Part shown: positions 1 to 64,000 of the stretch, piece after piece
Layout: each line of letters starts with the position of its first letter
Numbering within the stretch: position 1 is the stretch's first letter
DNA from: a virus
Taxonomy: Duplodnaviria; Heunggongvirae; Uroviricota; Caudoviricetes
Length of the DNA stretch: 64,000 nt
Strand: one strand, 5' to 3'
Virus record (IMG/VR): IMGVR_UViG_3300025713_000004
Notes under the pieces: model-generated
Database searches by the model: none
Seen by the model: only the letters and a program-made list of their open reading frames with translations
Told to the model about the DNA's origin: nothing
Translations under genes and position numbers: made by a program

Positions 1-1
1 T

Positions 2-136
2 GAATGGTTAAAAACAATGCCATATATTGTTAAATATTGTTTTGGTATATATTTTAATACAGAAAATGGTCAAAAACTAGGTGGTGTTTTAGTTTTTAGT
101 AATGATTATACAGAAAATACTGGTGTTAATAACTAA
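2..136 (+). CDS. 3' end of an upstream gene (partial, open from the window edge to TAA at 134-136); hypothetical protein
   Basis: Frame 2 is open from the first base to the stop at 134-136 (...GGVLVFSNDYTENTGVNN*). Its 5' end lies outside the window. The IS607-like element begins right after it. Confidence 0.3.
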   Translation, partial: EWLKTMPYIVKYCFGIYFNTENGQKLGGVLVFSNDYTENTGVNN

Positions 137-230
137 TGTAAGTATTTATAATAAAATATGGTAAAAATATTTAATATTTTCTATAACTTTGGGGGATGAA
201 GAACTATTTATATACAAAAACAACTTTAAA

Positions 231-797
231 ATGTATTATAAATTATCTGATTACGCTAAAAAACATAATGTAACATACAGAACCGCATGGAATAGATTTA
301 AAAAAGGTCTAATTGACGGGGCGTTTATAGATGAACATGGACATATTAAAATCCCCGTTTTATCATTAGATAAATTAAACAACGCTATAATTTATTGCAG
401 AGTTTCTAATAATGATGCTAAGGATAATCTAAATAGACAAGCCGATAGATTGACAGACTATGCTATAAGAAACGGATATAATATCATTGATACTGTGAAA
501 GAAATTGCAAGTGGCCTAAACGATAATAGGAAAAAATTAACGGATATTTTAAAAAGAGATGATTGGGATTTACTTATTGTAGAAAATAAAGATAGATTAA
601 CCCGTTTTGGATTTAATTACATTAAAACATTATTAAATTCAAAAGGAAAAGATGTTATAATAGTAAATCAAACTGATGATGATAAAACAGACCTTATTCA
701 AGACCTTGTGTCAATTATATATTCATTCTCAGCCAGACTATATGGATTGAGGAAGAAAAAATCTAAAAAGGAAATTATGGACTTTATTAAAAATTAA
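231..797 (+). CDS. tnpA: IS607-family transposase TnpA (serine recombinase with N-terminal MerR-like HTH)
   Basis: The ORF track starts at a TTG at 189. The first ATG in frame, at 231, gives MYYKLSDYAKKHNVTYRTAWNRFKKG, a typical IS607 TnpA MerR-type HTH N-terminus. The catalytic block IYCRVSNNDAKDNLNRQADRL matches the serine-recombinase active-site region, with the catalytic Ser in 'RVS'. The size, about 190 aa, fits. Confidence 0.8.
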   Translation: MYYKLSDYAKKHNVTYRTAWNRFKKGLIDGAFIDEHGHIKIPVLSLDKLNNAIIYCRVSNNDAKDNLNRQADRLTDYAIRNGYNIIDTVKEIASGLNDNRKKLTDILKRDDWDLLIVENKDRLTRFGFNYIKTLLNSKGKDVIIVNQTDDDKTDLIQDLVSIIYSFSARLYGLRKKKSKKEIMDFIKN

Positions 798-807
798 ATT
801 ATAGATT

Positions 808-2076
808 ATGCAATTGGTGGAAAAACATATCGTTAAGAAAAATTCACGTCTATATTCAGAATGTGATAGAGTATGTTTTCTGTCAAAAAATCTTTATAAT
901 TATGCGAACTATATCGTAAGACAGGAATTTATTAAAACATCAAAAGAAAAAGAAGATGGTTTGGTTAAACATGCCAATTGGATAAGATATAATAGTCTTA
1001 ACAGAACATTTATTGATAATCATCAACACGACTACGTTATGTTACCAAGAAAGGTTTCAAATCAAACGTTGATGATGCTCGATAAAAATTGGAAAAGTTT
1101 CTTTAGAGCAAATAAAGATTATAATAAAAACAAAGAAAAGTATAATGGTAGACCAAAATTACCAAAATACATACATAAAACAGATGGTAGATTTATTACA
1201 ATATATGAGTTGGGTGCAATTTCTAAAAAGTTACTCAATAAAGGTATTGTTAAGTTATCTAAAACAGATATTGAAATTAGAACAAATAAGACCAATATAA
1301 ATATGGTGCGTATTGTGCCCTGTTTGGATGAATATACAATAGAAATAGTTTATACAATACCAGATATGTCACCAAAGGAAGATAATGGCAGATACGCTTC
1401 CATTGATTTAGGTTTGAATAATTTAGCGACCATTACAAGTAATGTTAAAGAATTAAAACCTGTCATAATAAACGGAAAACCGTTAAAGAGTATTAATCAA
1501 TTTTATAATAAGAGGTTGGCACACTATAAAAGCAAATTAGAAAAAATTAACAAGAAAAAACATAGTAAACGAACAAGATGGTTAACCAATAAAAGAAATA
1601 AAAAAATCGATGATTACTTACACAAATCAAGCAGATTGATAATTAATATGCTAAAAGAAAAAGAAATAAATACATTGGTGATAGGAAAGAACACCAACTG
1701 GAAACAAGATATTAACATCGGTAAAACCAATAATCAGAATTTTGTTTCCGTACCATATAGTAGATTTATAAACATGTTGGCTTATAAATGCGAAATGGAT
1801 GGTATACGAACAGTTTTACAAGAAGAGAGTTACACATCAAAAGCATCCTTTTTAAATAACGATTATATTCCAATACACAGTAAAGAGTGTGGGGATAATC
1901 ATATATTTTCAGGATATAGGCAAAGCCGTGGGTTATATAAGATAAAGGGCTGTGATGTTGTGATAAATGCTGATGTAAACGGTTCATATAATATATTACG
2001 AAAAGCATTCCCGAATATTATTGACGGGATAGAGGGGTTTGCAGTAATCCCAGTAATTATTACAATTACAAACTAA
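808..2076 (+). CDS. tnpB: TnpB (IS605 OrfB family RNA-guided endonuclease)
   Basis: The 422-aa protein has an OrfB_IS605 N-terminal region. It has the RuvC-I motif ASIDLGLNNLATIT, an Asp/Glu-containing RuvC-II region, and a C-terminal zinc finger (C..C..17 aa..C, as in CGDNHIFSG...KIKGCDVVINADVNGSYNI). It lies directly downstream of tnpA. Confidence 0.85.
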   Translation: MQLVEKHIVKKNSRLYSECDRVCFLSKNLYNYANYIVRQEFIKTSKEKEDGLVKHANWIRYNSLNRTFIDNHQHDYVMLPRKVSNQTLMMLDKNWKSFFRANKDYNKNKEKYNGRPKLPKYIHKTDGRFITIYELGAISKKLLNKGIVKLSKTDIEIRTNKTNINMVRIVPCLDEYTIEIVYTIPDMSPKEDNGRYASIDLGLNNLATITSNVKELKPVIINGKPLKSINQFYNKRLAHYKSKLEKINKKKHSKRTRWLTNKRNKKIDDYLHKSSRLIINMLKEKEINTLVIGKNTNWKQDINIGKTNNQNFVSVPYSRFINMLAYKCEMDGIRTVLQEESYTSKASFLNNDYIPIHSKECGDNHIFSGYRQSRGLYKIKGCDVVINADVNGSYNILRKAFPNIIDGIEGFAVIPVIITITN

Positions 2077-2090
2077 TTCTATGATTTTCT

Positions 2091-3299
2091 ATGGAATTTG
2101 ATACTGTTTGGGATAAATATGGATTTACAAATAAAATTTTATTATTAAGCAGGGGTGTTTGTTTATGGTGGACACCAAAAAATACAGCATCTTTTTTTAT
2201 TTCTAGGGTTTGTAAATGGTTAAAAAATAATACAAAATATAGAATAATAACAGCAACTGTTGACCCAGCAGCAGGTGAAATCGGAACAATTTATCAATCA
2301 TTAAATTGGTTATATGTTGGTGTTATGTCTGGTAATTATTCCAATAATAAAGAAACAAAAAGATTTTCAGTATTAATTGATGGTAAATTAAGATATAGTA
2401 GATGGGTTAGAAATAAATTGGGTACGATGAAAAAAAATGTTATTTTAAAACACTATCCCAATGCAATATTTTTACCACAATATAGAAAACATAGATATTT
2501 TTATTTTATAGACACACCAAGAAATAATAAAAAACATAAAACATCTATAAATCATTTAATATTACCATATCCTAAAAGAAATGATGAAATTATTGGCGTT
2601 ATTTATAAAATAAAAAACAAAATAAACAACAAATTATATATTGGACAAACAATTCGTTCAATAAATGAAAAAATATTAGAATATAAAAATGGTTTGGGTA
2701 ATGATTATATTAATAATGCATTCAATAAGTATGGTTGGGATAATTTTGAATTTACAATAATTGATACGGCAAAAACAATTCAAGAACTAAACAATAAAGA
2801 AATTAAATATATTAGTGATTATAAATCAAACCAAAAAGAATTTGGTTATAATATTGAAGGTGGTGGTAAAAATATAATACCAACAAAAGAAACTTTAGAT
2901 AAAATGTCTATTTCTCATTTAGGTATTAAACAATCTAAAGAATGGATTAATAAAAGAATTTCAAAAGCAGGTAGTAATGATGCAAAAAAATACGGTAGAA
3001 AAAAAACAAAGCAAGATAAATTAATTTTAAGTAAAAATTCTTCTAAATATTGGTTAGGTAAAAACCATACAGAAGAAACTAAACAAAAAATTAGTAAAAC
3101 AAAAAAACAAATTGGATTGTCTGAAAAACAAAAAGAAATAATTTGCAAAAAGGTATTTAAAGTTAATTTAAAAACTAATGAAATTATTGAATTTGAATCA
3201 ACAAAAAAGGCGAGTGTTTTTGAAAATGTTAATCAATCCACAATATCAAGATGGTGTAAAAATGAAAAAAGAGTAAATGGTTATTTATGGAAAAATTAA
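2091..3299 (+). CDS. GIY-YIG homing endonuclease with NUMOD3 / IENR1-like DNA-binding modules and an extra ~150-aa N-terminal domain of unknown function
   Basis: The central GIY-YIG core is GVIYKIKNKINNKLYIGQT...KYGWDNFEFTIID...NKEIKYI...FGYNIEGGG. C-terminal lysine-rich NUMOD3-like repeats (TKQKISKTKK, SEKQKEIICKK) and a terminal helix-turn-helix-like tail (NVNQSTISRWCKN) resemble I-TevI/Seg-type endonucleases. The N-terminal 150 aa (WWTPKN...RIITATVDPAAGEIGTIYQSLNWLYVG) is not part of a GIY-YIG fold I recognise. Confidence 0.7.
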   Translation: MEFDTVWDKYGFTNKILLLSRGVCLWWTPKNTASFFISRVCKWLKNNTKYRIITATVDPAAGEIGTIYQSLNWLYVGVMSGNYSNNKETKRFSVLIDGKLRYSRWVRNKLGTMKKNVILKHYPNAIFLPQYRKHRYFYFIDTPRNNKKHKTSINHLILPYPKRNDEIIGVIYKIKNKINNKLYIGQTIRSINEKILEYKNGLGNDYINNAFNKYGWDNFEFTIIDTAKTIQELNNKEIKYISDYKSNQKEFGYNIEGGGKNIIPTKETLDKMSISHLGIKQSKEWINKRISKAGSNDAKKYGRKKTKQDKLILSKNSSKYWLGKNHTEETKQKISKTKKQIGLSEKQKEIICKKVFKVNLKTNEIIEFESTKKASVFENVNQSTISRWCKNEKRVNGYLWKN

Positions 3300-3589
3300 A
3301 ATATTAGTGGTTTGAATATATAAGCAGGTTTACCTTATAAAAATTATTAATTTAACTAATATAATTTAATATCTCTTTATAATAAACATTTAGATAATAT
3401 TTTTAGAGTATATTTTTAATATTTCAAGAAATTTATTTTTAATATCATTTACATTAGATTCAATTAGTTTTAAGAATTTCTCTAACTTCATCAGATGAAT
3501 TCTTATATACTTCTTTTAAGGTTTTATTTGTTTCTTCCATCATTTAATTATTTTTATAATATACGATAAATAATTTAAATTGTTACAAA

Positions 3590-3862
3590 TTATTCAACAA
3601 AGTCAATTGTTTTAAAATTTTCCAATTCTAACGATAATTTTTCATAAATATCAATCAACTCATTTAATTTTTCATGTATTTTATACATAATATTAGCAAT
3701 TTGGTTAATATTTATATTTAATAAAAAGACATCATTATAAAAATCTATCCAATTATTATTTATTTTATATTGACCAATAAATGTTAAATTTTTTTCTATG
3801 GGATTAAATTTAACTAATATTCTTCTATCACTATATTTTTCAAAATTTACTTTCCATTCCAT
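3590..3862 (-). CDS. hypothetical protein
   Basis: A 90-aa ORF sits immediately upstream, in the transcription sense, of the helicase gene on the same strand. It has no recognisable motifs. Confidence 0.35.
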   Translation of the reverse strand: MEWKVNFEKYSDRRILVKFNPIEKNLTFIGQYKINNNWIDFYNDVFLLNININQIANIMYKIHEKLNELIDIYEKLSLELENFKTIDFVE

Positions 3863-3874
3863 AAATTTAAAATT

Positions 3875-6800
3875 TTAAGAGATATCTGTCCAATTTCTAT
3901 CAAAGATTAATTCATTTTTTGCTCTTGTATATGCAACATATTCTAAATTTTTTTCTTGTAAAAATTCCCAATTTTTTGTTGTTTTCATTGGTAATAAATC
4001 TGGTCTTATTATAAAGACCCTATTTGCTTCAAGACCCTTTATTTTATGTATTGTACTTAAGCAAATTCCTTGAATTTCATCACTAAAAATTAAACCAATT
4101 TTATTTTTTAAATCAACAATACTATTTGATAATTTTGCTAAAAAAAGTAATGTTGTTACTTTATCTTCTAATGTAACATAACCACTATGTTCATTTGGGT
4201 TTAAAATACCTTCCTTTTTTAATTCTTTTCTATATTTAATTAATTCTCTATCCCAAAAAAGAATTAAATTGTCAATAGATTTAATATCACCAATTAATTC
4301 AATTAACTGAACACCAATATCAGAACCTTTCACAATTGCTTTTTTTTCTTGTTCTAAAAATTCAAAAAATAATTTAATTAATGGTATTGTTGTTCTACAT
4401 AAAACAAAATCACCACTTTCTGCTTCTTTTAAAACATTACCATCCCTTACAATACCATCAGGTGCATTGGGTAGTGCTTTTATATCAGGTACAATTTCTT
4501 GTGCTTTTTTTATTACATTTTTTGAACATCTGAATGACGTTGATAATGGTAGTGTTTTAGTATTTGGGAATTTACTAAACCATTCAAACGCTTTTTCATC
4601 TGCTGCATTAAATCCATATATACAATTATGTGTTAATATATTATCAGCAACATATGTTTCGTATTTATCAATTTCTAAAGAATAAACTAAACCAGAATAT
4701 TTTTCATATTTTAATTCATATATTTTTTGAATGTTGTGCAAATTTGCATTTAAACTGCAAATTTGCATTAAATCTGGAATAATATTAATTGCATATATTT
4801 CTAAAAAATTTTGATTATAATCCATATTCCAATTAGAATTCCATATCGGGTAGTTTGAATTTTTATTAAAATCATTAAATATTTTATCTTTATTTGCTAA
4901 ATAATAATTAGCATCTTTATATGCATAATACAAAGAATAGTACGATTTTAAAATCCAAATTTTATTAACATCACTTTTATTCTTAAAAATTTTAAAAAAA
5001 TCAATCTCATTTCTTATTGTGAATATACGTATGTGTTGAGTTTCATCCATCAATTCAAACAAACACAATACAAATTGTAATTGTTTTGTTTTTTTTATTT
5101 TAACCAAACATTTATGTTCTGGTGTATATTTAGATTCACATCCTCTTGAAATTATTTTTATTAAATTTCCATTATAATACCTACAACCAATATTGTTAAT
5201 TTTACTTTTAATAAAGGAATTACTTTTTCTATCGTAAGAAATAATTAAATCACCAACATTTAAATTTTCAATATCCTTTTCTGTATTATCATTCATTAAT
5301 ATTTTTGTTCCTTTAGGTTGACATTGATAATAATCACCAACAGATATTAATCTACCTATATATTTACCAGTAGTTTTATCTTTTTTTATTAATTTTTCTA
5401 CAATTTTTATTTGACAACGATTTAAATCTTGAACTTCATCAATAAAAATATAATCTTGAGGAAACATCCAAATACTACTATCTATTGCTGGTAAATATAT
5501 CATATCAATAAAATCATAATTTTTTCTATCAATTGTTGATTCTTCTAATATTTTTAATATTCTTTTAATATCTTTATTTTCTTTAATTGGTATATTATAT
5601 TTTTCAGCAATATTTGGAATAAATTCTGAATTTGTTGTTAATGTTAATCTACATAAATTAACCATTTTTTTTATATTATTTAAATATAAAGAAATATCAT
5701 CGTTATCATCAAATTCATCGTTTAATTTCCAATTTTTTGATTTTGATTGTATTATTTTATCAATTTTAAATTCATCGAATTGTATTTTATCACCATATTT
5801 TCTTTTAATTGCAGACGTACCTAAACCATAAGTTGTATAACATCTAACATATTCGGGTAATTTTGTTTTTAATTCTTCTTGTATGTGTTTATTGAACGCT
5901 AAAAACATAATAGATTTATCTTTAGGTAATAATTTTACTGCATCAACTATGGTTGAAGTATTGTGTGTGATTGTAAAATCACCCAATAAAAATCTACCAT
6001 TACCATTTAAAGTAAATCCAAAATATAAACCTTGTGATATAATATTTTCTTTTATTTTAAAAGAAAATAAATTATTGTAATTTGTTTTTTGTTTTCTTTT
6101 ATATACTAAAGGTAATATGCTAGTATTTCCATTAATGTCAATTTTCCAAAAAATGTTATTTCGAAAAGAAAATATCTTTTTCTCTTTATATATAAAACCT
6201 AAACTTTCACATAAAAATTTCAAATTAACTATTTTCCTTTTTGAAATTATTGTTAGTTTGGATGTCCTGTTTTTTTTATTATAATAAACATCAAAAATAC
6301 CCGCCAAGATTTTTTTTCTATTTTCAATAGAATTTATTAGATATTTGTCTGGTATTGATAAATGAATATTCTTTTTGTTTTTATCAATATTAAAAATAAT
6401 ACACTTTTGAAAATCATCGGAATAAAAACCCTTTTCATATTTTTTATTTAAACAAACACTTGTTTTATTTAAAACAAAAAAAGAATTATCTTTTAACTCC
6501 AACAATTTTTCTATTATTTTTCTTGTTAACCTAAAATCGACAAATAAAAATTGTTTTATATTATTTTTTAAATTATATCCTAACCATAATCCTAATAAAT
6601 ATGGATTTATTTCTGTTTTATTTTCTTGAAATTCAACAATGGATTTTTTTAATTTAATATTTTTTAAATAACCATTCCATTTTTTTGAATATTTGAGTTC
6701 ATTTAGTGGTGTATCTAACAAAATTTTAGAAATTTCATTGTAATGTGTAATTACATGAACATCATTACAAACCCAAGAATATCCTATTTCATTTTTTATT

Positions 6801-7045
6801 TTATATAGTTTACCATATCCAATATTTTTATTCAATACTTTACGAGGCGATGAATCATCACCCATTAAAAAATCACCAATTTTTATATCTTGAACCCTTT
6901 TTATTGTTCCATCATACATCAATACTGGTGTATCATATCCAAGACATTTACCTGTACCAGCATATGCTTTTATTAAAATATTTTCAGGTCTTTTTTTTGT
7001 AAATAAAAATATTCTTTCTTGTTCTTTTGTTGGTTTATTAATCAT
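3875..7045 (-). CDS. SF1 DNA helicase (UvrD/PcrA/Rep-like) precursor interrupted by two inteins
   Basis: The extein sequence reconstructs a UvrD-family helicase. Motif I is AYAGTGK|T (Walker A), split after Lys. Motif Ia is TSTIVDAV. Motif II is IFIDEVQDLN (DExx). Motif III is VGDYYQ|CIYGFNAAD (compare GDxxQxIYxFRGA), split before Cys. Each break is occupied by an intein-like insert that starts with Cys and ends with ...THN followed by T or C. Confidence 0.8.
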   Translation of the reverse strand: MINKPTKEQERIFLFTKKRPENILIKAYAGTGKCLGYDTPVLMYDGTIKRVQDIKIGDFLMGDDSSPRKVLNKNIGYGKLYKIKNEIGYSWVCNDVHVITHYNEISKILLDTPLNELKYSKKWNGYLKNIKLKKSIVEFQENKTEINPYLLGLWLGYNLKNNIKQFLFVDFRLTRKIIEKLLELKDNSFFVLNKTSVCLNKKYEKGFYSDDFQKCIIFNIDKNKKNIHLSIPDKYLINSIENRKKILAGIFDVYYNKKNRTSKLTIISKRKIVNLKFLCESLGFIYKEKKIFSFRNNIFWKIDINGNTSILPLVYKRKQKTNYNNLFSFKIKENIISQGLYFGFTLNGNGRFLLGDFTITHNTSTIVDAVKLLPKDKSIMFLAFNKHIQEELKTKLPEYVRCYTTYGLGTSAIKRKYGDKIQFDEFKIDKIIQSKSKNWKLNDEFDDNDDISLYLNNIKKMVNLCRLTLTTNSEFIPNIAEKYNIPIKENKDIKRILKILEESTIDRKNYDFIDMIYLPAIDSSIWMFPQDYIFIDEVQDLNRCQIKIVEKLIKKDKTTGKYIGRLISVGDYYQCQPKGTKILMNDNTEKDIENLNVGDLIISYDRKSNSFIKSKINNIGCRYYNGNLIKIISRGCESKYTPEHKCLVKIKKTKQLQFVLCLFELMDETQHIRIFTIRNEIDFFKIFKNKSDVNKIWILKSYYSLYYAYKDANYYLANKDKIFNDFNKNSNYPIWNSNWNMDYNQNFLEIYAINIIPDLMQICSLNANLHNIQKIYELKYEKYSGLVYSLEIDKYETYVADNILTHNCIYGFNAADEKAFEWFSKFPNTKTLPLSTSFRCSKNVIKKAQEIVPDIKALPNAPDGIVRDGNVLKEAESGDFVLCRTTIPLIKLFFEFLEQEKKAIVKGSDIGVQLIELIGDIKSIDNLILFWDRELIKYRKELKKEGILNPNEHSGYVTLEDKVTTLLFLAKLSNSIVDLKNKIGLIFSDEIQGICLSTIHKIKGLEANRVFIIRPDLLPMKTTKNWEFLQEKNLEYVAYTRAKNELIFDRNWTDIS
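4625..5323 (-). other. Intein 2 (233 aa) in helicase motif III
   Basis: The insert begins CQPKGTKILM and ends ADNILTHN, followed by the +1 Cys of CIYGFNAAD. Removing it restores the UvrD motif III GDYYQ-CIYGF. Cys-rich stretches (GCRYYNGN...GCESKYTPEHKC) suggest a small embedded nuclease or zinc module. Confidence 0.65.
5960..6946 (-). other. Intein 1 (329 aa) in the helicase P-loop, carrying a LAGLIDADG homing endonuclease
   Basis: The insert starts CLGYDTPVLM (intein block A: Cys, four residues, Thr, any residue, a hydrophobic) and ends FTITHN immediately before the extein Thr that completes GTGKT. It contains two LAGLIDADG-type motifs (PYLLGLWLGYN, which is PI-SceI-like LLGLWIGDG, and KILAGIFDVYYN). 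Confidence 0.75.
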
Positions 7046-7526
7046 TTGTAGAAATCCAATTATTGTTTAAAATCCCATTTTTTAATTTATATGTTTTCAT
7101 TTCATTAAGAACCAAAACAGTTAATCCTTCTTTTCTTTCAAAAATTTTATTGTTATAATATATATATTTCATATCTAAATTATACAATTCTTCAATATTT
7201 TCCACCTGTATGTGATAATTTGAATTCAAAGAAAATGCAATATCTCCTTTATCTTTCATATTATTCCATAAAATTTTTGCAATTTCATCACTTATTTGTC
7301 CTAATAGTTTAATAGTATTATTCATGTGTTTAATTGCATTTTCAGAAAACTTATCATTCTTTTCAACATATATTTTTTCCAATAAATATCTTGTTAATTC
7401 TATTGCAAAAAATCTATCTTCTGGATTATTTTCATAATCATTTGATAAATCCACACAAGGTCTACCATTTTCATTTAATGTAATATCATATTCAATATTA
7501 AACATAATAAAAATAATATAATGCAA
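7038..7526 (-). CDS. hypothetical protein
   Basis: A 162-aa ORF overlaps the helicase start by 8 nt (operonic). It has no recognisable motifs. Confidence 0.4.
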   Translation of the reverse strand: MHYIIFIMFNIEYDITLNENGRPCVDLSNDYENNPEDRFFAIELTRYLLEKIYVEKNDKFSENAIKHMNNTIKLLGQISDEIAKILWNNMKDKGDIAFSLNSNYHIQVENIEELYNLDMKYIYYNNKIFERKEGLTVLVLNEMKTYKLKNGILNNNWISTND

Positions 7527-7625
7527 ATATATATTATTAATTCTAATAAGACAACTAATTATAGCAATTTTTAGTATTTATATTAAAGAAATAAATTTAA
7601 ATAATCCAATTATTAAATTATAAAT

Positions 7626-8747
7626 ATGGCACTTATATCAACAACAGAAAAAAATAAACTTTATTTAAAAGTTAAACATGTTTTAGGATATCCATTAAGA
7701 CCTTTTGAAATAACTAATGAAATGATGGATTCATATCTTGAAATTGTTATTGAAGATTATTCTTCGTTAGTTAATAATTGGTTAATTAAACAACAATGGG
7801 TTAGTTTGGAAGGATTAAATAGGGAAAATAGTGATTTTTTGGCTGCATTTACTCATAAATCCAATGCATATATGAAAAGTTTTACATATGCTTATTCTAA
7901 ACAATTGGGATTAGGTACAAATGCACCAGGAGCAAAAGGTTGGGAATTAAAAAGAGATTTTATTATAACTGAAGAAAACACACAACACTATTTAATACCT
8001 AAAGGTCGTGAAGTTAATGAAGTTTTATGGGAAACACCACCAATTATTGATGGTGGTCTAGTAGACCCATTTGCATTAAATGCTTGGAGTTCTGGATTAA
8101 TGGGTATGTCTTATTTAGGTCGTCCTGCATTATATGTTCAACCAACATTTTCAACATTATTGGCAGCACAAGACCGTAGAATGAAACAAAGAGTATTACA
8201 ATCAATTTTAACATATAGAATTACAGGATTAGAAACTGGTGAAAAATTATTACATTTATATCCAGTACCAAATGATAGATATGAAATTGCAAATAGTTGG
8301 GGAAAACATTATGCTGGTAGAAAAGTATGGTATTGGTATTATGATACAAACAATGGTAAAGATAGAGATAGATGTCTTGAAGAAAATGATGATGTCGTAA
8401 GATTACCATCAGACCCACCAACAAAAGTATTAAAATGGGAAGATATGAATGATGTTGCACAACAACAAATAAGAAATTTATTAATTGCTCAAGTGAAAAT
8501 TGTTATTGGTGGTGTTAGAGGATTTTATAGTGGTGAATTGGGTGTTAGTGAAAAACAACTAACAATGGATTATCGTCATTTACTTGAAGAAGGTACAAAA
8601 CTTAAAGAAGACACTGAAAGATTTATTATTGAACAATTGGATAAAATAAGTCAGGTTAATTTAACGGAAGAACGTGCGAAAATTGCAGAAAATGTTAATA
8701 GGGAACGTGGTTTTCAACCTTTACAATATCCTATTATTGTAATTTAA
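7626..8747 (+). CDS. putative virion structural protein (neck/baseplate class; function unknown)
   Basis: The 373-aa protein has a balanced, non-low-complexity composition (G, R, W, P rich) unlike the surrounding accessory ORFs. It is preceded by the AGTATTTATA motif at 7573-7582 and sits in a block with other virion-like genes. Confidence 0.45.
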   Translation: MALISTTEKNKLYLKVKHVLGYPLRPFEITNEMMDSYLEIVIEDYSSLVNNWLIKQQWVSLEGLNRENSDFLAAFTHKSNAYMKSFTYAYSKQLGLGTNAPGAKGWELKRDFIITEENTQHYLIPKGREVNEVLWETPPIIDGGLVDPFALNAWSSGLMGMSYLGRPALYVQPTFSTLLAAQDRRMKQRVLQSILTYRITGLETGEKLLHLYPVPNDRYEIANSWGKHYAGRKVWYWYYDTNNGKDRDRCLEENDDVVRLPSDPPTKVLKWEDMNDVAQQQIRNLLIAQVKIVIGGVRGFYSGELGVSEKQLTMDYRHLLEEGTKLKEDTERFIIEQLDKISQVNLTEERAKIAENVNRERGFQPLQYPIIVI

Positions 8748-8975
8748 GTTTGAATTTCATATTCCACAATCATAAATATGATAATAATTCAATGATGACA
8801 TTATTTTTCTAAACTTTTTTTTATAAATAATTATCTATTATTATAATTCTCATTACCATATCTTTCTTTTTTTGTTTTTTTCATTTTAATAACATTTTCC
8901 CTATTTTTCATTGGATTGTTTTCACCAAATTTTTTATATTTATCATTTGTATTTATATAAAAGATATTTTTTTAT

Positions 8976-9539
8976 ATGAAAAAAAGAAAACAATTTATTG
9001 ACCTAGAATCAAATCGAATGGGTTTATTTATGAACAATAATTCATTTGATTTGGATATTATGTATGGTAGAAATTATTTACAAACAGATAATGCTCAAGA
9101 AATTATACTATATAAAATAAATGTTATTGAAAGTAAAACACATGACCTTTATGGTCAAGCAAAAGCAAAAGATAAAAAATATTTACCACCAGTAAGATTG
9201 TCCGTTATGGTTAATGTTGAACAAAGTAAGCAAGAATATTATGGTAATAATCAAAGCGGTATTGTTCGTGATGATACGGGTAGTTTGATTTTTGGTGTTT
9301 ATTTAAAAGAATTGGAAGATAAAAAAATTGATATTGATAGGGGCGATATTGTTATGTATAACATGAGTGGTGAAAAAAATAGATTTTATGAAGTTGAAAA
9401 TGCTAATAATGTTACCGATGAAACAACTAAAACAATTGGTGGATTTAAACCATATTGGAAACGTGTAACGGCAGTTCCAGTGCGTAGTGATGTTGTCGCA
9501 TTATTCGAAGGTGGTGAACATGGAGAATTTAGAGTTTAA
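8976..9539 (+). CDS. putative virion structural protein (function unknown)
   Basis: The 187-aa protein has the same balanced composition. GTATTTATA lies 19 nt upstream. Confidence 0.4.
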   Translation: MKKRKQFIDLESNRMGLFMNNNSFDLDIMYGRNYLQTDNAQEIILYKINVIESKTHDLYGQAKAKDKKYLPPVRLSVMVNVEQSKQEYYGNNQSGIVRDDTGSLIFGVYLKELEDKKIDIDRGDIVMYNMSGEKNRFYEVENANNVTDETTKTIGGFKPYWKRVTAVPVRSDVVALFEGGEHGEFRV

Positions 9540-10143
9540 TTTTATTTTTTATAAATCTTCTCCAAATAAATGAATAAAATGGTTGCCAATCGTTAAACTC
9601 AACAATACAAATCTCACCATTTTTTAATGTTTTATTTTCTTTATCATCACAATATTTATATTTTTCAACATCATTCCAATATATTCTATAAAAATCATCA
9701 TCCGTTTCAAAAGAAAGCGAATGATTTAATTTTTCAATATGATTAAAATTTTTTTGAATAAAATTATCTCTACAATCTATTGCAAATAAACTATTAAATG
9801 TTGGTGATGATTTAATAAATAACGAAAAATTATTACCGTAATCTTTTCTTGCTATTAAATTTAGTGCCTTCCAATATGTTCTAGGTAATTCATAATCCCA
9901 TTCTTTTTGTGTTGTGGCATATTCATATTCAATTTTACATATCAATTTCTTTTTTTTATCACCACTAATTTGTATTAATATAATATCGTTTTTATTGTAT
10001 TGATTTTCACATTGAATTTCAAAAAAAATACCACATTTAACAAAAAAAAGTGGCATGTTTTTATTCAAATAATGACACATTATAAATTCATTTTGATGAT
10101 TAATTTTATAATATTCATCAACCGCATTATAATTTTTCCCCAT
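9529..10143 (-). CDS. hypothetical protein
   Basis: A 204-aa ORF on the same strand as the thyA/dut block. Confidence 0.4.
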   Translation of the reverse strand: MGKNYNAVDEYYKINHQNEFIMCHYLNKNMPLFFVKCGIFFEIQCENQYNKNDIILIQISGDKKKKLICKIEYEYATTQKEWDYELPRTYWKALNLIARKDYGNNFSLFIKSSPTFNSLFAIDCRDNFIQKNFNHIEKLNHSLSFETDDDFYRIYWNDVEKYKYCDDKENKTLKNGEICIVEFNDWQPFYSFIWRRFIKNKIKL

Positions 10144-10384
10144 TATTTAACAAATGTTTATTCTTAATTTTATTCAATTCTTCTGATAATATTTTGTGTT
10201 GGTCTTCTGATTGAATACCTAAATCATCACCAAATTCAATGAAAATATCAATAACAAATTTAATATATTCTTTTTCTTTATTAGATAAATAAATGCTTTT
10301 TTTTATAAAAAGAAATAATCCTATTGAAAGAAATAGAATTATTAATATTAATAAAATAATTAATATAATGCATATTATTGTCAT
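10127..10384 (-). CDS. small membrane protein (one transmembrane helix)
   Basis: The 85-aa protein has an N-terminal run, IICIILIILLILIILFLSIGLFLFI, that reads as a single transmembrane segment. Confidence 0.4.
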   Translation of the reverse strand: MTIICIILIILLILIILFLSIGLFLFIKKSIYLSNKEKEYIKFVIDIFIEFGDDLGIQSEDQHKILSEELNKIKNKHLLNNGEKL

Positions 10385-10408
10385 TCATTAAATTAATTCA
10401 AATTTTAA

Positions 10409-11479
10409 TTACTTTTTTTGGTCTTTAGATAATCCAACAAACAATTCAAAATTTATTTTAGAATGTGATTGATAATTTACCAATTCAAAATCATCAATTG
10501 TTAAATTTGTTATATCTTCAAGTGTGTTTAAATTTTTATTAATTTTCATTTTCGGTAATTCAAAGGGCTTTCTTTTTGTTTGATTTTTAATATTTTCAAT
10601 ATGATTAAGATAAATATGTGTACATCCACCAATCCATATAGCAACACTTGGAATCATATTACATGCTTTTGCCATTAACATTAATAATAAACTCATTGAT
10701 GCTAAATTATATGGAACACCAAGCGCAACATCACATGAACGTTGATACATGTTTAAATCAAGATAAAATTTGGGTATGTTATTTGTTTCCAATAAATCTA
10801 AATTTGTTTCAAATAACATTTTTGGTAATTTTAATTCTTTTACTGCATATTTAATGCGTTCTTTTTTCGTTAATGGTCTTACAATAAAATGATAAAGTAA
10901 ATGACAAGGTGGTAATGCCATGTTATTAAAATCAGATTTATTCCAAGCATTTATAATATGATAACGACTATATGGATTATTTTTTAAACCATCAATAACA
11001 TCTTTAACTTGGTCAATACCATTTTGATTTCTCCATTGATAACCATAAACTTTATCCAAATCACCATATGTATATGTTACATATCTTTCATATGGATGTT
11101 CTTTAGTTGGGTTTGGGTTATTAACTTTTGTTTTTTTTCCTCTTTTTACATTATCAATAAATTCATCAAAAGATATTATAGGTGCGCCTAATTTAACATA
11201 TTTATCATTATACCACCTATAGGCATCATCATTCCATATGTTAACATTATTATTAACTAAATATTTAATATTGGTATCACCACGTAAAAACCATAATAAT
11301 TCATGTACAATACCCTTCCAATACATTTTTTTTGTTGTTAGTAATGGAAATCCGTTTTTCAAATCCATTTTTATAGAACTTTTTGAAATTTCTAAAGTGT
11401 TTGGCATATTAGCCCTACCACTTTCTTTTTCAACACCATTTTTTAAAATATTATTAACTAAATTTATATATTGTTTCAT
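10409..11479 (-). CDS. thyA: thymidylate synthase (ThyA family, dUMP-specific residues, with ~90 extra aa of insertions)
   Basis: It starts MKQYINLV...FPLLTTKK as E. coli ThyA starts MKQYLEL...FPLVTTK. The conserved blocks are HELLWFLRGDTN, GDLDKVYGYQWR, RYHIINAWN, the catalytic ALPPCH, and YQRSCDVALGVPYNLAS. The Asp/Asn pair in that last block is the dUMP-specifying pair, not the dCMP-hydroxymethylase pair. A final block is GGCTHIYLNH. Large inserts make it 356 aa. Confidence 0.85.
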   Translation of the reverse strand: MKQYINLVNNILKNGVEKESGRANMPNTLEISKSSIKMDLKNGFPLLTTKKMYWKGIVHELLWFLRGDTNIKYLVNNNVNIWNDDAYRWYNDKYVKLGAPIISFDEFIDNVKRGKKTKVNNPNPTKEHPYERYVTYTYGDLDKVYGYQWRNQNGIDQVKDVIDGLKNNPYSRYHIINAWNKSDFNNMALPPCHLLYHFIVRPLTKKERIKYAVKELKLPKMLFETNLDLLETNNIPKFYLDLNMYQRSCDVALGVPYNLASMSLLLMLMAKACNMIPSVAIWIGGCTHIYLNHIENIKNQTKRKPFELPKMKINKNLNTLEDITNLTIDDFELVNYQSHSKINFELFVGLSKDQKK

Positions 11480-11505
11480 GCTTTTATTTTTTTTGTTTTA
11501 TGTTT

Positions 11506-11979
11506 TTATTTACCCGTACTACCAAAACCACCCCTATCTTTTGAATTTAATTTATCAACTTCAATAAATTCAATTTTATTATCAAAAATCCATTTAAGTT
11601 TAGCCCACCAAGGTGCTTTCATTGTAGGTCTTATTTCAAACTGACAAATTCTATCACCAGTTGATATTTTTGTTGACCTTAATGCAATAGCACTAAATTT
11701 CCAAATATCGTTATTACCCGAATAACCATCCGTGTGTTTATCAGGACCGTCAACCACTCCGTAATGATTTCCTTGAATTACACCGAATTTAGAAAAAGTT
11801 CCACTTCTAGGAACAACACTACCCTGATAATATTTTGGTAATTTCATTGATACTCCCAATGGTATTAATGCATGTTCAAATTCATTTAATTCAATATCAA
11901 TTGATGATTTTAAATCAAACCAATTACCATGTGATTCAATTTTACAATTAGGATTATGATATTTGATTAAAATTTTCAT
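11506..11979 (-). CDS. dut: dUTP diphosphatase (dUTPase)
   Basis: From the internal ATG (MKILIKYHNPNC..) the protein carries dUTPase motifs: RSGTFSKFGV (motif II/III region), GVVDGPDKHTDGY, GDRICQF and the C-terminal RGGFGSTGK (motif V). The ORF track's upstream extension to 12075 adds a hydrophobic leader of doubtful reality. Confidence 0.8.
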   Translation of the reverse strand: MKILIKYHNPNCKIESHGNWFDLKSSIDIELNEFEHALIPLGVSMKLPKYYQGSVVPRSGTFSKFGVIQGNHYGVVDGPDKHTDGYSGNNDIWKFSAIALRSTKISTGDRICQFEIRPTMKAPWWAKLKWIFDNKIEFIEVDKLNSKDRGGFGSTGK

Positions 11980-12224
11980 AATTTTATTTATCTTTTGTTT
12001 TATAACCTTTAAGAAAAAACATTTTAAATGGAATAAAAGACTTAATAAAATTATTATTTTTTTCAAAAAATTCACTTCTTTGAAATATTGTTATTATTAC
12101 AATAAGATAATAAACAAATAAAATAATTATAATTCCAAAAATAATTAAACTTATCATGGCTTTATTTTTTTTTTATTAAATTAAATATTAAAAAATTATT
12201 CACTTCCCTTATTTTATTGTTTGT

Positions 12225-13454
12225 TTATTTGTTTTTATTCAAATCTTCCATCTTTTTCATAACATCCAATCCCATGCTAACACCAATCATATCCATTGGA
12301 TTTGCACCACCTTTACCTTCATTTCCCACAATAATCATTGTTGGTACTTTAATTTTAGCAAGTTCAGTTGCAACACCAACTTTTGTTTTATATTCCCATT
12401 CAACACGTTCTTGTGGTGTAAGTCCTGCGGAAACCTTAAGTCTTGCTGCTTCTGCTTCACCTTGACCCTTTGAAATTAATGCTTTACGTTCTTCTTCTGC
12501 TTCTTTTGCCTTAAACATTGCTACTTTATATGCTTTTTCTGCATTAAGTTCTGCGACTTCTTTTTCTTTCTGTGCAATTGTCACTTGTTTAATTTTATCA
12601 ACTTCTTGGTCTGCTTTTTCTTTAGCAATTCGTGTTTCACCTTTGGCTTTTTCTGTAATAGCATCTTGTTGTGCTTTTTGTGCATCCTTTCTTGAATCAA
12701 TTAATGCTATTAATTTATCATCAAAATCCATATCCTTAATATTAAATTGTGGTAAAGTGATATCATATTTACCAAGCAACGATTCTTTCATTATTATAGG
12801 TTTTCCTGTAGTATCTCTATTTACACTATAATGTTTAATTTCTTGATTTTGACCTGCTGAATTTGTAATAAATTCACTTCTTACTTTAGATTCATATAAA
12901 CCAAATAATGCTTGTTCTTTCGATAATCGAATAAATTCAGAACGTTTATTGGAATATGCTTCTTCAGCAGACATTAATGTGGCAGTATTTTTTAATGCTT
13001 CCGTAATTTGTTGTTTAATCATATACTGAAGATTAGAATTATTACCATATTTAATATGAAGTTCAATTTGAATTTCTGGAACTAATGGTATTTCATATAA
13101 ACCAACAAAATCAATATCGGCATAACCATTCGGAAATAGTACACGTTCAGGTTTAATTTCTCTATTAGTAAGACTTTTATCACCCTTTTCTTTACTTAAT
13201 ATTACATCATCAGTAATTCGATATGTAGTAATTTTTCCAAAATTTTGCATATAAGTACCAGGTGTATTTCTAACACTCAACTTACCACTAATTAATGATT
13301 GTTTAACTTGATAATATCCTGCATTGTTTGTTTCAAATAGTTTAAAAATTGCAATAAGAATTAATGCAGAAATTACAACAAGTGATGTAATCATCATAAT
13401 TGAACGAGATTTCATAGCGTTCATTTTTGTTTGATTTTCATTTCTTCTTTCCAT
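12225..13454 (-). CDS. SPFH/band-7 (stomatin/prohibitin/HflKC-like) membrane protein
   Basis: An N-terminal transmembrane helix (IMMITSLVVISALILIAIF) is followed by an SPFH-like domain (YYQVKQSLISGKLSVRNTPGTYMQNFGKITTYRI...). A long Ala/Glu/Lys coiled-coil tail follows (KAQQDAITEKAKGETRIAKEKADQEV...AEEERKALISKGQGEAEAARLK). This is the HflK/C-stomatin architecture. Confidence 0.7.
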   Translation of the reverse strand: MERRNENQTKMNAMKSRSIMMITSLVVISALILIAIFKLFETNNAGYYQVKQSLISGKLSVRNTPGTYMQNFGKITTYRITDDVILSKEKGDKSLTNREIKPERVLFPNGYADIDFVGLYEIPLVPEIQIELHIKYGNNSNLQYMIKQQITEALKNTATLMSAEEAYSNKRSEFIRLSKEQALFGLYESKVRSEFITNSAGQNQEIKHYSVNRDTTGKPIIMKESLLGKYDITLPQFNIKDMDFDDKLIALIDSRKDAQKAQQDAITEKAKGETRIAKEKADQEVDKIKQVTIAQKEKEVAELNAEKAYKVAMFKAKEAEEERKALISKGQGEAEAARLKVSAGLTPQERVEWEYKTKVGVATELAKIKVPTMIIVGNEGKGGANPMDMIGVSMGLDVMKKMEDLNKNK

Positions 13455-13473
13455 TTCTTTATAATTTTAATAG

Positions 13474-13779
13474 TTAAAAATTTTTTGTTAAATTATCTAA
13501 ATTATTAAAAATTTCATTTATTTTATTTTCAGTAATATCTTCATTATTTAAACGTTCAAAATATTCATTATCAATATCTTCATTAAACTTTATCAGTTCA
13601 TCTATCTTTGATAATGCAAATTTTGCTTGTGTACCATTGTCTATTATAATTTTTCTATCTTTAAATTTTGAATCACTTGATGGTAATTTATAATTTTCTT
13701 CATCGGAATAAAATTCAAGTATTTTCTTAACTAAAAGAAATAAATTATCATATTGTTCAATTGTGATATTATTCATCAT
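13474..13779 (-). CDS. hypothetical protein
   Basis: 101-aa ORF. Confidence 0.35.
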   Translation of the reverse strand: MMNNITIEQYDNLFLLVKKILEFYSDEENYKLPSSDSKFKDRKIIIDNGTQAKFALSKIDELIKFNEDIDNEYFERLNNEDITENKINEIFNNLDNLTKNF

Positions 13780-14113
13780 CCAAAATTTGATTATTTTTTT
13801 TCCATTCTGAAATTATTTTTTTTATTTCATCAATTTCATTGGGATATAGTTTATACTCTTTATATGTTGGATATTTTTCATTATTTCTTATATTACTATG
13901 AAAATATTTTCCTTGGGATTCTGCATTTTCAAAATCATCATAAATTTCTTGGGTTATGTTTAAATATGAATATGTATTTCCTTTATTAAAGACAATATAA
14001 AGTTTTTCACTTTTGGGAAAATATGTACTTTTTAATATATTTTGTGAATTATATATTGCATCAACATATCCAATTTCATTATTTTCTATATGTACCTTTT
14101 TTTCAACTAACAT
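13769..14113 (-). CDS. hypothetical protein
   Basis: A 114-aa ORF overlapping the previous ORF by 11 nt. Confidence 0.35.
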   Translation of the reverse strand: MLVEKKVHIENNEIGYVDAIYNSQNILKSTYFPKSEKLYIVFNKGNTYSYLNITQEIYDDFENAESQGKYFHSNIRNNEKYPTYKEYKLYPNEIDEIKKIISEWKKNNQILDDE

Positions 14114-14230
14114 GTTTTATTTTTTTTATACAAAGATATTTTTAATTTTATAAAAAACAAAATTTCAAAAAAATTTACATTAATATTATATAAATCCAAT
14201 AAACATATAACCATTATTAATAAAAAAATA

Positions 14231-14240
14231 AGTATTTATA
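14231..14240 (+). promoter_or_regulatory. candidate late-promoter element AGTATTTATA
   Basis: One of at least ten A[C/G]TATTTATA 10-mers placed 13-45 nt upstream of start codons in the structural-gene orientation. This one is 13 nt upstream of the ATG at 14254. Confidence 0.35.
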
Positions 14241-14253
14241 AAAAAAACTAATA

Positions 14254-15018
14254 ATGGCACTTCCAAAAAAAAATAAAACAAAACTTGATATTCGACCACC
14301 AAAAATTGGTAGTGAATACCTTAAATATGGTATGGATAGAATTGAAGAATTGATGAATGCTACCGATATTAAAACGAATTATTTACCAAGAACAATTCTT
14401 TTAGAAGATATGGATAGGGGTATATTTAACCATATCAATTCAAAAAATCTTAAAATTGTGATTGATGGTAAAATAGTTCCCACATTCTATTTGGATAATG
14501 ACAGATGGGGTGAATATAGTAAAACTTGGAAGTTTGTTGACGATGATAAAAACGTACCAACACCATATGTAACCATTAGAAGAATTAATAAAGAAATTGG
14601 TACTAGATTGGGTAATAAATATTTAGTGCCACAACTTCGTAAATTTAAGTATATGGATGTTCCAATACTTGATGAAGGAGAAGTAATCTATTTAAGATTT
14701 AAAATGCCAGAACCCGTTAATGTTGATTTAACATATGAAGTTGTTTTATTCACCAAATATCGTGTTGATGTTAATCAGTATGATGAACAGGTGTTAAGAA
14801 ATTTTGCATCACGTCAAGACTATATCCATATTAATGGTAATCCTTTACCTTTACTTTTTGAAGGATTTACTGAATCAAACCCAATTGAAAATATTGATGG
14901 TGATAGATATTTTGTTTCTAAATACACATTAAAACTATTGGGCTATATTCGTGATGAAAAGGATTATGAAATTGTAAAAACCACAAGAAAACCAAGATTT
15001 ACAACAACAATTATATAA
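14254..15018 (+). CDS. hypothetical protein, probably virion-associated
   Basis: The 254-aa protein has balanced composition. The motif instance at 14231-14240 precedes it. Confidence 0.45.
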   Translation: MALPKKNKTKLDIRPPKIGSEYLKYGMDRIEELMNATDIKTNYLPRTILLEDMDRGIFNHINSKNLKIVIDGKIVPTFYLDNDRWGEYSKTWKFVDDDKNVPTPYVTIRRINKEIGTRLGNKYLVPQLRKFKYMDVPILDEGEVIYLRFKMPEPVNVDLTYEVVLFTKYRVDVNQYDEQVLRNFASRQDYIHINGNPLPLLFEGFTESNPIENIDGDRYFVSKYTLKLLGYIRDEKDYEIVKTTRKPRFTTTII

Positions 15019-15022
15019 TACA

Positions 15023-15823
15023 CTATTGTTCATTAGTATATGTTCCAGTATTAGGATTAAATTTATTCCCACCTTCTGGATATTTTTGTTGAATATAGTT
15101 AGTTTTATTAAATGTATTATTAATTTTATCAACATATTGTGATTTTGGTAATTCATAGGCTTTAAATTCAGATAAAATTGGTGGTTGTGGTTTAAAGTAC
15201 CATGTTTTTTCTTTTTTATTAAAAATAACATCAAAATACATTATTTCTTCAGTATTATTAATCAACTGATTATTATATTTTGCATAATTATAAAATAATG
15301 ATAAAATACCCGTTTCTGCATTATAGAAACTTAACTTTAAAAAACAACCAAATTCGTTTTTTTCTTGTTTATTTATATATGATATTGGAACATCAAAAAA
15401 AGATAGTTGTGTATCTTTTGTTGTTGTTATTATATATTTCGGTTTATTATCATTAGCATAGTCAATAAATTTTGTGAAATATGTTCTAAAAATTTTATTT
15501 TGTGTGTTGGAATTAAAACTATCATAAAAATCAAATATAAAAAAACTATTTTGAATAAATTTTGTTTTATTATTTTCAAAAGGAAATTCGTTGTAGTGTG
15601 ATGTTTTACCTTTGAAATAAAAATAAAATATTTGAGAACCACCAACATTAGATTTTTTAAATCTACAGACTTCTTCATCAATAATTGGATTAATTAAAGA
15701 ATTACCTACATTTTCAACTAAATTATTCAATGAATTAATAATAATATCATTTTTAGAATTTAATTGAAAATTTATATTTAAATCTTTTCCTGAAAATTTT
15801 AATCTTTTTTTATTTATAAGCAT
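15023..15823 (-). CDS. hypothetical protein
   Basis: A 266-aa ORF. Its stop overlaps the start of the upstream 545-aa ORF, suggesting translational coupling. Confidence 0.45.
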   Translation of the reverse strand: MLINKKRLKFSGKDLNINFQLNSKNDIIINSLNNLVENVGNSLINPIIDEEVCRFKKSNVGGSQIFYFYFKGKTSHYNEFPFENNKTKFIQNSFFIFDFYDSFNSNTQNKIFRTYFTKFIDYANDNKPKYIITTTKDTQLSFFDVPISYINKQEKNEFGCFLKLSFYNAETGILSLFYNYAKYNNQLINNTEEIMYFDVIFNKKEKTWYFKPQPPILSEFKAYELPKSQYVDKINNTFNKTNYIQQKYPEGGNKFNPNTGTYTNEQ

Positions 15824-17451
15824 GGTTTTCCAATATCATCTAAATTATTTTTTGGTTTAATTGAAGTAATTTCACCGTTTTTTGTATACCAAAGTTCATC
15901 AAATATATTTTTTGTTGTAATATCATTTAAATCGGGTGTAACTGAAAATATTGTTGGTGTAAAAATATAATGATTATCATTTAAAAACGGATGGTCTACA
16001 CCAATATTCGTTAATGGTTCAAAATAACCTTCTGGTAAAATTTCTCTCCAAATATATGTATTATTATTCAAAATATCAATTGCATGTTTTGGTATTTGTT
16101 CAATATTTTCATATATACTATCATTAGAACTAATACTATAAACATCACTGCTTAAATATCTTAATCTTATCGGTATAAATGGATTATATTTCCAAACTAA
16201 TCTTATTTTTAAATTATCTTCATTATAATGAAAAGTATATATATTGAATTTTTGTTCTAACAATAATTCTTGATTATAATTTTTTTTATCATATTTAACA
16301 ATATCAGAAATATATTCATTTTCATTATTAGTAACATAATCACCAATTGATAATAATTTACTGTTTAAAATTTTCATTTCATATTCATCATCTTCTTCAT
16401 CATACATCCAAGTGCAAAATTTTAACAATTCTGAATCATTATTACCATTATTTGATTCTATATATTTAGCATATAAATATAATTCAGTTATTGGGTATTC
16501 ATCATCTTTTGCAAAATCAGAAAGTTTAATTGTTTTATCAATATCCCAATAATAAATTTGTTCGTTATATACATTTTTTGAAAAACCAGCATTATGAATA
16601 GTAAAATCGTTAGGCGTTGCTAATACTTTAAATTTTCTTTTAATATTTTGAGAATCATTGTATAATTCAATTTTTATATAGTCTAAATAAACTTTTAGGG
16701 AATTACCTTTTACTATAATAACTATTTTACGTATAGGATTTTCATTGTCAATATCACAAGTATATGTTTTTTCACCATCTTCTGTAAGAGAAACATTAAA
16801 ATCTTTATAATTATCATCATCAAATTTTAATAAAACCCTAAAACTATCATTTTCAACATTACCATATACAGTTGTTTTAGTTTTAAAAACCAAAGTACCA
16901 TAGGATTCTATTATGTTTTTTGTCATTTGAATCGTACCATTTTGTAACATACCACTAGGATGTACTATTAATTCTGCTTGATTTGCTAATGTTTGTGACA
17001 TATAAGAATCTCCCTTAACAATAACATCCCATCCTCTTGGATAATCCGTTGGTTCTGATATTACCCAATCATCAAAATTTTCATCAATTAATATTTTTGG
17101 CTGTTCTTCTACTTCATCTAAATTTAATTCTGGTTTAACTAAATAAAAATCAAATGAATTTAAAATATTTTTAGAATTATTTTCACTTGGTTTAAAAAAA
17201 TCCTTTAATTCATTATAACCAAATTTGAGGTTATTTAATAGCGAAATCCATTCAAATTTACCATAAAATCTATAATTATCACTATTTTCTCTTTCTTTTA
17301 TATATTGTTCACTAGAACTAATAGTTTTATGAACATCATATTCAACAATTTCAGATATTTCATTCGTTAATGATATATTATCATGCAAATCAGTATTTGT
17401 AGAATCTATATTTTTTTTATCACCCAATAATATTTTTACCTGTTTATCCAT
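15814..17451 (-). CDS. hypothetical protein (large; possibly a tail or baseplate component)
   Basis: The 545-aa protein is preceded on its strand by AACTATTTATA, which reads tataaatagtt on the plus strand at 17469-17479, 17 nt from the ATG. Confidence 0.45.
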   Translation of the reverse strand: MDKQVKILLGDKKNIDSTNTDLHDNISLTNEISEIVEYDVHKTISSSEQYIKERENSDNYRFYGKFEWISLLNNLKFGYNELKDFFKPSENNSKNILNSFDFYLVKPELNLDEVEEQPKILIDENFDDWVISEPTDYPRGWDVIVKGDSYMSQTLANQAELIVHPSGMLQNGTIQMTKNIIESYGTLVFKTKTTVYGNVENDSFRVLLKFDDDNYKDFNVSLTEDGEKTYTCDIDNENPIRKIVIIVKGNSLKVYLDYIKIELYNDSQNIKRKFKVLATPNDFTIHNAGFSKNVYNEQIYYWDIDKTIKLSDFAKDDEYPITELYLYAKYIESNNGNNDSELLKFCTWMYDEEDDEYEMKILNSKLLSIGDYVTNNENEYISDIVKYDKKNYNQELLLEQKFNIYTFHYNEDNLKIRLVWKYNPFIPIRLRYLSSDVYSISSNDSIYENIEQIPKHAIDILNNNTYIWREILPEGYFEPLTNIGVDHPFLNDNHYIFTPTIFSVTPDLNDITTKNIFDELWYTKNGEITSIKPKNNLDDIGKPCL

Positions 17452-17560
17452 AAAACACTTTCTGTTTATATAAATAGTTATTAAAATAATATAATATTTT
17501 GTAACATTTTTTTACTATTTTCGTATCACTAAATAAACTAACAAAAAAATATTTAAAGCC

Positions 17561-18076
17561 ATGAAAAAACTAATTTATTTTATGATGATTGCAATAGTTG
17601 TAGCAACCAGTTGTAAAAAAGAAGAAATCGTTGAACCCGAACCACCAAAACCAATTCCCATTATTAGTTTTGAAGAACTAATTGGTTACTGGACTACAAT
17701 TAAATGGGAATATGATGGTAATACATATACGGAATGTGATGATGTTAAATTCCTTATGTGGCTTAATGATAAAGGTGCAATACTTTTAGAAATTGAATTT
17801 AATAATGACTATCCTTGGACGGATGATAATGGTGTACCTTGGGGCTTAGGTTTATTTCATGATATGTGTGGTGGTAATTGGGGTAGTGCAAATTATTATT
17901 TTATAGATATTGAAAAAAATCAAATTATTTTTGCTGACCATCTTAGTCTTGAAATTCGTGTATTATTTCAAGTATTGGAATACAACAAAGAAGAACAAAT
18001 ACTGAAATTTGAATTAACTAAAACTAAACCTAGTATGAGTTTTATTAATTCAATTTATACAATGAAAAAACTGTAA
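17561..18076 (+). CDS. secreted lipoprotein (signal peptidase II type)
   Basis: The N-terminus MKKLIYFMMIAIVVATSC has a lipobox VATS|C directly followed by acidic residues. A strong hairpin lies downstream. Confidence 0.55.
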   Translation: MKKLIYFMMIAIVVATSCKKEEIVEPEPPKPIPIISFEELIGYWTTIKWEYDGNTYTECDDVKFLMWLNDKGAILLEIEFNNDYPWTDDNGVPWGLGLFHDMCGGNWGSANYYFIDIEKNQIIFADHLSLEIRVLFQVLEYNKEEQILKFELTKTKPSMSFINSIYTMKKL

Positions 18077-18093
18077 ATGTTTAGCATTAAGTT

Positions 18094-18128
18094 CAAACTC
18101 ACCACTACTATCAATAGTGGTGAGTTTG
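18094..18128 (+). terminator. stem-loop (14-bp perfect stem, 7-nt loop) after the lipoprotein gene
   Basis: caaactcaccacta-ctatcaa-tagtggtgagtttg. It is not followed by a clean T-tract (gattattcaattt), so it may terminate weakly or act as a processing or stability hairpin. Confidence 0.45.
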
Positions 18129-18299
18129 GATTATTCAATTTAGTCTTTATATAATTATAATTAGTAGAATTATAAAAATTTATGATTTTTTATAGAATGA
18201 AAAGTATTTATTAAAAAATATAATTATTAACGTTTCATTTTAAACAAAATAATATAAAATTAGAACATTGTAAATATTTACAAAAATTTAAAAATTTTT

Positions 18300-18833
18300 A
18301 TGAAAATAATAATAAGAATATTTTTATATTTTCAACATATTTGGAAATTATTTATTGGTTTTCTATCAAAGAAAAAAATTCATAGTAATAATCCACAACT
18401 TAGTAGATTGATGGAATCAAATTTAAGTTTTAAAGAGTTAGAAATTAAAAGAAAAAAATTAATAAACAAAAAACTAAAGTTGTGTGCTGAATTAAACGCA
18501 TTTAAATACAATAAAATGGAACGTGGAATAGATTATAATATTTTAGACTTCAACGAAAAGAACGATAAAATTTCTCAAATAAATTCTTTGTTGAAAGGCA
18601 TAGAAGTTAAATTAAGAAAAATTGGTTATGTTTATGAATATATAAAAGAAATAGTTGCAAAGAATGAATTTAACGAAAAAATATTATTGAAAAATAGGTG
18701 TGAAATTATACTTGAAAAAAAATATGAATTACCATTAAATCAAGAAGATTTCATTGAAATATTTAAACTTTTAGATTTGAATGATGATGAAAATTTAATA
18801 TCAATAAGACATATTAAATCTATTAATAGTTAA
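18300..18833 (+). CDS. hypothetical protein
   Basis: A 177-aa ORF with coiled-coil-like composition. Confidence 0.35.
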   Translation: MKIIIRIFLYFQHIWKLFIGFLSKKKIHSNNPQLSRLMESNLSFKELEIKRKKLINKKLKLCAELNAFKYNKMERGIDYNILDFNEKNDKISQINSLLKGIEVKLRKIGYVYEYIKEIVAKNEFNEKILLKNRCEIILEKKYELPLNQEDFIEIFKLLDLNDDENLISIRHIKSINS

Positions 18834-18947
18834 TGGATTTAACATACCTATTATTGGCAGTAATAAATTTGAAATAAAAAATATTACTTAATAATATTAA
18901 TTTAATGTTTGATATTGATGATGAAATTGAAATAAAAAAATATTAAA

Positions 18948-19589
18948 ATGAAAAGAATAAAAAATTTTATAAATGTTAAAATATTACCATATTTAAGAAG
19001 TGGATATGGTTATTACTATTACCTTTGTTTTAAGAATTTTATAATAAAACTCATAAAACCAAAGAAAATAATAGCCATTAAATGGAGAATTACTATTGAT
19101 GAAGAATTTAAATACGTCACGTATGTTGAAAAATGTTTAATTACAAGGTATATAGGAAGAATAAGAAACAATATACTATTTGATAATAAAGACACTTTTC
19201 ATTTTAAATTTAATAATATACCCACAGCACCATCATCAATATATGAAAAGGATGTAATTAATCCAGAAATCAAACCCCAAAACGATTTTTATTTTGTTGA
19301 AAAAAACTGTTTGATTGAATATATAGTGGATGAATTTAATGATAATTCAATTGTTTTTCATTCTGAAAATTTCACACATTTCAAGATTGGTAATTCAGAA
19401 TGGATACCCATTGAAAATATTGACTATAGGTATGGTGGATTATGTTTATTTTCGTTTGAACATAAATTATTTGCAATTATTGAAACTGATTTAATTTCAG
19501 AAGTAAGTAAAAATGAAATTGGTAATTTAATAGAAAAAGATTTAAAGGAATTAACACTTTCTTTTCAAAAAATTAAACAAAAAATATAA
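18948..19589 (+). CDS. hypothetical protein
   Basis: 213-aa ORF. Confidence 0.35.
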   Translation: MKRIKNFINVKILPYLRSGYGYYYYLCFKNFIIKLIKPKKIIAIKWRITIDEEFKYVTYVEKCLITRYIGRIRNNILFDNKDTFHFKFNNIPTAPSSIYEKDVINPEIKPQNDFYFVEKNCLIEYIVDEFNDNSIVFHSENFTHFKIGNSEWIPIENIDYRYGGLCLFSFEHKLFAIIETDLISEVSKNEIGNLIEKDLKELTLSFQKIKQKI

Positions 19590-19782
19590 AAATTTAAATA
19601 ATTATTAAACATAAAGAAATTAATTTGTATGGAATTGAATATTTTTTAGTACCAAAATCCACCAAATATGATATTATAAAAACCTAACCAAAGAATATTG
19701 AATCCTCACATGGTCTTTGGAAAATCTTTGAAGAACCAAAAAGAGTTAAAAAAACACAAATTATAATTAATGTTTTAGAAAA

Positions 19783-21870
19783 TCATTTAATGTTAAGAAC
19801 ATCTGCCACAAATTTTATACAATCAGATTCCCCCAACCCTTTATAAAAATAAAAATCTGAGTCGGGTTGGTTTGTGGGAATACCATATAATTTTCCACCA
19901 TTTAATGGGCAAGCAACACCACCCCATGATGGTGAGTTTACACCGTTACGATAATAACCCAATTCATTAACATCGATATTAAAAACATCATCAATATATT
20001 TAAATCCCTTTTTCTCTATACTATTAAAACTTTTAATATGGTTTTCTGGTACTTCAATAAAATCAGTCCAGTGTAAATTGGGTCGTATAAATCTTTTGGT
20101 ATTGATATCATTTGCTGCAATTGGATAACTATTATCATTAATCGATTGAACTTCACCGCTAATTTCTGTATCATAACTAAAACATGTGTTAATTCTTAAC
20201 CCACCAAATTCAGCACTTCTAACATATCCCATTTGTGGAAGATAAATAGAAAAATTTAGCCAATTTGCACCAAAAATTTTTTTATTATCATCAGTAAAAC
20301 CATTACTCGGAAAATCATCTGTAGTTTTAATAACACCAACAGTAAAAAACGGGTCTTTTTTTAATCTATTAATTTTATCATCTATTTCAAATCCATTACT
20401 AAATACTGCCGATTCTGTTCCTTTTTTATTATAAACAACACCGTTAAATTTTGAAACGCTATAAATTTTATTTGATTTAAATGTAAAATGACTATTTCTC
20501 CATTGAGATGTATTTACAGTTTGATAATTAGTGGTATGTTGTGGTATTTTAATTCTTGTTCTGAATAAAGTAACCGAACGTGTTTCATTTCCAATAACAT
20601 TTTCAAGTCTTAGATTAGGTGTGGATAAATCATCTTCAGTAATTTCTAATGTTATAAATCCTTTAAATTCGGTATATATACCACCTTGTGTTAAATCGCT
20701 TACTTCAATAAGAGTTCCTTCTTCATTATGTATCATTTTTTTTCTGTTACAATTAACAATAAAAATAAAATCACCATTCCTTTTATGTGTTGTATATTCA
20801 GATGGATTTAATAATATCATTTTTTTATAAAGATTATTTATTTCTGTAGAATTGGTTGTATTAATTTCATTATCTGTTACATTATTAGGATAATAATATA
20901 TTTTTTCGGTTATATTACCAATTCTCTTATTTTGTATATTAATACTATTATATTGGTCATTTACTCTATATAATTGACCAATACCAAATTTTTTAAAATA
21001 ATTACCATTTTCATCCTTATTTTGATAATTATTAGCCCATCTTGATTCATAGTCATCAGTAAAAGCACTACCAAAAATAGTAAATTGACCACTAATTGTT
21101 GCTTTAATTTTAAAATCCTGTCTGGTTATTCCAATTTCAAAATTTTCTTTATCACCCCAGAATGGTATTATATCCACATTAATTTCTTGTGTTTCTATAT
21201 GTGGTAAATCATCCAAATTTGAACTTTCTTTTATTTTTGTGTTATTATCAGTAAAAAGATTAGGAGAATATCCTAAATTTACTACCATTGCAGCAGGTGT
21301 CATTGAAAATTCACCAATATCTGTAATATCAACACTCATATGTACTGTTTGCGTTCCTGTTGGTACACCAAAAATCATATAATCACCTGATTTGTTGGTA
21401 ACAGCAGTATATTTATAATATTTTTTATATACATTAAATAAAACTTCGTTGGTTACTAGTTCTGGTTTTATTGGGAATGAACCAAATGGTTGTTTTGGTT
21501 TATAAATATTTTTTTCTTGGTCTAATTCAGAAACACGTGGTAATAGATTATATCGTTTACCTTCATTATTTAAATCTCTAGGCGTTTCATAAGGATAAAT
21601 GCTATAAATTTCATCATTATTTTTATCTTCTTCATTGAGTGGTATAAATATACTAATTTTTGCATTAGGAATTCCAACATTATCGTTTGCAATAACCCTT
21701 CCCACTAAAATACCATAATCAGAATTAAAATTTTTATAAGCATCTTCTGTTTTAAATTTTAATGACATAAATTCCAAAGTTTTAACTTTTTGTTCAAGTT
21801 TAACTTTTATAAATTTATCATTATTTGATGGGTCGTTAATATTAAAAAAAATTCGTTGTGATTTATTCAT
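19783..21870 (-). CDS. hypothetical large protein (695 aa), probably structural
   Basis: The protein has balanced composition and many Gly/Asn/Thr beta-strand-like segments. CGTATTTATA precedes it on the minus strand (plus-strand tataaatacg at 21885-21894), 14 nt from the ATG. Confidence 0.5.
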   Translation of the reverse strand: MNKSQRIFFNINDPSNNDKFIKVKLEQKVKTLEFMSLKFKTEDAYKNFNSDYGILVGRVIANDNVGIPNAKISIFIPLNEEDKNNDEIYSIYPYETPRDLNNEGKRYNLLPRVSELDQEKNIYKPKQPFGSFPIKPELVTNEVLFNVYKKYYKYTAVTNKSGDYMIFGVPTGTQTVHMSVDITDIGEFSMTPAAMVVNLGYSPNLFTDNNTKIKESSNLDDLPHIETQEINVDIIPFWGDKENFEIGITRQDFKIKATISGQFTIFGSAFTDDYESRWANNYQNKDENGNYFKKFGIGQLYRVNDQYNSINIQNKRIGNITEKIYYYPNNVTDNEINTTNSTEINNLYKKMILLNPSEYTTHKRNGDFIFIVNCNRKKMIHNEEGTLIEVSDLTQGGIYTEFKGFITLEITEDDLSTPNLRLENVIGNETRSVTLFRTRIKIPQHTTNYQTVNTSQWRNSHFTFKSNKIYSVSKFNGVVYNKKGTESAVFSNGFEIDDKINRLKKDPFFTVGVIKTTDDFPSNGFTDDNKKIFGANWLNFSIYLPQMGYVRSAEFGGLRINTCFSYDTEISGEVQSINDNSYPIAANDINTKRFIRPNLHWTDFIEVPENHIKSFNSIEKKGFKYIDDVFNIDVNELGYYRNGVNSPSWGGVACPLNGGKLYGIPTNQPDSDFYFYKGLGESDCIKFVADVLNIK

Positions 21871-22161
21871 AATTAAAATTTTTTATAAATACGAATTACA
21901 AAAATAACTAAAATATTAAAAATTTTCAAATTATTATTTTAGGGTTTTTTCATAAAAAAATTTAAAATTTTAATAAAAAATCAAAAATTTTAAAAAAAAG
22001 TAATAAAAAATAAAAAATAACTCAAAATTGTTGTTTTATTATAAAGAATTACAATACTATAATAATACTATTAAATCTTCTTTTCGATTATTTTTTAGTA
22101 TTTATTGAAAAAGAACATAAAATAGAAAAATAATAAATAATATAGTAAAGTAATAAAAAAT

Positions 22162-24915
22162 ATGGGAAATTTTGTATTCACATCTCCAGGTGTAAAATTT
22201 AAAGAACGTGATTTAACTTTTGTGACACGTAATGTAGGAATAACAACATTGGGTTTAGTTGGCGAAACTATGAAAGGACCTGCTTTTGAACCTGTTTATA
22301 TTGAAGATAAACAACAATTTAAGGAAATATTTGGAAACCAATCAACCAAAAGAATGGATGGTAATTTACAATACCAATTACCCTATGTTGCTAATGCATA
22401 TTTAAACGAATCAAATCAACTATGGGTTACCAGAGTATTGGGTTTAAGTGGTTATGATGCGGGAAATGCTTGGATGTTAACATTAAGTGCTGGATTAGAC
22501 CCTGATAGTATTAATATTGTATCAACAATTACTGATAATACAAGTTTAACTGATAATACTTATTATGGTCATAATATCTATTTTAATGGACAAACTGGTA
22601 CAATAAAAAGTGGTTATACAAAAAATAATATTAATAACACATTTTCACAAACCGTATATGATTATTATGTTGAAGATTATCAAGAAGGTGGTGATTCTGG
22701 TATTCTATATACTGCAACCACTTACACAGGTAAATCATACATCAACTATGAAAATATGGTATTGGCAATAATTAGAAGTAATGGTGATTCTAAAATTCCT
22801 ATTAATGAACCACAAAAAACAAAATTTTATACAAAAAATCTTAAAATAAAGAATAATAAAACATTATTTGATATTGGTGATTTATATGGAAGATTTGATA
22901 TTGAAGTTGTGTTTGAAGAAAATGGTATAGATAAAACTGAAACATATACGGTTTCATTAAATCCTGATGATGCTAGTTTTCTACCAAATGTTATTGGTAA
23001 TAAACCAAAAAGTAAAAAAACAAAAATTTGGGTACAAGAAGTATATCCTGAATTGATGAAAAAACTAAAAACTGATGATTTAGGATATGGTATTAATACT
23101 CAAGTAATAACAGGTAGTTCAACTAATTTTACTGATAGTTTTAATTCTCAATTTCGAACACCAGAAACCCCTTGGGTAGTATCACAAGTTAAGGGTAATG
23201 TAGTTGATAGATTATTTAAATTTATCAGTATTAGTGATGGTAATGCTGCTAATGAAGAAATAAAAATTTCAATTGAAAATATAGACCCAACAAGTTTAAC
23301 ATTTGATGTAATAATTCGTAGTTTTTATGATACTGATGATAATGTTAATATTCTTAAATCATTCATTAAATGTAGTATGATTAAAGAATCAAACAACTAT
23401 ATTGGTAAAAAAATTGGTACTATTGATGGTGAATATCAATTAAAAAATAATTATATTATGGTTGAAATTGCTGATAATATTTCTGATGGAGTATTTCCTG
23501 CTGGATTTGAAGGGTATTATTTAAATGATTATAGCACAAAATCAACAGGGGATAATACAACAACAGGTATTTCACCAACAATATTTTATAAAAGGTCATA
23601 TTTAGTAAGAGAAGATGTAAAAAAAGCATATTTAGGTATTTCAGAAAAAGGATATGGTACAAACAATGGATTTAATCAAAATATGTTTAACTATAATGGT
23701 TATTTTGAATCAAGTCCATATGTTACTGGATTTACTAAATCTAAAGGATTTCATATGGATATAACTGCTACTGCCATAACCAATACTTCATTTGTTGGTG
23801 AATTTGATTGTGGTATGGATGTTTTTCAAACATATAAAGACATTGATAATCCTAACAATAAATATAATAATATTAAAACAAGAAAATTTACTTTAGTTCC
23901 CGCAGGTGGATTTGATGGTTGGGATGTTCATCGTATTTCACGTTCTAATACTGATGGATATCAACAAGGTGGCATATATAGTGGTTATCCGAACAATCCT
24001 TTATTTCCACCAACAAATGATTTTCAAGCATGGCAAATGGCAATAGATACTTTTGCTAATCCTGAAGAAGTTACCATAAATTTATTTGCAACTCCTGGTA
24101 TTAATTGGGCTGACCATCAATTATTAGTAAAAGATACAATTGAAATGATTGAAGAAAAAAGAGCAGATAGTTTATATGTTATTGATTCTCCTGATATCGG
24201 AATTGAATTTAGTGTCGGTAATAGTCGTAATGCAGATGTTGATAATGCTGAATCTTATAAAGAAGCATTAGATTTAACAGAAATAGATAGTAGTTATTCT
24301 TGTACTTATGCTCCTTGGATTCAAATTCAAGACACACAAAATATTTCTGATATTTACATTCCACCAACTGGTGAAGTTTTACGTGCAATGGCATATACTG
24401 ATAAGGTTAATTTTCCTTGGTATGCCCCTGCTGGTTTAAATCGTGGTGCAATTAATGCAAAACAACCAAAATATAAATTAAGTCTTGAAGCACGTGATAT
24501 TCTTTATAGTGGAAGAATTAATCCAATTGCATATTTTTCAGACGTTGGTACTGCAATTTTTGGTCAAAAAACATTAAAGAAAAAAGAAGGTGCGTTAGAT
24601 AGAATTAATGTTCGTAGATTACTTCTTCGAATTAAAGTTTTAATTTCTAACATTGCTGTTAGATTATTATTTGAACAAAACGACCAAGATGTTATTAACG
24701 AATTCTTGGCTAAAGCAAATCCTGCTTTAGCAGCAATAAAAAGAGAAAGAGGTTTATATGATTTTAAAATAAAAATGGATGATACTAATAATACCCCAGA
24801 AACACGTGATAGAAATGAACTATATGGTGAAATATTTTTAAAACCAACACGTACTCTTGAATATATTGGTATTACATTTACAATTACACCTTCAGGTGCA
24901 TCTTTCGAAGAATAA
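22162..24915 (+). CDS. contractile tail sheath protein (T4 gp18 family)
   Basis: The N-terminus FTSPGVKFKERDLTFV...GLVGETMKGPAFEPVYI...FKEIFGNQ follows T4 gp18 LLSPGIELKETTVQS...ALAGKFQWGPAFQ...TFGQP. The C-terminal block GRINPIAYFSDVGTAIFGQKTLKKKEGALDRINVRRLLLRIKVL matches the conserved sheath C-terminal domain (INP..F.G.G..IFGQKTL...ALDRINVRRL). At 917 aa it is a large, jumbo-type sheath. Confidence 0.85.
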   Translation: MGNFVFTSPGVKFKERDLTFVTRNVGITTLGLVGETMKGPAFEPVYIEDKQQFKEIFGNQSTKRMDGNLQYQLPYVANAYLNESNQLWVTRVLGLSGYDAGNAWMLTLSAGLDPDSINIVSTITDNTSLTDNTYYGHNIYFNGQTGTIKSGYTKNNINNTFSQTVYDYYVEDYQEGGDSGILYTATTYTGKSYINYENMVLAIIRSNGDSKIPINEPQKTKFYTKNLKIKNNKTLFDIGDLYGRFDIEVVFEENGIDKTETYTVSLNPDDASFLPNVIGNKPKSKKTKIWVQEVYPELMKKLKTDDLGYGINTQVITGSSTNFTDSFNSQFRTPETPWVVSQVKGNVVDRLFKFISISDGNAANEEIKISIENIDPTSLTFDVIIRSFYDTDDNVNILKSFIKCSMIKESNNYIGKKIGTIDGEYQLKNNYIMVEIADNISDGVFPAGFEGYYLNDYSTKSTGDNTTTGISPTIFYKRSYLVREDVKKAYLGISEKGYGTNNGFNQNMFNYNGYFESSPYVTGFTKSKGFHMDITATAITNTSFVGEFDCGMDVFQTYKDIDNPNNKYNNIKTRKFTLVPAGGFDGWDVHRISRSNTDGYQQGGIYSGYPNNPLFPPTNDFQAWQMAIDTFANPEEVTINLFATPGINWADHQLLVKDTIEMIEEKRADSLYVIDSPDIGIEFSVGNSRNADVDNAESYKEALDLTEIDSSYSCTYAPWIQIQDTQNISDIYIPPTGEVLRAMAYTDKVNFPWYAPAGLNRGAINAKQPKYKLSLEARDILYSGRINPIAYFSDVGTAIFGQKTLKKKEGALDRINVRRLLLRIKVLISNIAVRLLFEQNDQDVINEFLAKANPALAAIKRERGLYDFKIKMDDTNNTPETRDRNELYGEIFLKPTRTLEYIGITFTITPSGASFEE

Positions 24916-24935
24916 AAAAATAAAAGTTTACAAAA

Positions 24936-24965
24936 AAAGACCTCAAATGTGAGGTCTTTTTTATT
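24936..24965 (+). terminator. rho-independent terminator after the sheath gene
   Basis: aagacctca-aatg-tgaggtctt is followed by TTTTTATTT. The stem is GC-containing, which is rare in this genome. Confidence 0.7.
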
Positions 24966-24999
24966 TAAAAAAATAAAAACTGATAATTTTAATAATAAG

Positions 25000-25009
25000 A
25001 CTATTTATA
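25000..25009 (+). promoter_or_regulatory. candidate late-promoter element ACTATTTATA
   Basis: The same 10-mer as at 25336-25345 and 34636-34645. It lies 32 nt upstream of the ATG at 25042. An overlapping TATAAATA (25010-25017) is the literal T4 late-promoter octamer. Confidence 0.35.
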
Positions 25010-25041
25010 TATAAATAATTAATTAAAATATTAATATAGAT

Positions 25042-25320
25042 ATGGGAAAAAAATATAAAAAACAATCTGATTTAGAACACAAATTTAATTCAGACATTAA
25101 CTATAATGATAAAATTGAAATTAATCAAGAAATTCCTGAAAATGAATATAGTATGGAAGAAAATATAAAAAACGATAATTTTTCAGAAATAGAATATATA
25201 GAAAATGAAACAATTGAAAAAGAAAATGAAATAATTGTCGAAAAACCAAAAAAATCCATTGCTGATTTAAGTAAATCTGAATATAGACAATATTTAAGAA
25301 CAGGTATAATTCCAGAATAA
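25042..25320 (+). CDS. hypothetical acidic protein
   Basis: A 92-aa, Glu/Asn/Ile-rich ORF between the sheath and tube genes. Confidence 0.35.
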   Translation: MGKKYKKQSDLEHKFNSDINYNDKIEINQEIPENEYSMEENIKNDNFSEIEYIENETIEKENEIIVEKPKKSIADLSKSEYRQYLRTGIIPE

Positions 25321-25335
25321 AAAAAGAGAATTAAA

Positions 25336-25345
25336 ACTATTTATA
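25336..25345 (+). promoter_or_regulatory. candidate late-promoter element ACTATTTATA
   Basis: An 11-mer, AACTATTTATA, identical to the instance upstream of the tape-measure gene. It lies 36 nt upstream of the tube-gene ATG. Confidence 0.35.
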
Positions 25346-25381
25346 AAAAAAATAAATTTGAATTAATTAAATATATATGAT

Positions 25382-25870
25382 ATGGGTGATATGTTAATAA
25401 AAGTGCCAATGCAACACGAACCAAAAAGAAAAAATAGATATTTTGCTCATTTTGGTACTGATATTGGTATTGAAACTTGGGCAATTCGTAAATTTAAAAG
25501 ACCTTCAATGAAAATAAATAAAATTGAAATACCATACATGAATGAACAGAATTATGTTGCGGGTAGATATACATGGGATTCGGTTAATGTTACTTTTCTT
25601 GACCCAATCGGTCCTTCTTCCTCACAAATTCTCATGGAATGGGTTCGTTTACATGCAGAATCCATAACTGGTCGTATGGGTTATGCTGCTGGTTATAAAA
25701 AAACCATAACATTAGAATCGTTAGACCCAACGGGTATTGCTATTGAAAAATGGACACTTGAAGATTGTCAAATTATTAGTATTGATTTTGGTGATAATGA
25801 TTATAGTAGTGATGACCTAACTGAAATTTCATTAGAATTACAACCTTGGAGATGTATTCTTAATATGTAA
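25382..25870 (+). CDS. tail tube protein (T4 gp19-like)
   Basis: The 162-aa protein sits immediately after the sheath gene. Its pattern ...WDSVNVTFLDP...W......GYKKTITLESLDPTG.AIEKWTLEDCQIISIDFGDNDYSSDDLTEISLEL parallels gp19 ...DDWTVTVMND...W....EYKK...EIKGLWPTNVGELQLDWDSNNEIQTFEVTL. Confidence 0.65.
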   Translation: MGDMLIKVPMQHEPKRKNRYFAHFGTDIGIETWAIRKFKRPSMKINKIEIPYMNEQNYVAGRYTWDSVNVTFLDPIGPSSSQILMEWVRLHAESITGRMGYAAGYKKTITLESLDPTGIAIEKWTLEDCQIISIDFGDNDYSSDDLTEISLELQPWRCILNM

Positions 25871-25890
25871 ATATTATTTATTCTTAAGTT

Positions 25891-25928
25891 TAAAAGCAAT
25901 TATATTTAATTATATAATTGCTTTTTTT
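25891..25928. terminator. bidirectional terminator hairpin between convergent genes
   Basis: aaaagcaattatat-ttaa-ttatataattgcttttttt is flanked by A-runs and T-runs on both sides. It lies between the tube gene (plus strand, ends 25870) and the minus-strand gene ending at 25927. Confidence 0.6.
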
Positions 25929-26838
25929 AATTAATAACAATATTTTTTTGAAGCATTGGTTCAAATTGTAGTTCTTCCAACATTCTAATTATTTCTGTTT
26001 TTTCTGCTGGTAATGCAGAATATCCATGAATATGATTAATTAAAACATTTCTAAATATTTCTAAAATTTCTAATAACACATCACCACGAACTAAAGGATG
26101 TGTATTATCAAATATTCTTTTTCTATCTTCAAATTTTAATTTTGTTGTTTTTAAATTTGGATTACCATCATGTGAAATTAAAGCAATTTTATCACTGGTC
26201 ATGATAATATTACTTTGATATTCATCTTTTTTTTCTATATTTGGTTCAAAAACTAAACTAATTTGTGCTGGATTTTTTATGTTTAATTTTAAAGGATTAT
26301 CATTTTCATGTTTTCCTGCACGTATATGAACTTCATTTAATCTTAATATAACATCAGTATTAACACGACCAATAATTGCAACATCTGTTTTTGTAGGGTA
26401 AATACCTTCAGCATCTGGATATGTAGATGGTGCTTTTTCAGGTGCTAATCCCATTTCTTTATCAATATTAGACCTTGCACTAAAAATATAATCACCACCA
26501 ATTTTATGTGGTTGTGATATAATACTACCTAACCAAAATCTACCTTTTTGATTAAAACTAATATCTTCAATGAATACCCTAACCGTTTCATTAATTTTTG
26601 GATATACATGAAAAAATTTTGGTAATAAGGGATAACACCACGATAAATTTTCAGGATTATCTTTATCTATTTGACTATCTAAATCTGGAATATATACTTT
26701 AATTCTCATACCATCAGTCTTATCATCAATATCTAAAACAGTACCATAAAAAATTGTTCTTTGTGGTACTATTGTAGATGGTGATTTTCTTAATGGATTA
26801 CTAGTATGTGTTATTTTATTTATATAACTATCTAACAT
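25927..26838 (-). CDS. putative baseplate spike / gpV-like protein
   Basis: The 303-aa protein has FYGTVLDIDDKTDGMRIKVYIPDLD, which resembles the N-terminal OB-fold block of P2 gpV / T4 gp5-type spikes (G.V..VD.....RV.V). The assignment is weak. Confidence 0.35.
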   Translation of the reverse strand: MLDSYINKITHTSNPLRKSPSTIVPQRTIFYGTVLDIDDKTDGMRIKVYIPDLDSQIDKDNPENLSWCYPLLPKFFHVYPKINETVRVFIEDISFNQKGRFWLGSIISQPHKIGGDYIFSARSNIDKEMGLAPEKAPSTYPDAEGIYPTKTDVAIIGRVNTDVILRLNEVHIRAGKHENDNPLKLNIKNPAQISLVFEPNIEKKDEYQSNIIMTSDKIALISHDGNPNLKTTKLKFEDRKRIFDNTHPLVRGDVLLEILEIFRNVLINHIHGYSALPAEKTEIIRMLEELQFEPMLQKNIVIN

Positions 26839-26842
26839 ATTA

Positions 26843-27046
26843 TTATCTTTTATCTAATTCTTCGTGTATTAAACTATTTAATGTTTTTAAATCTTCTAAA
26901 ATTTTTAAATTTTCGTTTATTTTATTTTGTAATTCTTCAACCGTCAATAAATCTTTAATAATTTCTTGTTTAAGTGATTCGTGTTCACTTCTAATATCAT
27001 TACTATATTTTAGTAATTCTATTTGTGTATAATCTGTTAAATCCAT
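26843..27046 (-). CDS. hypothetical small coiled-coil protein
   Basis: 67-aa ORF. Confidence 0.3.
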   Translation of the reverse strand: MDLTDYTQIELLKYSNDIRSEHESLKQEIIKDLLTVEELQNKINENLKILEDLKTLNSLIHEELDKR

Positions 27047-27050
27047 ATTT

Positions 27051-27458
27051 TTATTGTATTATACCATATCCTTTTGTTATCGTAATTGTTGAACCATATA
27101 CTGAAACAGGACCTGCTGGTGATATTCCCGCAGCAGATAATGTTATTCCTGGTGGTATAGCAACACTAATAATTGCATCAGTTTGAAGTGCTTTAATTAT
27201 TTCTTCAACTCTAATTTTTTCCATAATTTCATCAGGATTTGCATTGCCATTTGGTAATACACCAATTGGTAATCCTGCTTCACTTTTTCTTTTAATAATT
27301 TCATGTGCAATTTTACTTGCAGATAAACCACCACGTTGTGGAACACCAACCAAAATTAATGGTGTTGGTATTGGTGGTGGACTTCCAATTGATGATAATT
27401 TTAAAATTTTAGTAAAACCACCAATAATAGAATCAATATTGGTATAATCAATATTCAT
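27051..27458 (-). CDS. hypothetical Gly/Pro-rich protein (baseplate-associated by position)
   Basis: The 135-aa protein has proline/glycine beta-rich segments (IGSPPPIPTPLILVGVP...ISVAIPPGITLSAAGISPAGPVSVYGSTITITKGYG). Confidence 0.35.
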   Translation of the reverse strand: MNIDYTNIDSIIGGFTKILKLSSIGSPPPIPTPLILVGVPQRGGLSASKIAHEIIKRKSEAGLPIGVLPNGNANPDEIMEKIRVEEIIKALQTDAIISVAIPPGITLSAAGISPAGPVSVYGSTITITKGYGIIQ

Positions 27459-27636
27459 TATATTTATTTTAATGTTTTTAATTTTTTTACATTAACCCAT
27501 TTCCAACCCAATATTAATCTTGTTAATATTTTTCTAACTAAATTAGGTTTAGAAGTTGTAGCCATTTGTGTACCATTAACATTACCATCAATTAAATACA
27601 CACCAACTATTTGTTTATTAACTTTTTGGTCTATAA

Positions 27637-28974
27637 TCATAATATTTTAGATTTTATTGTTGAAACTAATGACATAAGACTATTTTCCCAAGATTCTAAT
27701 CTTTCTTTCATTCGTTCTTTTATTTCTGGTTTAATTAATTTAACTAAATATTTAACAACTAAAGCAAAAATAAATGCACCTACAATAAGCATAATTTCTT
27801 TTTTCATACAAAAAATAATTCTTTTCCATTTTTTTAAATCATCTTTTGCTTTTTCTAACATAACTTCACCATTATTAACAATAGCACTATATATTGCCAT
27901 TAACATTCTTACTTGTGGTGCTGTTGTAACTGCTTCTAATAATTTAAGAATAATTGTTTTTATAAATTTAACAAAAAAACCGTCCTTAAAACTTCTTTTA
28001 TCGGAATCATCAGAAGTATTTATGCTATTTTCCATTATATCACTAACAATATTACCAACTTCATTAGGATTTTTATTAGAATCATTTATATCCACCATCA
28101 TTTTTTGTAATGATTCCATTGGTAATTCACCATAATATACTTCGTATTCAATTTCTTCAGGTATAAAACCTTGAACTATTTTACAATTAATATCATAAGT
28201 TACTAAACCATTAGAAATTTGTTCCGCTTCTAAATCTAAATCAGGATAATTTTCTATATTAACATCATATGGATTATCTTCATCATTTAAAACATTTTCT
28301 AATATTTTTTCAGTTAAAAGTTCATCTAAAACCTCTTCTTTTGTTTTATTTTGTGATTTAGATAATGTTCCAAATAATTTATCCATTGCATTGCCAACAA
28401 TTTCATCTGAATTTATTATATTTGTATTATCAATAAAATTATTAAAATAATCACCAACATTTACATCTATAGGCTTTAATAAAAAACTATCATTATCAGG
28501 ATTATAATTTACTAATGTATTGTGACAAGGAATATTTGAACTTGGATTATTAATGGCATTTCTTAACATTCTATCACCATTATTATTCGAATCACCATAC
28601 AATAAATTTCCACCCTTTTCTTCATCTGTTGGCAATACTTTTAATTTTTTTTTACTATCGAGAGTTTTTACCTTAACATTTACATCAAATTCTGGTAATG
28701 AGTTATCGGCATTTGATTGAACAAATTGTTTTTTTAATCCACTTTTTAATTGAGATTCTGAATTATTTAATATATCAACAAGAAAAGAACCAATTAAAAA
28801 TTTTAATGCTTCAGTTCCTGCAATTGCTTTTAATACATCCAACATAAATGAAATAGAATCTTTAGAATTATTAACAGAAGAATAACTATCTTTTACTTCT
28901 GGTTTATTTCCAGATTTAGAAGAAAATGCTTTAATGTCTGAAAAGACATTTCTTTTATTGTTAATTCTACTCAT
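27637..28974 (-). CDS. hypothetical protein with a C-terminal transmembrane anchor
   Basis: The 445-aa protein has a C-terminal hydrophobic helix, MLIVGAFIFALVVKYLVKLIKP. Confidence 0.45.
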   Translation of the reverse strand: MSRINNKRNVFSDIKAFSSKSGNKPEVKDSYSSVNNSKDSISFMLDVLKAIAGTEALKFLIGSFLVDILNNSESQLKSGLKKQFVQSNADNSLPEFDVNVKVKTLDSKKKLKVLPTDEEKGGNLLYGDSNNNGDRMLRNAINNPSSNIPCHNTLVNYNPDNDSFLLKPIDVNVGDYFNNFIDNTNIINSDEIVGNAMDKLFGTLSKSQNKTKEEVLDELLTEKILENVLNDEDNPYDVNIENYPDLDLEAEQISNGLVTYDINCKIVQGFIPEEIEYEVYYGELPMESLQKMMVDINDSNKNPNEVGNIVSDIMENSINTSDDSDKRSFKDGFFVKFIKTIILKLLEAVTTAPQVRMLMAIYSAIVNNGEVMLEKAKDDLKKWKRIIFCMKKEIMLIVGAFIFALVVKYLVKLIKPEIKERMKERLESWENSLMSLVSTIKSKIL

Positions 28975-29347
28975 TACTTTCTTTTCTTTTACGTTCTATT
29001 TCTTTTGCAACAAATGATAATAATTCATTTCTTCTTGCATCAGTAACATCACCCTTTTCTTCATCATCAGAAGATGTTTTTTCGGTTTTTTTCTCAAAAA
29101 CAACTTCTTTAAGATATTTAAGTAACATTATTTTTTGGTCTTGATTTTTTGCTTCAGCAGCAATAAGTTTAACAATTTGGTCACCAATAGCAGCAACTTC
29201 TCCATTGTCTTTTACTTTTAATTCCCATTTAGTAAATAATCTAGTGATTTTTGCTTTAATATTATGGGATTCATTATATATTTCTTGAAGTAGTTTATTA
29301 ACACTTTCTTCATCAAATTTTAATTCTTTACGTTTAGGTCTTGCCAT
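28967..29347 (-). CDS. hypothetical protein
   Basis: A 126-aa ORF preceded on its strand by ACTATTTATA (plus-strand tataaatagt at 29367-29376), 19 nt from the ATG. Confidence 0.4.
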   Translation of the reverse strand: MARPKRKELKFDEESVNKLLQEIYNESHNIKAKITRLFTKWELKVKDNGEVAAIGDQIVKLIAAEAKNQDQKIMLLKYLKEVVFEKKTEKTSSDDEEKGDVTDARRNELLSFVAKEIERKRKESNE

Positions 29348-29391
29348 AATTATTAGTTTTAGTACATATAAATAGTAATAATTAAAATTTA

Positions 29392-30252
29392 TTAATCATC
29401 ATATATTTCTTTTTTTTCAAAAAAATAAATATCTTTAAATGGTTTTATTCCCATTCTTATTTCTTTTGTGTTTAATCCTGTTTGTTCTTTTAAAAATAAT
29501 AGAATTTTATTTTTTGTAAATTTATTTGTTATTTTTTTATTATAATTACCTTCTGGTGTTTCTTCCATAAATAATTCTTGCCAATTTGATAAAATATTTA
29601 TTATAGCATCCCCAACAATAATTTCATTTTTTTTTAAATTTTTATCGTTTTCTAATTTATTTTGAATTTTTTTTATAATATTATTAATTAATATTTCTAA
29701 TTTATTAAGATAATCAATATCCATTTCATAAATATAGTCATTTTCTTTATTAATTTCTTCTATATATTCATCGTAGCATAAATTAACCATCTTATCGTTA
29801 TATGTTTTTTTACTATGGTCTTTATAGTAATTACGAACAATTGTTTGACAATAACTATATGCTTTAGAACAGAAAATTCTATATTTAATATTTTCATTAT
29901 TATTTTTTAACGAAAGTAATTTTTCATCAGCATTTTTTTTATATAAGAATCTATAACCATCACCCAATTTAATCCATTTTTCATCATGATAAAATTCAAT
30001 AATATATGGTTTATATTTAACCATTTGGTCAATCATATGGCTAAGAGCATTTGATTCAATTTCTTCCATTTCATAATTACCAATATGTATTGGATATCTT
30101 CTTAATATTGACTGTATCATTTTTCTAAATGGTTCTATTAAAATCTCATTATAAATTCTATTTTTTTCTTCTTTAGAATTTGATTTAATATAATTTATAA
30201 CAGCCCTTTCTTCTTTTTCACCAAAATATTGATTAGTTTCTTCTTTTTCCAT
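29392..30252 (-). CDS. hypothetical protein; possible sigma-factor-like transcription regulator
   Basis: The 286-aa protein has an N-terminal stretch (ERAVINYIKSNSKEEKNRIYNEILIEPFRKMIQSILRRY) reminiscent of sigma region 2 and of T4 gp55. The C-terminus has an HTH-like segment (LLFLKEQTGLNTKEIRMGI). This is a weak, pattern-level call. Confidence 0.3.
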   Translation of the reverse strand: MEKEETNQYFGEKEERAVINYIKSNSKEEKNRIYNEILIEPFRKMIQSILRRYPIHIGNYEMEEIESNALSHMIDQMVKYKPYIIEFYHDEKWIKLGDGYRFLYKKNADEKLLSLKNNNENIKYRIFCSKAYSYCQTIVRNYYKDHSKKTYNDKMVNLCYDEYIEEINKENDYIYEMDIDYLNKLEILINNIIKKIQNKLENDKNLKKNEIIVGDAIINILSNWQELFMEETPEGNYNKKITNKFTKNKILLFLKEQTGLNTKEIRMGIKPFKDIYFFEKKEIYDD

Positions 30253-30352
30253 TCAATAAAAAACATTAAAAATAATATGATATTTTCACATATTTTTCAT
30301 ATTCATTTTTTATTATATATTTATATTTAAATAAATTTATAAATAAAAATGT

Positions 30353-31174
30353 TTATTTTTCTTGAAGTTTACTTATATCAATTTCTCTATCTGTAGTGAA
30401 ATTAGACTCTTTAAACGCAGTTTCAAACCAAAATTTTCGTTCATCCATTGGCATATTTTTTAAATATCCATCAAATAAACTACCTTCACGATTAATTAAA
30501 TGTCTATATCCGATTTTTGGTATTGCAAATATTTTAGATGCATTATTTAATGCTCTAAGAATAAATTCATACATAAAAGTTAGTTTTATGTTTCTTTTAT
30601 ATCTACCCAAATTAATAAATTCAGATTTTTTTATTGCAGCACCACTTAATTTAAAATCAGTATATTGTTTTATTGAATTTAAATTCAAATATCCCAATTC
30701 ACCATTTTCACCAACAAATTGTTGTGACCAAACCATTTCATTAGTTAATTTAATACCTTTATTTTCATTTGTTACTTCAATCATCATTATTAAAAAAATA
30801 TCAATGTTGGGATATGCTTTTACATATTCATTAATATTTTTTAAATACGTTAACCCCAATTCGTCATCAAATTCAAGAACAGTAAAATAATCAGTATTAA
30901 CACTATCAACAGCAAGATTTACCTGAGATTGATAATCAGTATTTCCATTATTTTTTATTAGTTTAAAATTATAATTAAAATATTTTTCTTTAATAAAATT
31001 ATTAATTTCATTTTCTATTGTTGATGAATAAACAATTAAAACGTCTGGTTTTTCAACTTCTTGTTGATTTATAATTGATTCAATCGCTTTATTTAAATAT
31101 GTTGAAATATTATCATTAAATTCATGTATTGGAATTATTATTGATGTACTATTCATTTTCTTTAGTATTTTCAT
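30353..31174 (-). CDS. glycosyltransferase, family 2-like
   Basis: The N-terminus SIIIPIHEFNDNISTYLNKAIESIINQ has the GT2 signature (hhhhP.......hh..ShhsQ). An acidic DxD-like segment lies downstream (LEFDDEL). Confidence 0.5.
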   Translation of the reverse strand: MKILKKMNSTSIIIPIHEFNDNISTYLNKAIESIINQQEVEKPDVLIVYSSTIENEINNFIKEKYFNYNFKLIKNNGNTDYQSQVNLAVDSVNTDYFTVLEFDDELGLTYLKNINEYVKAYPNIDIFLIMMIEVTNENKGIKLTNEMVWSQQFVGENGELGYLNLNSIKQYTDFKLSGAAIKKSEFINLGRYKRNIKLTFMYEFILRALNNASKIFAIPKIGYRHLINREGSLFDGYLKNMPMDERKFWFETAFKESNFTTDREIDISKLQEK

Positions 31175-32327
31175 TATTGTTATTTTTATTAGATTCTAAT
31201 GCGGATTTAAATAAATTAATTCTTTCGTTTACATATCCACTATAAATCTCAACCAATTCTTTTTCAGAATTATCTTGATTGTATTTTGATGCAATCTTAT
31301 CCATATTATCATAAATTTCTTTAGATATATTATCATCTAAAAATTTGACTAATGTATCTGCAATTAAAATTGGTAAATCATAATAATTATTAGTCCAAAC
31401 GCCACAATTATCAATTGCTTTTATTGGTTTATCACCATCTTCACTTCTTTCAACCATATATTCAGGAATAATATCTGGTTTTAAACAAATAGGAACAACG
31501 CCTGATTTCATACATTCAAGAGGAAATGTACCAAAACTTGAGATTCTATCAATCCAAACAGCAGCAAAATTTTCACTCAATCTTTTTGCAAAATCAACCC
31601 TACGCATTTGTTGTGGTGGTTTACTTTTAGTTAACATTGGGTCAAAAGTAATCCAATTAAATTCAGGGTATTTAAGAAAAAACAATTTAACTAATTTACT
31701 AATTTCATTTGGATTTCTACCAATAATTGATACTACTGGTTTTTTTGGTCTTTCTGTTTTTTCAAAATAATCAGGAATTCCTATTGTATATGATTTAGTT
31801 TTATATTTTTTTCCAAAATATAATTCAATAAATTCCTCAAGTGTTTTTGAAGTAGTAATAATATTATTAATACCAAACATTTCCCAATTTATACCTGGTA
31901 TTAAACTATTTAACATATAATCAATAGATTGTAAAAATCCTATTCTTAAACAAGGTAAATTTTTAGTATGTTCCATGATATTTGAATAAACTTCAGGAAT
32001 TATCATAATATCTTCAGGACCGACACTTAATTTATTATTTTCATCCATTGATAAATGTTTAATATCGGTTAATTCACTCTCAATCCAATTAGGTTTTACA
32101 TAATCATTTTTTTCTGTGAATATAATTACATCATATCCCATTCTTTTTACAACAGTGGCATGAAAATATAACTCATATATACTTGCTACTGGTGATTGTG
32201 ATTCGGGTATACAAAAAATAAATTTAGATTTTTTATTTTCTAAATTATTTAAAGAAATTTTAATTTTTTCAAATTTTTCTTTTTCAACATCTTCAATTGA
32301 TTTTTCAATATTTTTATCCATTTTCAT
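31149..32327 (-). CDS. glycosyltransferase, GT-B/GT4-like
   Basis: The C-terminal region FGTFPLECMKSGVVPIC resembles the GT4 E-x7-E region (EGFGLVLLEAMACGLPVI). Confidence 0.4.
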   Translation of the reverse strand: MKMDKNIEKSIEDVEKEKFEKIKISLNNLENKKSKFIFCIPESQSPVASIYELYFHATVVKRMGYDVIIFTEKNDYVKPNWIESELTDIKHLSMDENNKLSVGPEDIMIIPEVYSNIMEHTKNLPCLRIGFLQSIDYMLNSLIPGINWEMFGINNIITTSKTLEEFIELYFGKKYKTKSYTIGIPDYFEKTERPKKPVVSIIGRNPNEISKLVKLFFLKYPEFNWITFDPMLTKSKPPQQMRRVDFAKRLSENFAAVWIDRISSFGTFPLECMKSGVVPICLKPDIIPEYMVERSEDGDKPIKAIDNCGVWTNNYYDLPILIADTLVKFLDDNISKEIYDNMDKIASKYNQDNSEKELVEIYSGYVNERINLFKSALESNKNNNNENTKENE

Positions 32328-33066
32328 TTTTTTTATATTTTATTATTTTTTCAAAATCCTTATTTTCTATTAATTCTGCTATTTGTAAAATTTCCATTGA
32401 ATATGAATTAAACTTTTCATTATATGGTCTTTTTACTTTTATTAGTTTTTTAAACCAAGGTGTTCCTAATTTTAATATTTCTGGGTCTGTTGTTATTAAA
32501 ATATCAATATTATTCCACATTTCAATAGATTTTTTTACAAATCGAATGTTTTCAAATCTACTTTTAATTTTACTTAAAAAGAATAATGTGGGTGGTATAC
32601 TAAATCTATTTTCAACAGAAAATAATGTAAAATTAACAGTATCACAATATTTATCATAAAATTTATTAACATCAACATCCATATTTCTATACATCATCGG
32701 TGCTGAACCATGTATTTCAAATAAGTAATCTTCATACATGAATCTATTATAAACTTCTTTTGATGTTAATTTTATTTTATTCTCCTTTTTAAATAATAAA
32801 AAATCAGCAGGTGCTTCATTTTTATCATTCAATTGATATTCTAATGGACTTATATTTTCTGGAATATCTTCTGGCTCTTTAAGTTCTTTAATTATTTCTT
32901 CAACATCATTAAATTTATAATTATTAAAGAAATCATAAACATATTCCTGTTCTTTTGGAACACCATCTAAACCAAATTCTTCAACATAATACTTATCAAA
33001 TTGTAACCATTTCGCCCTTAATATTTCATCAATATCAATTCCAACATTTTTTTTATTTATTTTCAT
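32314..33066 (-). CDS. HAD-superfamily protein, possibly a 5'(3')-deoxyribonucleotidase-like nucleotidase
   Basis: The N-terminus VGIDIDEILRAKWLQFDKYY fits HAD motif I (DxDx[TV]) and the vDmDgVLadF start of NT5C-type nucleotidases. The call is low-confidence. Confidence 0.3.
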   Translation of the reverse strand: MKINKKNVGIDIDEILRAKWLQFDKYYVEEFGLDGVPKEQEYVYDFFNNYKFNDVEEIIKELKEPEDIPENISPLEYQLNDKNEAPADFLLFKKENKIKLTSKEVYNRFMYEDYLFEIHGSAPMMYRNMDVDVNKFYDKYCDTVNFTLFSVENRFSIPPTLFFLSKIKSRFENIRFVKKSIEMWNNIDILITTDPEILKLGTPWFKKLIKVKRPYNEKFNSYSMEILQIAELIENKDFEKIIKYKKNENG

Positions 33067-33331
33067 TTTCTAATTCATTTATTTGATAATTAAGTAAATT
33101 ATTTAATTTTTTCATCATTTCATTATGTTCTTTAATTAATGCTTCTTCAGTAACATATCTCGGATTAATACATTCAATTTTAGTATCAATTGTATTTGTT
33201 GGTATAACTATTATTTCACCTTCAAATCTTTCAGGTGTAATTTTTTTTGTAACTTTTTTTACAAAATCTTCAATATCTGCTAATCTAATATTAGCAACAC
33301 CAACATAAATAACTAAAATCATATTACTCAT
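33053..33331 (-). CDS. hypothetical protein
   Basis: 92-aa ORF. Confidence 0.35.
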   Translation of the reverse strand: MSNMILVIYVGVANIRLADIEDFVKKVTKKITPERFEGEIIVIPTNTIDTKIECINPRYVTEEALIKEHNEMMKKLNNLLNYQINELENENK

Positions 33332-33410
33332 TTTTAATTAATATTTTTCTATATATATAATACGTTTTTTTTATAAAAATCTTGAAATTTTTATAATTTT
33401 ATTTTTTTGT

Positions 33411-33420
33411 AGTATTTATA
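33411..33420 (+). promoter_or_regulatory. candidate late-promoter element AGTATTTATA
   Basis: The 10-mer is identical to those at 7573 and 14231. It lies 36 nt upstream of the ATG at 33456. Confidence 0.3.
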
Positions 33421-33455
33421 AAAAAAATAATGGTTATTTATAAAAATTTATAAAA

Positions 33456-34385
33456 ATGTCTGAAGAAAAAAATTTTTCTCAAAAAAAGGGTATTTCTGAC
33501 CTTCTAAAAAAATATAGAAGTCAAAAAGATAATGTTGAAAATGAAAATACAAATCAAATCAACATTCCAAAACCACAAGAAAATACACCTAATTTACAAC
33601 AATTTAATCATGAAGAATTTGAAAAAGCCATGTCTAAAGAAACCGACCCAGATTTAATTACAACTTATGAAATTGTTAAATTACCATCTAAAGGTTTATT
33701 TTATAAAAATGGTCTTTCTGAAATAAATGTCGAATATATGACATCAAAAGATGAAGATTTATTAACTACTTCATCATTAATTGAAAGTGGTGTTGTTTTA
33801 GACTTACTATTGAAAAGAAAAATAAAAACACCAAATGTTAATCCAGAAGATTTATTACCAGGTGACCGTAATGCAATTTTACTGTTTTTACGTATAACAA
33901 GTTATGGTTCTGATTATACTGTTCAAGTAACTGACCCAAGAACAGGTGTTCCATTTAAAACAACAGTTGATTTAACAAAACTTAAATATAAAAAAATTGA
34001 AGAAAAACCAAACGATAATGGTTTGTTTAGTGTTGATTTACCAATGCGTAAAAAAAATGTACTTTTTAAACTATTAACTGTTGGTGAAGATACAAGAATA
34101 TATAAAACTGCTGAATCTTTAAAAGAAGCAAAAAATGAAGAATTTAGTCAGTATTCTACCATGAGATTAGTTGCAAGTATTGTATCAATAGATGGTAATA
34201 CTAATAAAACATATATTAGTAAGTTTGTTGATGCAATGCCAGCATTGGATGCATACGCAATTCGTAAAAAAATGTTGGATGTTAGTCCTGATGTTGATAT
34301 GGATTATGTCTTTACTGCTAAAGATGGATATACTTTCAATGCTAATTTAACAATTGGTTTAGATTTTTTTTTCCCAAGCATCTAG
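33456..34385 (+). CDS. hypothetical protein
   Basis: The 309-aa ORF precedes the tape-measure gene and is a possible tail assembly chaperone by position. Confidence 0.45.
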   Translation: MSEEKNFSQKKGISDLLKKYRSQKDNVENENTNQINIPKPQENTPNLQQFNHEEFEKAMSKETDPDLITTYEIVKLPSKGLFYKNGLSEINVEYMTSKDEDLLTTSSLIESGVVLDLLLKRKIKTPNVNPEDLLPGDRNAILLFLRITSYGSDYTVQVTDPRTGVPFKTTVDLTKLKYKKIEEKPNDNGLFSVDLPMRKKNVLFKLLTVGEDTRIYKTAESLKEAKNEEFSQYSTMRLVASIVSIDGNTNKTYISKFVDAMPALDAYAIRKKMLDVSPDVDMDYVFTAKDGYTFNANLTIGLDFFFPSI

Positions 34386-34558
34386 CGGAAGATTATAAAA
34401 AAATGGTAAATGAAGAAATTTATGTTCTTACTAAACACGCTAAATTTCAAAGCGAATATATTGAAAATATACCCGTTTATCGAAGAAGATATTTTTTATA
34501 TCTGTTTGAAAAAGAAATGGAAGAATTAAAAAAACTACAAGAAAAAGAAATCAAAAAA

Positions 34559-34592
34559 AGACCAAGATTTTAAAATTTTGGTCTTTTTTTAT
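34559..34592 (+). terminator. rho-independent terminator
   Basis: agaccaagatttt-a-aaattttggtct is followed by TTTTTTTATTT. Confidence 0.55.
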
Positions 34593-34635
34593 TTATAATA
34601 ATCGTAATTTAAAATTTTATTAAAATTTACCAATA

Positions 34636-34645
34636 ACTATTTATA
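34636..34645 (+). promoter_or_regulatory. candidate late-promoter element ACTATTTATA
   Basis: It lies 16 nt upstream of the tape-measure ATG. The 11-mer AACTATTTATA is shared with the instance upstream of the tube gene. Confidence 0.35.
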
Positions 34646-34661
34646 GTAAAATATTATCACT

Positions 34662-37250
34662 ATGAGCAAAATGTCACCTGAAGAAGTTAGAAAAACATTT
34701 GAAGAATATCAAAAATTAAATAAAGAACTTCAAAAATCAAGAAAATCTTTAATTAATCTTGGTGATTATGAACGTGCTAGAGCAATTACTGTTGAAATTA
34801 TTGCAAATAATGAAAAAATTGTAAATCAATTAAAAAATAATACTAAAGGTTTAACAGACGAACAATTAAAACAATACAATATATTAATTGATGTTCAAAA
34901 AGAATTAAATAACGAACTTGATAATGAATATAAAAGAAGAAAACATATTATAAGTTCATTAAAACATAGTTTTGATTTATTAGTAAGTGGTTATAAATAT
35001 TTACAACAACAGGATAAAATCATAAAAAATACCATTCTTAATCTAGGAATGAGTGGGAACAAAGCAGAATTAATGCGAGGTTCTTTTGAAAGAAGTGCAA
35101 TGTTTGTTGCTAGATTGGGTGGTAATCTTGAAGTTATTCAAACCATGATGACTGGATTTGCCGATGAAACAGGTAGGTCACGTGCATTAACATCAGATAT
35201 GGTTAAGGATATTACTGTTATTGGTAAAGGTACTGGTCTTGGAATTGAACAGGCAACTAAACTTTCAGCACAATTTGAAGCAATTGGTATTAATACAAAA
35301 GGTGCTTTAGATTATGTTCAGGGTGTTGTTGATACTTCTGAAAGAATGGGTGTTAATACCACAAAAGTATTAAAAAATATTACTGATAATTTTAAAAAAC
35401 TACAAACCTTCCATTTTCAACAGGGTGTTAGAGGTTTTAGAGAAATGGCAGAATATGCTGAAAAATTTAAAGTTGATATTTCCGATGCATTAAATTCTGC
35501 TGAAATTGCAAGAACACTTGAAGGGGCTATTGGTATGGTAGCAAATTTACAGGTAATGGGTGGTGAATTTGCTAAATTGGATATGTTTGAAACACTATAT
35601 TTTGCACGTAATGACCCTGCTAAACTTCAAGCAAAAATTGGGGAAATGACAAAGGGTATTGTTACACTTCGTAAAAATAGTGATGGTACTTTTGAAAAAT
35701 TTATTAGTCCTGCTGACCGTGATAGGCTTGCTGCTGCTGGTAAAGCATTGGGTATTACTACGGATAAAATGACAGAAATGGCATTAAGAGCATTTGATAT
35801 CGGAAAAATGTCACAGGAATTATCTGGTATGGGTTTAACAAATGAACAAAAACAACTAATTGAAGGTGCTGCATTTTTTAATCAACAAACTGGTAAATTT
35901 CAAGTTCAACTTGGTGAAGATATGAAAAATATCAGTGAATTAACAATACAACAGGCTAAATCTTTTGCACAAGAACAAAAACTATTAAAAGACCGTGCAA
36001 AAGAAGCAATGACTTTTGATGAAACATTTAAAGCAACAATAGAAATGTTAAAAGCAGGATTATTACCATTATTAAATAATATAAATAAAGCATTGTTATG
36101 GATAAGTAAGTATTCAGATAAATTATTTGAAGGAAAGGGTATTGTTATTGCTGCTACCACATTATTTGCTGGTGCTAAATTATTTTTTCTTTCTTCAAAA
36201 CTTCTTAATAGAGCATTTGATAATTACATATCATATAATAAATTAAGTTTTAGAAATTTAGCAGCAACTAATTCTGGTGGTCTTTCTAGTCTTTCTAGTA
36301 AAAGTGTTGGTATTGGTGATTCATTAACACCAACAACAGGAAAAGGAAGTAGTGGTTTAGCAGATATGAGAAGGGGTATTGGTGCTGGTGCTGAAGCAAA
36401 GGGTATTGGAATGAAAAGACTTGGTACTGGTATTGGTGCTGGTGCTGAAGCAAAGGGTATTGGAATGAAAAGACTTGGTACTGGTGCAGGTATTGGTGCT
36501 GCTGCTTTAGGAATTGGTGGCGGTGTTGCACTTGCTGCTGTTGGTATTAGTAAACTTGCCGATTCTATGAGCAAATTGGATGAAAAACAATTATCTGTTT
36601 TAAAAGGAATTGCCATGACATTAGCCATTTCGTTTCCTGCTGCTGCTCTTGGTATTGCTATTGCAGGTGCTGCTGGTAAACTTGCTGCTCCAGGATTATA
36701 TGCACTTAGTGTTGCTGCTTTAGGAATAGGTGCTGCTGTTGGTATTGCTGCTGTTGGAATAGGAATTATGGCAAAAGGAATTGGTGAAATGATTGAAAAA
36801 AGTAAAGGTGCTGGTGATGCAATGCTTAGTGTTGGACTTGGTGTTAGTGCATTATCATTAGCAATGATGGGTTTTACAGCAGGTGCTTTAGGTTTGGGAG
36901 TATTTGCATTAACAATGAAAACAATAGCAAAACATGCCGATGCTGTTGAAAAGGTAGGTAATGCTTTTGGTAATATAAAAGCAGTAATGTCTGGAACAAA
37001 AGAAGATTTTGAAGCCGTTGAAAGTGCAGTTAAATTAATTTCAAGTGTGAATACAAATAAAGGTAGTGTATTTGCTGAACTTGCAGCATTATTAAAAACA
37101 CCTTTAAAAGTAGAATTTGAAAAAAATACAATACCTATTCAAACTGATGTAACGCTTGAAGTTGATGGTGAAAAATTAATGAATAAATCATTTACGAATA
37201 GAATTGCTGTTCAAAAATCAAATGATGCTAAACTTGGTAAGGTAAATTAA
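34662..37250 (+). CDS. tail tape measure protein
   Basis: The 862-aa protein lies downstream of sheath/tube. An N-terminal coiled-coil is followed by long Gly/Ala-rich transmembrane-like repeats (GIGAGAEAKGIGMKRLGTG..., AAALGIGGGVALAAVGI...). The overall architecture is that of a phage tape-measure protein. Confidence 0.7.
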   Translation: MSKMSPEEVRKTFEEYQKLNKELQKSRKSLINLGDYERARAITVEIIANNEKIVNQLKNNTKGLTDEQLKQYNILIDVQKELNNELDNEYKRRKHIISSLKHSFDLLVSGYKYLQQQDKIIKNTILNLGMSGNKAELMRGSFERSAMFVARLGGNLEVIQTMMTGFADETGRSRALTSDMVKDITVIGKGTGLGIEQATKLSAQFEAIGINTKGALDYVQGVVDTSERMGVNTTKVLKNITDNFKKLQTFHFQQGVRGFREMAEYAEKFKVDISDALNSAEIARTLEGAIGMVANLQVMGGEFAKLDMFETLYFARNDPAKLQAKIGEMTKGIVTLRKNSDGTFEKFISPADRDRLAAAGKALGITTDKMTEMALRAFDIGKMSQELSGMGLTNEQKQLIEGAAFFNQQTGKFQVQLGEDMKNISELTIQQAKSFAQEQKLLKDRAKEAMTFDETFKATIEMLKAGLLPLLNNINKALLWISKYSDKLFEGKGIVIAATTLFAGAKLFFLSSKLLNRAFDNYISYNKLSFRNLAATNSGGLSSLSSKSVGIGDSLTPTTGKGSSGLADMRRGIGAGAEAKGIGMKRLGTGIGAGAEAKGIGMKRLGTGAGIGAAALGIGGGVALAAVGISKLADSMSKLDEKQLSVLKGIAMTLAISFPAAALGIAIAGAAGKLAAPGLYALSVAALGIGAAVGIAAVGIGIMAKGIGEMIEKSKGAGDAMLSVGLGVSALSLAMMGFTAGALGLGVFALTMKTIAKHADAVEKVGNAFGNIKAVMSGTKEDFEAVESAVKLISSVNTNKGSVFAELAALLKTPLKVEFEKNTIPIQTDVTLEVDGEKLMNKSFTNRIAVQKSNDAKLGKVN
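36375..36482 (+). repeat. perfect 2 x 54-nt in-frame tandem duplication inside the tape-measure gene
   Basis: ggtattggtgctggtgctgaagcaaagggtattggaatgaaaagacttggtact occurs twice back-to-back (36375-36428 and 36429-36482). It encodes GIGAGAEAKGIGMKRLGT twice. Confidence 0.9.
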
Positions 37251-37706
37251 AAAATAATTTAATAAAAATAAAAACAATAAAAATTTGCAAATGTCAAAAA
37301 TTTTTTATAACTTTGCCAAGATTTTTATTTTCAATGTAAAAACAATAAAAAGGTAATATTTATTTATTTCAAATAAAAGTAAATAAAAATTCTATTCAAA
37401 ATCTTTTTTCGTTTCTACGAAACAAAATCAAAGTTATAATGTTTATAATTAAATTCTACGAATTTAACAAAAAACTTAGATGAAGGGCATATTATATTCA
37501 AAAATTTAAAATTTTTTTCATTTAAAAAAATCTTACCATTATAATTCATAATTTAAAAATTAAAAATTATTAACACACCTCAATAAAGGAATTGGTTTAA
37601 TTCAAAATTAAATTTTTCGAAAAAGAATATATTTTCCCAATGTAAAGATAATACATATAAAACAATTTAACAAGTATTTATTAAAAATATATAGGATTAT
37701 ATACCA

Positions 37707-40700
37707 ATGGATATTAATTTACCTGAAAATAGTTCAAATTTAATAAGAAAAGATTATATTATTTATAATGATATAAATTATACTCTTGAAGAATTTCTTA
37801 ATGTAATTTTAAATTTAAATAATTTTGACAATAAAAATAATATCCATTATGGTGATGGTGTTTATACTTTTGATGAATTTATAAATTTTATATTATATAG
37901 AAATCTTAAAGAAAATAGATATAGTTTTGATTTAGATTATAAAGATTATGCTACATCAAGTGCTGGAAATTTATTTAGATTTAATAATGATACTAAATTA
38001 GGTAATTTTGGAAATGCACTTCTTGATGTTATACCTCAATATAATTCATTAAATTTATCAAATACTTTAATTGGTCGTGGAATTGATTTTGGATTATTTG
38101 GTAACATAACACCATTGGAAAGTATTGGTAGTGTTATGTTAGGTAAACAAATGACATTTAATGCTGTATCACAAGCAGCACGTACTACTGCCGATTATCT
38201 ACCAAGTATTAATATTCAAAATTTATTTACGAATGAACCAATTTTTAGTAAACCTGCTGATTATAGTATTACTAAATTAAATATTACTGGTTTTGATTTT
38301 GTTGATAATTTATTATCACCATCATTTTATAAATCACAACGTATTGATAGTAATTATGAACATATTATAAACGAAAATGAAATTGTTGATTATACAGGTA
38401 AAGGTCAATTAAATGAATTGTTTAGACAACTAAATTTTAATTTTTATAAATTTAATTCGTTATATGAATATCGTGTTAAATATAATATAAAAGGACAAAA
38501 AGATTTAATTGATGAATTGAAAGGAAAAAGATTTGATTTTTTTTATAATCCATATTCAATATTATATGGTTCTGATATGATTAAAACATATTCAGATAAA
38601 TTACCTGAAACATATGCTGGTGCAGAAGAATATGTTTCAGATATTCATGATATATCATTTTTTTATGGTAAAACAACTAATCAAGAGTTAACAGAAATTC
38701 CTAAAGATTTTATAACTAATTATGATTCTGAAGATGATATTCAAAATAACTTAATTTGGGGTAAGGATGGTGTTGGACAAATTGTACATTTTAATTTAGA
38801 TAATTCAAGGGATAAATATACAAAAGAATTAATTAATAATAATATTGAAAATTTCAAAATTAAAAGAGGTTTACTTGAATATACTAAAAATTTATTAAAC
38901 GTATCATCTGGTTTTTATGTTGATATGACCAAAAAAATATATAGAGATTTAAATAAAAGAATATATGGATTTAATGGTTCTCCTGTATGGGAAAAAGAAT
39001 TAACAAAATATTCATCAAAAAATTTTAAAGGTAGAAAAGAAGGTATTCGTCAGCATAATGCATTGGATAAATATGATAAATTTGTAAAGGCAATTAGGTT
39101 TGATGGTAATATAGCATATAATAAGAGTGGTAATAATAAAGATTCTGTAATATATAATTCAGTAATGCCAAAAATACATCCAATTAGAGATGATAAAGGA
39201 AATGTTGATAATAAAAACATGATGTTTAGCATTGAAAATCTTGCTGTTACTGCTGTTAAGGATGAATTAAATAATATTGGTTATATTGATGATGAAGATG
39301 GTTCTCAAATACCGATAAGTGAGGTAGGACCGTTCAACGGTCGTATTATGTGGTTTCCACCATACGGAATTGAACTTAATGAAACTTCAACAGCAAAATT
39401 TGACTCTACTGTTATGGTGGGTAGAAATGAACCAATATATACATATATGAATTCAGAAAGAAGTGCAACACTTTCTTTTGTTCTCCTTATTGACCATCCA
39501 CCTCATTTAATTAACTATATGGGTGAAGAAGAATATAAAAAGAAAATTGCTAATTTCTTTGCTTTTGGGGGTGATGATTATTATGAAGATAGTGTTAGTA
39601 TTAGTGATTTAACAAAAAGAATTGAAGATATAAAACAAGAAATAGATAATATAAAAAAAGATAATTTAATTAATTCTGGTGAAATAGTTGCTGATGGATT
39701 AAATTTAGAAAATTTACCTTCAATTTATTTTCCAAATGATTATCCAAAAGAAGGTGGGGTTTCAAATGTTATTGATTATATATATAATAATAAATATGAA
39801 ATAAGTAATAAAAATTCTACAATAGAGGGTGATGAAGGTAGTTCAGGATTAAATGACAATATATATGTTTTAAGTGCAGATACATCACAATATAATGCAA
39901 TTAATGAAAATTGTTTATTGAATAAGACATTAAAAGAAGTTTATGTTGATAATAATAATAAAAAGGTTATTGGTATTAAACTTGAAGGTTATGCATCAAG
40001 ACATGGTGATAATATAGATGGTTATAATACAATTTTGGTTGAAAGAAGACTTGAAGCAGCAAAAATTTTTATTTTAAAAAGATTAAATGCATTATTTCCT
40101 AATAATGATTTTGTTGATGAAGATATTTTTATTGAAATAGTAAATAAAGGTTCTAATTATAGTGATGATGTAGATGATAAAAATATTAATGAAGTAAAAG
40201 GTGATAGAAGGGTTGAATTAAGTTTTGTTCATAATGGAAAAACAATATCTGAAGATGGTACTGTTAGTGACAATCAATATGAATTAGAAATAAAAGAATT
40301 AGAAAAAGAATTAGAAAATTTATATACAACATTATATAGAGCAAGAAATAGAAAGGATAATATATTTACAGAAAGAACAAAAGAAGATAAAGCGATTTTT
40401 GATAATTTTGAATCAATAAAAACGAATCATTATAAACCCATGTATCATTCTCAAACACCAGAGGATTTTCATAAAAGATTAACGTTTTTACAGCAATGTA
40501 CTAGACAAGGTTCTTCAGTTAGAAATAGAAATATAAAAGATAAAGATAATTTAACATCAAAAAATTCAGTTTTTGGTAAGCAACCAATATGTATTTTAAG
40601 GGTTGGTGATTTCTTTTATACAAAGGTAATTATTAATAATGTTACTGTTGATTACAACGATACAACATGGGATATGAATCCTGAAGGATTTGGTATGCAA

Positions 40701-40955
40701 CCAATGATTGCAAAGGTTACATTACAAATGAATGTATTGGGTGGTCAATCACTGTCAGGACCTATCGATGCACTTCAAAATGCTGTATCGTATAACTATT
40801 ATGCCAATTCAACTTTTACTAATACAGGGATTTATAAAAAGGCAAGTAGAATTGCAAGGGAACAACAAGCATATTTTAAAGAAATAAAAAAGGATATTAT
40901 TGATAATATGAAAAGTAGATATAACGAATTAAAAACAAATAATAATTTATCATAA
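37707..40955 (+). CDS. large tail/baseplate-associated protein with an OmpA-like peptidoglycan-binding motif
   Basis: The 1082-aa protein sits between the tape-measure and gpX-like genes. The C-terminal third contains LEGYASRHGDNIDGYNTILVERRLEAAKIFILKRL, resembling the OmpA/MotB C-terminal signature (G.TD..G....N..LS..RA.AV...L). Confidence 0.45.
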   Translation: MDINLPENSSNLIRKDYIIYNDINYTLEEFLNVILNLNNFDNKNNIHYGDGVYTFDEFINFILYRNLKENRYSFDLDYKDYATSSAGNLFRFNNDTKLGNFGNALLDVIPQYNSLNLSNTLIGRGIDFGLFGNITPLESIGSVMLGKQMTFNAVSQAARTTADYLPSINIQNLFTNEPIFSKPADYSITKLNITGFDFVDNLLSPSFYKSQRIDSNYEHIINENEIVDYTGKGQLNELFRQLNFNFYKFNSLYEYRVKYNIKGQKDLIDELKGKRFDFFYNPYSILYGSDMIKTYSDKLPETYAGAEEYVSDIHDISFFYGKTTNQELTEIPKDFITNYDSEDDIQNNLIWGKDGVGQIVHFNLDNSRDKYTKELINNNIENFKIKRGLLEYTKNLLNVSSGFYVDMTKKIYRDLNKRIYGFNGSPVWEKELTKYSSKNFKGRKEGIRQHNALDKYDKFVKAIRFDGNIAYNKSGNNKDSVIYNSVMPKIHPIRDDKGNVDNKNMMFSIENLAVTAVKDELNNIGYIDDEDGSQIPISEVGPFNGRIMWFPPYGIELNETSTAKFDSTVMVGRNEPIYTYMNSERSATLSFVLLIDHPPHLINYMGEEEYKKKIANFFAFGGDDYYEDSVSISDLTKRIEDIKQEIDNIKKDNLINSGEIVADGLNLENLPSIYFPNDYPKEGGVSNVIDYIYNNKYEISNKNSTIEGDEGSSGLNDNIYVLSADTSQYNAINENCLLNKTLKEVYVDNNNKKVIGIKLEGYASRHGDNIDGYNTILVERRLEAAKIFILKRLNALFPNNDFVDEDIFIEIVNKGSNYSDDVDDKNINEVKGDRRVELSFVHNGKTISEDGTVSDNQYELEIKELEKELENLYTTLYRARNRKDNIFTERTKEDKAIFDNFESIKTNHYKPMYHSQTPEDFHKRLTFLQQCTRQGSSVRNRNIKDKDNLTSKNSVFGKQPICILRVGDFFYTKVIINNVTVDYNDTTWDMNPEGFGMQPMIAKVTLQMNVLGGQSLSGPIDALQNAVSYNYYANSTFTNTGIYKKASRIAREQQAYFKEIKKDIIDNMKSRYNELKTNNNLS

Positions 40956-40966
40956 ATTTTATTATT

Positions 40967-41287
40967 ATGCCAAAATTAGATTATAATAGATATGCCATAT
41001 TAAAAAAGCCTGATGGTTCAATTGAACCCATGCCTTTTGTTGATTTACCTGTTAATACTAGTGATAAGTATATTTTTTGGAGTAGTGGTAGTGATAGGTT
41101 AGATAAATTATCACAAAAATATTATAATAATCCTTTTTACGATTTTTTAATATTATATGCCAATAATGAATATACAAATGAATTTGATATTCCTGATAAT
41201 GCATTGATTAGAATACCATTCCCATTAGAGAGGGCAATTTATGATTATGAATTAATTTTAAAAAATCATATGCAACAATTTATTTGA
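40967..41287 (+). CDS. tail protein X-like (LysM-like fold)
   Basis: The 106-aa protein has KYIFWSSGSDRLDKLSQKYYNNPFYDFLILYANNEYTNEFDIPDNALIRIP, which follows the LysM / P2 gpX pattern (Y.V..GDTL..IA..YY......ILAAN.......LP.G..L.IP). Confidence 0.5.
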   Translation: MPKLDYNRYAILKKPDGSIEPMPFVDLPVNTSDKYIFWSSGSDRLDKLSQKYYNNPFYDFLILYANNEYTNEFDIPDNALIRIPFPLERAIYDYELILKNHMQQFI

Positions 41288-41336
41288 TAATTTAATTTAT
41301 TTATATTAATATTGCAAAATATTAAATTTTTTATAA

Positions 41337-43451
41337 ATGAAAAATAATATTGTTGTTGTTTTTTCATCCCATTTATCTGAAGAAGAAAATCAGAAATTTA
41401 TTAAACATATTAACAATACCATTGGTAAAGTTAAACATGATGTAATTTGCTATTCAAATTTTAATCAGTATAGTCTTACTGAAATTTATAATAAAGCGAT
41501 TAAAGAACATTATAAAAAGGATTCTATATTTGTTGTTTGTCATAATGATATTATTATAGGTACGAGAGATTGGGGTAAATTATTGCTTTTTAAATTTAAT
41601 CAAACAAATTTTGATATTATTGGTGTTGCAGGTAGTACCTATTTACCTGAATCCTGTGTATGGTGGGAAGATAGAACAAAAATGGTTGGTATTGTTGACC
41701 ATACGGATGGATATTCTATTTGGACAAGTGAATATTCTAAAGAAAAAAAGGGTGTGATTACACCAGTTGTTTTGGTTGATGGTCTTTTTATTTCTTTTAA
41801 TCCCGATACGATTGTACATAGATTTGATGAAGAATTTAAAGGGTTTCATCTTTATGATTTATCATTTTGTATTCCAAATTGGCTTGATGGTTGTGATATT
41901 GGTGTAACAACAGATATTAGAATATTACATAAATCAATTGGTGAAACAAATCAACAATGGGATGAAAATAGAAAACAATTAGCGGAAAAATATTATGATG
42001 AATTACCAATAACAATATTACCAGAATATAATGATTTAATTGTTAATTTATTAACAGAGCCAAAAGTAACAGTAATTATTCCAACAAAAAATAATTTAAA
42101 GTATATTAAAAATAATATTTATTCTTGGAATAATGTTGTTAATTATGATAATTATGAAATAATTATTGCTGATACGGGTAGTGATGAAAGTGTAATTAAG
42201 GAATATGATTCATTTCTTTCAAATAAAATTAAATTAATAAAATATAATTATTATAATTTTGCTAAAATAAATAATGATGTAGTAAAAAATCATACATCTA
42301 ATGATACAGAATTAATACTATTTTGTAATGATGATATAAAATTATTAAATGATAGTCTTAGTAGATGTATTGAAATTTATAATCAAAATAAAGATACTGT
42401 TGGTACTATTGGTATTAGATTACATTATGGGGATGGTAGTATTCAACATAATGGGATTTTAATGTATAAAGAAAATAATATTTTAAGACTTACACATAAA
42501 GATATTAGAAAAACTGAAAATTATTTTACTGGTATTAATTACGATTCATTGGGAAATACTGGTGGGTTTATGTTAATTAAAAAAGATTTATTTTTAAAAT
42601 ATGGTGGGTTTAATGAAAACTATATTGAATGTTTGGAAGATGTTGAATTAAATATTAAATGTAAATACGATGGATTAAAAAATATTACAGTTAGTGATGC
42701 TGTTGCAATTCATTATGAATCTATAAGTAGAAATAAAATTTTGGGTGGTAATGAAAGATTTATGGTTGATTATAATAGATTGATGAATTTTGTAAACGAT
42801 TTTGAAAATAAAGAAAGAGAAATTAAAAGAAATAAAGAAAATAAAAATCCAATTATTAATATTATAACAAGAACACACGATAGACCTAAACATTTTAAAA
42901 TATGTAGAGATTCAATTTTAAATCAAACAAATAAAAATATTAATCATATTGTTGGTAGTGATATTGATTGTGATTATTGTGATGATTATATTAAATTAGA
43001 ATTACAAGAAGTTCAACCAAAACCAGATAATTTGGCATCATATCCTGCACCTTGGAATTTACACATAAATGTTTTACATAACTATGTAAAAGAAGGTTGG
43101 ATTATGTATTTAGATGATGATGATATGTTTATTAATGAAAATTCTTTAAGTATAATAGTGAATCATATTGAAAATGAAGATGAATTATTGCTTTGGAGAG
43201 TAAACATTAATGGAAGAATAGTTCCAGATGATAATGGTTTTGGAAAAATTATTGCAGGGAATATATCTGGTATTGGTTTTATGTTTCATTCGAAATATTT
43301 ACCAATTGATTGGGTGTCTTGGAATTTTGGTGATTATAGGGCTATTAAACAATTAGAAAATAAAAAATTAAAACAGAAATGGATTAACCAAGTGTTAACA
43401 AAAACACAAGGTGTTCCAAATTTAGGAAAAAAACCAAATGATTATGAATAG
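41337..43451 (+). CDS. multidomain glycosyltransferase (two or three GT2-like modules)
   Basis: The 704-aa protein has repeated GT2 N-terminal signatures (VVVFSSHLSEEEN...; VTVIIPTKNNLKYIKNNIYSW...IIIADTGSDES; IINIITRTHDRPKHFKICRDSILNQT) and DxD-like segments (CNDDI, LDDDDMFI). Confidence 0.6.
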   Translation: MKNNIVVVFSSHLSEEENQKFIKHINNTIGKVKHDVICYSNFNQYSLTEIYNKAIKEHYKKDSIFVVCHNDIIIGTRDWGKLLLFKFNQTNFDIIGVAGSTYLPESCVWWEDRTKMVGIVDHTDGYSIWTSEYSKEKKGVITPVVLVDGLFISFNPDTIVHRFDEEFKGFHLYDLSFCIPNWLDGCDIGVTTDIRILHKSIGETNQQWDENRKQLAEKYYDELPITILPEYNDLIVNLLTEPKVTVIIPTKNNLKYIKNNIYSWNNVVNYDNYEIIIADTGSDESVIKEYDSFLSNKIKLIKYNYYNFAKINNDVVKNHTSNDTELILFCNDDIKLLNDSLSRCIEIYNQNKDTVGTIGIRLHYGDGSIQHNGILMYKENNILRLTHKDIRKTENYFTGINYDSLGNTGGFMLIKKDLFLKYGGFNENYIECLEDVELNIKCKYDGLKNITVSDAVAIHYESISRNKILGGNERFMVDYNRLMNFVNDFENKEREIKRNKENKNPIINIITRTHDRPKHFKICRDSILNQTNKNINHIVGSDIDCDYCDDYIKLELQEVQPKPDNLASYPAPWNLHINVLHNYVKEGWIMYLDDDDMFINENSLSIIVNHIENEDELLLWRVNINGRIVPDDNGFGKIIAGNISGIGFMFHSKYLPIDWVSWNFGDYRAIKQLENKKLKQKWINQVLTKTQGVPNLGKKPNDYE

Positions 43452-44145
43452 TAAAGTAGATATTTACATTGCATCTTTATGGCGACAAGGACATGTTGTA
43501 AATACAGTAAATTCAATATTGCTTAATCCAGAAGCGGAAAAAATTACTATATCATGTAATTTGTATACTGATGAACAATGGGGATATGTTAATAATGAGT
43601 TGAGAAATTCAAAAATTAAATTACATAGAACAAACAATGAAAAATGTAGTAATGAAAAATTAAAATATATAAATAACGGTAATAGCCCATATATTGCGTT
43701 AATTGATGATGATTTAATTTATCCTTCGGATTATTTAAAAAAATTAATTGATGGTTGTGAAAAATATCAAGGACACGTATCATTACATGGGGTAATATTA
43801 AATCCAAGACCAATTAGGTCATATTATCATAATAGAATAGTATATAGAGGTTTAGGAAATGTGAATGAAGATGTTAAAGTAGATATTATTGGTAGTGGAA
43901 CATTATTATTTAAACGTGAATGGTATGATGATTTGGATGAATGGTATGATAGGTGTAGTAATGTATCAATGGATGATATTTATGTTAGTTTTTTTGCAAG
44001 AAGTAAAAACATTCCAAGATATGTTTTAGCACATAAAGAAGGATATTTAAAACATAAAGAAATAAAAAAAGAAGATTATTATGTTTTTGATAAATATGTA
44101 AATAATGATAAGGTACAAACAGATTTTATAAATATTTATTTTTAA
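43438..44145 (+). CDS. hypothetical protein (possible glycosyltransferase-like)
   Basis: The 235-aa protein has IALIDDDLIYP, resembling a DxD sugar-transferase motif. The call is weak. Confidence 0.35.
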   Translation: MIMNSKVDIYIASLWRQGHVVNTVNSILLNPEAEKITISCNLYTDEQWGYVNNELRNSKIKLHRTNNEKCSNEKLKYINNGNSPYIALIDDDLIYPSDYLKKLIDGCEKYQGHVSLHGVILNPRPIRSYYHNRIVYRGLGNVNEDVKVDIIGSGTLLFKREWYDDLDEWYDRCSNVSMDDIYVSFFARSKNIPRYVLAHKEGYLKHKEIKKEDYYVFDKYVNNDKVQTDFINIYF

Positions 44146-44155
44146 TATAATTAAC

Positions 44156-44740
44156 ATGCCTTTTGAAAGTAAAAAATATTGGATTGATAGGTATGCAACA
44201 CATGGTGGTATTTCTGGTGTTGGTTCTTATGGAATATATGCCGAATATAAAGCAAATATTATAAATAAATTTTTTATTGATTATAATATTGAAACTGTTT
44301 TGGAATTGGGATGTGGTGATGGTAATCAATTATCTTATTTAAAACCAAAAAAATACTATGGTTATGATATTAGTGATTTTGTAATTAGTAAAAATAAAAA
44401 AAGATTTAATGGCTCTAATTATTTTTTTACTACAAATTTAGATGAATTGAAATCAAAAAAATTTGATGTGGTTTTATCTTTGGATGTTATTTACCATTTA
44501 ATAGAAGATAATAATTATTATGAATATATGAAAAATTTATTTTTCTTTTCTAAAAAATATGTAATTATATATTCAACAAATAATAATAATAATTGGTTGT
44601 CTGAACATTGTAAAAATAGAATTTTTATGAATGATATTTCAAATAATTTTAAATTAATTAATAAAATTGATAATCCATTAAAAGGAGAAAATACACAATC
44701 TGATTTTTATTTTTTTAAAAATGAAAAGAACGAGATATAA
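44156..44740 (+). CDS. class I SAM-dependent methyltransferase
   Basis: Motif I VLELGCGDGNQLSYL and the acidic post-I residue (YGYDISD) fit the Rossmann methyltransferase fold. Confidence 0.6.
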   Translation: MPFESKKYWIDRYATHGGISGVGSYGIYAEYKANIINKFFIDYNIETVLELGCGDGNQLSYLKPKKYYGYDISDFVISKNKKRFNGSNYFFTTNLDELKSKKFDVVLSLDVIYHLIEDNNYYEYMKNLFFFSKKYVIIYSTNNNNNWLSEHCKNRIFMNDISNNFKLINKIDNPLKGENTQSDFYFFKNEKNEI

Positions 44741-45626
44741 CATAAAAAAACAAATAAAGAAAAAGATTAATAATACTATAACTAAGAAAAATATAGTAAT
44801 AAATAATCTAAATAAAAAAAATAACATTAATTTAAATTCTGATAAAATATATGAAAATAAAAAATCAGAATCAAAAAATAATTTTCCTAATATTGTTGAA
44901 AATAAAAAAATAGAATCGAAAAACGATATTATTAACATAATTGAAAATAAAATAAAAAACTATGATTTGATTGATAATTTAAATCCAAAAATATTATTTT
45001 TAATTTCAAATTATGAAAGAGAAGAAATGTTAAAACAATTAATTTCAGAAATTAAAACAATAAATGCGGATTATATTATATTTGATGATGTATCATCATA
45101 TAAAATTGATGACCCGAATGTGATTATTAATGATTATCATAGAGGAAAGGGTGATTATTGGAAAACTTTTGATGATATGTTTAAATATTGCAAGGAAAAT
45201 TATTATGATATATATGTTTTTACACCTAATGATTTTTTAAATTATAAATTTGATAAAATTATAACATATGGTGTTAATTTAAGAAATTATGAATATATAT
45301 TTAATATTATAAATGATGGTAGAAAATCTTGTTGGGTTGGTATTGAAGAAAAAATTTTAAATAATAAAATAAAATTATCGTTTTTTACTGATTGTGCATT
45401 TTTTACTAATTATAAAACACTTAGTTTATTAGAATTTAAAATGAATAAAATTAATTTAAAACCCATTCCAAATCGAGGGTCTTTTGTTGGAGAACAACTT
45501 ACAAGAAGATTGGTAAACCTAAAAGTGCCAATATTTACACCTATTAAAAGTTTTGCATATCATGGTGACCATGAATCATTAATGAATCCTGAAGTTAGAA
45601 AAATTCATAAAATAATTTCATTATAA
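44721..45626 (+). CDS. hypothetical protein
   Basis: A 301-aa ORF with an Asn/Lys-rich N-terminus and a structured C-terminal half. Confidence 0.4.
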   Translation: MKRTRYNIKKQIKKKINNTITKKNIVINNLNKKNNINLNSDKIYENKKSESKNNFPNIVENKKIESKNDIINIIENKIKNYDLIDNLNPKILFLISNYEREEMLKQLISEIKTINADYIIFDDVSSYKIDDPNVIINDYHRGKGDYWKTFDDMFKYCKENYYDIYVFTPNDFLNYKFDKIITYGVNLRNYEYIFNIINDGRKSCWVGIEEKILNNKIKLSFFTDCAFFTNYKTLSLLEFKMNKINLKPIPNRGSFVGEQLTRRLVNLKVPIFTPIKSFAYHGDHESLMNPEVRKIHKIISL

Positions 45627-45631
45627 AAAGA

Positions 45632-46315
45632 ATGAATATGAAAAATAATGTTGTTATAAAAAATTTTAAATATGATAATTTTCAATATTCATTTAAAGGA
45701 GTTGAAAATGAACATTTTTTTAAACAAATACCTTGGTATGAACAAGAATTATTAGAAAATATTAGTAATTTAAATTTAAATGGTGTTTATGTTGATGTTG
45801 GTGGTAATATAGGAAATCATTCATTATTTTTTGCCAATCATTGTAATTCAACAAAATTATATATATTTGAACCAGAAAATTTTTGTTTTAACATTTTAAA
45901 TGAGAATTTATCAAAAAATTCAAAAAAACAATATGTTTTAAGAAATATTGCTTTATGGAACAAAAAAGATGAATTAAATTTAATTAAATATGAAACATAT
46001 CAAAATACTGGAATATCGAAAGTAATTGAAAAAAATAAAAACAATGACAATTTATTATTTATAATTTCAAATACATTGGATGATGAAATTTCATTAAATG
46101 AAAATGTTGTGTTGATTAAAATAGATACTGAAGGTGCTGAAAGAAAAATACTTGATGGTGGTATAAATTTAATAAAAAACAAATTACCTGTTATTATTTG
46201 TGAAGCAGCAACAAGTGAAGAATTTAAAGAAATTGATGATTTTTTAAAACCTTTGGGATATAAAACACCCACAAGAAGATTTAATGCAACACCAACATAT
46301 ATTTGGGTTTGTTAA
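45632..46315 (+). CDS. FkbM-family methyltransferase
   Basis: GVYVDVGGNIGNHSLFFANH is the FkbM-domain signature (hhDhGAN.G..S..F). Confidence 0.6.
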   Translation: MNMKNNVVIKNFKYDNFQYSFKGVENEHFFKQIPWYEQELLENISNLNLNGVYVDVGGNIGNHSLFFANHCNSTKLYIFEPENFCFNILNENLSKNSKKQYVLRNIALWNKKDELNLIKYETYQNTGISKVIEKNKNNDNLLFIISNTLDDEISLNENVVLIKIDTEGAERKILDGGINLIKNKLPVIICEAATSEEFKEIDDFLKPLGYKTPTRRFNATPTYIWVC

Positions 46316-46345
46316 ACTATATTTATTATGTAAAAAAATAATATT

Positions 46346-47101
46346 ATGGATAAAGTATTAGTTATTGGTGATAGTTGTATTGATGAATTTCAATATGGTG
46401 TTTGTGAAAGAATTAGTCCTGAAGCACCAGTGCCTATTTTTAAGAGTTTGTATGGTGTTCAATCTAGTGGTATGGCAAGTAATGTTAAAAATAATTTAGA
46501 AGGTTTAGGTATTTCGTGTGATATAATTACAAATACTATGGTAAAACCACATAAATTAAGATTTGTTGATAAAAAAACAAATCAAATGTTACTTAGGGTT
46601 GATGGTTATGATAGGATTGTTGAAAAAGCAGAAGAATATTTAGTTAATATTAATTTTAATGATTATGATGCTATTGTAATTTCAGATTATGATAAAGGTT
46701 TTCTTACTGAAAATACTATAACAAATATAACAAATAAACACAAATTAGTTTTTTTAGATAGCAAAAAAAAGTTTGGAAAATGGGCAGATGGTATAGAATT
46801 CATAAAAGTTAATGAAAATGAGTTTAATAATAATTCAAAGTATTTAATTGATGATTTTAAGGGTGAATTAATTATTACCTTGGGGGATGAAGGTGCTAGA
46901 CATAATGATGTTTTATATCATGTTGAACAACAATATGCTATTATTAATTTAGCGGGTGCTGGTGATACTTTTTTTGCAGGTTTTGTGGCAAATTATTTAG
47001 AATTTGGAAATATTCCAAAAGCAATTAATTTTGCAAATAAATGTGCTTCTTGGGTTGTTTCCCAAAAAGGTGTTGGTGTTATAAATAAAAGTAATATATG
47101 A
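46346..47101 (+). CDS. sugar kinase, D-glycero-beta-D-manno-heptose-7-phosphate kinase-like (HldE/RfaE domain I homologue)
   Basis: The N-terminus VLVIGDSCIDEFQYGVCERISPEAPVPIF matches the HldE kinase start (ILVVGDVMLDRYWYG...RISPEAPVPVV). NLAGAGDTFFAGFV is the ribokinase/pfkB anion-hole motif. Confidence 0.65.
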   Translation: MDKVLVIGDSCIDEFQYGVCERISPEAPVPIFKSLYGVQSSGMASNVKNNLEGLGISCDIITNTMVKPHKLRFVDKKTNQMLLRVDGYDRIVEKAEEYLVNINFNDYDAIVISDYDKGFLTENTITNITNKHKLVFLDSKKKFGKWADGIEFIKVNENEFNNNSKYLIDDFKGELIITLGDEGARHNDVLYHVEQQYAIINLAGAGDTFFAGFVANYLEFGNIPKAINFANKCASWVVSQKGVGVINKSNI

Positions 47102-47481
47102 TAAAAATTTTAAACATAAATGATTTGGATTTTGAATCTATTGTTGAGAAAAAATGGGGTCGTGAAATAATACTACATAATGATGAAAATTATTGTGGTA
47201 AAATACTTCAATTTAAATCTGGTTCTAAATTTAGTATGCATTACCATTTAAAAAAAGAAGAAACCTTTTATGTAAATAAAGGAAAATTAATATTAAATTA
47301 TATTGATACTAATGATGCTACTGAATATTCAAGAGAACTTAATATTGGTGATGTTATTCATATTGAACAGGGTGACCCACATCAAATAATAGCATTGGAA
47401 GATAGTGAAATTATTGAAATATCAACACAACATTTTGATTTTGATAGTTATAGAATAAGAAAGGGTGATAGTCAATCATGA
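47098..47481 (+). CDS. cupin-domain protein (mannose-6-phosphate-isomerase-like small barrel)
   Basis: KWGREIILHNDENYCGKILQFKSGSKFSMHYHLKKEETFYVNKGKL is the cupin_2 pattern (W G.E...... KhL.h.PG..hS.Q.H..R.E.WhVh.G). It may supply the isomerase step of the heptose pathway. The call is uncertain. Confidence 0.45.
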   Translation: MIKILNINDLDFESIVEKKWGREIILHNDENYCGKILQFKSGSKFSMHYHLKKEETFYVNKGKLILNYIDTNDATEYSRELNIGDVIHIEQGDPHQIIALEDSEIIEISTQHFDFDSYRIRKGDSQS

Positions 47482-47768
47482 TAATTTATGTAGATATTGA
47501 TAATACAATATGTTATACGAATGGAAATGATTATGTTAATTCAATACCAAATTTTGAAAACATCAAAAAGGTAAATAAACTATATGATGATGGTAATATA
47601 ATAATATATTGGACAGGAAGGGGTATGAAAAGTGGTTTAGATTGGACTAATTTAACAAAAAAACAACTATCTGATTGGGGTTGTAAATATAATGAATTAA
47701 TAATGAATAATAAACCAGCCTTTGATTTATTAATAGATGATAAGGCAATAAAAATTGATGAATTATGA
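47478..47768 (+). CDS. compact HAD-family phosphatase (GmhB-like candidate)
   Basis: HAD motif I is IYVDIDNT, motif II WTGR, motif III K(PAFD) and motif IV LLIDD. It sits between the kinase and adenylyltransferase genes, as the D,D-heptose-1,7-bisphosphate phosphatase does in the pathway. Confidence 0.45.
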   Translation: MIIYVDIDNTICYTNGNDYVNSIPNFENIKKVNKLYDDGNIIIYWTGRGMKSGLDWTNLTKKQLSDWGCKYNELIMNNKPAFDLLIDDKAIKIDEL

Positions 47769-48190
47769 GAGTTTGGGTAAATGGTTGTTTTGATATTCTT
47801 CATAGTGGTCATATTGATTTATTGTGGTTTGCAAAAAGATATGGTGTTACTAAAAAGAAACAAAATAAATTAAATAAACTATTTGTTGGTTTAGATAGTG
47901 ATGAACGTATAAAAGAATTAAAAGGGGATAATCGTCCAATAAATGATTTAGAAACAAGAGTTAAAATAATGTCAAGTTTAAATATGGTTGATGTTGTTGC
48001 TATATTTAATACGGATGATGAATTAAAAAATTATATAAAGAACTTAAAAATTGATTGTATGGTTGTTGGTGATGAATATAAAAATAAAACAGTTATTGGT
48101 TCTGAGTATTCAAAATATGGTGTTGTTTATTATCCAAAAACAAACGGAAAATCAACAACCGATATTATTAATAAAATAAAGAAATTATGA
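47765..48190 (+). CDS. D-beta-D-heptose-1-phosphate adenylyltransferase-like cytidylyltransferase-fold protein (HldE/RfaE domain II homologue)
   Basis: VWVNGCFDILHSGHIDLLWFAKRYG...LFVGLDSDERIKELKGDNRPINDLETRVKIMSSLNMVDVV matches RfaE domain II (VFTNGCFDILHAGHVSYL...[41 protein letters not shown]). Confidence 0.7.
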   Translation: MRVWVNGCFDILHSGHIDLLWFAKRYGVTKKKQNKLNKLFVGLDSDERIKELKGDNRPINDLETRVKIMSSLNMVDVVAIFNTDDELKNYIKNLKIDCMVVGDEYKNKTVIGSEYSKYGVVYYPKTNGKSTTDIINKIKKL

Positions 48191-49101
48191 TTGTAATTAC
48201 TGGTGGTGATGGTTTTATTGGTAGAAATTTAGTGTTTGAATTTTCTATAACGAATAATAAATTACCAATTAAAATTCTTGATACTAAAAGAGAAAGTTTA
48301 AATGATATTTATATTTGGTTAACAAATAATGCTAGTAGTATTAAAACTATTATTCATTTGGGTGCAATTACAGATACTACATTAGAAAATAGTGAACTTT
48401 TTTATGAATATAATTTAGGTATGTCTATGTTTATTTGGAAACTATGTTCTAAATATGATATAACATTAATTTATGCTAGTTCTGCTGCAACGTATGGTGA
48501 TGGTAGTTATGGTTTTGATGATAAATCGGATATTTGGAAATTAAAACCATTGAATTTATATGGTTGGTCAAAACATAATTTTGATTTATGGTCACAATTA
48601 GAACATAAATCACCTAAGAATTGGTATGGTTTGAAGTTTTTTAATGTGTATGGTAAATTTGAAGAATATAAACTTAGAATGTCTTCAATGATATATCAAA
48701 TATATAATCAAATTATTGATAATGGGTATGTAAAATTATTTAAATCAAACACATTTAATATTTTGGATGGTGAACAGAAAAGAGATTTTATTCATATTGA
48801 TGATGTTGTAAATGTTATAATATTTTTAATAAATAGATTACCAAAATCAGGTATTTATAATGTTGGAACAGGAATTGCAAGGTCGTTTAATGATATTGCT
48901 AATATTATTTTTCACAATTTAGGAATACCACCTAATATTAAGTATATTGATATTCCAGATAGTATATCAGATAAATATCAAAATTTTACAGAAGCAAAAA
49001 TTGATAAATTAAAAGAAATTGGTTATTCTATTAAATTTAAGAGTTTAGAATATGGAATTAGTGAATATTTAAAATATTTAAATTATTTAAAAAAATGGTA
49101 A
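48187..49101 (+). CDS. hldD: ADP-L-glycero-D-manno-heptose-6-epimerase (HldD/RfaD-like short-chain dehydrogenase)
   Basis: The N-terminus MIVITGGDGFIGRNLV matches HldD MIIVTGGAGFIGSNIV. YGWSKHNFD is the catalytic YxxxK region (HldD YGYSKFLFD). The 304-aa length is typical. Confidence 0.7.
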   Translation: MIVITGGDGFIGRNLVFEFSITNNKLPIKILDTKRESLNDIYIWLTNNASSIKTIIHLGAITDTTLENSELFYEYNLGMSMFIWKLCSKYDITLIYASSAATYGDGSYGFDDKSDIWKLKPLNLYGWSKHNFDLWSQLEHKSPKNWYGLKFFNVYGKFEEYKLRMSSMIYQIYNQIIDNGYVKLFKSNTFNILDGEQKRDFIHIDDVVNVIIFLINRLPKSGIYNVGTGIARSFNDIANIIFHNLGIPPNIKYIDIPDSISDKYQNFTEAKIDKLKEIGYSIKFKSLEYGISEYLKYLNYLKKW

Positions 49102-49736
49102 AGATTGGTAATATTATTTATGAAGATGAATTGGTAAATCATATTATGGTTGATTATGTTAACTACATAAAAGAACCAATTGAATATTCAATTATTGATA
49201 AATCTTTACCAACATTATACGTTGGATGGAATTTTATGAAATCAACAAATCAAGATAATGAAATTATACAAAATGCCGATATTCTAAAAAAGAAAATAAT
49301 AACCAATGAACTGTATTGGGAATTTTCTTTTAATGAGAATAAATCATCACACATTAAAGGTATTGAGAAATTTATAAATTTATTACCAGAATTTTATTTT
49401 TCACCAAAATATATGTATGTTGATTTAGACCCTGTTTTTTTCCATTTAAGAAATGTTGAAGATTTAATGGATGTATTACCAAAAACAATAGATTTGTTTT
49501 ATCAGTATAAAGATGAAATAATTTATGTATTATTTGATAATAAAATATGGGGTATTAATTTAAATATTTATAAGTTTTTTCAATTTGATGTTGAATTATT
49601 AAATACTTCTATTTCTAATAGATGTTATAAGTATGGTTATTATGATGTTGATGGTGAAATTTATAATAAATATAAAAAACTACTTCCTGATTTTACCAAA
49701 TTAAAAAGATATATAGTTACAATATTATCAAAATGA
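49095..49736 (+). CDS. hypothetical protein
   Basis: A 213-aa ORF, last in the plus-strand sugar block. It could be a transferase but has no motif I recognise. Confidence 0.4.
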   Translation: MVKIGNIIYEDELVNHIMVDYVNYIKEPIEYSIIDKSLPTLYVGWNFMKSTNQDNEIIQNADILKKKIITNELYWEFSFNENKSSHIKGIEKFINLLPEFYFSPKYMYVDLDPVFFHLRNVEDLMDVLPKTIDLFYQYKDEIIYVLFDNKIWGINLNIYKFFQFDVELLNTSISNRCYKYGYYDVDGEIYNKYKKLLPDFTKLKRYIVTILSK

Positions 49737-49962
49737 ATGTTAAGTAGTATTTATAATAAATAAATTATAAATGCTATGGAAAATAAAATTGATAAAGTAA
49801 TTGACGATTTTATTGATAATGAAAATCAAGAAACCCAAAATAAAGAATTTAATAAAAGGGTTATAAAAAAAAGTGATAATTCTATTATTGAACGTCTTGA
49901 TAAAATCATTATTGCAGAAAATGGTAAACAATTACTAAGAGAGGTTTATTAATAACATTCAT

Positions 49963-50667
49963 ATGAAAAAAAATATTAGTTTAAATCCAATAGATAAGCA
50001 TTTGGATAGAATAAAATATGTTGTAGATTATAAAATTAACGAATCTGCTAGATATATACCAATTAGTAATTTAGATGAATTTGACGAAATTCCAAATACT
50101 AATGAAGCGGATGATGTTGTAAATGATGATAATTTAGAAAAAAAACCAAAAATTAATAATCCTGAAAAACAAGAGGATGATACTGGTGGAGTTCCAGCAG
50201 AAACGCCAATACCTTCATTTGATGCAGAAAATCCCAATGAAAATCCAAATAATGAATTAAATAATGAACCTGTAAATGAACCTCAAGAAAATGTTGATAA
50301 TATTCAAAATGATATTATTAGACATAATATTGAAGCCATGAAAACTATTCATAGTGAATTGGAAAATCTTAACAATATGGTTCAATCGTTAAATTCAAAA
50401 TTGGATGTTTTAAATTCTGATGTGGAAGAAGTTCGTGAACCATCAACCGTTGAAAAATTAACATCAAGAAAAAATGTTAGTTATCCATATTATTTTAATT
50501 TAAACGATATGTGGAGTAATAATTGGTTTAATAATAAATATAATACTGGTGATAATATGGAAAATGGTGTTAGAGAATTACCTGATGGTACTTTTATTGC
50601 AGATTTTGATGATTTACCACAAAAATCAAGAATTGATATAAAAAATAGTTTTACTGAAATTGATTAG
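49963..50667 (+). CDS. hypothetical acidic coiled-coil protein
   Basis: A 234-aa protein with a central Pro/Glu/Asn-rich acidic stretch and coiled-coil segments. Confidence 0.4.
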   Translation: MKKNISLNPIDKHLDRIKYVVDYKINESARYIPISNLDEFDEIPNTNEADDVVNDDNLEKKPKINNPEKQEDDTGGVPAETPIPSFDAENPNENPNNELNNEPVNEPQENVDNIQNDIIRHNIEAMKTIHSELENLNNMVQSLNSKLDVLNSDVEEVREPSTVEKLTSRKNVSYPYYFNLNDMWSNNWFNNKYNTGDNMENGVRELPDGTFIADFDDLPQKSRIDIKNSFTEID

Positions 50668-50669
50668 TG

Positions 50670-51116
50670 ATGGTGTTAAAAGGAAATCAACATAGTAAAG
50701 AAAGATTTTTTGATTTATTTAAAAAAGTTAATTATATTAATGAATCTAAATTATCACCAGAAAAAAAAATGAAAATCCTTAATGATTTTGTGAATTTTGT
50801 TGGAAATAAATTGGATATTATGGATAATTTACCAAATATAAAAATATCTAATGATGATTTTGCAGCAAAAAAAATGAAATCATTTGGTAAATATACACCA
50901 GATTTAAAAGAAATTGTTGTTGTAATGGTAAATAGAAATTTGGCAGATGTTTTAAGAACATTAGCACATGAAATAGTCCATCATAAACAGAATTTAGAAA
51001 ATAAATTAGATGTTAATTCAAATGATGATGGTAGTGATATTGAAAATGAAGCCAATGCATTAGCAGCAGTTTTTATGAGAGAATATGGTAAAAATAATCC
51101 TATAATATTTGAATAA
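50670..51116 (+). CDS. ImmA/IrrE-family (COG2856-like) HExxH metallopeptidase domain protein with a conserved N-terminal leader
   Basis: LAHEIVHHKQN...ENEANALAAVFM matches the ImmA/IrrE signature (HE..H...E.EAN.FA..F). The ORF track begins at a GTG at 50667, and the first ATG is at 50670. The N-terminal 30 aa are paralogous to the start of the next gene. Confidence 0.5.
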   Translation: MVLKGNQHSKERFFDLFKKVNYINESKLSPEKKMKILNDFVNFVGNKLDIMDNLPNIKISNDDFAAKKMKSFGKYTPDLKEIVVVMVNRNLADVLRTLAHEIVHHKQNLENKLDVNSNDDGSDIENEANALAAVFMREYGKNNPIIFE

Positions 51117-51118
51117 TT

Positions 51119-53194
51119 ATGAGAGTTTTTAGTCCAATTGGTAGTAAAGAAAGATTATTTGAAATGCTTCAAAGAGTAAATAAAATTACTTTAAATGAGG
51201 AAAATATAATAAATAATCCAATAGAAAATTTAAAAATAGTATTCAATCAACTACTTAATGATGAAATTGAAATTAAAAGAATAACAAATGATATTGAATC
51301 AAATGAATGTTATACAACAATTGATTGTTTAGGTGAAAATAATAGAGAAATTAATTTTGTTTTCAAAAGTGAATTTATTGAAAGGGAAACTGATGGTGTA
51401 ATTGAAATTGAAGATTCAAAATTAATTAATTTTTTTATGGGCAATGATGGTGATTCATTAAACATTGATGAAAACACACTAAAAGAATTTAATGATGATT
51501 ATAATACAGAAATTATTGATTTTATTTCTAATTATATTAATTTTGAAGATGATATGAAATCAAAGGTTGATGATTTGGATGAAGTTATTAAATTAATTGA
51601 TAATATTCCATATAAAAGAAGTACAGAAGAATTACAAAATCATAAATCCTATGTTGATGAAAAACCAACAAATCCGAATCTTAGAGTAAACTCACCCGAA
51701 TTAAATTCATATGTTACTGAAAATAATGATGATTTTGATGATGATTTTAATTATGATGATTTAGATGATGAAGATTTGGATGATGGATTAGATTATGATG
51801 ATAATTTTGGAAATAATTTAAATAATGATATTGATTTTGATGATGATTCCAATTTAGTAAATAAATATAGTGATAAGGATGCAATGAAGTATAAAGATTT
51901 AGAAAATGATTATGATGATGAAAACATATCTAATTTAGATTATGAAAATATGGAAAGTTCATCAGAAGATGATGAATTATATAATAAAGCATTTGATAAT
52001 TTAATGATGAAAAATAAAACACAAAAAAATCCAAATTATTTTCCGTCAAAATCTGAAGTTGAAAGAGAAGTAAATAGAATTTCTAATTTAAATAAAGAAC
52101 CCGAAAAAAGAAAAAAAGGAATGAGAATGGCTAAAAATAAAACACGTGTATATCCATCATGGGCTGATAATTATTTAAGTGAAAATAAATTAAAAAACAC
52201 AAATGTTGATTATATTGAATGGAAGTATTTTAATTCAACTAGTGATGAATTTAAAACGTTTTTAATAAAAAGAGCAGATAATATAATCACTAATAAATAT
52301 GGTATTAATAAATTCAAAATACCAAAAGAAAAATATCATAATTTGATAAGAGATTTAGTCGTTGTATTATTTAAAGAACATATAAGAAGTATGAATGAAT
52401 CTGAAGATGATGTCATTAAGAATGCTGAAGATAATGAAAATCTTAATATTGGTGATGTTGTTGAAGTAAATGGAATAGAAGGTACATTTCAAATAGGTGT
52501 TTTAGCAAGAGAAGGTAAACCTTTTATAATGCCTTTTGATATGAATACAAAAAAACCATATACAAGATTTAGAATATATCTATTTTCATTGAAAGATACT
52601 AACATGAAAAGAATTATGAGGTTTTCAGAAACTGATGGTGGTTTTATTATTGAATCAGAAGAAGAAATTGAAACAACTGAAAAAAATAATTTAGATATTG
52701 AAAATCTTGCAAAAAAAAGGGATGAAATCGGTGACCAAATTGAAGGTGGTCTTGGTGATGATAAGTCACCATTGGAATTTGACCCAGAACAAATTAAATT
52801 GGGAATGAAGGTTGAAATGGAACATACTAATGACCCTATGATTGCATTGGAAATAGCATTAGACCATTTAACTGAAGACCCTAAATATTATACTGTTAAA
52901 GAAGACCCAGAAATAAGCGCACAATTTAATGCAAGTAAGGAAGCAAGTGAATATGATAATGAAAAGGAATTGGTAGATGAATTGTTGGGTTATAAGCCAA
53001 TAAATGTTGGTGATTTAACTGAAGAAATTGTTGGTTCTGATAATGCAAAATCGGTTGTGGGTGGTCAAAGTTCTGATAATAATGATGATGAAATAAAAAA
53101 ATATCAGGAATATGAAAAGAAAGATTTTAATAGTTTAAGGGATGATGAAAAAGAAGAATTTTTTGAATTATGGAAAAAATATAGAGAAAAATAA
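51119..53194 (+). CDS. large acidic protein (691 aa) sharing the N-terminal leader of the preceding peptidase
   Basis: Its start (...GSKERLFEMLQRVNKITLNEENI) parallels the start of the 50670 gene (...HSKERFFDLFKKVNYINESKLSPE). It has long Asp/Asn acidic tracts (DDFDDDFNYDDLDDEDLDDGLDYDD) and a conserved C-terminal block LGMKVEMEHTNDPMIALEIALDHLTEDPKYY. Confidence 0.5.
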   Translation: MRVFSPIGSKERLFEMLQRVNKITLNEENIINNPIENLKIVFNQLLNDEIEIKRITNDIESNECYTTIDCLGENNREINFVFKSEFIERETDGVIEIEDSKLINFFMGNDGDSLNIDENTLKEFNDDYNTEIIDFISNYINFEDDMKSKVDDLDEVIKLIDNIPYKRSTEELQNHKSYVDEKPTNPNLRVNSPELNSYVTENNDDFDDDFNYDDLDDEDLDDGLDYDDNFGNNLNNDIDFDDDSNLVNKYSDKDAMKYKDLENDYDDENISNLDYENMESSSEDDELYNKAFDNLMMKNKTQKNPNYFPSKSEVEREVNRISNLNKEPEKRKKGMRMAKNKTRVYPSWADNYLSENKLKNTNVDYIEWKYFNSTSDEFKTFLIKRADNIITNKYGINKFKIPKEKYHNLIRDLVVVLFKEHIRSMNESEDDVIKNAEDNENLNIGDVVEVNGIEGTFQIGVLAREGKPFIMPFDMNTKKPYTRFRIYLFSLKDTNMKRIMRFSETDGGFIIESEEEIETTEKNNLDIENLAKKRDEIGDQIEGGLGDDKSPLEFDPEQIKLGMKVEMEHTNDPMIALEIALDHLTEDPKYYTVKEDPEISAQFNASKEASEYDNEKELVDELLGYKPINVGDLTEEIVGSDNAKSVVGGQSSDNNDDEIKKYQEYEKKDFNSLRDDEKEEFFELWKKYREK

Positions 53195-53220
53195 ATTTAA
53201 ATAATATTTCTTTTTTGAAA

Positions 53221-53250
53221 AAGGACTACTTATTGTAGTCTTTTTTTGTT
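53221..53250 (+). terminator. rho-independent terminator
   Basis: aaggactac-ttatt-gtagtcttt is followed by TTTTTTTG. Confidence 0.6.
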
Positions 53251-53294
53251 GTTGTTGAAAATATTACTATTTATATTAGAATAAATTTATCATT

Positions 53295-54710
53295 ATGAGT
53301 AGAATTAGAAGTTATTTTAAAAAGTCAAATACTTTAATAACAAATAATACAACAAATAATTCTCAAAATCCTGTTACCGAAATATCATATGGTACTTATG
53401 ATGGTTGTGTTAGTAGATATATTTTTGATATTGATTTTTCTTTATTAAGAAAAAGAATAGAAAGGGGTATTATTATTCAAAACAATATTAAAAAACATAT
53501 TTTACACATGACAAATACAATTGGTAGGGATTTAAAATATGTTGGAAAAAAATCATATTCGGAAATGATTGAAAGAGCAAGTAGTTTTGAATTGGAAGTT
53601 TTTAATCTTTCTGAAGATTGGGATGAAGGAAATGGTTATGATTTATTATATGATGATACATTTGCTGATAAATCATCAAAACATGCATCCAATTGGTTTA
53701 ATAGAAAAACAAATTTATTTTGGAATGTAGATGGTGTTTATTCAACTGGTAATACTGAAATTATTGGAAATCAAAGATTTGAAAAGGGTAATGAAAATAT
53801 TGAAATTGATATTACTGATTATGTAAACCAAAGATTATTTGAAAATGAATATAGTGGTAATACTGTTTTTAGTGGTGATTCTTTTGGTTTAGGGATTAAG
53901 TTTTTAGACTTATATGAATCTTTGGAAACAGATTTTAGACATGCAGTTGCTTTTCATACAAATAAAACAAACACGTGGTATGAACCGTATGTTGAAACAA
54001 TTTATGATGATATCATATTAGATGATAGAAATTATTTTTATTTAGATAAAAAAAATAGATTATATTTATATACAAATTCTATTAGTATTTTAAATAATAA
54101 TGAAATTATTGTTAATCATGTAAATATATATGATAATAATAATAATTTTATTGAAACCATTAGTGGTGATTCAATTACGAATGTTGGTAATGGAATTTAT
54201 TTTGTTGAATATAAAATAAATTCAAATGAATATCCTGATAGTGTTTTATTTGTAGATGAATGGAATTTAACAATGAATGGAGTTGAAAGTAATTATTATA
54301 GTAAATTTTATTTGATATCACCAGAAAAATATTTTATAATTAATGAAGAATCACAACTAAATTTAGAAAATTATCATTTTAATTTTTGGGGAATTAAAGA
54401 ATCTGAACAAATAAAATCTGGTGATATAAGGAAAATAAAAATATCGGTTAAAGAATTGTATACAAACCAAAACAATTTTATTCCATTAAATATTGAATAT
54501 AGAGTATATATAAAAATTAGTGATGGATATGAAATTGATGTAATACCATTTACTAGTGTAAATAGAACCAAATTTGGATATTATTTTAATTTAGATACAT
54601 CGTGGTTAATACCACAAGTTTATTATATTCAAATTAAGTTAAAATCGGGCGAATATTTTGATATAAAACAACCATTATCGTTTGAAATAGTAAATGATGG
54701 ATTTTTTTAA
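53295..54710 (+). CDS. hypothetical protein with beta-sandwich (DNRLRE/CBM-like) sequence features
   Basis: The 471-aa protein has segments ELEVFNLSEDWDEGNGYD and NIEIDITDYVNQ, which resemble the W.E..(V)TW and W..FDVT strands of DNRLRE-type carbohydrate-binding-like domains. The call is low-confidence. Confidence 0.4.
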   Translation: MSRIRSYFKKSNTLITNNTTNNSQNPVTEISYGTYDGCVSRYIFDIDFSLLRKRIERGIIIQNNIKKHILHMTNTIGRDLKYVGKKSYSEMIERASSFELEVFNLSEDWDEGNGYDLLYDDTFADKSSKHASNWFNRKTNLFWNVDGVYSTGNTEIIGNQRFEKGNENIEIDITDYVNQRLFENEYSGNTVFSGDSFGLGIKFLDLYESLETDFRHAVAFHTNKTNTWYEPYVETIYDDIILDDRNYFYLDKKNRLYLYTNSISILNNNEIIVNHVNIYDNNNNFIETISGDSITNVGNGIYFVEYKINSNEYPDSVLFVDEWNLTMNGVESNYYSKFYLISPEKYFIINEESQLNLENYHFNFWGIKESEQIKSGDIRKIKISVKELYTNQNNFIPLNIEYRVYIKISDGYEIDVIPFTSVNRTKFGYYFNLDTSWLIPQVYYIQIKLKSGEYFDIKQPLSFEIVNDGFF

Positions 54711-54815
54711 TTATTAGTTGAATTTATTTGTATATTTGAAAAAACTGAAATATATTTGTATTGTAATTTAATTTTAATTGTAAAAATAATAACTGTAACT
54801 TAAAAAACTGAAATT

Positions 54816-56072
54816 ATGAGTAATGTAACTGAAGGAAAATCACCACAAGGTGGTGATTTATCACAACTGAAAAAAATGTTTGCTGACTATCAAAAAAAAC
54901 AATCACAAGCAAACAAAAAAACATCATCCCGTGAAAATATTCTTGCTAAGTATTTTGTGCCTAGAAATACGAAAGAAACGTTTAGAATATTACCACCAAA
55001 ACAAGGTAGAAAACATATTGAAGAAGCCTATTTTCATGTTGTTACTACAAACATTGCGGGTGGTGTAAAAAAGCATGGTACAATTCTTTATTGTCCTGCA
55101 CACAATGACCCTAGAGTTCCAAAAATTGGTAGTGATGGTAAACCTATGTTAGACCAAAACAATAATCCAATTTTAGTTCCAGCACCATGTCCTCTATGTG
55201 CAAAGTATAAAAAACTATTATCACAACAAGACCCATCATTAATTGGTGTTAAGAAAGAGGAAATGAATGATGTTCAAAAAAGAATAAAGGCAAAAAACGA
55301 TGAAATATATAAAGAAGCCATTAAATGGGAAGCAAAGAAATTTTATATAATTCGTGGTATTGATAAAGGTGCTGAAAAGGATGGTGTTAAATTTTGGAGA
55401 TTTAAACACAATTATAAAAATCAAGGAACTCTTGATAAACTACTTCCAATTTTAGAAGATTATATGATGATGAATCAAGCAGATTTTTCAGACCCATATA
55501 ATGGAACTGATTTAAATATTATAATGACTGATAGTGAATTTAATGGTCGTGTTTATAAGGCAATATCAGCAATTACAGCAAGAGGAAAATCTAAATTATC
55601 ACAAGACCCTCTTGTGATGAAACAATGGCTTGATGATGATATTAGTTGGAGAGATGTTTTCTTACCAAAGAAAGCACCAAATATAACACCATTTGAATTT
55701 TTAGAAATGGTTGTAAGTGGTACTAATCCATATTGGGATGATACTGATGCAAAAAATAAACGTTGGGTATTTCCAAATAGACCTGATTTGGAAGAATTAG
55801 CAAATACACGTAAAATGAATTTAGATTCAACTGAAGATGATAATTTTGAATATGCTTCTGATTTAGAGGATGTTGAATATCCACGTGTAACAATAAGCAA
55901 TATAACCGAATCTGATGTTGGAACATATGATGATGATGCTACTGATTTAGGTAGTGATGTTATGGAAAATGAAGATGATTTGAATGAGAATGATTCAAAT
56001 GATGATTCAGAAATAAGTGATTTTTCTGATTATGATATGGATTCTGATGATTATGATGATTTACCATTTTAA
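54816..56072 (+). CDS. single-stranded DNA-binding protein, T4 gp32-like
   Basis: FRILPPKQGRKHIEEAYFHVVTTNIAGGVKKHGTILYCPAHNDP...CPLCAKY parallels gp32 [48 protein letters not shown], the zinc-binding ssDNA core. The C-terminal acidic tail (DDSEISDFSDYDMDSDDYDDLPF) resembles the gp32 interaction tail. Confidence 0.7.
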   Translation: MSNVTEGKSPQGGDLSQLKKMFADYQKKQSQANKKTSSRENILAKYFVPRNTKETFRILPPKQGRKHIEEAYFHVVTTNIAGGVKKHGTILYCPAHNDPRVPKIGSDGKPMLDQNNNPILVPAPCPLCAKYKKLLSQQDPSLIGVKKEEMNDVQKRIKAKNDEIYKEAIKWEAKKFYIIRGIDKGAEKDGVKFWRFKHNYKNQGTLDKLLPILEDYMMMNQADFSDPYNGTDLNIIMTDSEFNGRVYKAISAITARGKSKLSQDPLVMKQWLDDDISWRDVFLPKKAPNITPFEFLEMVVSGTNPYWDDTDAKNKRWVFPNRPDLEELANTRKMNLDSTEDDNFEYASDLEDVEYPRVTISNITESDVGTYDDDATDLGSDVMENEDDLNENDSNDDSEISDFSDYDMDSDDYDDLPF

Positions 56073-56081
56073 TTTATTTTT

Positions 56082-56128
56082 AAATCCAATTGGTGTTGAT
56101 TAAAATACCAATTGGATTTTTTTTTATT
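56082..56128 (+). terminator. rho-independent terminator after the SSB gene
   Basis: aaatccaattggt-gttgattaaaat-accaattggattt is followed by TTTTTTTT. Confidence 0.65.
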
Positions 56129-56152
56129 TAATTTTAATAAAATTTATATATA

Positions 56153-57295
56153 ATGAAAAACGATTCTTTAAATTTAGATAGTGATGGTATTCAAGGAAAT
56201 AAAAGAAAACCAACACCCAAAAAAACATTTTCTTTAGAGAACTTTAAGAAAAAGGCAAATGTTGAAGATGTACCCAATAAACCATTAGAATGGATTACTT
56301 TATCTTCAGGTTTTAAAAAAGCAACAGGTCTTCCTGGTGTAGCAAAGGGTTATGTTAATTTATTTCGTGGACATACAAATACAGGAAAGTCAACAGCAAT
56401 TTGTGAAACATTAGTTGAATCTCAAAAAATGGGAATTTTACCTATTCTAATAGATACAGAAAATAATATGGGTAAAGGTAATTATCGATTAAGTGAGTTG
56501 GGTTTTGATTTTGATAATTATATAAGAGTGGATAATGATTATCTTTTGACTGAATTTGGAAAAAAACAAAATAAAAATAGAAATGAAGCATCAATTGAAG
56601 ATTTAGCAAAATGTTTTTATTATTTTTTAGACATGCAAGAATCTGGTGAATTACCATACGATTTATTATTTGCAATTGATTCTATTGGTACATTAAATTG
56701 TATAAAAACAATTGATGCAGCAGAAAAAGACGATACACAAAACAATATGTGGAATGCTGGTGCATATGAAAAATCTTTTATGTATTTGTTAAATAATATA
56801 ATACCAAGTAGTAGAAAGGGTAATAGAAAATATACAAATACTGTAGCAGCAGTTCAAAAAATTTGGATTGATAATATGAATAAAGGTGTGGTAAAACATA
56901 AAGGTGGTGAAACTTGGTATTTAGGTTCTAGGTTAATATATCATTTTGGTGGAATTATTACACATGGAACTAAAGCAGCAGTTGCTGAGAGTAAAAAACG
57001 TGTTGTTTCATATGGTATTGATACAAAAATTGGTGTTGCAAAAAACCATATTGACGGTCCGTTGGGTGGTATATCAATGCAAGGTAGAATTGTTTCAACA
57101 CCATTGGGTTTTGTACATCCTGATGATATTCCTGATTTCAAGAAAAAACATATTCTTTATTTTAGAAATCTTTTTGGTGATGATTCTATTAATGAAAATG
57201 ATTTAGTTCTTTCAACAAAGAACATTGATGGGGAAGGAAAAATATCATTTGAAGATGATATTGTAGAACATATGGATTTTGAAGATGAAGATTAG
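56153..57295 (+). CDS. RecA-superfamily recombinase (UvsX/Sak4-like)
   Basis: WITLSSGFKKATGLPGVAKGYVNLFRGHTNTGKSTAICETLVES...ILPILIDTENNM parallels the layout of the UvsX/RecA N-terminal core (I.LSG...GG...G...LAG.SKSFKS......F.DSE.G). Confidence 0.5.
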   Translation: MKNDSLNLDSDGIQGNKRKPTPKKTFSLENFKKKANVEDVPNKPLEWITLSSGFKKATGLPGVAKGYVNLFRGHTNTGKSTAICETLVESQKMGILPILIDTENNMGKGNYRLSELGFDFDNYIRVDNDYLLTEFGKKQNKNRNEASIEDLAKCFYYFLDMQESGELPYDLLFAIDSIGTLNCIKTIDAAEKDDTQNNMWNAGAYEKSFMYLLNNIIPSSRKGNRKYTNTVAAVQKIWIDNMNKGVVKHKGGETWYLGSRLIYHFGGIITHGTKAAVAESKKRVVSYGIDTKIGVAKNHIDGPLGGISMQGRIVSTPLGFVHPDDIPDFKKKHILYFRNLFGDDSINENDLVLSTKNIDGEGKISFEDDIVEHMDFEDED

Positions 57296-58322
57296 GACAT
57301 TATTGGTTGATTCATCATACTTATTACAACGTTCATTTCACGGTGCAAGAGATACTTACACCGTGAAATTTGGACATATTGGTGGATTATATCAATTTTT
57401 AACAACTGTTCGTAAATTAATAAAAACACATAAAATTAATAAAGTTGTTTTAGTTTGGGATGGTGAAAATAGTGGAATATATAGACATAGAATTGATAGT
57501 AATTACAAATCGAATAGAAAAAACAAAGAATGGTATCGTAAAATTGAAATGAGTGATGTTGAAATAAAAAAAGAAAAAGAAAAAGAAGAATCAATATTAA
57601 AACAGAAAAAAAGAATACAAGCATATGCAGAAGAATTATTTTTAAGACAAATAGAAGTTGACGAAATAGAAGGTGATGATTTAATTGCAAAATATTGTAT
57701 TGAATATCATGATAAAGAAGAAATTTTATTATATTCAAATGACAAAGATTTTCTTCAATTATTAGATTTAAATATTTTAATTTTATTTCCAAATAAAGAA
57801 CAACCAATAAATAAAATTAATTATATTATGCACTTTAGTCATCATTATACAAATGCTTTAGTTTATAAAATAATTTGTGGCGATGCTTCAGATAATATAA
57901 AAGGTATTGATGGATTGGGTGAAAAAAGTTTATTGAAATATTTTCCAGAATTAAAATTTAAAAAATTGACTGTTCGTGAAATTTGTATTAAAGCAAAAGA
58001 ATTTAATGAAAATAGATTAAAAGAAAATAAAAAACCAATAAAGGCATTGGATAATTTATTGAACAATGTGAATAGATTAAAAACAAATTATAAATTAGTT
58101 AATTTAAAAAATCCAATACTTAATGAAAAAGCAAAGGAAGAATTATTACAATTAGAAGTACCATTATCTCCAGAAAATAGGGGGAGTAAAAATTTGTATA
58201 ATATGATGATTGAAGATGATTTTTTAAGTGTTTATGGTAGCACTTTTCCTAATTACGTTGAACCGTTTTATACTGTAATTATGAATGAAAAAAAATTATT
58301 AACTGAATATTATAAAAAATAA
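57279..58322 (+). CDS. 5'-3' exonuclease / flap endonuclease (T4 RNase H-like)
   Basis: The N-terminal metal-binding start TLLVDSSYLLQRSF is typical of 5'-nuclease/FEN and Pol I 5'-exo proteins. The H3TH-region motif is GDASDNIKGIDGLGEKS (compare GDxSDNIPGVxGIGxKTA). Confidence 0.7.
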   Translation: MKMKIRTLLVDSSYLLQRSFHGARDTYTVKFGHIGGLYQFLTTVRKLIKTHKINKVVLVWDGENSGIYRHRIDSNYKSNRKNKEWYRKIEMSDVEIKKEKEKEESILKQKKRIQAYAEELFLRQIEVDEIEGDDLIAKYCIEYHDKEEILLYSNDKDFLQLLDLNILILFPNKEQPINKINYIMHFSHHYTNALVYKIICGDASDNIKGIDGLGEKSLLKYFPELKFKKLTVREICIKAKEFNENRLKENKKPIKALDNLLNNVNRLKTNYKLVNLKNPILNEKAKEELLQLEVPLSPENRGSKNLYNMMIEDDFLSVYGSTFPNYVEPFYTVIMNEKKLLTEYYKK

Positions 58323-58390
58323 TATTTTTTTTGTTTATTATTAAAATATAATATATTTTTATACAATAAAACTTTTTAAATTATACGAAA

Positions 58391-58930
58391 ATGGAAGAAA
58401 AAGATGTTAATATTTTTAAATTTTCTTTATCACAGGGTGATATAATTTTATGTGAAAAAATTTTTGATGGAAATGTTTTTAGTCCGTATGTTAGATATTC
58501 AGTGGATATTAGAGATATTTTACCAAAAATAATAACAAGATTACAAAAACTATTATCCAAACAACAATATAGTCATATATATTATGTAGGTAAGGATAGT
58601 ATTAATTCAGAAAATTTAACACATTATGATTTTTTAAATTATAATAATCATATAATTAATTCTTTTCCTAAAAAACAAAGAGAAGAATTAAAATATCAAC
58701 CAAAACCAATCATTTTACATATTGAAGATAAAATCATAAAAGGTGTTGAATGTAAAATTGGGTTATATGTTAATGACAATCCAATTGTAGAAAGATTATT
58801 TTATGTTGATAGATTTAATCCTGATGTTCGATGGTCTGTTGATATTGTTGAATGTGTTGTTGATATTACAAATCAGATTTTCGAAAAAATGAAAATGTGT
58901 GATATTATAAATATGCAATATTCTTATTAA
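58391..58930 (+). CDS. hypothetical protein (between rnh-like and helicase genes; could be a helicase loader by position)
   Basis: A 179-aa ORF. I could find no convincing similarity to gp59. Confidence 0.4.
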   Translation: MEEKDVNIFKFSLSQGDIILCEKIFDGNVFSPYVRYSVDIRDILPKIITRLQKLLSKQQYSHIYYVGKDSINSENLTHYDFLNYNNHIINSFPKKQREELKYQPKPIILHIEDKIIKGVECKIGLYVNDNPIVERLFYVDRFNPDVRWSVDIVECVVDITNQIFEKMKMCDIINMQYSY

Positions 58931-58949
58931 CAATAATTTTATATAAAAA

Positions 58950-60686
58950 ATGGATGGTGTTGTAGAAAATACATTTACAGCATATTTGGGATATGAATTT
59001 CAACAAAAATTAATGTGGCAATTATTGGTTGAACCAGAATTTGCAGAAAAAACAATTCTTAATTTAGAAATTGAATATTTTGATGACCCAATTTTAAAAA
59101 GATTGTTTATAATAATTTTAGAATTTTATAAAGAATTTGAAAAAGTTCCTAATCTTCAGAATAAAAGCATTTATCAAGCAATAAATACATATAAAACACC
59201 AAATAATTCAATAGAAGAAGAATCGTTGTTTTCTATAATTAAACGTCTTGAATTATGGAATGAAAGGATTATTAATAAGCAAATGTTGTATGATGGGGAT
59301 GTTATTAGAAAAAGTACAAACATTTTTATTAAACAACAAGAATATCGTAAATTATCAGATTATATTCATGAAAATGTAAAAACGGGTGATATTAAAAATA
59401 AATATGTTGTTGGTTTAATTGAAGAAAAAATAAGAACAATATCGTTGATTGATTCTGAAGATGATTCTGAAGAAGTTATTGAAGGAATTGATATTGCATT
59501 AAGAAAAGAATTTAGAAAAACAATACCAACTGGTGTTGGTGTAATTGATGCATTAAGTGGTGGTGGTTTGGGTAGGGGTGAAATTGGTTTAATTTTATCT
59601 CCATCGGGTGTTGGAAAAACAACCTTATTAACTGTTATTGCAAACACTGCATATGAAAATGAAAAAAACGTAGCACAAATAATATTTGAAGATACTAAAG
59701 ACCAAATAAAACGTAAACATTATACAATATGGGCTAAATCAGCATTGAGTAAATTGGATGATGAAGATGAAAACGAAAGAGTTAGTAATGTTGTATATGA
59801 AAAAGTAAAACAATTAAAAGGTAAGGGCAAGTTAGTTATTAAAAGATTTAGTCAAGATAATACAACAATATTAGATATTCGAAATTGGATGATTGGTTAT
59901 GAAAAAAAATATGGTTTTAAATTTGATTTATTGGTTCTTGATTATCTTGATTGTTTAGAACCACACAAAAAAGCATACGATAGAAATGATGCAGAATTAA
60001 TAATTGTAAAGGGATTTGAATCACTTGCTGGTGATTTAGATATTCCTGCTTGGTCTGCTATTCAAAGTAATCGTTCTGGTTTTGGTGCAGAATTTATAGA
60101 ACCACATCAATCAGGTGGTAATATAAAAAGAATTCAAAAATCACATTTTTTTATGAGTGTCGCTAAAACTGATGAACAAAAAGAAGCGCATTTAGCAAAT
60201 ATTTTTATTATTAAAGCAAGATTTGCACAAGATGGTCAAAGATTTGAAGATTGTATTTTTAATAACGACACAATGCAAATTGTAATTGAAGATAGTAGAT
60301 ATAAATATTCAAAAACATATAAAAATTTAAAACATTATAATGAAAAAGATAAAGAAACTTTTGATGAAAAGGCTAGTAAAATGTTAGAAGAAAAATCATC
60401 AACAATGAAAATACATGAAGCAATTTGCACTACAAATAATCTAAAAGAAAAAGAAGAATCTGATAGAATTAATGATTTATTGTTAAAAAACAGGGAAGAA
60501 ACGAATGAAAATAAAGATGATGTAAATAATTTGGATGAAAAAGAAATAGAAAATAACTTAAATTTAGAATCGAATTCTAATAATTTAAAGGTAGATAATA
60601 AAATTTATTTTGATAATAATGATGATGAAATAGAATCATTATTAGAAAAATTACGTAAAAATCAAGATGTTATAAAAAAAGAATGA
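58950..60686 (+). CDS. replicative DNA helicase, DnaB/T4 gp41-like
   Basis: GVIDALSGGGLGRGEIGLILSPSGVGKTTLLTVIAN matches the DnaB Walker A/H1 region. The domain order is N-terminal helical domain followed by a RecA-like C-terminal domain. A C-terminal acidic/Lys-rich tail follows. Confidence 0.75.
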   Translation: MDGVVENTFTAYLGYEFQQKLMWQLLVEPEFAEKTILNLEIEYFDDPILKRLFIIILEFYKEFEKVPNLQNKSIYQAINTYKTPNNSIEEESLFSIIKRLELWNERIINKQMLYDGDVIRKSTNIFIKQQEYRKLSDYIHENVKTGDIKNKYVVGLIEEKIRTISLIDSEDDSEEVIEGIDIALRKEFRKTIPTGVGVIDALSGGGLGRGEIGLILSPSGVGKTTLLTVIANTAYENEKNVAQIIFEDTKDQIKRKHYTIWAKSALSKLDDEDENERVSNVVYEKVKQLKGKGKLVIKRFSQDNTTILDIRNWMIGYEKKYGFKFDLLVLDYLDCLEPHKKAYDRNDAELIIVKGFESLAGDLDIPAWSAIQSNRSGFGAEFIEPHQSGGNIKRIQKSHFFMSVAKTDEQKEAHLANIFIIKARFAQDGQRFEDCIFNNDTMQIVIEDSRYKYSKTYKNLKHYNEKDKETFDEKASKMLEEKSSTMKIHEAICTTNNLKEKEESDRINDLLLKNREETNENKDDVNNLDEKEIENNLNLESNSNNLKVDNKIYFDNNDDEIESLLEKLRKNQDVIKKE

Positions 60687-60850
60687 AAATTTTATTAAAT
60701 TTTGTAACATTTTATAAAAATTATCGTATTTATATCTACAAATAATATTTTTCTAAAAATTTGCATTTTAATTTTTTTTATTTATCTTTGCAGTGATTAT
60801 TGAAGATATGTTCTTTTAAGATATGTAAACAGAAACTGGTTGTTAATACA

Positions 60851-60923
60851 GTACAATTAACTCAATGGATAGAGTGTTCATTCACAATATGAAATATTGT
60901 TGGTTCGATTCCAACATTGTAAA
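60851..60923 (+). tRNA. tRNA (73 nt), anticodon uncertain
   Basis: It folds as a cloverleaf: acceptor gtacaat/attgtaa with a G1.A72 mismatch; D-stem actc/gagt with a GG-containing loop; a perfect anticodon stem ttcat/atgaa with loop tcacaat; T-arm gttgg-ttcgatt-ccaac. The loop reads ACA at positions 34-36 but has C instead of the near-universal U33, so the identity is unsure. Confidence 0.45.
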
Positions 60924-60956
60924 AAAATAACAAACAAATTTTCTGTTTTTTGAAAT

Positions 60957-61042
60957 TGCGGTGTGGAGAAATGGTATCTCGCCTGCCTCATAAGCACGGA
61001 GTCCCTATTGGGTTTAAATGGGTTCGATTCCCATCACCGCTA
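60957..61042 (+). tRNA. tRNA-like gene with a CAU anticodon loop and a long (class II-like) variable arm
   Basis: Acceptor (t)gcggtg/caccgc(t). D-stem gaga/tctc. Anticodon stem cctgc/gcacg with one C.C mismatch and loop cTCATAa, giving anticodon CAT. A 19-nt variable region holds a ccc/ggg mini-helix. T-arm atggg-ttcgatt-cccat. A long variable arm combined with a CAU anticodon is atypical. Confidence 0.45.
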
Positions 61043-61066
61043 CAAAAAAACGTTCTTTATATAAAT

Positions 61067-61200
61067 GGGGAGTTAGCAAAATTAATACAAAAAATATTAT
61101 ACAATTACTTATTTGATATAAGAACTAATAGTATTTACAGTTAGGAAAATGCAATTGTTTTGGATACAATGATTTGTAGGTTCGAGTCCTACACTCCCCG
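61067..61200 (+). tRNA. tRNA-Pro(UGG) interrupted by a ~60-nt insertion in the D-stem/loop (intron-containing or disrupted)
   Basis: The 5' piece ggggagt-ta-gca (61067-61078) and the 3' piece agttaggaaaa-tgc-a-attgt-tttggat-acaat-gattt-gtagg-ttcgagt-cctac-actcccc-g (61139-61200) assemble into a canonical tRNA. The acceptor is a perfect 7/7 pairing, the anticodon loop is uUUGGau and the T-loop is TTCGAGT. The two pieces are separated by an AT-rich 60-nt insert (61079-61138). Confidence 0.4.
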
Positions 61201-61345
61201 CAGTTTGGGAAAACTAGAAATGTTTACAGTAAATATCGGTTCGAATCCGATATTATCCTACCATAATGGATAATTAGCCGAATTGGTTTAGGCACAAGTA
61301 GTTTAAACTTGCAAAAAAAGAAAATATTTCTAAACTATTCCCTTT
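61201..61345 (+). ncRNA. circularly permuted tRNA-like module, candidate Y RNA (YrlA-like) partner of the downstream Ro60-like protein
   Basis: The order is the reverse of a tRNA. First comes the T-arm atcgg-TTCGAAT-ccgat (61235-61251), then the acceptor 3' strand attatcc (61252-58), then a 9-nt closing loop taccataat. The acceptor 5' strand ggataat (61268-74) gives a perfect 7/7 pairing. Next come ta, the D-arm gcc-gaattggttta-ggc and an anticodon-like hairpin caagt-agtttaa-acttg (61295-61311). The flanks (about 61207-61221 and 61326-61342) can pair imperfectly, with bulges, to close the molecule through the variable-region position. Confidence 0.4.
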
Positions 61346-61496
61346 TTTATAGAAGAAGAACTGGATGTATTTTCAGTAATATGTGCAAATATATTTACAA
61401 AAAAATATAACCAAGTTACTTCTTTTTTTTTGCTTTTTTTGTAACATTTTTTAAATACATTCGTAAAATATATTATAATTTTAAATTGGTTTAATT

Positions 61497-63143
61497 ATGG
61501 AAAATTTAGTTTTAACCCAAAAAATGTTGGGAACTATTAAACAAACTTTAATTGATGGTCTTACTGTTGCATCTGGTAGTAAGAGTAGTGCGACTTATTA
61601 TCATAGTAGGGATGAACAGATTGTTGCAATTCGAAAAGAAATTAATAAAATGTATAAGATTTCAAAAGAATTGCCACTTTTAATTGCATGTCAGAAAGGT
61701 GTTACAGGAAAATTTATTTCTGAAGTATTATTAAATGAATTTAAAAATACTTCAAGGGGTGGTGCTTGTAATATTATAAGCCCAATTGATTGGTATGATA
61801 ATGGTTTATCTGATAAAGCAATTTTAATTGCTTTGAATAATTTAAATATTGATAATGGAATACCATATGTCTTTAGATTATTTCAAGATTTGAAAATTAA
61901 TAAAATTAATAATGAAAGGTCAAGAAAATTTGTTTTAGGTTTTATTTGGGGGCAGGAAAATCTTGAATTTTATTGTTTAAAATATCGTAATAAAATTGCT
62001 AAAATTTTTAAACATGTATATGGTGAAAAAATGATATCTATTTTATTATCAATTGGAAATAAACTACTTTTAACTGATAATAATCAAATTATACTAACAC
62101 CAAAAGAACATGGTATTTTAAATAGTTTAGTTTTAAAGTATTATAATGGTGATTTGATTAAAGCCATAAAATTATTGTTTTTTATTTTCAAGAAAAAACA
62201 AGATGTTGATTTGTATAGTGATGTTAATGATTTTCCATTAATTAGTGAATATCAAAAAGCAAAAATTGATATTAGTGATATAAAGAAAATACCAGAAGAA
62301 GTATTAATTGGTTTGATTTCTGATATTAAACATCCACAATATCATGTTTTATGGTCTAATAAAGAACAAAGAGAATCTACTAAAGCGTTAATTCGTAAAA
62401 ATGTGGAAGTTACATCAATTAATCAACAAGTTCGTCAAACAAAATCTAATGTTAAATTGGGTGTAGATAAAACTGTTGATTTAAATAAGGCAACTGATTT
62501 TCTTGCATTATATAAAACAGGATATGAAAATGGTTTTAGTTTAGAATTAACAAATGCAATTGATAATCTTGCTAATAAAAGAAAAATAAAGGATTTTTAT
62601 TACACAAATATTGGTATTATTCAAGATGATAGTATTTCAATGACAGGTAATAAAATTGAATCAAAAAATACTCCAAGAGCAATTGTTGATTTTACTGCTA
62701 AAGTATTGTCAAAATCAGTAACAAATCATGTTGTTGTAAAAACTAAGGATATTTTTACTGATTTGGGTAGTTCATTTATTGAACTATTAAAAAAGAATGA
62801 AACATCTAATTTACAATATGATGCTATTTTTATATTAACCGATGGATATGAAAATATTTATGATGGGTTATTGAATGAAATTATTGATGTTTGGAAAATT
62901 GAAACAGGTATTGATATTCCAATATTTCAAATTTCCCCAATAACAAGTGCTGAAATGGATTCTAATGTTAGAAAAATTGGTGATAATGTTATTACAATGG
63001 CAGTTAATAACCCAATTGCAATTCAACCACAAATTTCAGCAAGATTACTTGAAATTGACACTAAGCGTTGGTTGGAAAATCAAGTTCTTATGCTTGAAGA
63101 ATCTAATTTAAGTCGTATTAATAAAATTAATGTTAATAACTAA
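61497..63143 (+). CDS. Ro60/Rsr-like protein (TROVE-sized N-terminal region plus C-terminal vWA domain with MIDAS)
   Basis: The 548-aa length fits Ro60 (about 540 aa). The C-terminal vWA has MIDAS IIQDDSISMTG (DxSxS) and downstream AIFILTDGYENIY (hhh.TDG), the same placement as the Ro60 vWA. The N-terminal 360 aa is helical-repeat-like, as expected of TROVE. tRNA-like/Y-RNA-like genes lie immediately upstream. Confidence 0.5.
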   Translation: MENLVLTQKMLGTIKQTLIDGLTVASGSKSSATYYHSRDEQIVAIRKEINKMYKISKELPLLIACQKGVTGKFISEVLLNEFKNTSRGGACNIISPIDWYDNGLSDKAILIALNNLNIDNGIPYVFRLFQDLKINKINNERSRKFVLGFIWGQENLEFYCLKYRNKIAKIFKHVYGEKMISILLSIGNKLLLTDNNQIILTPKEHGILNSLVLKYYNGDLIKAIKLLFFIFKKKQDVDLYSDVNDFPLISEYQKAKIDISDIKKIPEEVLIGLISDIKHPQYHVLWSNKEQRESTKALIRKNVEVTSINQQVRQTKSNVKLGVDKTVDLNKATDFLALYKTGYENGFSLELTNAIDNLANKRKIKDFYYTNIGIIQDDSISMTGNKIESKNTPRAIVDFTAKVLSKSVTNHVVVKTKDIFTDLGSSFIELLKKNETSNLQYDAIFILTDGYENIYDGLLNEIIDVWKIETGIDIPIFQISPITSAEMDSNVRKIGDNVITMAVNNPIAIQPQISARLLEIDTKRWLENQVLMLEESNLSRINKINVNN

Positions 63144-63156
63144 AAAAAATTATACT

Positions 63157-64000
63157 ATGAATACAAGAGAATTTTCAGAATTATTAAAGGGTTGTCGTCC
63201 ATTAAAAGATATGGATGGTAATATCATCGTTCAATCTATTATGAATATGCAAATTGTTTGTTTAACAACGGATAATGAATATTCATTAGATAATCGATTT
63301 GGAAATCCTTTAACATCAATCAAATCAAGTAATTCAAGTTATGGTCAAATGAGTTTTGTGAATAGTAATGATAAAGAAATTATTATACCAACACAAATGG
63401 CTGTTATGACCAAACAAGTTGCTCAAAATCATGGTATGATTAAAGCGGGTTATGTTGAATCTTATGGAAATACTACTTATCATGATGCTGGTTGTGTTCA
63501 AGGTAGTCAAGGTGGACATTTTAAAAATACTTCTGAATTTAGAATGATTCCTGTAACAATGCGTGAAATGTTATTTGATAGTATTGGTAAAAGTGGTGGA
63601 TATCCAAGAATTTATCCTGCAATTAATAAATTGGGTAATGATACTAATTCAAATACGGGTAATTATCTTGATAAGTATTTTGATAAGTACGATAAAAAAC
63701 TTGAACAGTTTATTGCTCATTTTGAAAGACCAAAAAATTTAATTGGCGTTATTGTACTTATTGATGGTGAAATTGTTGCTATTGATAAATTTCCATCATT
63801 TACGTATGCAGAACAGGTATGGAATTTAATGATTCGTGATTGTTACGGTTCTTTGGCTATTATTTCAGAATTGAAAAAGAAAACATCAAAGATTGATTTC
63901 TATACAACATATCAAAATATGAAAACTAATCATAATGGTAATGTTGTTGAATTACTTGAAAAGGTTTTGAAAAAAACTAAAGAAACAATTACTTTAAATG
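63157..64000 (+). CDS. hypothetical protein (5' part; the ORF runs off the window end)
   Basis: An ATG at 63157 opens a frame that stays open for more than 280 codons to the window end. That length is improbable by chance in this stop-rich AT genome. No recognisable motifs. It is co-directional with and immediately downstream of the Ro60-like gene. Confidence 0.45.
   Translation, partial: MNTREFSELLKGCRPLKDMDGNIIVQSIMNMQIVCLTTDNEYSLDNRFGNPLTSIKSSNSSYGQMSFVNSNDKEIIIPTQMAVMTKQVAQNHGMIKAGYVESYGNTTYHDAGCVQGSQGGHFKNTSEFRMIPVTMREMLFDSIGKSGGYPRIYPAINKLGNDTNSNTGNYLDKYFDKYDKKLEQFIAHFERPKNLIGVIVLIDGEIVAIDKFPSFTYAEQVWNLMIRDCYGSLAIISELKKKTSKIDFYTTYQNMKTNHNGNVVELLEKVLKKTKETITLN

Follow-up and report, generated by a model that had tools for sequence, protein, structure and literature searches.

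The element and the gene it interrupts

Positions 127 to 2107 of the window, the 64,000-nucleotide stretch of phage DNA analysed here, hold a complete IS607-family element of 1,981 bp on the plus strand. It carries tnpA (231–797) followed by tnpB (808–2076), both on the same strand as the element and both within its ends. The 104-nt left end (127–230) is non-coding; it contains a stop codon (TAA, 134–136) and, at 176–184, the motif ATTTTCTAT, which recurs in the right end at 2084–2092 and is a candidate subterminal direct repeat, with the same degree of sharing found in 9% of shuffles. The shorter motif TTCTAT is present at 179, 2077 and 2087 of the window. Terminal inverted repeats are absent: tip-to-tip identity is 7/20, and the longest inverted match, 6 nt, is below the shuffle mean. 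A second copy, in contig L029, is 96.5% identical over 121 to 2109, and similarity is lost exactly at 121/127 on the left and 2107/2109 on the right.

An earlier note on this DNA had proposed an IS607-family TnpA/TnpB element in a phage, and this holds: the two proteins score above the cutoffs of the transpos_IS607 and guided_TnpB models, and phage genes are present in the window. The latter include a tail sheath gene (22162–24915) and a DnaB-like helicase gene, and sister IMG/VR contigs encode a T4-like capsid gene. A near-identity DNA search of positions 1–3400 against 50,697 phage records returned no match.

The tnpA gene encodes a serine transposase of 188 amino acids from the ATG at 231; the mechanically defined open reading frame begins at TTG 189, and the ATG and first codons are common to the relatives. 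TnpA matches the NCBIfam equivalog NF033518 (transpos_IS607) over profile positions 2–186 of 187 (3.2e-49; 167 bits against a cutoff of 110). The Pfam Resolvase domain falls at residues 66–194 of the open reading frame (5e-19), and the catalytic domain is therefore C-terminal. The RVS motif noted previously is present as CRVSN, and the proposed MerR-like N-terminus is consistent with TnpA matching the IS607 model along its whole length.

The element was initially thought to begin directly behind the stop codon of a gene upstream and to abut a separate GIY-YIG gene. In fact it splits a single Mom-family/GIY-YIG fusion gene. The TAA at 134–136 lies inside the element, where it terminates the interrupted host open reading frame. 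The 14 nt between the tnpB stop codon (2074–2076) and the ATG at 2091 were counted correctly, but that ATG is also element sequence, as are the first six codons (MEFDTV) of the downstream open reading frame (2091–3299). Similarly, the GIY-YIG and NUMOD domains assigned to that frame are present, but belong to the 3′ part of the fusion gene (2108–3299, plus strand), which encodes what is left of the Mom-family domain followed by GIY-YIG and NUMOD3. Positions 79–202 of the Pfam Mom profile align to residues 27–162 of the downstream frame, which also matches TIGR01453, a group I intron endonuclease family. The 5′ fragment (1–126, plus strand), truncated by the start of the window, ends in ACT GGT GT and reads ...GGVLVFSNDYTENTGV in frame 2. 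When position 126 is joined to 2108, a gap-free frame is restored, whose product is 76% identical over 437 amino acids, with 0 gaps, to the L001 protein.

The empty site that the earlier note suggested looking for in sister genomes was found in four phage contigs (L001–L004), in which the gene is uninterrupted. It reads AAYACTGGTGT|YTGG, and these contigs have AAYACTGGTGTYTGG at the site. The empty sites correspond to the joined flanks, with the core alone shared, so that insertion was scarless and without a target-site duplication beyond that core. The phages with the closest empty sites for the window's copy are only 66–76% identical at the protein level. The gene map is thus corrected from three neighbouring genes to one conserved phage gene split by a transposon. 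The locus was already a hot spot for selfish elements, with the GIY-YIG fusion itself and two inteins next door. It is tempting to speculate that, with a stop codon in the left end and an in-phase ATG in the right end, genes interrupted by the element, here the GIY-YIG half, could still be translated.

Insertion sites, target motif and mobility

Copies of the element that are 96–100% identical occupy six distinct sites. Each is 1,981 bp long, with GTGT on its left and a right end finishing in ACTGT, and the right flanks of the six sites are unrelated. Three copies at three different sites are 99.9–100% identical. Two digester phages, L129 and L130, are 98.8% identical, and each has the element where the other is empty; site 5, which is empty in L129, there equals the joined flanks of L130, and a deletion in L129 relative to L130 has GTGT at both ends. 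Both open reading frames are intact in all six copies, and residues D200, G293, E339/E340 and D389 of TnpB are kept in every one. Among the copies, dN/dS is approximately 0.2 for tnpB and 0.1 for tnpA, indicating purifying selection. The element thus appears to have been mobile recently. The other copies are intergenic or lie a few codons from gene ends, and their flanks have no counterpart within the 64-kb window. Taken together, the stretch from 127 to 2107 is very probably an intact, recently mobile IS607-family insertion sequence of a tailed phage, located inside a Mom-like/GIY-YIG fusion gene.

At four of the six insertions the host reading frame is interrupted in the same phase (GGT GT|). 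The cause is likely the use of Gly-Val codons in AT-rich genomes, which is favoured over a phase preference of the element itself.

The GTGT motif (123–126, plus strand) immediately left of the element is found at all six independent sites, and in the empty sites of L001–L004 it belongs to the host gene. Its last two bases (125–126), repeated at 2106–2107, form the probable crossover dinucleotide. The GG core typical of IS607 is not what is seen here, since the left flank is GTGT at 6/6 sites and the right end is ACTGT. To our knowledge, all characterised IS607 members use GG, and the chemistry of TnpA at GT is for that reason putative. Right ends of the relatives finish in ACT[G/A/C]T, and these elements use GT, AT or CT, the left flank matching the right end. 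In 14 of the 17 relatives that carry tnpA and to which a right end was assigned, the expected GT[same N]T occurs 85–104 nt upstream of tnpA; the 17 leave out the window's own element (18 with it), and the count takes in L041 (67 nt) by eye and is affected by the mis-assignment of L106. The GG core has been called 'strict' for IS607 (PMC13565253), and it lies outside the protein-based definition of the family. If the GT core is confirmed, the strict GG rule would not be general for IS607, and the transposase target and the nuclease TAM would co-vary within one clade.

The putative right-end RNA and the TnpB active site

The earlier note held that the right end of the element, and with it an omega RNA scaffold, must overlap the 3′ end of tnpB, and proposed covariance-model searches in this region. 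Such a search reveals a conserved, covarying RNA structure at 2006–2107 (plus strand), ending exactly at the element boundary; its absence is what the note would have taken as a refutation. This region is a putative guide-RNA scaffold for TnpB, given here at its minimum extent. It comprises four helices (2009–2013/2025–2029, 2034–2038/2047–2051, 2053–2057/2065–2069 and 2073–2083/2090–2100) and a 7-nt tail, ATACTGT (2101–2107). A model built only from distant relatives (R1; six relatives at approximately 50% TnpB identity) has a single match in the window, at 2006–2107 (57 bits, E 6e-9). RNAalifold, applied to a plain MAFFT alignment, recovers the first two helices, with compensatory changes in 9 of 12 predicted pairs. 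Two MAFFT alignments of the right end (A3 and A4) put helices 3 and 4 out of register because of length variation, and in their place a covariance model was used whose seed comprised six relatives of equal length. Across 61 distinct sequences, in an alignment fitted to that model, 94.3% of cells pair, compared with 65.7% in shuffles, and double changes occur in 24 of the 26 pairs. No Rfam family matches (no omega RNA, IS605-orfB motif or intron; the lone hit is a chance snoRNA-like match at E = 1.3), and a single-sequence fold of 1900–2107 is no better than shuffles (z = -0.52).

It might be that this structure is a by-product of coding constraint combined with TnpA-binding DNA motifs in the right end, rather than a guide-RNA scaffold. 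Helices 1–3 lie within tnpB codons, and stems some 6 bp long already arise in AT-rich shuffles. Part of the terminal hairpin coincides with TTCTAT, a conserved motif that recurs in the left end and that could be bound by TnpA as DNA instead of belonging to an RNA; in some relatives the hairpin is an inverted repeat of this motif. However, compensatory double changes keep the pairing even where the encoded amino acids change. In L038, L069 and L093, for example, CC..GG of helix 1 is replaced by GG..CC or GG..UC, altering the encoded proline and glycine. Pairing falls to at most 52% when the partners are slid by one column, and in most relatives a constant 7–9 nt separate the 3′ arm of the final hairpin from the boundary, however the motifs are arranged. 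A by-product is therefore very unlikely, and we favour a guide-RNA scaffold.

The position of this scaffold's end and the published architecture of IS607 TnpB systems together point to 2108–2127 (plus strand; TTGGGATAAATATGGATTTA) as the guide template. The template lies in the host Mom-like gene, directly right of the element, and has no other match in the window. A guide drawn from DNA just past the right end had been anticipated, but not its origin: the DNA from 2108 on codes for an internal part of the Mom-like domain, and the template cannot be the start of a GIY-YIG gene because the ATG of that open reading frame is transposon sequence. GTGT followed by the guide template constitutes the empty site of the sister phages; in L003, 2 of the first 20 guide positions are mismatched. 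At one of the reciprocal sites in L129 and L130, GTGT and a 28-nt guide match are perfect. GTGT would then be the TAM recognised by TnpB.

The TnpB protein (422 amino acids) matches guided_TnpB (NF040570; 162.6 bits against a cutoff of 100), Pfam OrfB_IS605 (2.5e-20) and the Cas12f1-like TNB domain (1.2e-11). Its AlphaFold model (pLDDT 87.5) retrieves Cas12f, ISDra2 and ISFba1 TnpB and Fanzor2 in Foldseek, at TM scores of 0.54–0.64. These matches are those of a TnpB fold, made up of WED/REC, a split RuvC and a TNB domain. In the PDB, a single-sequence search gave marginal matches only, and a profile search was used instead; likewise, the IMG/VR relatives were found by an alignment-based scan, a single-protein scan having found nothing. 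TnpB had been described as full length, with a RuvC-I motif and a zinc finger. The first two features are borne out, but the third is absent: there is no CxxC...CxxC arrangement in the protein, nor any CxxC pair. A C4 zinc finger in the TNB domain is found in most TnpBs and has been lost in some branches. The homologues here keep at most one cysteine, at position 346, which is an alanine in the window's TnpB. We know of no demonstration that total loss of the zinc-finger cysteines is compatible with activity in this TnpB clade.

The RuvC-I (IDLG) and RuvC-III (NADVN) aspartates, D200 and D389, are present, and in a profile alignment to Cas12f G293 lies opposite the canonical RuvC-II glutamate. 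All of these residues, together with E339 and E340, are invariant across 40 homologues, down to 55% identity. A class of TnpB has been described in which this glutamate is replaced by glycine and offset by another glutamate (PMC10691335), and the alternative glutamate lies six residues ahead of the zinc-finger position (PMC10711439). E339/E340 fall at this published alternative position, and are predicted to replace the canonical residue.

An inactive or domesticated TnpB, carried passively with TnpA or serving a non-nuclease regulatory role, might also be expected to have lost the canonical glutamate and the zinc finger, and inactivated and exapted TnpBs are documented (PMC10691335; bioRxiv 10.1101/2023.11.30.569447). 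This is very unlikely here. The glycine is itself invariant and is paired with the invariant glutamates, both aspartates are retained, and tnpB evolves at the low dN/dS given above. Additionally, tnpB has been kept in mobile, TnpA-linked elements with a covarying right-end RNA, whereas the exapted forms in the literature are immobile. Disruption of the RuvC residues, which the earlier note named as the mark of a relic, thus takes the form of a family-wide substitution, with an invariant glutamate elsewhere. Judged by its residues, TnpB appears to belong to the published type with a rearranged active site and is probably not a relic.

Less plausible still, and rejected, is an IStron-like element whose self-splicing intron would be removed from the Mom-like mRNA and leave the host gene functional. 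The coding sequence is interrupted precisely and in a conserved domain, as Clostridia IS607-family IStrons are known to do (bioRxiv 10.1101/2023.11.20.567912; PMC4227781). However, positions 1–4000 gave no group I or II intron match at E <= 10, nor did the whole window at the gathering score, and the 104-nt left end compares with 581 bp of native left end in the tested CboIStron substrate. The shared GTT leaves four ways to place the boundaries, and in no case does a 5′ exon ending in U go together with an intron ending in G. The other copies, as described above, are intergenic or close to gene ends.

Proposed mechanism and comparison with known systems

The element is an ordinary member of the IS607 family with variant features, namely a GT rather than a GG core, a putative GTGT TAM and a TnpB that lacks a zinc finger. 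In the mechanism we propose, TnpA would excise and insert the double-stranded element through a crossover whose 2-bp core is either GT or TG (the two overlap). This core is present in both the GTGT target and the ...ACTGT right end, and neither duplication nor scar would be left. The right end would be transcribed along with tnpB to give a structured RNA of about 100 nt or longer, spanning the last 70 nt of tnpB and the 31-nt right end, and read-through beyond 2107 would add a guide whose sequence is that of the adjoining host gene. After processing of the RNA to a guide of suitable length, the TnpB–RNA complex is predicted to cut element-free copies of the site (GTGT, then TTGGGATAAATATGG...), whether these are products of excision or enter with a relative that infects the same cell. 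With an occupied copy as template, recombinational repair would then restore or spread the element, a form of homing. A C at -4 (CTGT), where the target has G (GTGT), may spare the occupied site.

A broader reading is more tentative. It could be that in this phage-borne IS607 lineage the core has moved from GG to NT (GT here, AT or CT in relatives), that the TnpB TAM has co-evolved with it (GTNT, as against CTNT at the right end), and that the nuclease serves mainly as a self-reprogramming weapon for homing and marker exclusion between co-infecting phages; we hold this as a possibility somewhat short of even likelihood. The locus and its relatives constitute a natural data set for a compact (422-residue), zinc-finger-less, alternative-glutamate TnpB that is apparently active in phages now: the ends of the element are defined exactly, six occupied sites can be compared with empty ones, GTGT is a candidate TAM, and a guide start and a covariance model of the guide RNA are at hand. 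Because near-identical phages are occupied and empty at reciprocal sites, RNA-guided homing from one phage to another can be tested directly.

The organisation is that of IS607 from Helicobacter pylori, IS1535 and ISC1926. In these, too, tnpA codes for a serine recombinase whose DNA-binding domain is N-terminal, and tnpB comes next in the same orientation; they lack terminal inverted repeats and target-site duplications, have a 2-bp core at both ends and in the target, and carry short direct subterminal motifs (a candidate feature here) (PMC6188088). Their core is GG/(G)GG and not GT/GTGT, and they differ further in that the present element resides in a tailed phage and encodes a RuvC-II-rearranged TnpB with no zinc finger.

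The CboIStron of Clostridium botulinum (Zedaveinyte et al., bioRxiv 10.1101/2023.11.20.567912) similarly inserts within genes, and its scaffold ends at the right end. Its TAM is the TnpA target motif, as GTGT would be here. In both systems a one-base difference between TAM and right end could allow discrimination of self from non-self: TGGG and TCGG in CboIStron, at position -3, and GTGT and CTGT in the present element, at position -4 as read from sequence alone. Unlike CboIStron, the present element has no group I intron, a left end of only 104 nt and a different motif.

At the protein level, the closest parallels are with RuvC-II-rearranged TnpBs, such as clade RIIr-5 (Altae-Tran et al., PMC10691335), in which the canonical glutamate is also a glycine, and with the alternative-glutamate IS607 TnpB/Fanzor2 lineage (Yoon et al., PMC10711439), in which the glutamate likewise lies six residues before the zinc-finger position. 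Both groups share the RuvC-III NADxN motif and the association with IS607, but the window's TnpB differs from them in the loss of all four zinc-finger cysteines. The ApmFz2 structure (9b0l) matches it at a Foldseek TM score of 0.59. Fanzors combine a RuvC-I DPG motif with the alternative glutamate in eukaryotic or eukaryotic-virus hosts, whereas this phage protein has DLG and shares the alternative glutamate alone. The characterised OMEGA nucleases of ISDra2 and ISXfa1 have the same overall fold (8h1j and 8exa, TM scores of 0.54–0.68), and their guide RNAs are likewise encoded by the 3′ part of tnpB together with the right end and draw the guide from flanking DNA; however, protein identity is approximately 16%, the layout of the active site differs, and neither Rfam nor published RNA models fit the window's scaffold.

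In its predicted outcome, the element resembles the free-standing homing endonucleases of T4-like phages (SegF, Mob and others; PMC13565253), in which the element-free allele of a co-infecting relative is cut and then acquires the element along with neighbouring markers. In contrast to those enzymes, target recognition here would be guided by an RNA and would reset itself with every new insertion site, and the element has an independent transposase.

An IS607-family element within a phage gene

The phage origin of the window is indicated by genes encoding a tail sheath protein and a DnaB-like helicase, and a T4-like capsid gene is present on its sister contigs in IMG/VR. The plus-strand ORFs, as listed and translated, begin with a frame-2 ORF that is open at the left window edge and has its stop codon at 134-136. 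A 202-aa ORF (TnpA, 189-797, plus strand) is matched by Pfam Resolvase and NCBIfam transpos_IS607 (167 bits, cutoff 110), and a 422-aa ORF (TnpB, 808-2076, plus strand) by Pfam OrfB_IS605 and Cas12f1-like TNB and by NCBIfam guided_TnpB (162.6 bits, cutoff 100). Because of these Pfam assignments and NCBIfam scores above the cutoffs, the TnpA/TnpB pair named in the earlier note is real, with matches far above chance. By protein and architectural criteria, the element is an IS607-family OMEGA element.

The next ORF (402 aa, 2091-3299, plus strand) matches the Pfam Mom family only over its C-terminal part (profile 79-202), followed by GIY-YIG and NUMOD3. In sister viral contigs, where the earlier note had suggested looking for the empty site, the gene is uninterrupted and encodes a single unbroken protein of 485 (L001), 501 (L003) or 738 aa (L004); in the L001 protein, the Mom domain is complete (profile 3-201) and is followed by GIY-YIG and NUMOD1. 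The sister proteins' ...DYTENTGVW(T/D/K)KYGF... corresponds to the window's left fragment (...DYTENTGV) joined to its right fragment (WDKYGF...), and at the DNA level the empty site in the sisters reads AAYACTGGTGTYTGG. Joining position 126 to 2108 restores an ORF that aligns over 437 residues with the L001 protein (76% identity, no gaps). The element sits inside one gene, not between genes as first described. Given this gap-free ORF and the intact gene of the sisters, the TAA at 134-136, previously taken as the stop of an upstream gene that the element followed directly, is transposon sequence, as is the ATG at 2091. The reported 14-nt spacer between the tnpB stop and that ATG is present, but it is part of the element's right end.

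The host gene (window 1-126 plus 2108-3299; L001 4737-6194; L003 4689-6194; L004 4737-6953) is an in-frame fusion of a complete Mom-family domain (PF25680) to a GIY-YIG/NUMOD homing-endonuclease module, with no in-frame ATG between its Mom and GIY-YIG halves. It is kept in several divergent phages, immediately 3' of the T4-like major capsid gene, and the same GIY-YIG occurs as a free-standing gene in related phages (L005-L015). With the host ORF in phase GGT GT|N, the left-end TAA and the right-end ATG (2091-2093) are both in phase, and the upstream host ORF reads into the TAA at four of six insertion sites. Translation of the downstream host fragment could restart at this ATG, which is carried by only a subset of relatives and has no evident ribosome-binding site. 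A UvrD-like helicase gene (1,056 aa; 3875-7045, (-)) has two inteins (Hom_end-associated Hint, residues 34-87; Intein_splicing, residues 583-807), and the window's first 7 kb hold the transposon, the homing-endonuclease fusion and both inteins. ARAGORN places a tRNA-Cys (anticodon ACA) at 60851-60923, with an unusual anticodon loop, TCACAAT (C at position 33, A at 34), followed by a tRNA-Met at 60957-61043.

Ends, insertion sites and recent movement

A TnpB homologue (P0001) with 95% identity to the window TnpB is encoded in a different context on a 193-kb contig, whose DNA similarity to the window covers 121-2109 only (96.5%). The 90% cluster of the window's TnpB has 39 members, and the contigs fetched for comparison contain six distinct insertion sites. 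All six share an element length of exactly 1,981 bp, a left flank ending in GTGT (position -5 being G, G, G, G, C and A) and the right end ...GATACTGT; the right flanks are mutually unrelated. Copies in the window and in contigs L116 and L117 are 99.9-100% identical at three sites, and those in L120 and L124, at two sites, share 99.7% identity. Phages L129 and L130-132 share 98.8% identity in their flanks, and the site of L130 occurs exactly empty in L129 (...ACCGTGT|TAATTAAAATTGAACG...). In each of these digester phages, L129 and L130, the element occupies a site at which the other phage lacks it (L129 9319-11300 and about 16148; L130 3798-4445 and 9319-11300). Insertion is precise and scarless, at GTGT, and the element has moved recently. 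Next to its own copy, L129 lacks 647 bp that L130 has, and GTGT at both end points of this deletion in L130 suggests a TnpA-mediated adjacent deletion.

IS607 elements lack terminal inverted repeats and target duplications (PMC6188088). The element agrees with these hallmarks, and no inverted repeats were found in an end-to-end comparison of its ends, but it differs in its core: this dinucleotide is GG in every characterised member (PMC6188088, PMC10711439, PMC13565253), whereas that common to both ends and the target here is GT (or the overlapping TG). Among about 57 less closely related elements on viral contigs, the right end closes with ACT[G/A/C]T. Left and right cores were compared in those relatives that bear tnpA and whose right end could be assigned, 17 in number or 18 if the window's element is counted. 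A matching GT[same base]T occurs once, 85-104 nt upstream of tnpA, in 13 of the 17, or in 14 with L041, a relative counted by eye in which it lies 67 nt upstream. The motif (A)TTTTCTAT is common to the left (176-184) and right (2084-2092) ends, TTCTATG is repeated directly within the right end (2077-2082 being among the motif positions), and TTTCTAT is retained in or beside the terminal hairpin among relatives. These shared subterminal motifs are candidate TnpA-binding repeats.

The right-end RNA and TnpB

The right-end region has no Rfam match, and its single-sequence fold is uninformative. From a plain MAFFT alignment of 32 such regions, RNAalifold predicted two helices within the tnpB 3' end, with compensatory changes in 9 of 12 pairs, some altering the encoded amino acids. 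Two more hairpins were found downstream by eye and script, the last of which stops a fixed 7-9 nt short of the element boundary in most relatives. A covariance model was seeded exclusively with six relatives, each having a TnpB that shares about 47-52% identity with that of the window; it has a single match in the whole 64-kb window (2006-2107, full model covered, 57 bits, E = 6e-9), finishing exactly at the element boundary (2107). Its plus-strand helices are 2009-2013/2025-2029, 2034-2038/2047-2051, 2053-2057/2065-2069 and 2073-2083/2090-2100, with ATG 2091 in the 3' arm of the last and the tail ATACTGT directly after it. Among 61 distinct sequences, standard pairs occupy 94.3% of cells (65.7% in shuffles, at most 52% with slid partners) and double changes occur at 24 of 26 pairs, counts biased towards structure by an alignment fitted to the model. 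A conserved RNA structure ends at the element boundary, in support of an omega-RNA-like scaffold overlapping the tnpB 3' end.

Such a signal could also reflect constraint on coding or on a DNA site alone. The compensatory changes that alter amino acids and the slid-partner control weaken this explanation, although it may apply to a section of the terminal hairpin, where the TTCTAT motif also present in the left end is overlapped. On the model of characterised IS607 TnpBs, the guide would start at 2108 (TTGGGATAAATATGG...), a sequence unique within the window; the earlier note's proposal would thus hold for flanking DNA beyond the right end but not for the ORF's transposon-derived start. Second matches to the RNA model occur in contigs L047 (5015-5111) and L068 (1092-1217), about 1.2-2.5 kb from the tnpB-linked ones, and L130/L132 encode an additional, different TnpB (475 aa, from about 20999); several TnpB-type elements are carried by these large phages.

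In an alignment of 40 TnpB homologues (55-95% identity), D200 (RuvC-I, IDLG), G293, E339 and E340 (within EESYTS) and D389 (RuvC-III, NADVN) are invariant; Cas12f and canonical TnpB carry the RuvC-II glutamate at the G293 position. There is a TnpB class in which this glutamate is replaced by glycine and made up for by another glutamate (PMC10691335), located six residues before a zinc-finger position and marking the IS607 lineage ancestral to Fanzors (PMC10711439). In its glycine and alternative glutamate, the window TnpB fits this rearranged class exactly (PMC10691335, PMC10711439), E340 + 6 being position 346. The zinc finger previously ascribed to it is absent: CxxC pairs are lacking, and Ala occupies position 346. 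Such loss is documented in some TnpB branches (PMC10691335). AlphaFold predicts the fold with confidence (pLDDT 87.5, pTM 0.78), and the closest structural matches to the model are Cas12f, ISDra2/ISFba1 TnpB and mimivirus Fanzor2 (TM 0.54-0.64). Comparison of sublineages gives dN/dS of about 0.2 for tnpB and about 0.1 for tnpA, and both genes are under selection. G293 in place of the canonical glutamate might be read as the disrupted RuvC site of a domesticated or dead TnpB, but an inactive relic is unlikely because the invariant residues are those of the published class, dN/dS is low, and all six copies have intact ORFs and catalytic residues. An IStron, with an intron within the element, is rejected, as no group I or group II intron model matched at E <= 10 in 1-4000 or at gathering score in the whole window, the left end has just 104 nt and the bases at the boundaries do not suit splicing.

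Proposed mechanism and known IS607 systems

A model for the element can be drawn from the IS605/IS607 paradigm (PMC8612924, PMC10055086, bioRxiv 10.1101/2023.11.20.567912). TnpA would move the element via a circular double-stranded intermediate, and TnpB with the right-end RNA would cut empty sites flanked by GTGT (target TTGGGATAAATATGGATTTA), with recombination with an occupied copy then restoring or spreading the element. The occupied locus would be spared because its PAM-like position is CTGT; the contrast of GTGT with CTGT parallels that of TGGG with TCGG in CboIStron. In a phage, the "empty site" would most plausibly be a co-infecting relative. Reciprocal empty and occupied targets do exist in nature, as seen in the L129/L130 pair, and RNA-guided homing between phages is a testable idea.

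The main value of the element lies in clean natural evidence for current activity and for a non-GG IS607 clade. It differs from characterised IS607 members in its GT/GTGT core and target, its zinc-finger-less TnpB with an alternative glutamate, a scaffold outside any curated RNA model, and its carriage in tailed phages from anaerobic digesters. None of these goes beyond a parameter change in a known mechanism, and the active-site class has been published before.

Follow-up and report, generated by a model that had tools for sequence, protein, structure and literature searches.

Two unrelated inteins with apparently decayed homing nucleases in the UvrD-like helicase precursor of an uncultured T4-like phage

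Inteins of the DnaB helicases occupy two positions, sites a and b, and the intein-bearing bacterial helicases also include UvrD (Novikova et al. 2016, PMC4760082). In Bacillus phages, an intein annotated in GenBank interrupts motif III of the UvrD-like helicase of SPO1 (gp34.33) and CampHawk, at GDDDQ/CQPAG...LVTHN/S (PMC3868849; slashes mark splice junctions). Other phage inteins lie in the P-loop, as in the Jerseyvirus 'DNA helicase' and the D10-like helicase of Bacteroides phage BS162P1 (GSGK/C...THN/T), and PI-SceI, the VMA1 intein of yeast, combines a Hom_end_hint-type Hint domain with an NxxH block B and a two-motif LAGLIDADG layout. A survey of actinobacteriophages recorded nine inteins with decaying endonucleases (bioRxiv 10.1101/2025.01.02.630785). 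In such inteins and in mini-inteins, as described by the homing cycle of Goddard and Burt, the splicing domain is kept while the nuclease degenerates.

The locus described here resembles DnaB in that the ATPase core of a single helicase houses two inteins, with one lying in the P-loop. However, DnaB belongs to superfamily SF4 and the present host to SF1, the second site here is motif III, and the gene is that of a phage in which both nuclease domains appear decayed. It differs from the known mini-inteins and decaying-endonuclease inteins in that two unrelated inteins of one gene seem to have reached the same intermediate stage, neither being yet of mini-intein size. Judging from the residues kept and lost, it is probable that the gene encodes a T4-like phage helicase precursor in which both inteins are splice-competent while the homing nucleases of both have decayed, which would place the locus late in the homing cycle.

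The gene belongs to an uncultured T4-like phage and was analysed within a window of 64,000 nucleotides, the whole stretch of DNA under study. A megablast search of the locus against cultured phages gave no match, and the major capsid protein shares about 31% identity with that of Flavobacterium phage 'immuto'; the phage is thus only distant kin of cultured phages. The IS607-type unit and the GIY-YIG reading frame noticed beside the helicase gene by the first-pass annotation are both present. The features of the locus are as follows.

3875..7045, minus strand: precursor reading frame, UvrD-like SF1 helicase plus two inteins (single ORF, 1056 aa and stop)
6947..7045, minus strand: N-extein, aa 1-33, ending in the Walker A half-site AYAGTGK (85-91% identical to homologues)
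5960..6946, minus strand: intein 1, PI-SceI/VMA-type class 1, aa 34-362, 329 aa, at GxGK/T of the P-loop (Pfam Hom_end_hint)
6611..6946, minus strand: N-terminal splicing region of intein 1 (52-62% identical to intact relatives, gap-free)
6920-6946, minus strand: block A of intein 1, CLGYDTPVL
6746-6769, minus strand: block B of intein 1, CNDVHVIT
6071..6610, minus strand: apparently degenerate LAGLIDADG endonuclease domain of intein 1 (30-35% identity to relatives, 27 gapped positions)
6572-6598, minus strand: LAGLIDADG motif relic LLGLWLGYN, aligning with LLGLWLGDG of relatives
6281-6310, minus strand: LAGLIDADG motif relic ILAGIFDVYY, aligning with LLAGIIDTDG of relatives
5960..6070, minus strand: C-terminal splicing region of intein 1, blocks F/G GFTLNGNGRFLLGDFTITHN (+1 nucleophile Thr363)
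5324..5959, minus strand: middle extein, aa 363-574, from TSTIV... to the motif III half-site VGDYYQ (from sequence, Pfam and homologues)
5426-5446, minus strand: motif II, FIDEVQD, in the middle extein
4625..5323, minus strand: intein 2, class 1, SPO1 gp34.33 helicase-intein family, aa 575-807, 233 aa, at GDxxQ/x of motif III (Pfam Intein_splicing)
5090..5323, minus strand: N-terminal splicing region of intein 2
5297-5323, minus strand: block A of intein 2, CQPKGTKIL
5108-5128, minus strand: block B of intein 2, YTPEHKC (Thr and His family-invariant)
4808..5089, minus strand: putative relic, eroded to about 94 aa, of the central GIY-YIG-like domain of about 150 aa typical of the family (10/23 conserved central positions kept)
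4625..4807, minus strand: C-terminal splicing region of intein 2, blocks F/G VYSLEIDKYETYVADNILTHN (+1 nucleophile Cys808; 12/12 conserved positions kept)
3878..4624, minus strand: C-extein, aa 808-1056, starting CIYGFNAADE (UvrD_C and UvrD_C_2 Pfam matches)
3917-3937, minus strand: motif VI, VAYTRAK, in the C-extein

It had been proposed from the letters alone that a UvrD-like helicase is interrupted here by two inteins, in the P-loop and in motif III, and the reading frame, the sizes of 329 and 233 aa, the boundaries and the Pfam matches all agree with this. When aa 34-362 and aa 575-807 are removed in silico, a UvrD-like helicase of 494 aa is left, in which Walker A, motif II (DExx), motif III (GDxxQxIYxF) and motif VI are all present. 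The expected restoration of the helicase motifs is reflected in the UvrD-helicase profile, whose score rises from 36 bits (profile positions 47-250) in the unspliced protein to 77 bits (13-268 of 271) in the spliced one, where AAA_19 (43.8 bits), UvrD_C (43 bits) and UvrD_C_2 (32.4 bits) also exceed their cutoffs. The NCBIfam equivalog cutoffs are not reached for Rep (65 bits against a cutoff of 951) or PcrA (60 against 911), and the extein is a short UvrD-like helicase specific to phages, no orthologue of bacterial UvrD, Rep or PcrA.

Alleles both with and without the inteins were found. The spliced extein aligns in one piece to 261 cultured-phage helicases over 94-98% of its length, and more than 100 intein-free metagenomic homologues (73-79% identical, 490-498 aa) match it over 99-100%. 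Both inserts are absent from 113 of the 120 best extein homologues, whose alignments span both junctions; related helicases thus do not keep them as structural domains, a point on which the earlier annotation had asked for a check. Its view that double-intein helicases are uncommon in phages needs qualifying: alleles with inteins at the same two sites recur elsewhere in the helicase family (for example P0275, P0129 and P0291, with intact nuclease domains), so that a double allele unique to this phage was rejected. The 120 nearest extein homologues include no such double allele. Single-intein alleles with intact nuclease domains were found at either site. The identical 1056-aa protein occurs on contigs of up to 220 kb in 68 blocks of the collection, from many metagenomes, and no differences were seen among the copies of this allele that were recovered. 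The GC content of the inteins (0.205-0.209) matches that of the exteins, which suggests long residence.

Both inteins start with Cys (Cys34 and Cys575), as had been noted, and each closes with THN, followed by Thr in intein 1 and by Cys in intein 2; the search for intein motifs found blocks B, F and G in both. The block A pattern proposed for the two, C-x4-T-x-I/L, fits intein 2 but not intein 1, which has C-x4-T-x-V. Intein 1, flanked by ...AYAGTGK and TSTIV..., matches Pfam Hom_end_hint at 54-67 bits (cutoff 32.1), and P0002, P0012 and others carry homologous inteins of 340 aa at exactly this position, where those of the Jerseyvirus and Bacteroides phage helicases also lie. It shares with PI-SceI and the phage P-loop inteins the Hint type, the NxxH block B and a C-terminal ...FLL..x..THN, and shows recognisable relics of their two-motif LAGLIDADG layout; to the phage P-loop LAGLIDADG inteins it is about 31% identical over its full length. 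Its host is an SF1 UvrD-like helicase, whereas that of PI-SceI and the P-loop relatives is a V-ATPase or an SF2 helicase. Its block B is NDVH, like the NATH of PI-SceI, and every intact relative has CND[IV]H at this place. Although less common than TxxH and Cys or Ser, an NxxH block B and Thr at +1 (junction FTITHN/T) are both conserved in all these relatives.

The claim that intein 1 carries a LAGLIDADG endonuclease holds only in part: relics of two motifs are present, but the domain looks degenerate. Tyr stands at both catalytic Asp positions, where nearly all relatives have Asp (or Glu). The first motif is not, as had been stated, nearly identical to that of PI-SceI, since in the actual LLGLWLGYN 7 of 9 positions match and the mismatches include the catalytic Asp. 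Neither Hom_end (PF05204) nor LAGLIDADG_3 (PF14528) matches intein 1 at E<=10, whereas the relatives match both. Several indels further separate it from PI-SceI and the phage P-loop inteins; against intact relatives, the nuclease region is 30-35% identical and the splicing regions 52-62%, whereas among the intact relatives themselves both are equally conserved (70-81%). Because of the loss of both Asp, the missing Pfam match and the low identity, the domain is read as a degenerate relic, with no credible active endonuclease predicted from it.

Intein 2 interrupts motif III between ...VGDYYQ and CIYGF..., at the same site as the SPO1/CampHawk intein. It matches Pfam Intein_splicing at 37.6-40.3 bits (cutoff 35.8) and, over aa 787-808, NCBIfam intein_Cterm at 19.7 bits (cutoff 15.6), and 81 clean same-site relatives were found among the best 150 representatives. 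With the SPO1/CampHawk intein it has in common the CQPxGT start, the YTPNH block B (YTPEH in intein 2) and the central motifs YLM...FRVG...R...ADKAWVL...ES..S; a tblastn search from the intact relative P0035 reached the SPO1/CampHawk intein over its full length at about 28% identity. D298, T302, H303 and N304 are invariant in 39 family members, the copy in the window included. Compared with SPO1/CampHawk-type relatives of 275-305 aa, intein 2 is only 233 aa long, has lost most of the conserved central residues and has Cys instead of Ser at +1 (junction NILTHN/C). It keeps 27 of 28 conserved splicing positions as against 10 of 23 central ones, with about 70 aa deleted. A simple mini-intein with a linker was considered and rejected, since the middle part can be aligned with the domain that is conserved in the relatives. 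Through substitution and deletion, the conserved Tyr is gone from this segment, and so are the RIG glycine, R-x3-E, the Glu of helix 2 and IPQ; the GIY-YIG-type positions now carry C, a gap instead of Gly, F, S and A. The alignment thus indicates that what is left of a second nuclease-like domain, eroded and unannotated, lies within intein 2.

The nature of that domain was approached through intact family members. In the consensus of 38 members, Y11, [FYW]19-R-I-G22, R38-x3-E42 and E63 are invariant or nearly so, which fits the GIY-YIG set of a Tyr in strand 1, Tyr/aromatic-x-Gly in strand 2, Arg in helix 1 and Glu in helix 2. An AF2 model of an intact intein-2 relative (pLDDT 95) agrees with domain I of PI-SceI as well as with further intein structures. 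Because the structure search with this whole-intein model gave only Hint-domain matches, the central domain was modelled alone, and its possible GIY-YIG-like fold comes from that separate model of the intact relative's domain; the closest known nucleases of this type would be the I-TevI catalytic domain, the UvrC N-terminal domain, SLX1/HIGLE, T4 EndoII and R.Eco29kI. Sequence searches did not identify the domain: six members gave no Pfam match for the domain at E<=10, no Pfam or PHROG match was consistent across the 38 members (one matched Tox-URI2 at E=0.13), profile searches against PDB sequences gave no identification, and hhalign against I-TevI and the GIY-YIG domain encoded in the same window stayed below 1% probability. 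The domain of about 150 aa, intact in P0035, P0275, P0129 and SPO1 gp34.33, may be a divergent GIY-YIG homing endonuclease of these inteins, a proposal to which we give just under an even chance. A GIY-YIG endonuclease inside a contiguous intein was described as 'not known to be present in inteins' (Dassa et al. 2009), and in-frame GIY-YIG is absent from the architectures of the 2025 actinobacteriophage survey.

From these sequences we infer that both inteins splice, that their nucleases are inactive and that homing took place in the past. Lying inside catalytic motifs of the helicase precursor, each intein would most likely excise itself after translation by the standard four-step pathway, in which an N-S acyl shift takes place at Cys1, the +1 Thr or Cys serves as acceptor in the trans-esterification, the terminal Asn cyclises and an acyl rearrangement completes the reaction. 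Splicing would rebuild GTGK-T (Walker A) and GDYYQ-C-IYGF (motif III) and release an active helicase. Both inteins were presumably spread into empty alleles by homing nucleases that they formerly encoded, a two-motif LAGLIDADG enzyme in intein 1 and the family's GIY-YIG-like module in intein 2. In this lineage both nuclease domains would have decayed while the splicing domains were maintained, and the inteins would therefore now be immobile, vertically inherited passengers, late in the Goddard-Burt cycle.

A still active LAGLIDADG endonuclease that is spreading intein 1 at present would accord with its two recognisable motifs at the expected spacing and with its sporadic distribution among close relatives. 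This is nevertheless very unlikely, given Tyr at both metal-binding positions where relatives have GDG and DTDG, the absent Pfam matches, and the low, indel-ridden identity of the domain. The equivalent residues of PI-SceI, D218 and D326, are required for cleavage. Nucleases encoded in another frame or on the opposite strand have been described in actinobacteriophage inteins, but within the two inteins the other frames and the antisense strand hold only ORFs of 50-72 aa, none with a Pfam match. The decay of both nuclease domains could also be taken to mean that splicing has failed, the reading frame being a decaying pseudogene or serving a helicase-independent role. We consider this highly improbable, because the frame stays open for 1056 codons at about 21% GC (chance probability about 10^-52), neither intein has lost a family-invariant splicing residue, the exteins, in which each of the helicase motifs is preserved, share 72-91% identity with homologues that look functional, and the same allele appears in many independent assemblies.

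Adaptive retention of the relic domains, for stabilising the Hint fold, binding DNA or gating the helicase during infection through conditional splicing, is unlikely. It would explain that neither intein has been trimmed to a mini-intein although catalytic residues have plainly been lost. Regulation has also been put forward to explain why inteins cluster in ATPase motifs (PMC4760082), and in a published case removal of the endonuclease domain inactivated splicing (PMC7765530). The Tyr-for-Asp domain of intein 1 could still bind DNA or serve another role. On the other hand, the indels and low conservation are typical of neutral decay, and close relatives mostly have intein-free alleles. That the inserts are permanent domains of an unusual helicase, never excised, is effectively refuted, since they split GxGK/T and GDxxQ/x and would destroy ATP binding, their Hint domains are identified by Pfam and structure searches, and the inserts are absent, with precise boundaries, from homologues.

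On the preferred reading of two splicing-competent inteins with decayed nucleases, the locus is a fairly ordinary case of a known intein type, a double-intein phage helicase at a late stage of the homing cycle. Its correct annotation is a 494-aa helicase plus two inteins, with neither intein listed as an active homing endonuclease. As a natural example the gene is clean, holding two unrelated inteins that are both midway from nuclease loss to the mini-intein, and with intact, single-intein and empty alleles available for comparison the locus lends itself to dating the steps that the homing cycle takes in uncultured phages. Of wider interest is the intein-2 family, an abundant one (1622 cluster representatives) whose target is motif III of UvrD-like helicases; it occurs in SPO1-like phages, including genetically tractable Bacillus phages, and has a central domain without a Pfam or PHROG match. 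The possible in-frame GIY-YIG nuclease of these relatives is the sole lead with real novelty. If the central domain is a working GIY-YIG nuclease, it would be the fourth type of in-frame nuclease in inteins and a new source of site-specific nucleases, and would support the idea that free-standing GIY-YIG genes between split-intein halves can fuse into inteins.

The helicase precursor occupies a single minus-strand ORF of 1056 codons (window 3875-7045), and its translation reproduced exactly the positions and lengths that the first-pass annotation had assigned to two inserts in this UvrD-like helicase. The junctions (↓) read ...ILIKAYAGTGK↓CLGYDTPVL...GDFTITHN↓TSTIVDAV... for intein 1, in the P-loop (site 1), and ...RLISVGDYYQ↓CQPKGTKIL...ADNILTHN↓CIYGFNAADE... 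for intein 2, in motif III (site 2).

Window 5960-6946, minus strand: insert 1 (intein 1), aa 34-362, 329 aa
Window 4625-5323, minus strand: insert 2 (intein 2), aa 575-807, 233 aa

Both inserts were matched by intein models above cutoff, insert 1 by Pfam Hom_end_hint (54-67 bits, cutoff 32.1) and insert 2 by Pfam Intein_splicing (37.6-40.3 bits, cutoff 35.8), the latter being likewise matched by the NCBIfam intein C-terminal model. Additionally, the proposal that in silico removal restores the helicase held: excision of both inserts yielded a 494-aa protein whose UvrD-helicase Pfam score rose from 36 to 77 bits, spanning profile positions 13-268 of 271.

It was also weighed whether the gene is dead or the inserts are permanent domains of the protein. 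With a local GC content of about 21%, a stop-free run of 1056 codons has a chance probability near 10^-52. Once spliced, the sequence aligns in one piece, over 94-98% of its length, with helicases of 261 cultured phages, and has 1733 homologues at E<=1e-10 in a large protein collection. Among the best 120 (73-79% identical), 113 (490-498 aa) are insert-free, six have a single insert of ~340 aa at site 1, and one, P0035, has a single insert of 304 aa at site 2. Since the inserts are precisely absent from relatives, the reading as resident structural domains, which the first-pass annotation had set against its own proposal, fails. The residue following GDxxQ is Gly in 111 of the 113 intein-free alleles (among homologues P0001-P0120), whereas Cys or Ser, the nucleophile required for splicing, is found there in every allele bearing a motif III intein (in the window Cys808, codon 4622-4624). 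Therefore, intein gain accompanies the change of a conserved helicase residue, a pattern that fits co-conversion, during homing, of the extein sequence flanking the insertion.

Among the further alternatives were an active nuclease and exapted relics. A LAGLIDADG homing endonuclease had been proposed in intein 1, and relics of its two motifs are recognisable; they read PYLLGLWLGYN and ILAGIFDVYY, the last acidic residue being replaced by Tyr in both, and no Pfam endonuclease model matched this intein even at E<=10. The replaced residues are the metal-binding catalytic ones, D218 and D326 in PI-SceI. The six site-1 relatives, which share the junctions GAGK↓CLG...FTITHN↓T, carry the intact motifs PYLLGLWLGDG and LLAGIIDTDG and have precomputed Pfam matches to Hom_end and LAGLIDADG_3. 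Measured against these intact relatives, identity is 72-91% in the exteins and, within intein 1, 52-62% in the splicing parts, which align without gaps, and 30-35% in the endonuclease part, where 27 positions are gapped. When the relatives are compared with one another, both parts prove conserved to the same degree (70-81%). This pattern is the mark of constraint relaxed in the nuclease alone. The residues that serve splicing are all kept (Cys1, block B CNDVH, ...FLLGDFTITHN and +1 Thr), CNDVH being an NxxH block like the CNATH of PI-SceI. Jerseyvirus Salmonella phages and Bacteroides phage BS162P1 have helicases with related inteins at the same GSGK↓C...THN↓T site, ~31% identical to intein 1 over the full length and with intact motifs. 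Intein 1 is therefore one of a widespread family of P-loop-targeting LAGLIDADG inteins that has already been sampled.

For intein 2, a word-indexed search returned the P0035 intein as the only close full-length relative; in the alignment, several internal deletions make intein 2 ~70 aa shorter. When a profile built on the central ~160 aa of intact members was searched against 1.84 billion cluster representatives, 1622 proteins were retrieved, 1176 of them at E<1e-10. The best matches examined were UvrD-like helicases of 750-1200 aa in which the domain splits the Intein_splicing match into two halves, with clean junctions GDxxQ↓CQPxGT...ADGILTHN↓[CS]IY.F in 81 of the 150 best. The same family includes the intein annotated in Bacillus phage SPO1 gp34.33 and CampHawk ('intein-containing UvrD-like helicase'; PMC3868849), at GDDDQ↓CQPAG...LVTHN↓SMYSF. 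Therefore, the motif III helicase intein is an already known element, while no statement on the nature of its middle domain was found in the searchable literature. In an alignment of 39 members, 27 of the 28 highly conserved positions of the splicing domain are retained by intein 2 (among them C1, block B T/H, D298, T302, H303 and N304), against only 10 of 23 conserved positions in the centre, where the Tyr of strand 1, the Gly of RIG, both Arg and Glu of R-x3-E, the Glu of helix 2 and the IPQ motif have been lost. Like intein 1, it is an intact splicing shell with a ruined core. In the intein of SPO1 gp34.33 (record L007, 628-3564), R-x3-Q stands in place of R-x3-E and IAT in place of IPQ; the central domain of this best-known cultured member may be partly degenerate, which matters when a family member is picked for experiments. 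Members also occur in Streptococcus suis prophages (H58-H72), in genes annotated as adenine-specific DNA methyltransferase (tblastn, 100% of query, ~29% identity, central domain included), so the family is not confined to helicases.

On the identity of the central domain, Pfam, PHROGs, PDB sequence profiles and hhalign gave nothing consistent. An AlphaFold2 model of the whole P0035 intein, built from the 39-sequence alignment (pLDDT 95), matched PI-SceI domain I and other inteins in Foldseek. Nine of the 15 top structure matches of the central domain are given below, the first six being the top six.

Structure matches of the central domain (protein, entry, score)
PD-T4-3 GIY-YIG endonuclease, 9u75, 5.4
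UvrC N-terminal domain, 1ycz, 4.8
HIGLE (SLX1 homologue), 7wme, 4.7
SLX1, 6seh, 4.6
I-TevI catalytic domain, 1ln0, 4.6
SLX1, 7cq2, 4.5
T4 EndoII, 2wsh, 4.1
EF2693, 1ywl, 3.6
R.Eco29kI, 3mx4, 3.6

By position on secondary-structure elements, residues conserved in the family correspond to catalytic residues of I-TevI: the Tyr in strand 1 to Y6, [F/Y/W]-R-I-G in strand 2 to Y17-x-G19, R-x3-E in helix 1 to R27-x3-H31, and the invariant Glu in helix 2 to E75. GIY-YIG genes have been described as free-standing between split-intein halves (Dassa et al. 2009), and a 2025 survey (bioRxiv 10.1101/2025.01.02.630785), whose observed architectures include LAGLIDADG, HNH, VSR-like and EndoVII-like, mentions GIY-YIG merely in passing.

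The whole-precursor search revealed alleles with inteins at both same sites and intact nuclease domains, among them P0275 (1139 aa, 51% identical), P0129 and P0291 (1134 aa), P0294 and P0295. A GxGK↓C P-loop intein accompanies three of 81 representative motif III inteins, and none of the 120 closest extein homologues is double. The double arrangement is thus a minority state in this helicase family, yet a recurrent one. A further site lies within the P-loop (AG↓C...HN↓SGKT; P0353, P0374), and another insert type with LAGLIDADG_2 (PF03161) is found in 845-859-aa alleles and, together with the P-loop intein, in some alleles of 1197-1211 aa (P0322-P0348, P0305, P0316).

The identical 1056-aa protein recurs in 68 blocks of the collection, on contigs of up to 220 kb. 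Since a prohead protease and a gp23-type major capsid protein are among the neighbours of the helicase, the host genome is that of a large T4-like phage; the capsid protein is at most ~31% identical to that of any cultured phage. The suggested hotspot of selfish elements was substantiated by recombinase, TnpB and GIY-YIG ORFs:

ORF 189-797: serine recombinase
ORF 808-2076: TnpB (OrfB_IS605 plus Cas12f-like TNB)
ORF 2091-3299: Mom-family, GIY-YIG and NUMOD3 matches
Window 128-2104: IS607-type unit (serine recombinase + TnpB), 1977 bp

This unit splits the Mom/GIY-YIG gene of the window into remnants 2-127 and 2091-3299. Five ~99.9-100%-identical contigs of the same phage have the gene whole, as a 485-aa ORF reading ...SNDYTENTGV↓WDKYGFTNK... 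(compare L001 13747-15204, minus strand), so the transposition is very recent. In its intact form the gene directly adjoins that of the gp23-type major capsid protein; its product joins a Mom-family domain (DNA-modification type) with a GIY-YIG nuclease and NUMOD3 motif, an unusual combination. L005 carries a different recombinase/TnpB pair at another location (2500-4766). L001, otherwise ~99.9% identical, has an extra ~5.8-kb block (1403-7248) where the window is contiguous (9789-9797); this variable island has genes for an N6/N4 DNA methyltransferase (851 aa) and a SNF2/ResIII helicase (946 aa).

In the most likely course, the precursor would be translated and each intein would then excise by the canonical class 1 route, rebuilding Walker A and motif III in the 494-aa helicase. 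Nuclease-driven homing would have brought both inteins in; with their nucleases decayed since, they would now be inherited vertically. The first-pass observation is confirmed, and its interpretation is supported with qualifications. The elements in the window are new members of kinds already known; real potential for novelty lies solely in what the central domain of the intein-2 family is, a domain intact in relatives, not in the window.

Follow-up and report, generated by a model that had tools for sequence, protein, structure and literature searches.

Conserved glycosyltransferases and a hypervariable sugar-enzyme island interleaved with the tail genes of a T4-like jumbo phage

Two groups of glycosyltransferase (GT) and methyltransferase genes lie among the tail genes of a T4-like jumbo phage, which raises the question of what glycan they assemble and on which acceptor. 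The preliminary description of this locus had proposed glycosylation of tail or baseplate proteins, perhaps with methylated sugars, and had named a serotype-conversion cassette as the alternative. The window, i.e., the whole stretch of 64,000 nucleotides that was analyzed (IMG/VR record IMGVR_UViG_3300025713_000004), comes from a genome of ~185–220 kb and 24% GC with a large clade of uncultured relatives; ~74 kb of this genome were inspected. The comparison with related phages that had been suggested was run on about 20 related metagenomic loci (labels L008–L025) and showed that the first block is a core feature of the clade, while the second is variable, down to its first gene alone. A thymidylate-synthase homolog and a Mom-family protein are also encoded in the window.

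Block 1 is a minus-strand operon with the gene order p92b-p250-p392-GT273. Its last gene, GT273 (30,353–31,174; 273 aa), encodes a GT-A (GT2-like) enzyme whose match to Pfam Glycos_transf_2 (PF00535) is weak, at 30.4 bits where the cutoff is 23.3 (E 4.6e-7); it is kept at the same position in all relatives, with 58–70% identity. For p392 (31,149–32,327; 392 aa), searches of Pfam, NCBIfam and PHROG gave no match. Its AlphaFold (AF2) model (pLDDT 81, pTM 0.83) has a GT-B fold, and Foldseek comparison with the PDB retrieved AmGGT (8xsg, E 2e-13) as the best match, followed by PglH, GtfA, BshA and WsaF; the viral structural neighbours in BFVD are generic GT1/GT4 enzymes. AmGGT is a processive glucosyltransferase, and its Agt homologs extend glucose chains on glycopeptides. 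The earlier label of p392 as GT4-like is confirmed through its predicted structure only. Homologs of p392 form 708 clusters with 64–72% identity, and the contigs that carry them reach 372 kb. The gene that overlaps it, p250 (32,314–33,066), is 47–72% identical in relatives and has 291 distant homologs; one of the 50 scanned gave a Pfam NT5C match (7.7e-5), and a profile search of the PDB reached the deoxyribonucleotidase 3bwv at E 0.6 only. It is possible, as a weak lead, that p250 is a divergent NT5C-like HAD enzyme. The first gene, p92b (33,053–33,331), has no assigned function; its synteny is conserved, and it adjoins PhoH in relatives. The operon is located among conserved genes that have neither a structural look nor an assigned function. 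As judged by sequence comparison, block 1 is a clade-wide core operon, its 273-aa and 392-aa GTs being 58–72% identical, a conservation like that of the tail tube.

Block 2 and its boundary genes lie on the plus strand. The 5′ boundary gene, p106 (40,967–41,287; 106 aa), is 51–68% identical in relatives and in each case immediately precedes the anchor glycosyltransferase gene; Pfam, PHROG and PDB searches gave no match for it. At the start of the island, a promoter-like element, TTGATA-N17-TAATATTG (41,284–41,314), was the sole match in the window when the 150 nt upstream of gene starts were searched with the pattern TTGA[CT][AT]-N16-18-TA[ATG][ATG][AT]T. A homologous element, TTGAC[AT]-N17-TAnnTTTG (in a looser form, TTG-N19-20-TAnnTTTG), is found at the corresponding position in L008/L016, L010, L011, L015, L017, L020 and L021. 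Block 2 is thereby predicted to have its own conserved host-type promoter; no terminator-like site separates p106 from the anchor gene.

The anchor gene (41,337–43,451; 704 aa) had been described as encoding a three-module GT2 protein. Pfam clearly identified module 1 as Glyco_tranf_2_5 (nt 41,358–41,993, aa 8–219; E 4e-25) and module 2 as Glycos_transf_2 (GT2; nt 42,069–42,599, aa 245–421; E 7.5e-13). Module 3 (nt ~42,861–43,214, aa ~491–704) is weakly GT2-like and sub-threshold (17.5 versus 23.3 bits, E 0.004); inspection by eye revealed an N-terminus resembling GT-A and a DDDD motif, and the three-module layout is plausible. Every relative has module 1, at 52–68% identity, alone or fused with GT2 or GT4 partners. 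The common form of the protein has two modules (~490–505 aa), and the three-module form was seen in about nine clusters.

From the anchor to p213, the genes overlap or follow each other closely. What had been called a further putative transferase (43,438–44,145; 235 aa) is a GT2-like enzyme (PF00535, 29.7 bits, E 7.5e-7) with homologs of 62–63% identity in L008 and L022 and of about 30% elsewhere. It is followed by a class I SAM-dependent methyltransferase (44,156–44,740; 194 aa) that matches Methyltransf_12 (E 9e-11), _23, _11, _31 and _25 with E between 1e-8 and 9e-11, and has homologs of 39–50% identity in L016 and L022. The next gene, p301 (44,721–45,626; 301 aa), which the preliminary description did not mention, encodes a K/N-rich repeat N-terminus (tandem repeats at 44,752–44,952) and a domain of ~220 aa. 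Family-profile searches with p301 gave no match; it shares 26% identity (E 4e-15) with a 357-aa island protein of L024, itself a weak GT2 match, and is possibly another GT-A enzyme. An FkbM-family methyltransferase (45,632–46,315; 227 aa) was identified by TIGR01444 (E 2.3e-27) and Pfam Methyltransf_21 (E 2.6e-14).

After a gap of 31 bp, the FkbM gene is followed by the heptose pathway genes, so the direct connection noted earlier holds. The first encodes an HldA-like PfkB sugar kinase of the heptose-7-phosphate kinase family (46,346–47,101; 251 aa) that matches rfaE domain I (TIGR02198, E 3.5e-35, below the equivalog cutoff) and PfkB (E 2e-17), and is 48–50% identical to its homologs in L016 and L024. 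A 127-aa cupin (47,098–47,481; Cupin_1 and Cupin_2, E 1e-8) has weak matches to MannoseP_isomer and Lyx_isomer, retrieved generic cupins only from the PDB, and is 52% identical to a protein in the same position in L024; this constant member of the cassette is a candidate sugar-phosphate isomerase or epimerase. A minimal HAD phosphatase (47,478–47,768; 96 aa) was recognized by eye from the motifs DIDNT, WTGR, the K in NNKP and the DD in LIDDK, with a weak HAD_PNKP match (E 0.018) and a 61% identical homolog in L024; it is a candidate for the GmhB-like step. An HldC-like nucleotidyltransferase (47,765–48,190; 141 aa) matches rfaE domain II (TIGR02199, E 1.5e-31, below cutoff) and CTP_transf_like (E 3e-15). 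The last enzyme, the ADP-glyceromanno-heptose 6-epimerase HldD (48,187–49,101; 304 aa), is a bona fide equivalog, scoring 313.4 bits to TIGR02197 (cutoff 274.6; E 1.6e-93). We did not find a GmhA of the SIS type. Heptose probably serves as a donor for the glycan. The stop codon of HldD is overlapped by p213 (49,095–49,736), the conserved 3′ boundary gene, which is 42–60% identical in loci retaining synteny and has 505 homologous clusters, the best up to 66% identical; its AF2 model, which was not robust, gave no PDB fold match with E below 0.04.

Gene boundaries were as given in the preliminary description, and the transferases it named are supported by profile or structure searches, with the exception of module 3 of the 704-aa protein. 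The enzymology it had inferred, i.e., several GTs, two methyltransferases and a supply of nucleotide-heptose, agrees with our results. No transmembrane segment was detected in any enzyme of either block, and all of them are predicted to be soluble. The island has the same GC3 (~0.10) as the remaining genome and is therefore no recent import.

Among the tail genes that flank the two blocks, the sheath, the tube and the T4 gp26-like baseplate hub protein (33,456–34,385, plus strand; Pfam T4_baseplate E 3.6e-10, phrog_150) are confirmed by profiles. The tape measure, the 1082-aa hub and the 106-aa "gpX" (p106) retain their names by position, size and composition only. The putative tape measure (34,662–37,250, plus strand; 862 aa) follows the hub gene; its N-terminal half is coiled-coil, its C-terminal half is hydrophobic and rich in Gly/Ala, and it gave no match in profile searches. 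The presumed hub or tail-tip protein p1082 (37,707–40,955, plus strand; 1082 aa) was assigned by its size, its place after the tape measure and its conservation in all relatives (37–40% identity); Pfam, PHROG and PDB sequence searches returned no match for it. Upstream of the sheath, tube, hub, tape-measure and p1082 genes lies the motif A[CG]TATTTATA, of which TATTTATA occurs twice before the hub gene; neither GT block has it in front. Downstream of block 2 lie p213, p234, p149, p691, p471 and p418, which have no assigned function, and then replication genes. The blocks are thus interleaved with tail genes, as had been noted, but look transcriptionally separate from them. Since neither block carries the structural-gene motif and the island has a separate host-type promoter, co-regulation with the tail genes is unsupported, the tail context is physical only, and placement beside tail genes is weak evidence for the acceptor.

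Comparison among the relatives revealed four GT domains that are conserved clade-wide, namely the GT-A/GT-B pair of block 1 and the Glyco_tranf_2_5 and GT2 domains of the anchor. The identities of GT273 (58–70%), p392 (64–72%) and anchor module 1 (52–68%) can be set beside those of the tube (71%), sheath (56–64%), tape measure (39–68%) and p1082 (33–40%). The site of block 2, between p106 and p213, is fixed, and the content of this island is hypervariable: the anchor always comes first, and the island ranges from the anchor gene alone (L011–14, L021, L025) through medium size (L022) to more than 11 kb, with large islands in the window, L009, L016, L020 and L024. Related phages exchange extra GTs, sugar methyl-, acetyl- and aminotransferases and sugar-nucleotide pathways at this site. 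The genes of large islands include GT2, GT4, GT9, GT32 and GT-D-like enzymes, Methyltransf_24 and FkbM methyltransferases, GNAT and PglD-like acetyltransferases, DegT and UDP-GlcNAc 2-epimerase; the GT9 (heptosyltransferase-family) gene is in L020. The additions in this phage are a third GT module, one or two more GT-A enzymes, two methyltransferases and the five-gene nucleotide-heptose cassette. We are confident that the two blocks constitute one phage-encoded system for glycan assembly, made up of a conserved core and a variable island.

The core GTs match the tail tube in conservation. This suggests that their acceptor is likewise conserved and is made by the phage, and we tentatively favor a virion protein. 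The conserved enzymes would lay an invariant inner oligosaccharide on this acceptor in the cytoplasm, and the island enzymes would add a lineage-specific outer part, here with L-glycero-D-manno-heptose and O-methylated sugars. The acceptor would be a phage-made macromolecule, at least one virion surface protein, and the resulting glycan may shield or diversify the particle surface. The solubility of the enzymes and the location of the island directly after the hub-associated p106 in every relative favor virion glycosylation. Against it, the chemistry is of the LPS-core type (ADP-L,D-heptose, and GT9 in L020), and the closest published clusters, those of cyanophages, are interpreted as making host-surface polysaccharide (PMC7824862). 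When a Ser/Thr-rich acceptor segment was sought in the proteins of the window, no candidate stood out. No glycosylated virion is known among T4-like phages.

A serotype-conversion cassette in its classical form is unsupported: no flippase, polymerase, ligase or Gtr-type gene occurs in any island examined. GtrA, GtrB, Gtr(type), Oac, Wzx, Wzy and WaaL are missing here, and neither Wzx, Wzy, an ABC transporter, WaaL, a phosphoglycosyl-transferase nor GtrA/B was found in about 10 related islands. A looser version, in which soluble GTs act on host lipid-linked intermediates, is a slightly less likely reading than virion glycosylation. The phage enzymes would use lipid A-core or undecaprenyl-PP-linked units at the inner membrane face, and the host flippase, ligase and export machinery would display an altered heptose-containing, methylated glycan, so that superinfection by competitors is blocked or progeny are kept off infected cells and debris. 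ADP-L,D-heptose and GT9 are classically LPS-core chemistry, the former is the donor for the LPS inner core, and HldD is a bona fide equivalog. The conserved host-type promoter, used in place of the structural motif, fits early takeover expression, hypervariability is expected from a receptor arms race, and the same set of genes in T4-like jumbo cyanophages, e.g., P-SSM2, has been read as envelope remodelling (PMC7824862 section 3.4.10; PMC12801897), a reading that is also without experimental support. However, neither this island nor the about 10 related ones include any membrane component, and these jumbo phages seem to be lytic, not lysogenic converters. Furthermore, host surface acceptors should vary between hosts far beyond the divergence of the GT domains, and the four strict-core domains are 55–72% identical while the hub protein p1082 has drifted further.

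It is improbable that some or all of the GTs, block 1 especially, glycosylate modified phage bases, with the heptose cassette as donor supply, T-even glucosyltransferases as the model and host restriction systems driving glycan diversity. DNA glycosyltransferases of the GT-A and GT-B types are common in viromes, and phage clusters of HAD/kinase, cytidylyltransferase and GT-B genes put mono- or di-heptose on 5-hydroxymethylcytosine (bioRxiv 10.1101/2023.12.21.572611). Block 1 lacks the structural-gene motif and adjoins PhoH in relatives, the weak NT5C lead for p250 would fit, and the thymidylate-synthase homolog and Mom-family protein place nucleotide and DNA modification in the repertoire of this phage. 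PglH, a structural neighbour of DNA GT-B enzymes (bioRxiv 10.1101/2023.12.21.572611), ranks third for p392, but T4 alpha- and beta-glucosyltransferases are outside its top 50 structural matches (PDB, BFVD). Base-modification pathways are usually clustered (bioRxiv 10.1101/2023.12.21.572611), and in the ~74 kb inspected and in relatives no hydroxymethylase, TET/JBP-type oxygenase or C5-methyltransferase adjoins either block. The thymidylate-synthase homolog lies at a distance of 20 kb and resembles an ordinary ThyA (ThyA structures matched at E 1.7e-57, dUMP-specifying Asn kept). In addition, the up to seven or more GT domains together with methyl-, acetyl- and aminotransferases imply an oligosaccharide beyond the mono- and disaccharide DNA modifications described (bioRxiv 10.1101/2023.12.21.572611). 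Least likely of all is another product, such as an oligo- or polysaccharide that is free or secreted, a small molecule carrying sugars, or a glycosylated host protein (receptor, defence). The enzymes are all soluble, AmGGT extends free oligosaccharides, and secondary-metabolite-like sugar clusters have been proposed for some jumbo cyanophages by Iyer et al. (PMC7824862), but nothing specific favors such a product, and the clusters lack PKS, NRPS or similar scaffold enzymes, exporters and candidate host-target genes.

The gene content of the island matches clusters already known from jumbo cyanophages and giant viruses. The cyanophage kit combines NAD-epimerase, cupin, PfkB kinase and HIGH nucleotidyltransferase genes with several GTs that differ among relatives (PMC7824862; PMC12801897), and the P-SSM2-type set corresponds to the epimerase, cupin, PfkB, nucleotidyltransferase and GTs of this island. 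Giant viruses have multi-domain GT and methyltransferase enzymes, soluble early-expressed GTs, clade-specific clusters and virion glycosylation (PMC9614988). At the level of genes, the conserved core with a variable outer set described here mirrors the virion (capsid, fibril) glycans of chloroviruses and mimiviruses, and the proposed virion glycan would parallel the capsid and tail-tube glycans of mycobacteriophages (summarised in PMC12619734).

Window proteins were mapped by tblastn onto about 20 loci of related metagenomic phages, and this comparison separated the two sugar-transferase blocks of the window: block 1 and the first module of the enzyme heading block 2, here called the anchor, proved general, but the rest of block 2 varied. 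Block 1 is the minus-strand operon p92b-p250-p392-GT273, with predicted proteins named by their length in amino acids, and its gene order was the same in every relative spanning the region. GT273 retained 58–70% and p392 64–72% identity in the relatives, compared with 71% for the tail tube, 56–64% for the sheath, 39–68% for the tape measure and 33–40% for p1082, a presumed hub or tail-tip protein. Set against the structural genes, GT273 and p392 are therefore core genes of a large phage clade and not an accessory cassette. In public metagenomes p392 had 708 homologous clusters, the best 120 of which (64–72% identity) lie on phage-like contigs of 95–372 kb.

The assignment of GT273 (30353–31174, 273 aa) as a GT2-like enzyme was confirmed by Pfam PF00535 (30.4 bits, above the gathering cutoff). 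For p392 (31149–32327), which the preliminary description had called GT4-like, we found no Pfam match even at E ≤ 10 and none in NCBIfam or PHROG, so the name lacks a sequence family behind it; its predicted structure, however, lies nearest to GT4 enzymes. An AlphaFold (AF2) model built on 39 homologs (pLDDT 81, pTM 0.83) adopted a two-Rossmann GT-B fold, and Foldseek returned 138 PDB matches at E ≤ 1e-3, headed by AmGGT (8xsg; E 2e-13, TM 0.62–0.70) and followed by the GT4-type structures PglH, GtfA, BshA, PimA and WsaF. Members of the 8xsg enzyme family elongate sugar chains on glycopeptides or oligosaccharides (PMC12159676).

The window comes from a large uncultured myovirus of very low GC content (~24%), and contigs of 185 kb and 220 kb from metagenomes carry the same proteins. 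Its genes include one for a 917-aa tail sheath (phrog_23, E 9e-61) and, according to profile searches, those for a tail tube and a baseplate hub protein resembling T4 gp26. The best GenBank-phage match of the sheath, at 34% identity, was to Microcystis phage Mel-JY01 and T4-like cyanophages. Megablast of positions 30000–47500 against 50,697 phage records gave no nucleotide-level relative, tblastn of p392 against GenBank phages gave no match, and the 704-aa anchor protein GT704 matched GenBank phages through GT2 domains alone, at 25–32% identity, in unrelated phage fragments. The clade has hundreds of metagenomic members, none of them in GenBank phages, and neither a cultured representative nor a host. 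Querying IMG/VR with the single protein p1082 gave no match, and an alignment was required in its place. Clade contigs have been deposited in MAG bins of Candidatus Paceibacterota (L023, JBAZIW010000001.1, 363 kb), Dojkabacteria and Vampirococcus lugosii, and the homologous protein entries P0085, P0187 and P0259 are also among these; the bin names were not taken as evidence for hosts because the contigs are probably those of jumbo phages mis-binned into small low-GC genomes. An alternative genetic code was ruled out since TGA serves as a stop codon 9 times in the window, and the code is standard. The window also carries an IS607-like mobile element (189–2076), in which a serine recombinase gene (Resolvase domain, E 5e-19) stands before a TnpB/OrfB_IS605 gene with a Cas12f-like TNB domain, and a minus-strand gene at 3875–7045 for a 1056-aa UvrD-type helicase (DNA helicase in PHROG) with an intein (Hom_end_hint, Intein_splicing). 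Two adjacent tRNA genes at 60851–61043 were the only Rfam hits and both were confirmed as tRNA, ARAGORN reading them as tRNA-Cys with the unusual anticodon ACA and tRNA-Met.

Block 2 occupies 41337–49101 on the plus strand, between p106 and p213, and begins with GT704 (41337–43451). The three GT2 modules ascribed to GT704 were upheld by profiles for module 1 (Glyco_tranf_2_5, PF13712; 89.3 bits, E 4e-25) and module 2 (Glycos_transf_2; 49.2 bits, E 7.5e-13), both above the gathering cutoff. Module 3 was sub-threshold (17.5 bits against a GT2 cutoff of 23.3, E 0.004, profile positions 2–120) and so stays a probable GT2-type module; a DDDD motif was recognized in it by eye. The further putative transferase GT235 (43438–44145, 235 aa) matched GT2 above the gathering cutoff with 29.7 bits. 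The two methyltransferases of the preliminary description were likewise recovered: the SAM methyltransferase is of class I by profile search, and the FkbM methyltransferase (45632–46315) matched TIGR01444 with 96.2 bits against a cutoff of 37.7 (E 2.3e-27) and PF05050 with 54.1 against 22.7. The GT-like signatures of GT273, of GT704 modules 1 and 2 and of GT235 thus pass profile searches, and the gene coordinates agree with those first proposed. One gene in this range that had gone unlisted, p301 (44721–45626, 301 aa), has no family match and is distantly akin to a weak-GT2 protein of a related island (26% identity, E 4e-15). In hhalign comparisons of the GT modules with each other and with GT235, p301, GT273, p213 and p250, even the two certain GT-A modules reached only 5.6% probability. 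Of five AF2 models of p213 only one was confident, and no fold in PDB matched the protein at E < 0.04. Sequence and profile searches of PDB gave no match for p1082, p106, p250, p213 and p286, and PHROGs none for p213, p234, p301, p92b, p126, p135, p303, p445, p286, p1082, p106, p691, p471 and p418.

The direct connection of these transferases to a heptose pathway was substantiated. A gap of 31 bp lies between the FkbM gene and a cassette (46346–49101) of five genes that abut or overlap each other. In order, they encode a PfkB kinase from the family of rfaE domain I, a cupin, a minimal HAD protein of 96 aa, a nucleotidyltransferase from the family of rfaE domain II and a 6-epimerase. The last, HldD (ADP-glyceromanno-heptose 6-epimerase), exceeded the TIGR02197 equivalog cutoff (313.4 bits against 274.6). 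The kinase and the nucleotidyltransferase stayed below their equivalog cutoffs (121.7 against 345 and 109.2 against 181.5 bits, respectively); by sequence, their membership in the rfaE I and II families is clear, and heptose as their probable substrate is taken from gene context. All four HAD motifs were recognized by eye in the 96-aa protein, which matched HAD_PNKP weakly (E 0.018). The window ORFs that were scanned included no SIS-domain protein and hence no SIS-type GmhA (sedoheptulose-7-phosphate isomerase). The cupin is a constant member of the cassette and may replace GmhA, performing its isomerase step, or the host may supply GmhA; in PDB the cupin matched generic cupins, oxalate decarboxylase and the Cap5F C-terminal domain only.

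Directly after p106, every relative carried a homolog of anchor module 1 (52–68% identity). The commonest anchor is a two-module protein of ~490–505 aa (Glyco_tranf_2_5 + GT2); three modules occur in a minority, about 9 clusters, and module 1 was also found alone or fused to a GT4 domain. From the anchor to p213 the content varied from phage to phage. The loci L011–14, L021 and L025 had no genes there at all. The island of L022 contained a GT2, a methyltransferase and a PglD-like acetyltransferase, and that of L009 a GT2, a GT-D-like protein and two Methyltransf_24 genes. Five more GT-type genes, two methyltransferases, a UDP-GlcNAc 2-epimerase, an FkbM gene and a PfkB kinase were present in L016, while L020 encoded a GNAT protein, three GT2 proteins, a DegT aminotransferase, a GT9 heptosyltransferase-family gene and a methyltransferase. 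L024 combined several GT2-type genes and one GT32-type gene with four methyltransferases, an epimerase and a PfkB-cupin-miniHAD-nucleotidyltransferase cassette, in which three comparable genes were 50–61% identical to those of the window. Based on this variation, 41337–49101 represents a single allele of a glycan island that is hypervariable in content but fixed in its genomic site. Its GC and GC3 equal those of the remaining genome, so the island was not imported recently. The anchor enzyme is not confined to the syntenic clade, since a two-module anchor-type GT, 54% identical (P0233), was observed in a different gene context on a 149.6-kb contig (ENA ERZ1426734), where its neighbours include a Peptidase_M23 gene, a PG_binding_3 protein, a 'GlcNAc' glycosyltransferase, HtrL_YibB, a CCA-adding enzyme and a radical SAM protein. 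The relatives have a second hot spot for insertions between the tape measure and p1082 genes. This gap holds a MerR-like gene and a Dam methylase in L024 (3048–5765), a Bro-N gene in L025 (5458–6255) and a 234-aa gene in L020 (5225–5929); in the window it measures 457 bp (37251–37706) and has no ORF >44 aa.

The preliminary description had placed both blocks within the tail morphogenesis module, flanking the tape-measure, hub and gpX genes. The physical position is as described, but the promoter evidence does not support the embedding, and the names of the tape measure, of p1082 (37707–40955, 1082 aa) and of p106 (the 'gpX' gene, 40967–41287, 106 aa) derive from position and composition only. 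An oriented motif, [ACG][CG]TATTTAT[AT], occurs 18 times in the window, with 16 copies intergenic and 14 in sense orientation ≤100 nt 5' of a start codon, most of them 23–65 nt upstream. It precedes the sheath, p92, tube, hub, tape-measure, p1082, p471 and other genes (for example at 22097, 25000, 25336, 33411, 34636, 37673 and 53266), and we regard it as a candidate structural or late promoter. The motif matches the T4 late promoter core in reverse complement: the T4 late promoter TATAAATA itself is neither enriched (48 against 36.6 expected) nor sense-oriented 5' of structural genes, and its reverse complement, TATTTATA, is the oriented motif. The motif [ACG][CG]TATTTAT[AT] is absent upstream of both block 1 and block 2. 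A copy of TATTTATA upstream of GT704 was considered as a structural-gene motif and rejected, because the element conserved there in relatives is TTGACA-N17-TAnnTTTG and TATTTATA sits within the spacer. The placement in the tail module is thus unfit as a main argument for function. Within the putative tape measure gene we also noted an exact 54-bp tandem duplication (GIGAGAEAKGIGMKRLGT x2; 36375–36501) in a Gly/Ala-rich, locally GC-rich (35%) part, and residues ~755–845 of p1082 bear, by eye, an OmpA-C-like peptidoglycan-binding signature (LEGYASRHGD...N..L...R...GDRRVEL) that has no Pfam match.

The anchor gene is preceded by TTGATA-N17-TAATATTG (41284–41314), the sole match to TTGA[CT][AT]-N16-18-TA[ATG][ATG][AT]T within 150 nt 5' of window genes. 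In relatives the homologous site has TTGAC[AT]-N17-TAnnTTTG or, in a looser form, TTG-N20-TAnnTTTG, and TTG(ACA)-N17-20-TAnnTTTG was located at the island head of L008 and L016 (13496), L010 (13538), L015 (13513), L017 (13566), L020 and L021 (both ~9950) and L011 (~13200). This element resembles the Bacteroidota -33/-7 promoter consensus, TAnnTTTG being the -7 element described for Bacteroides promoters (PMC4747536). In the window, intergenic TAnnTTTG is sense-oriented upstream of 10 genes, compared with 2 for its reverse complement. These promoter-like sequences suggest that the host polymerase may read the island separately from the tail genes, and they hint at Bacteroidota as possible hosts of the phage. 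Since there is no terminator-like site between p106 and the anchor, read-through is also possible. L010 (~13600–14400) and L017 (~13630–14330) have an extra gene of ~250 aa, KilA-N/Bro-type in look by eye, between the promoter-like element and the anchor.

Across the clade, the transferase set comprises four conserved GT domains together with swappable extenders, modifiers and donor pathways, all of them soluble; neither block has a transmembrane segment in its transferases, methyltransferases or heptose enzymes (maximum 19-residue hydropathy <1.4). Because a conserved and a swappable set occur together and are all soluble, we infer that a glycan would be assembled in the cytoplasm, its inner part invariant and its outer part specific to each lineage. 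In the window phage the outer part would contain L-glycero-D-manno-heptose and O-methylated sugars. As the acceptor we tentatively favour a phage-made macromolecule, most likely a virion protein, at somewhat less than an even chance. Several lines of evidence argue for it: the core GTs match the tail tube in conservation, in contrast to structural proteins and presumably hosts, which have diverged; membrane machinery is absent; the design mirrors the virion glycan systems of giant viruses (PMC9614988); virion glycosylation in mycobacteriophages offers a phage precedent, as summarized in PMC12619734; and the nearest solved structure to p392 belongs to a family elongating sugars on glycopeptides or oligosaccharides. 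No convincing Ser/Thr-rich acceptor segment was found in the window proteins, and no acceptor-like C-terminal extension was recognized in them. In its full form, the proposal is that T4-like jumbo phages of an entire clade cover their virions with a glycan of their own making, of which the four GT domains would build an invariant core and the island a hypervariable outer part, here of heptose and O-methyl sugars, as a phage 'O-antigen' on the particle; we consider this possible, on the unlikely side.

Alternatively, the enzymes could remodel the host envelope, as has been published for the clusters that resemble these most, found in T4-like jumbo cyanophages (PMC7824862; PMC12801897). The host-type promoter, the LPS-type sugar and the GT9 gene in one relative all fit this, but strict conservation of the core and the absence of any membrane component fit it poorly, and we rate it as doubtful though a real contender. 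By Pfam, neither the window island nor the related islands examined contain Wzx, Wzy, WaaL, ABC-transporter, phosphoglycosyl-transferase, GtrA/GtrB or Oac-type genes, and without these integral-membrane GtrABC or Oac components the classical serotype-conversion cassette, raised as an alternative in the preliminary description, is not sustained.

Hypermodification of phage DNA has a direct precedent in a heptose pathway (bioRxiv 10.1101/2023.12.21.572611), and the surroundings of block 1 lean slightly towards it, with PhoH nearby in relatives and p250 possibly NT5C-like (one of 50 distant homologs matches NT5C). Against this, no base-modifying enzyme adjoins the blocks: neither in the window nor in relatives did we find a hydroxymethylase, a TET/JBP oxygenase or a C5-methyltransferase beside either of them. 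The inspection covered about 74 kb of the ~185–220 kb genome. The sole thymidylate-synthase homolog lies 20 kb away (10409–11479, minus strand, 356 aa with a Lactobacillus casei-type insertion); it was considered as a hidden hydroxymethylase and, judged from its sequence, looks like an ordinary ThyA (ThyA structures at E 1.7e-57, the dUMP-specifying Asn kept). The T4 glucosyltransferases AGT and BGT were not among the best 50 PDB or BFVD structural matches of p392, those listed being all of GT4/GT1 type, and the transferases far exceed the need of mono- or di-sugar modifications (bioRxiv 10.1101/2023.12.21.572611). DNA as the target is accordingly improbable. A separate observation bearing on DNA modification is a 402-aa protein (2091–3299) with a Mom-family domain (E 7e-17) and a GIY-YIG nuclease domain, which suggests an adenine-type DNA modification or a homing element; it has no link to the GT blocks. 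A free oligosaccharide, a small molecule or a host protein as the target is very improbable.

If the glycan does sit on the virion, the system would be the first example of virion glycosylation in a T4-like phage and would give the chlorovirus and mimivirus systems a counterpart among bacterial viruses; tailed phages with Gram-negative-type hosts would stand beside giant viruses and mycobacteriophages as producers of their own surface glycans. The core-plus-island design would then suggest an arms race over recognition of the particle, in adsorption, defence or grazing. Should the envelope or phage DNA be the target instead, the locus would represent a compact natural library of interchangeable transferases behind a conserved entry enzyme, of use in glycoengineering. 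Whatever the acceptor, one fixed site with hundreds of metagenomic variants provides a comparative handle, and the single anchor enzyme could settle a question standing since the P-SSM2-type clusters of jumbo cyanophages (PMC7824862).

Among known systems, serotype-converting cassettes (GtrABC, Oac) are also phage-borne sugar-modifying genes, but they are short, encode integral membrane proteins and belong to temperate phages, and their components are absent from the window blocks. The bacterial ADP-L-glycero-beta-D-manno-heptose pathway (GmhA, HldE or HldA+HldC, GmhB, HldD) uses the same kinase, nucleotidyltransferase and 6-epimerase families, here encoded by separate genes in one cassette; the window differs in having a cupin instead of SIS-type GmhA, a 96-aa minimal HAD as its putative phosphatase, and a kinase and nucleotidyltransferase below the NCBIfam equivalog cutoffs. 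The phage DNA sugar clusters of Pyle et al. (bioRxiv 10.1101/2023.12.21.572611) likewise combine GT-A and GT-B enzymes with a phosphatase/kinase and a cytidylyltransferase activating heptose; their sugar chemistry is diverse across relatives and includes a heptose-on-5hmC pathway. Those clusters, however, attach one or two sugars and have as their neighbour either a C5-methyltransferase/5mYOX pair or a hydroxymethylase resembling thymidylate synthase, whereas the window blocks have no such neighbour and many more transferases.

In mycobacteriophages, which are tailed, the phages' own glycosyltransferases modify the C-termini of capsid and tail tube proteins, and the glycan serves as a shield, according to the summary of Freeman et al. 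2023 in PMC12619734. As far as that summary permits comparison, the system differs in belonging to actinobacteriophages, both siphoviruses and myoviruses, of Gram-positive-like hosts. Giant viruses (chlorovirus PBCV-1 with A064R, A111/114R and A061L, and Mimivirus; PMC9614988) encode soluble multi-domain transferases, as here: A064R joins two GT domains to a methyltransferase domain, and A111/114R has three GT domains (PMC9614988). They share with the window separate sugar methyltransferases and virus-encoded sugar-nucleotide pathways for bacterial-type sugars. The content of their glycogene clusters is clade-specific, with composition and promoters like those of the remaining viral genome, and their GTs are expressed early (PMC9614988). 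Their hosts, in contrast, are eukaryotic, they have no detectable sequence kinship to the window proteins, and chemical analysis has proved their glycans to be on capsid or fibrils, whereas the window system is known from genes alone.

The closest parallel is provided by the 'LPS/capsular polysaccharide modification' clusters of the jumbo cyanophages P-SSM2, S-SCSM1 and S-SCSM2R (PMC7824862, PMC12801897), which belong to the same host-phage type, a large T4-like myovirus. What defines such clusters is an NAD-epimerase, a cupin, a PfkB kinase and a HIGH nucleotidyltransferase grouped with several GTs, with variation between relatives (PMC7824862); all these components are present in the window, and its relatives are polymorphic. 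The shared kit consists of an NAD-dependent epimerase, a cupin, PfkB, a HIGH-superfamily nucleotidyltransferase, several GT families and methyltransferases; in both, content varies between related phages and function has been deduced from genes alone. The gene kit and its polymorphism are thus already described in jumbo cyanophages, and virion glycans in giant viruses and mycobacteriophages. What is new is the clade, with hundreds of metagenomic members, which differs from the cyanophages and has no DNA or p392 match in GenBank phages; the split of the cluster into a strict core of four GT domains and an island of hypervariable content that occupies a single fixed position next to the hub genes; the conserved anchor GT and conserved host-type promoter of that island; and a sugar pathway that is specifically ADP-heptose, in a cassette without GmhA.
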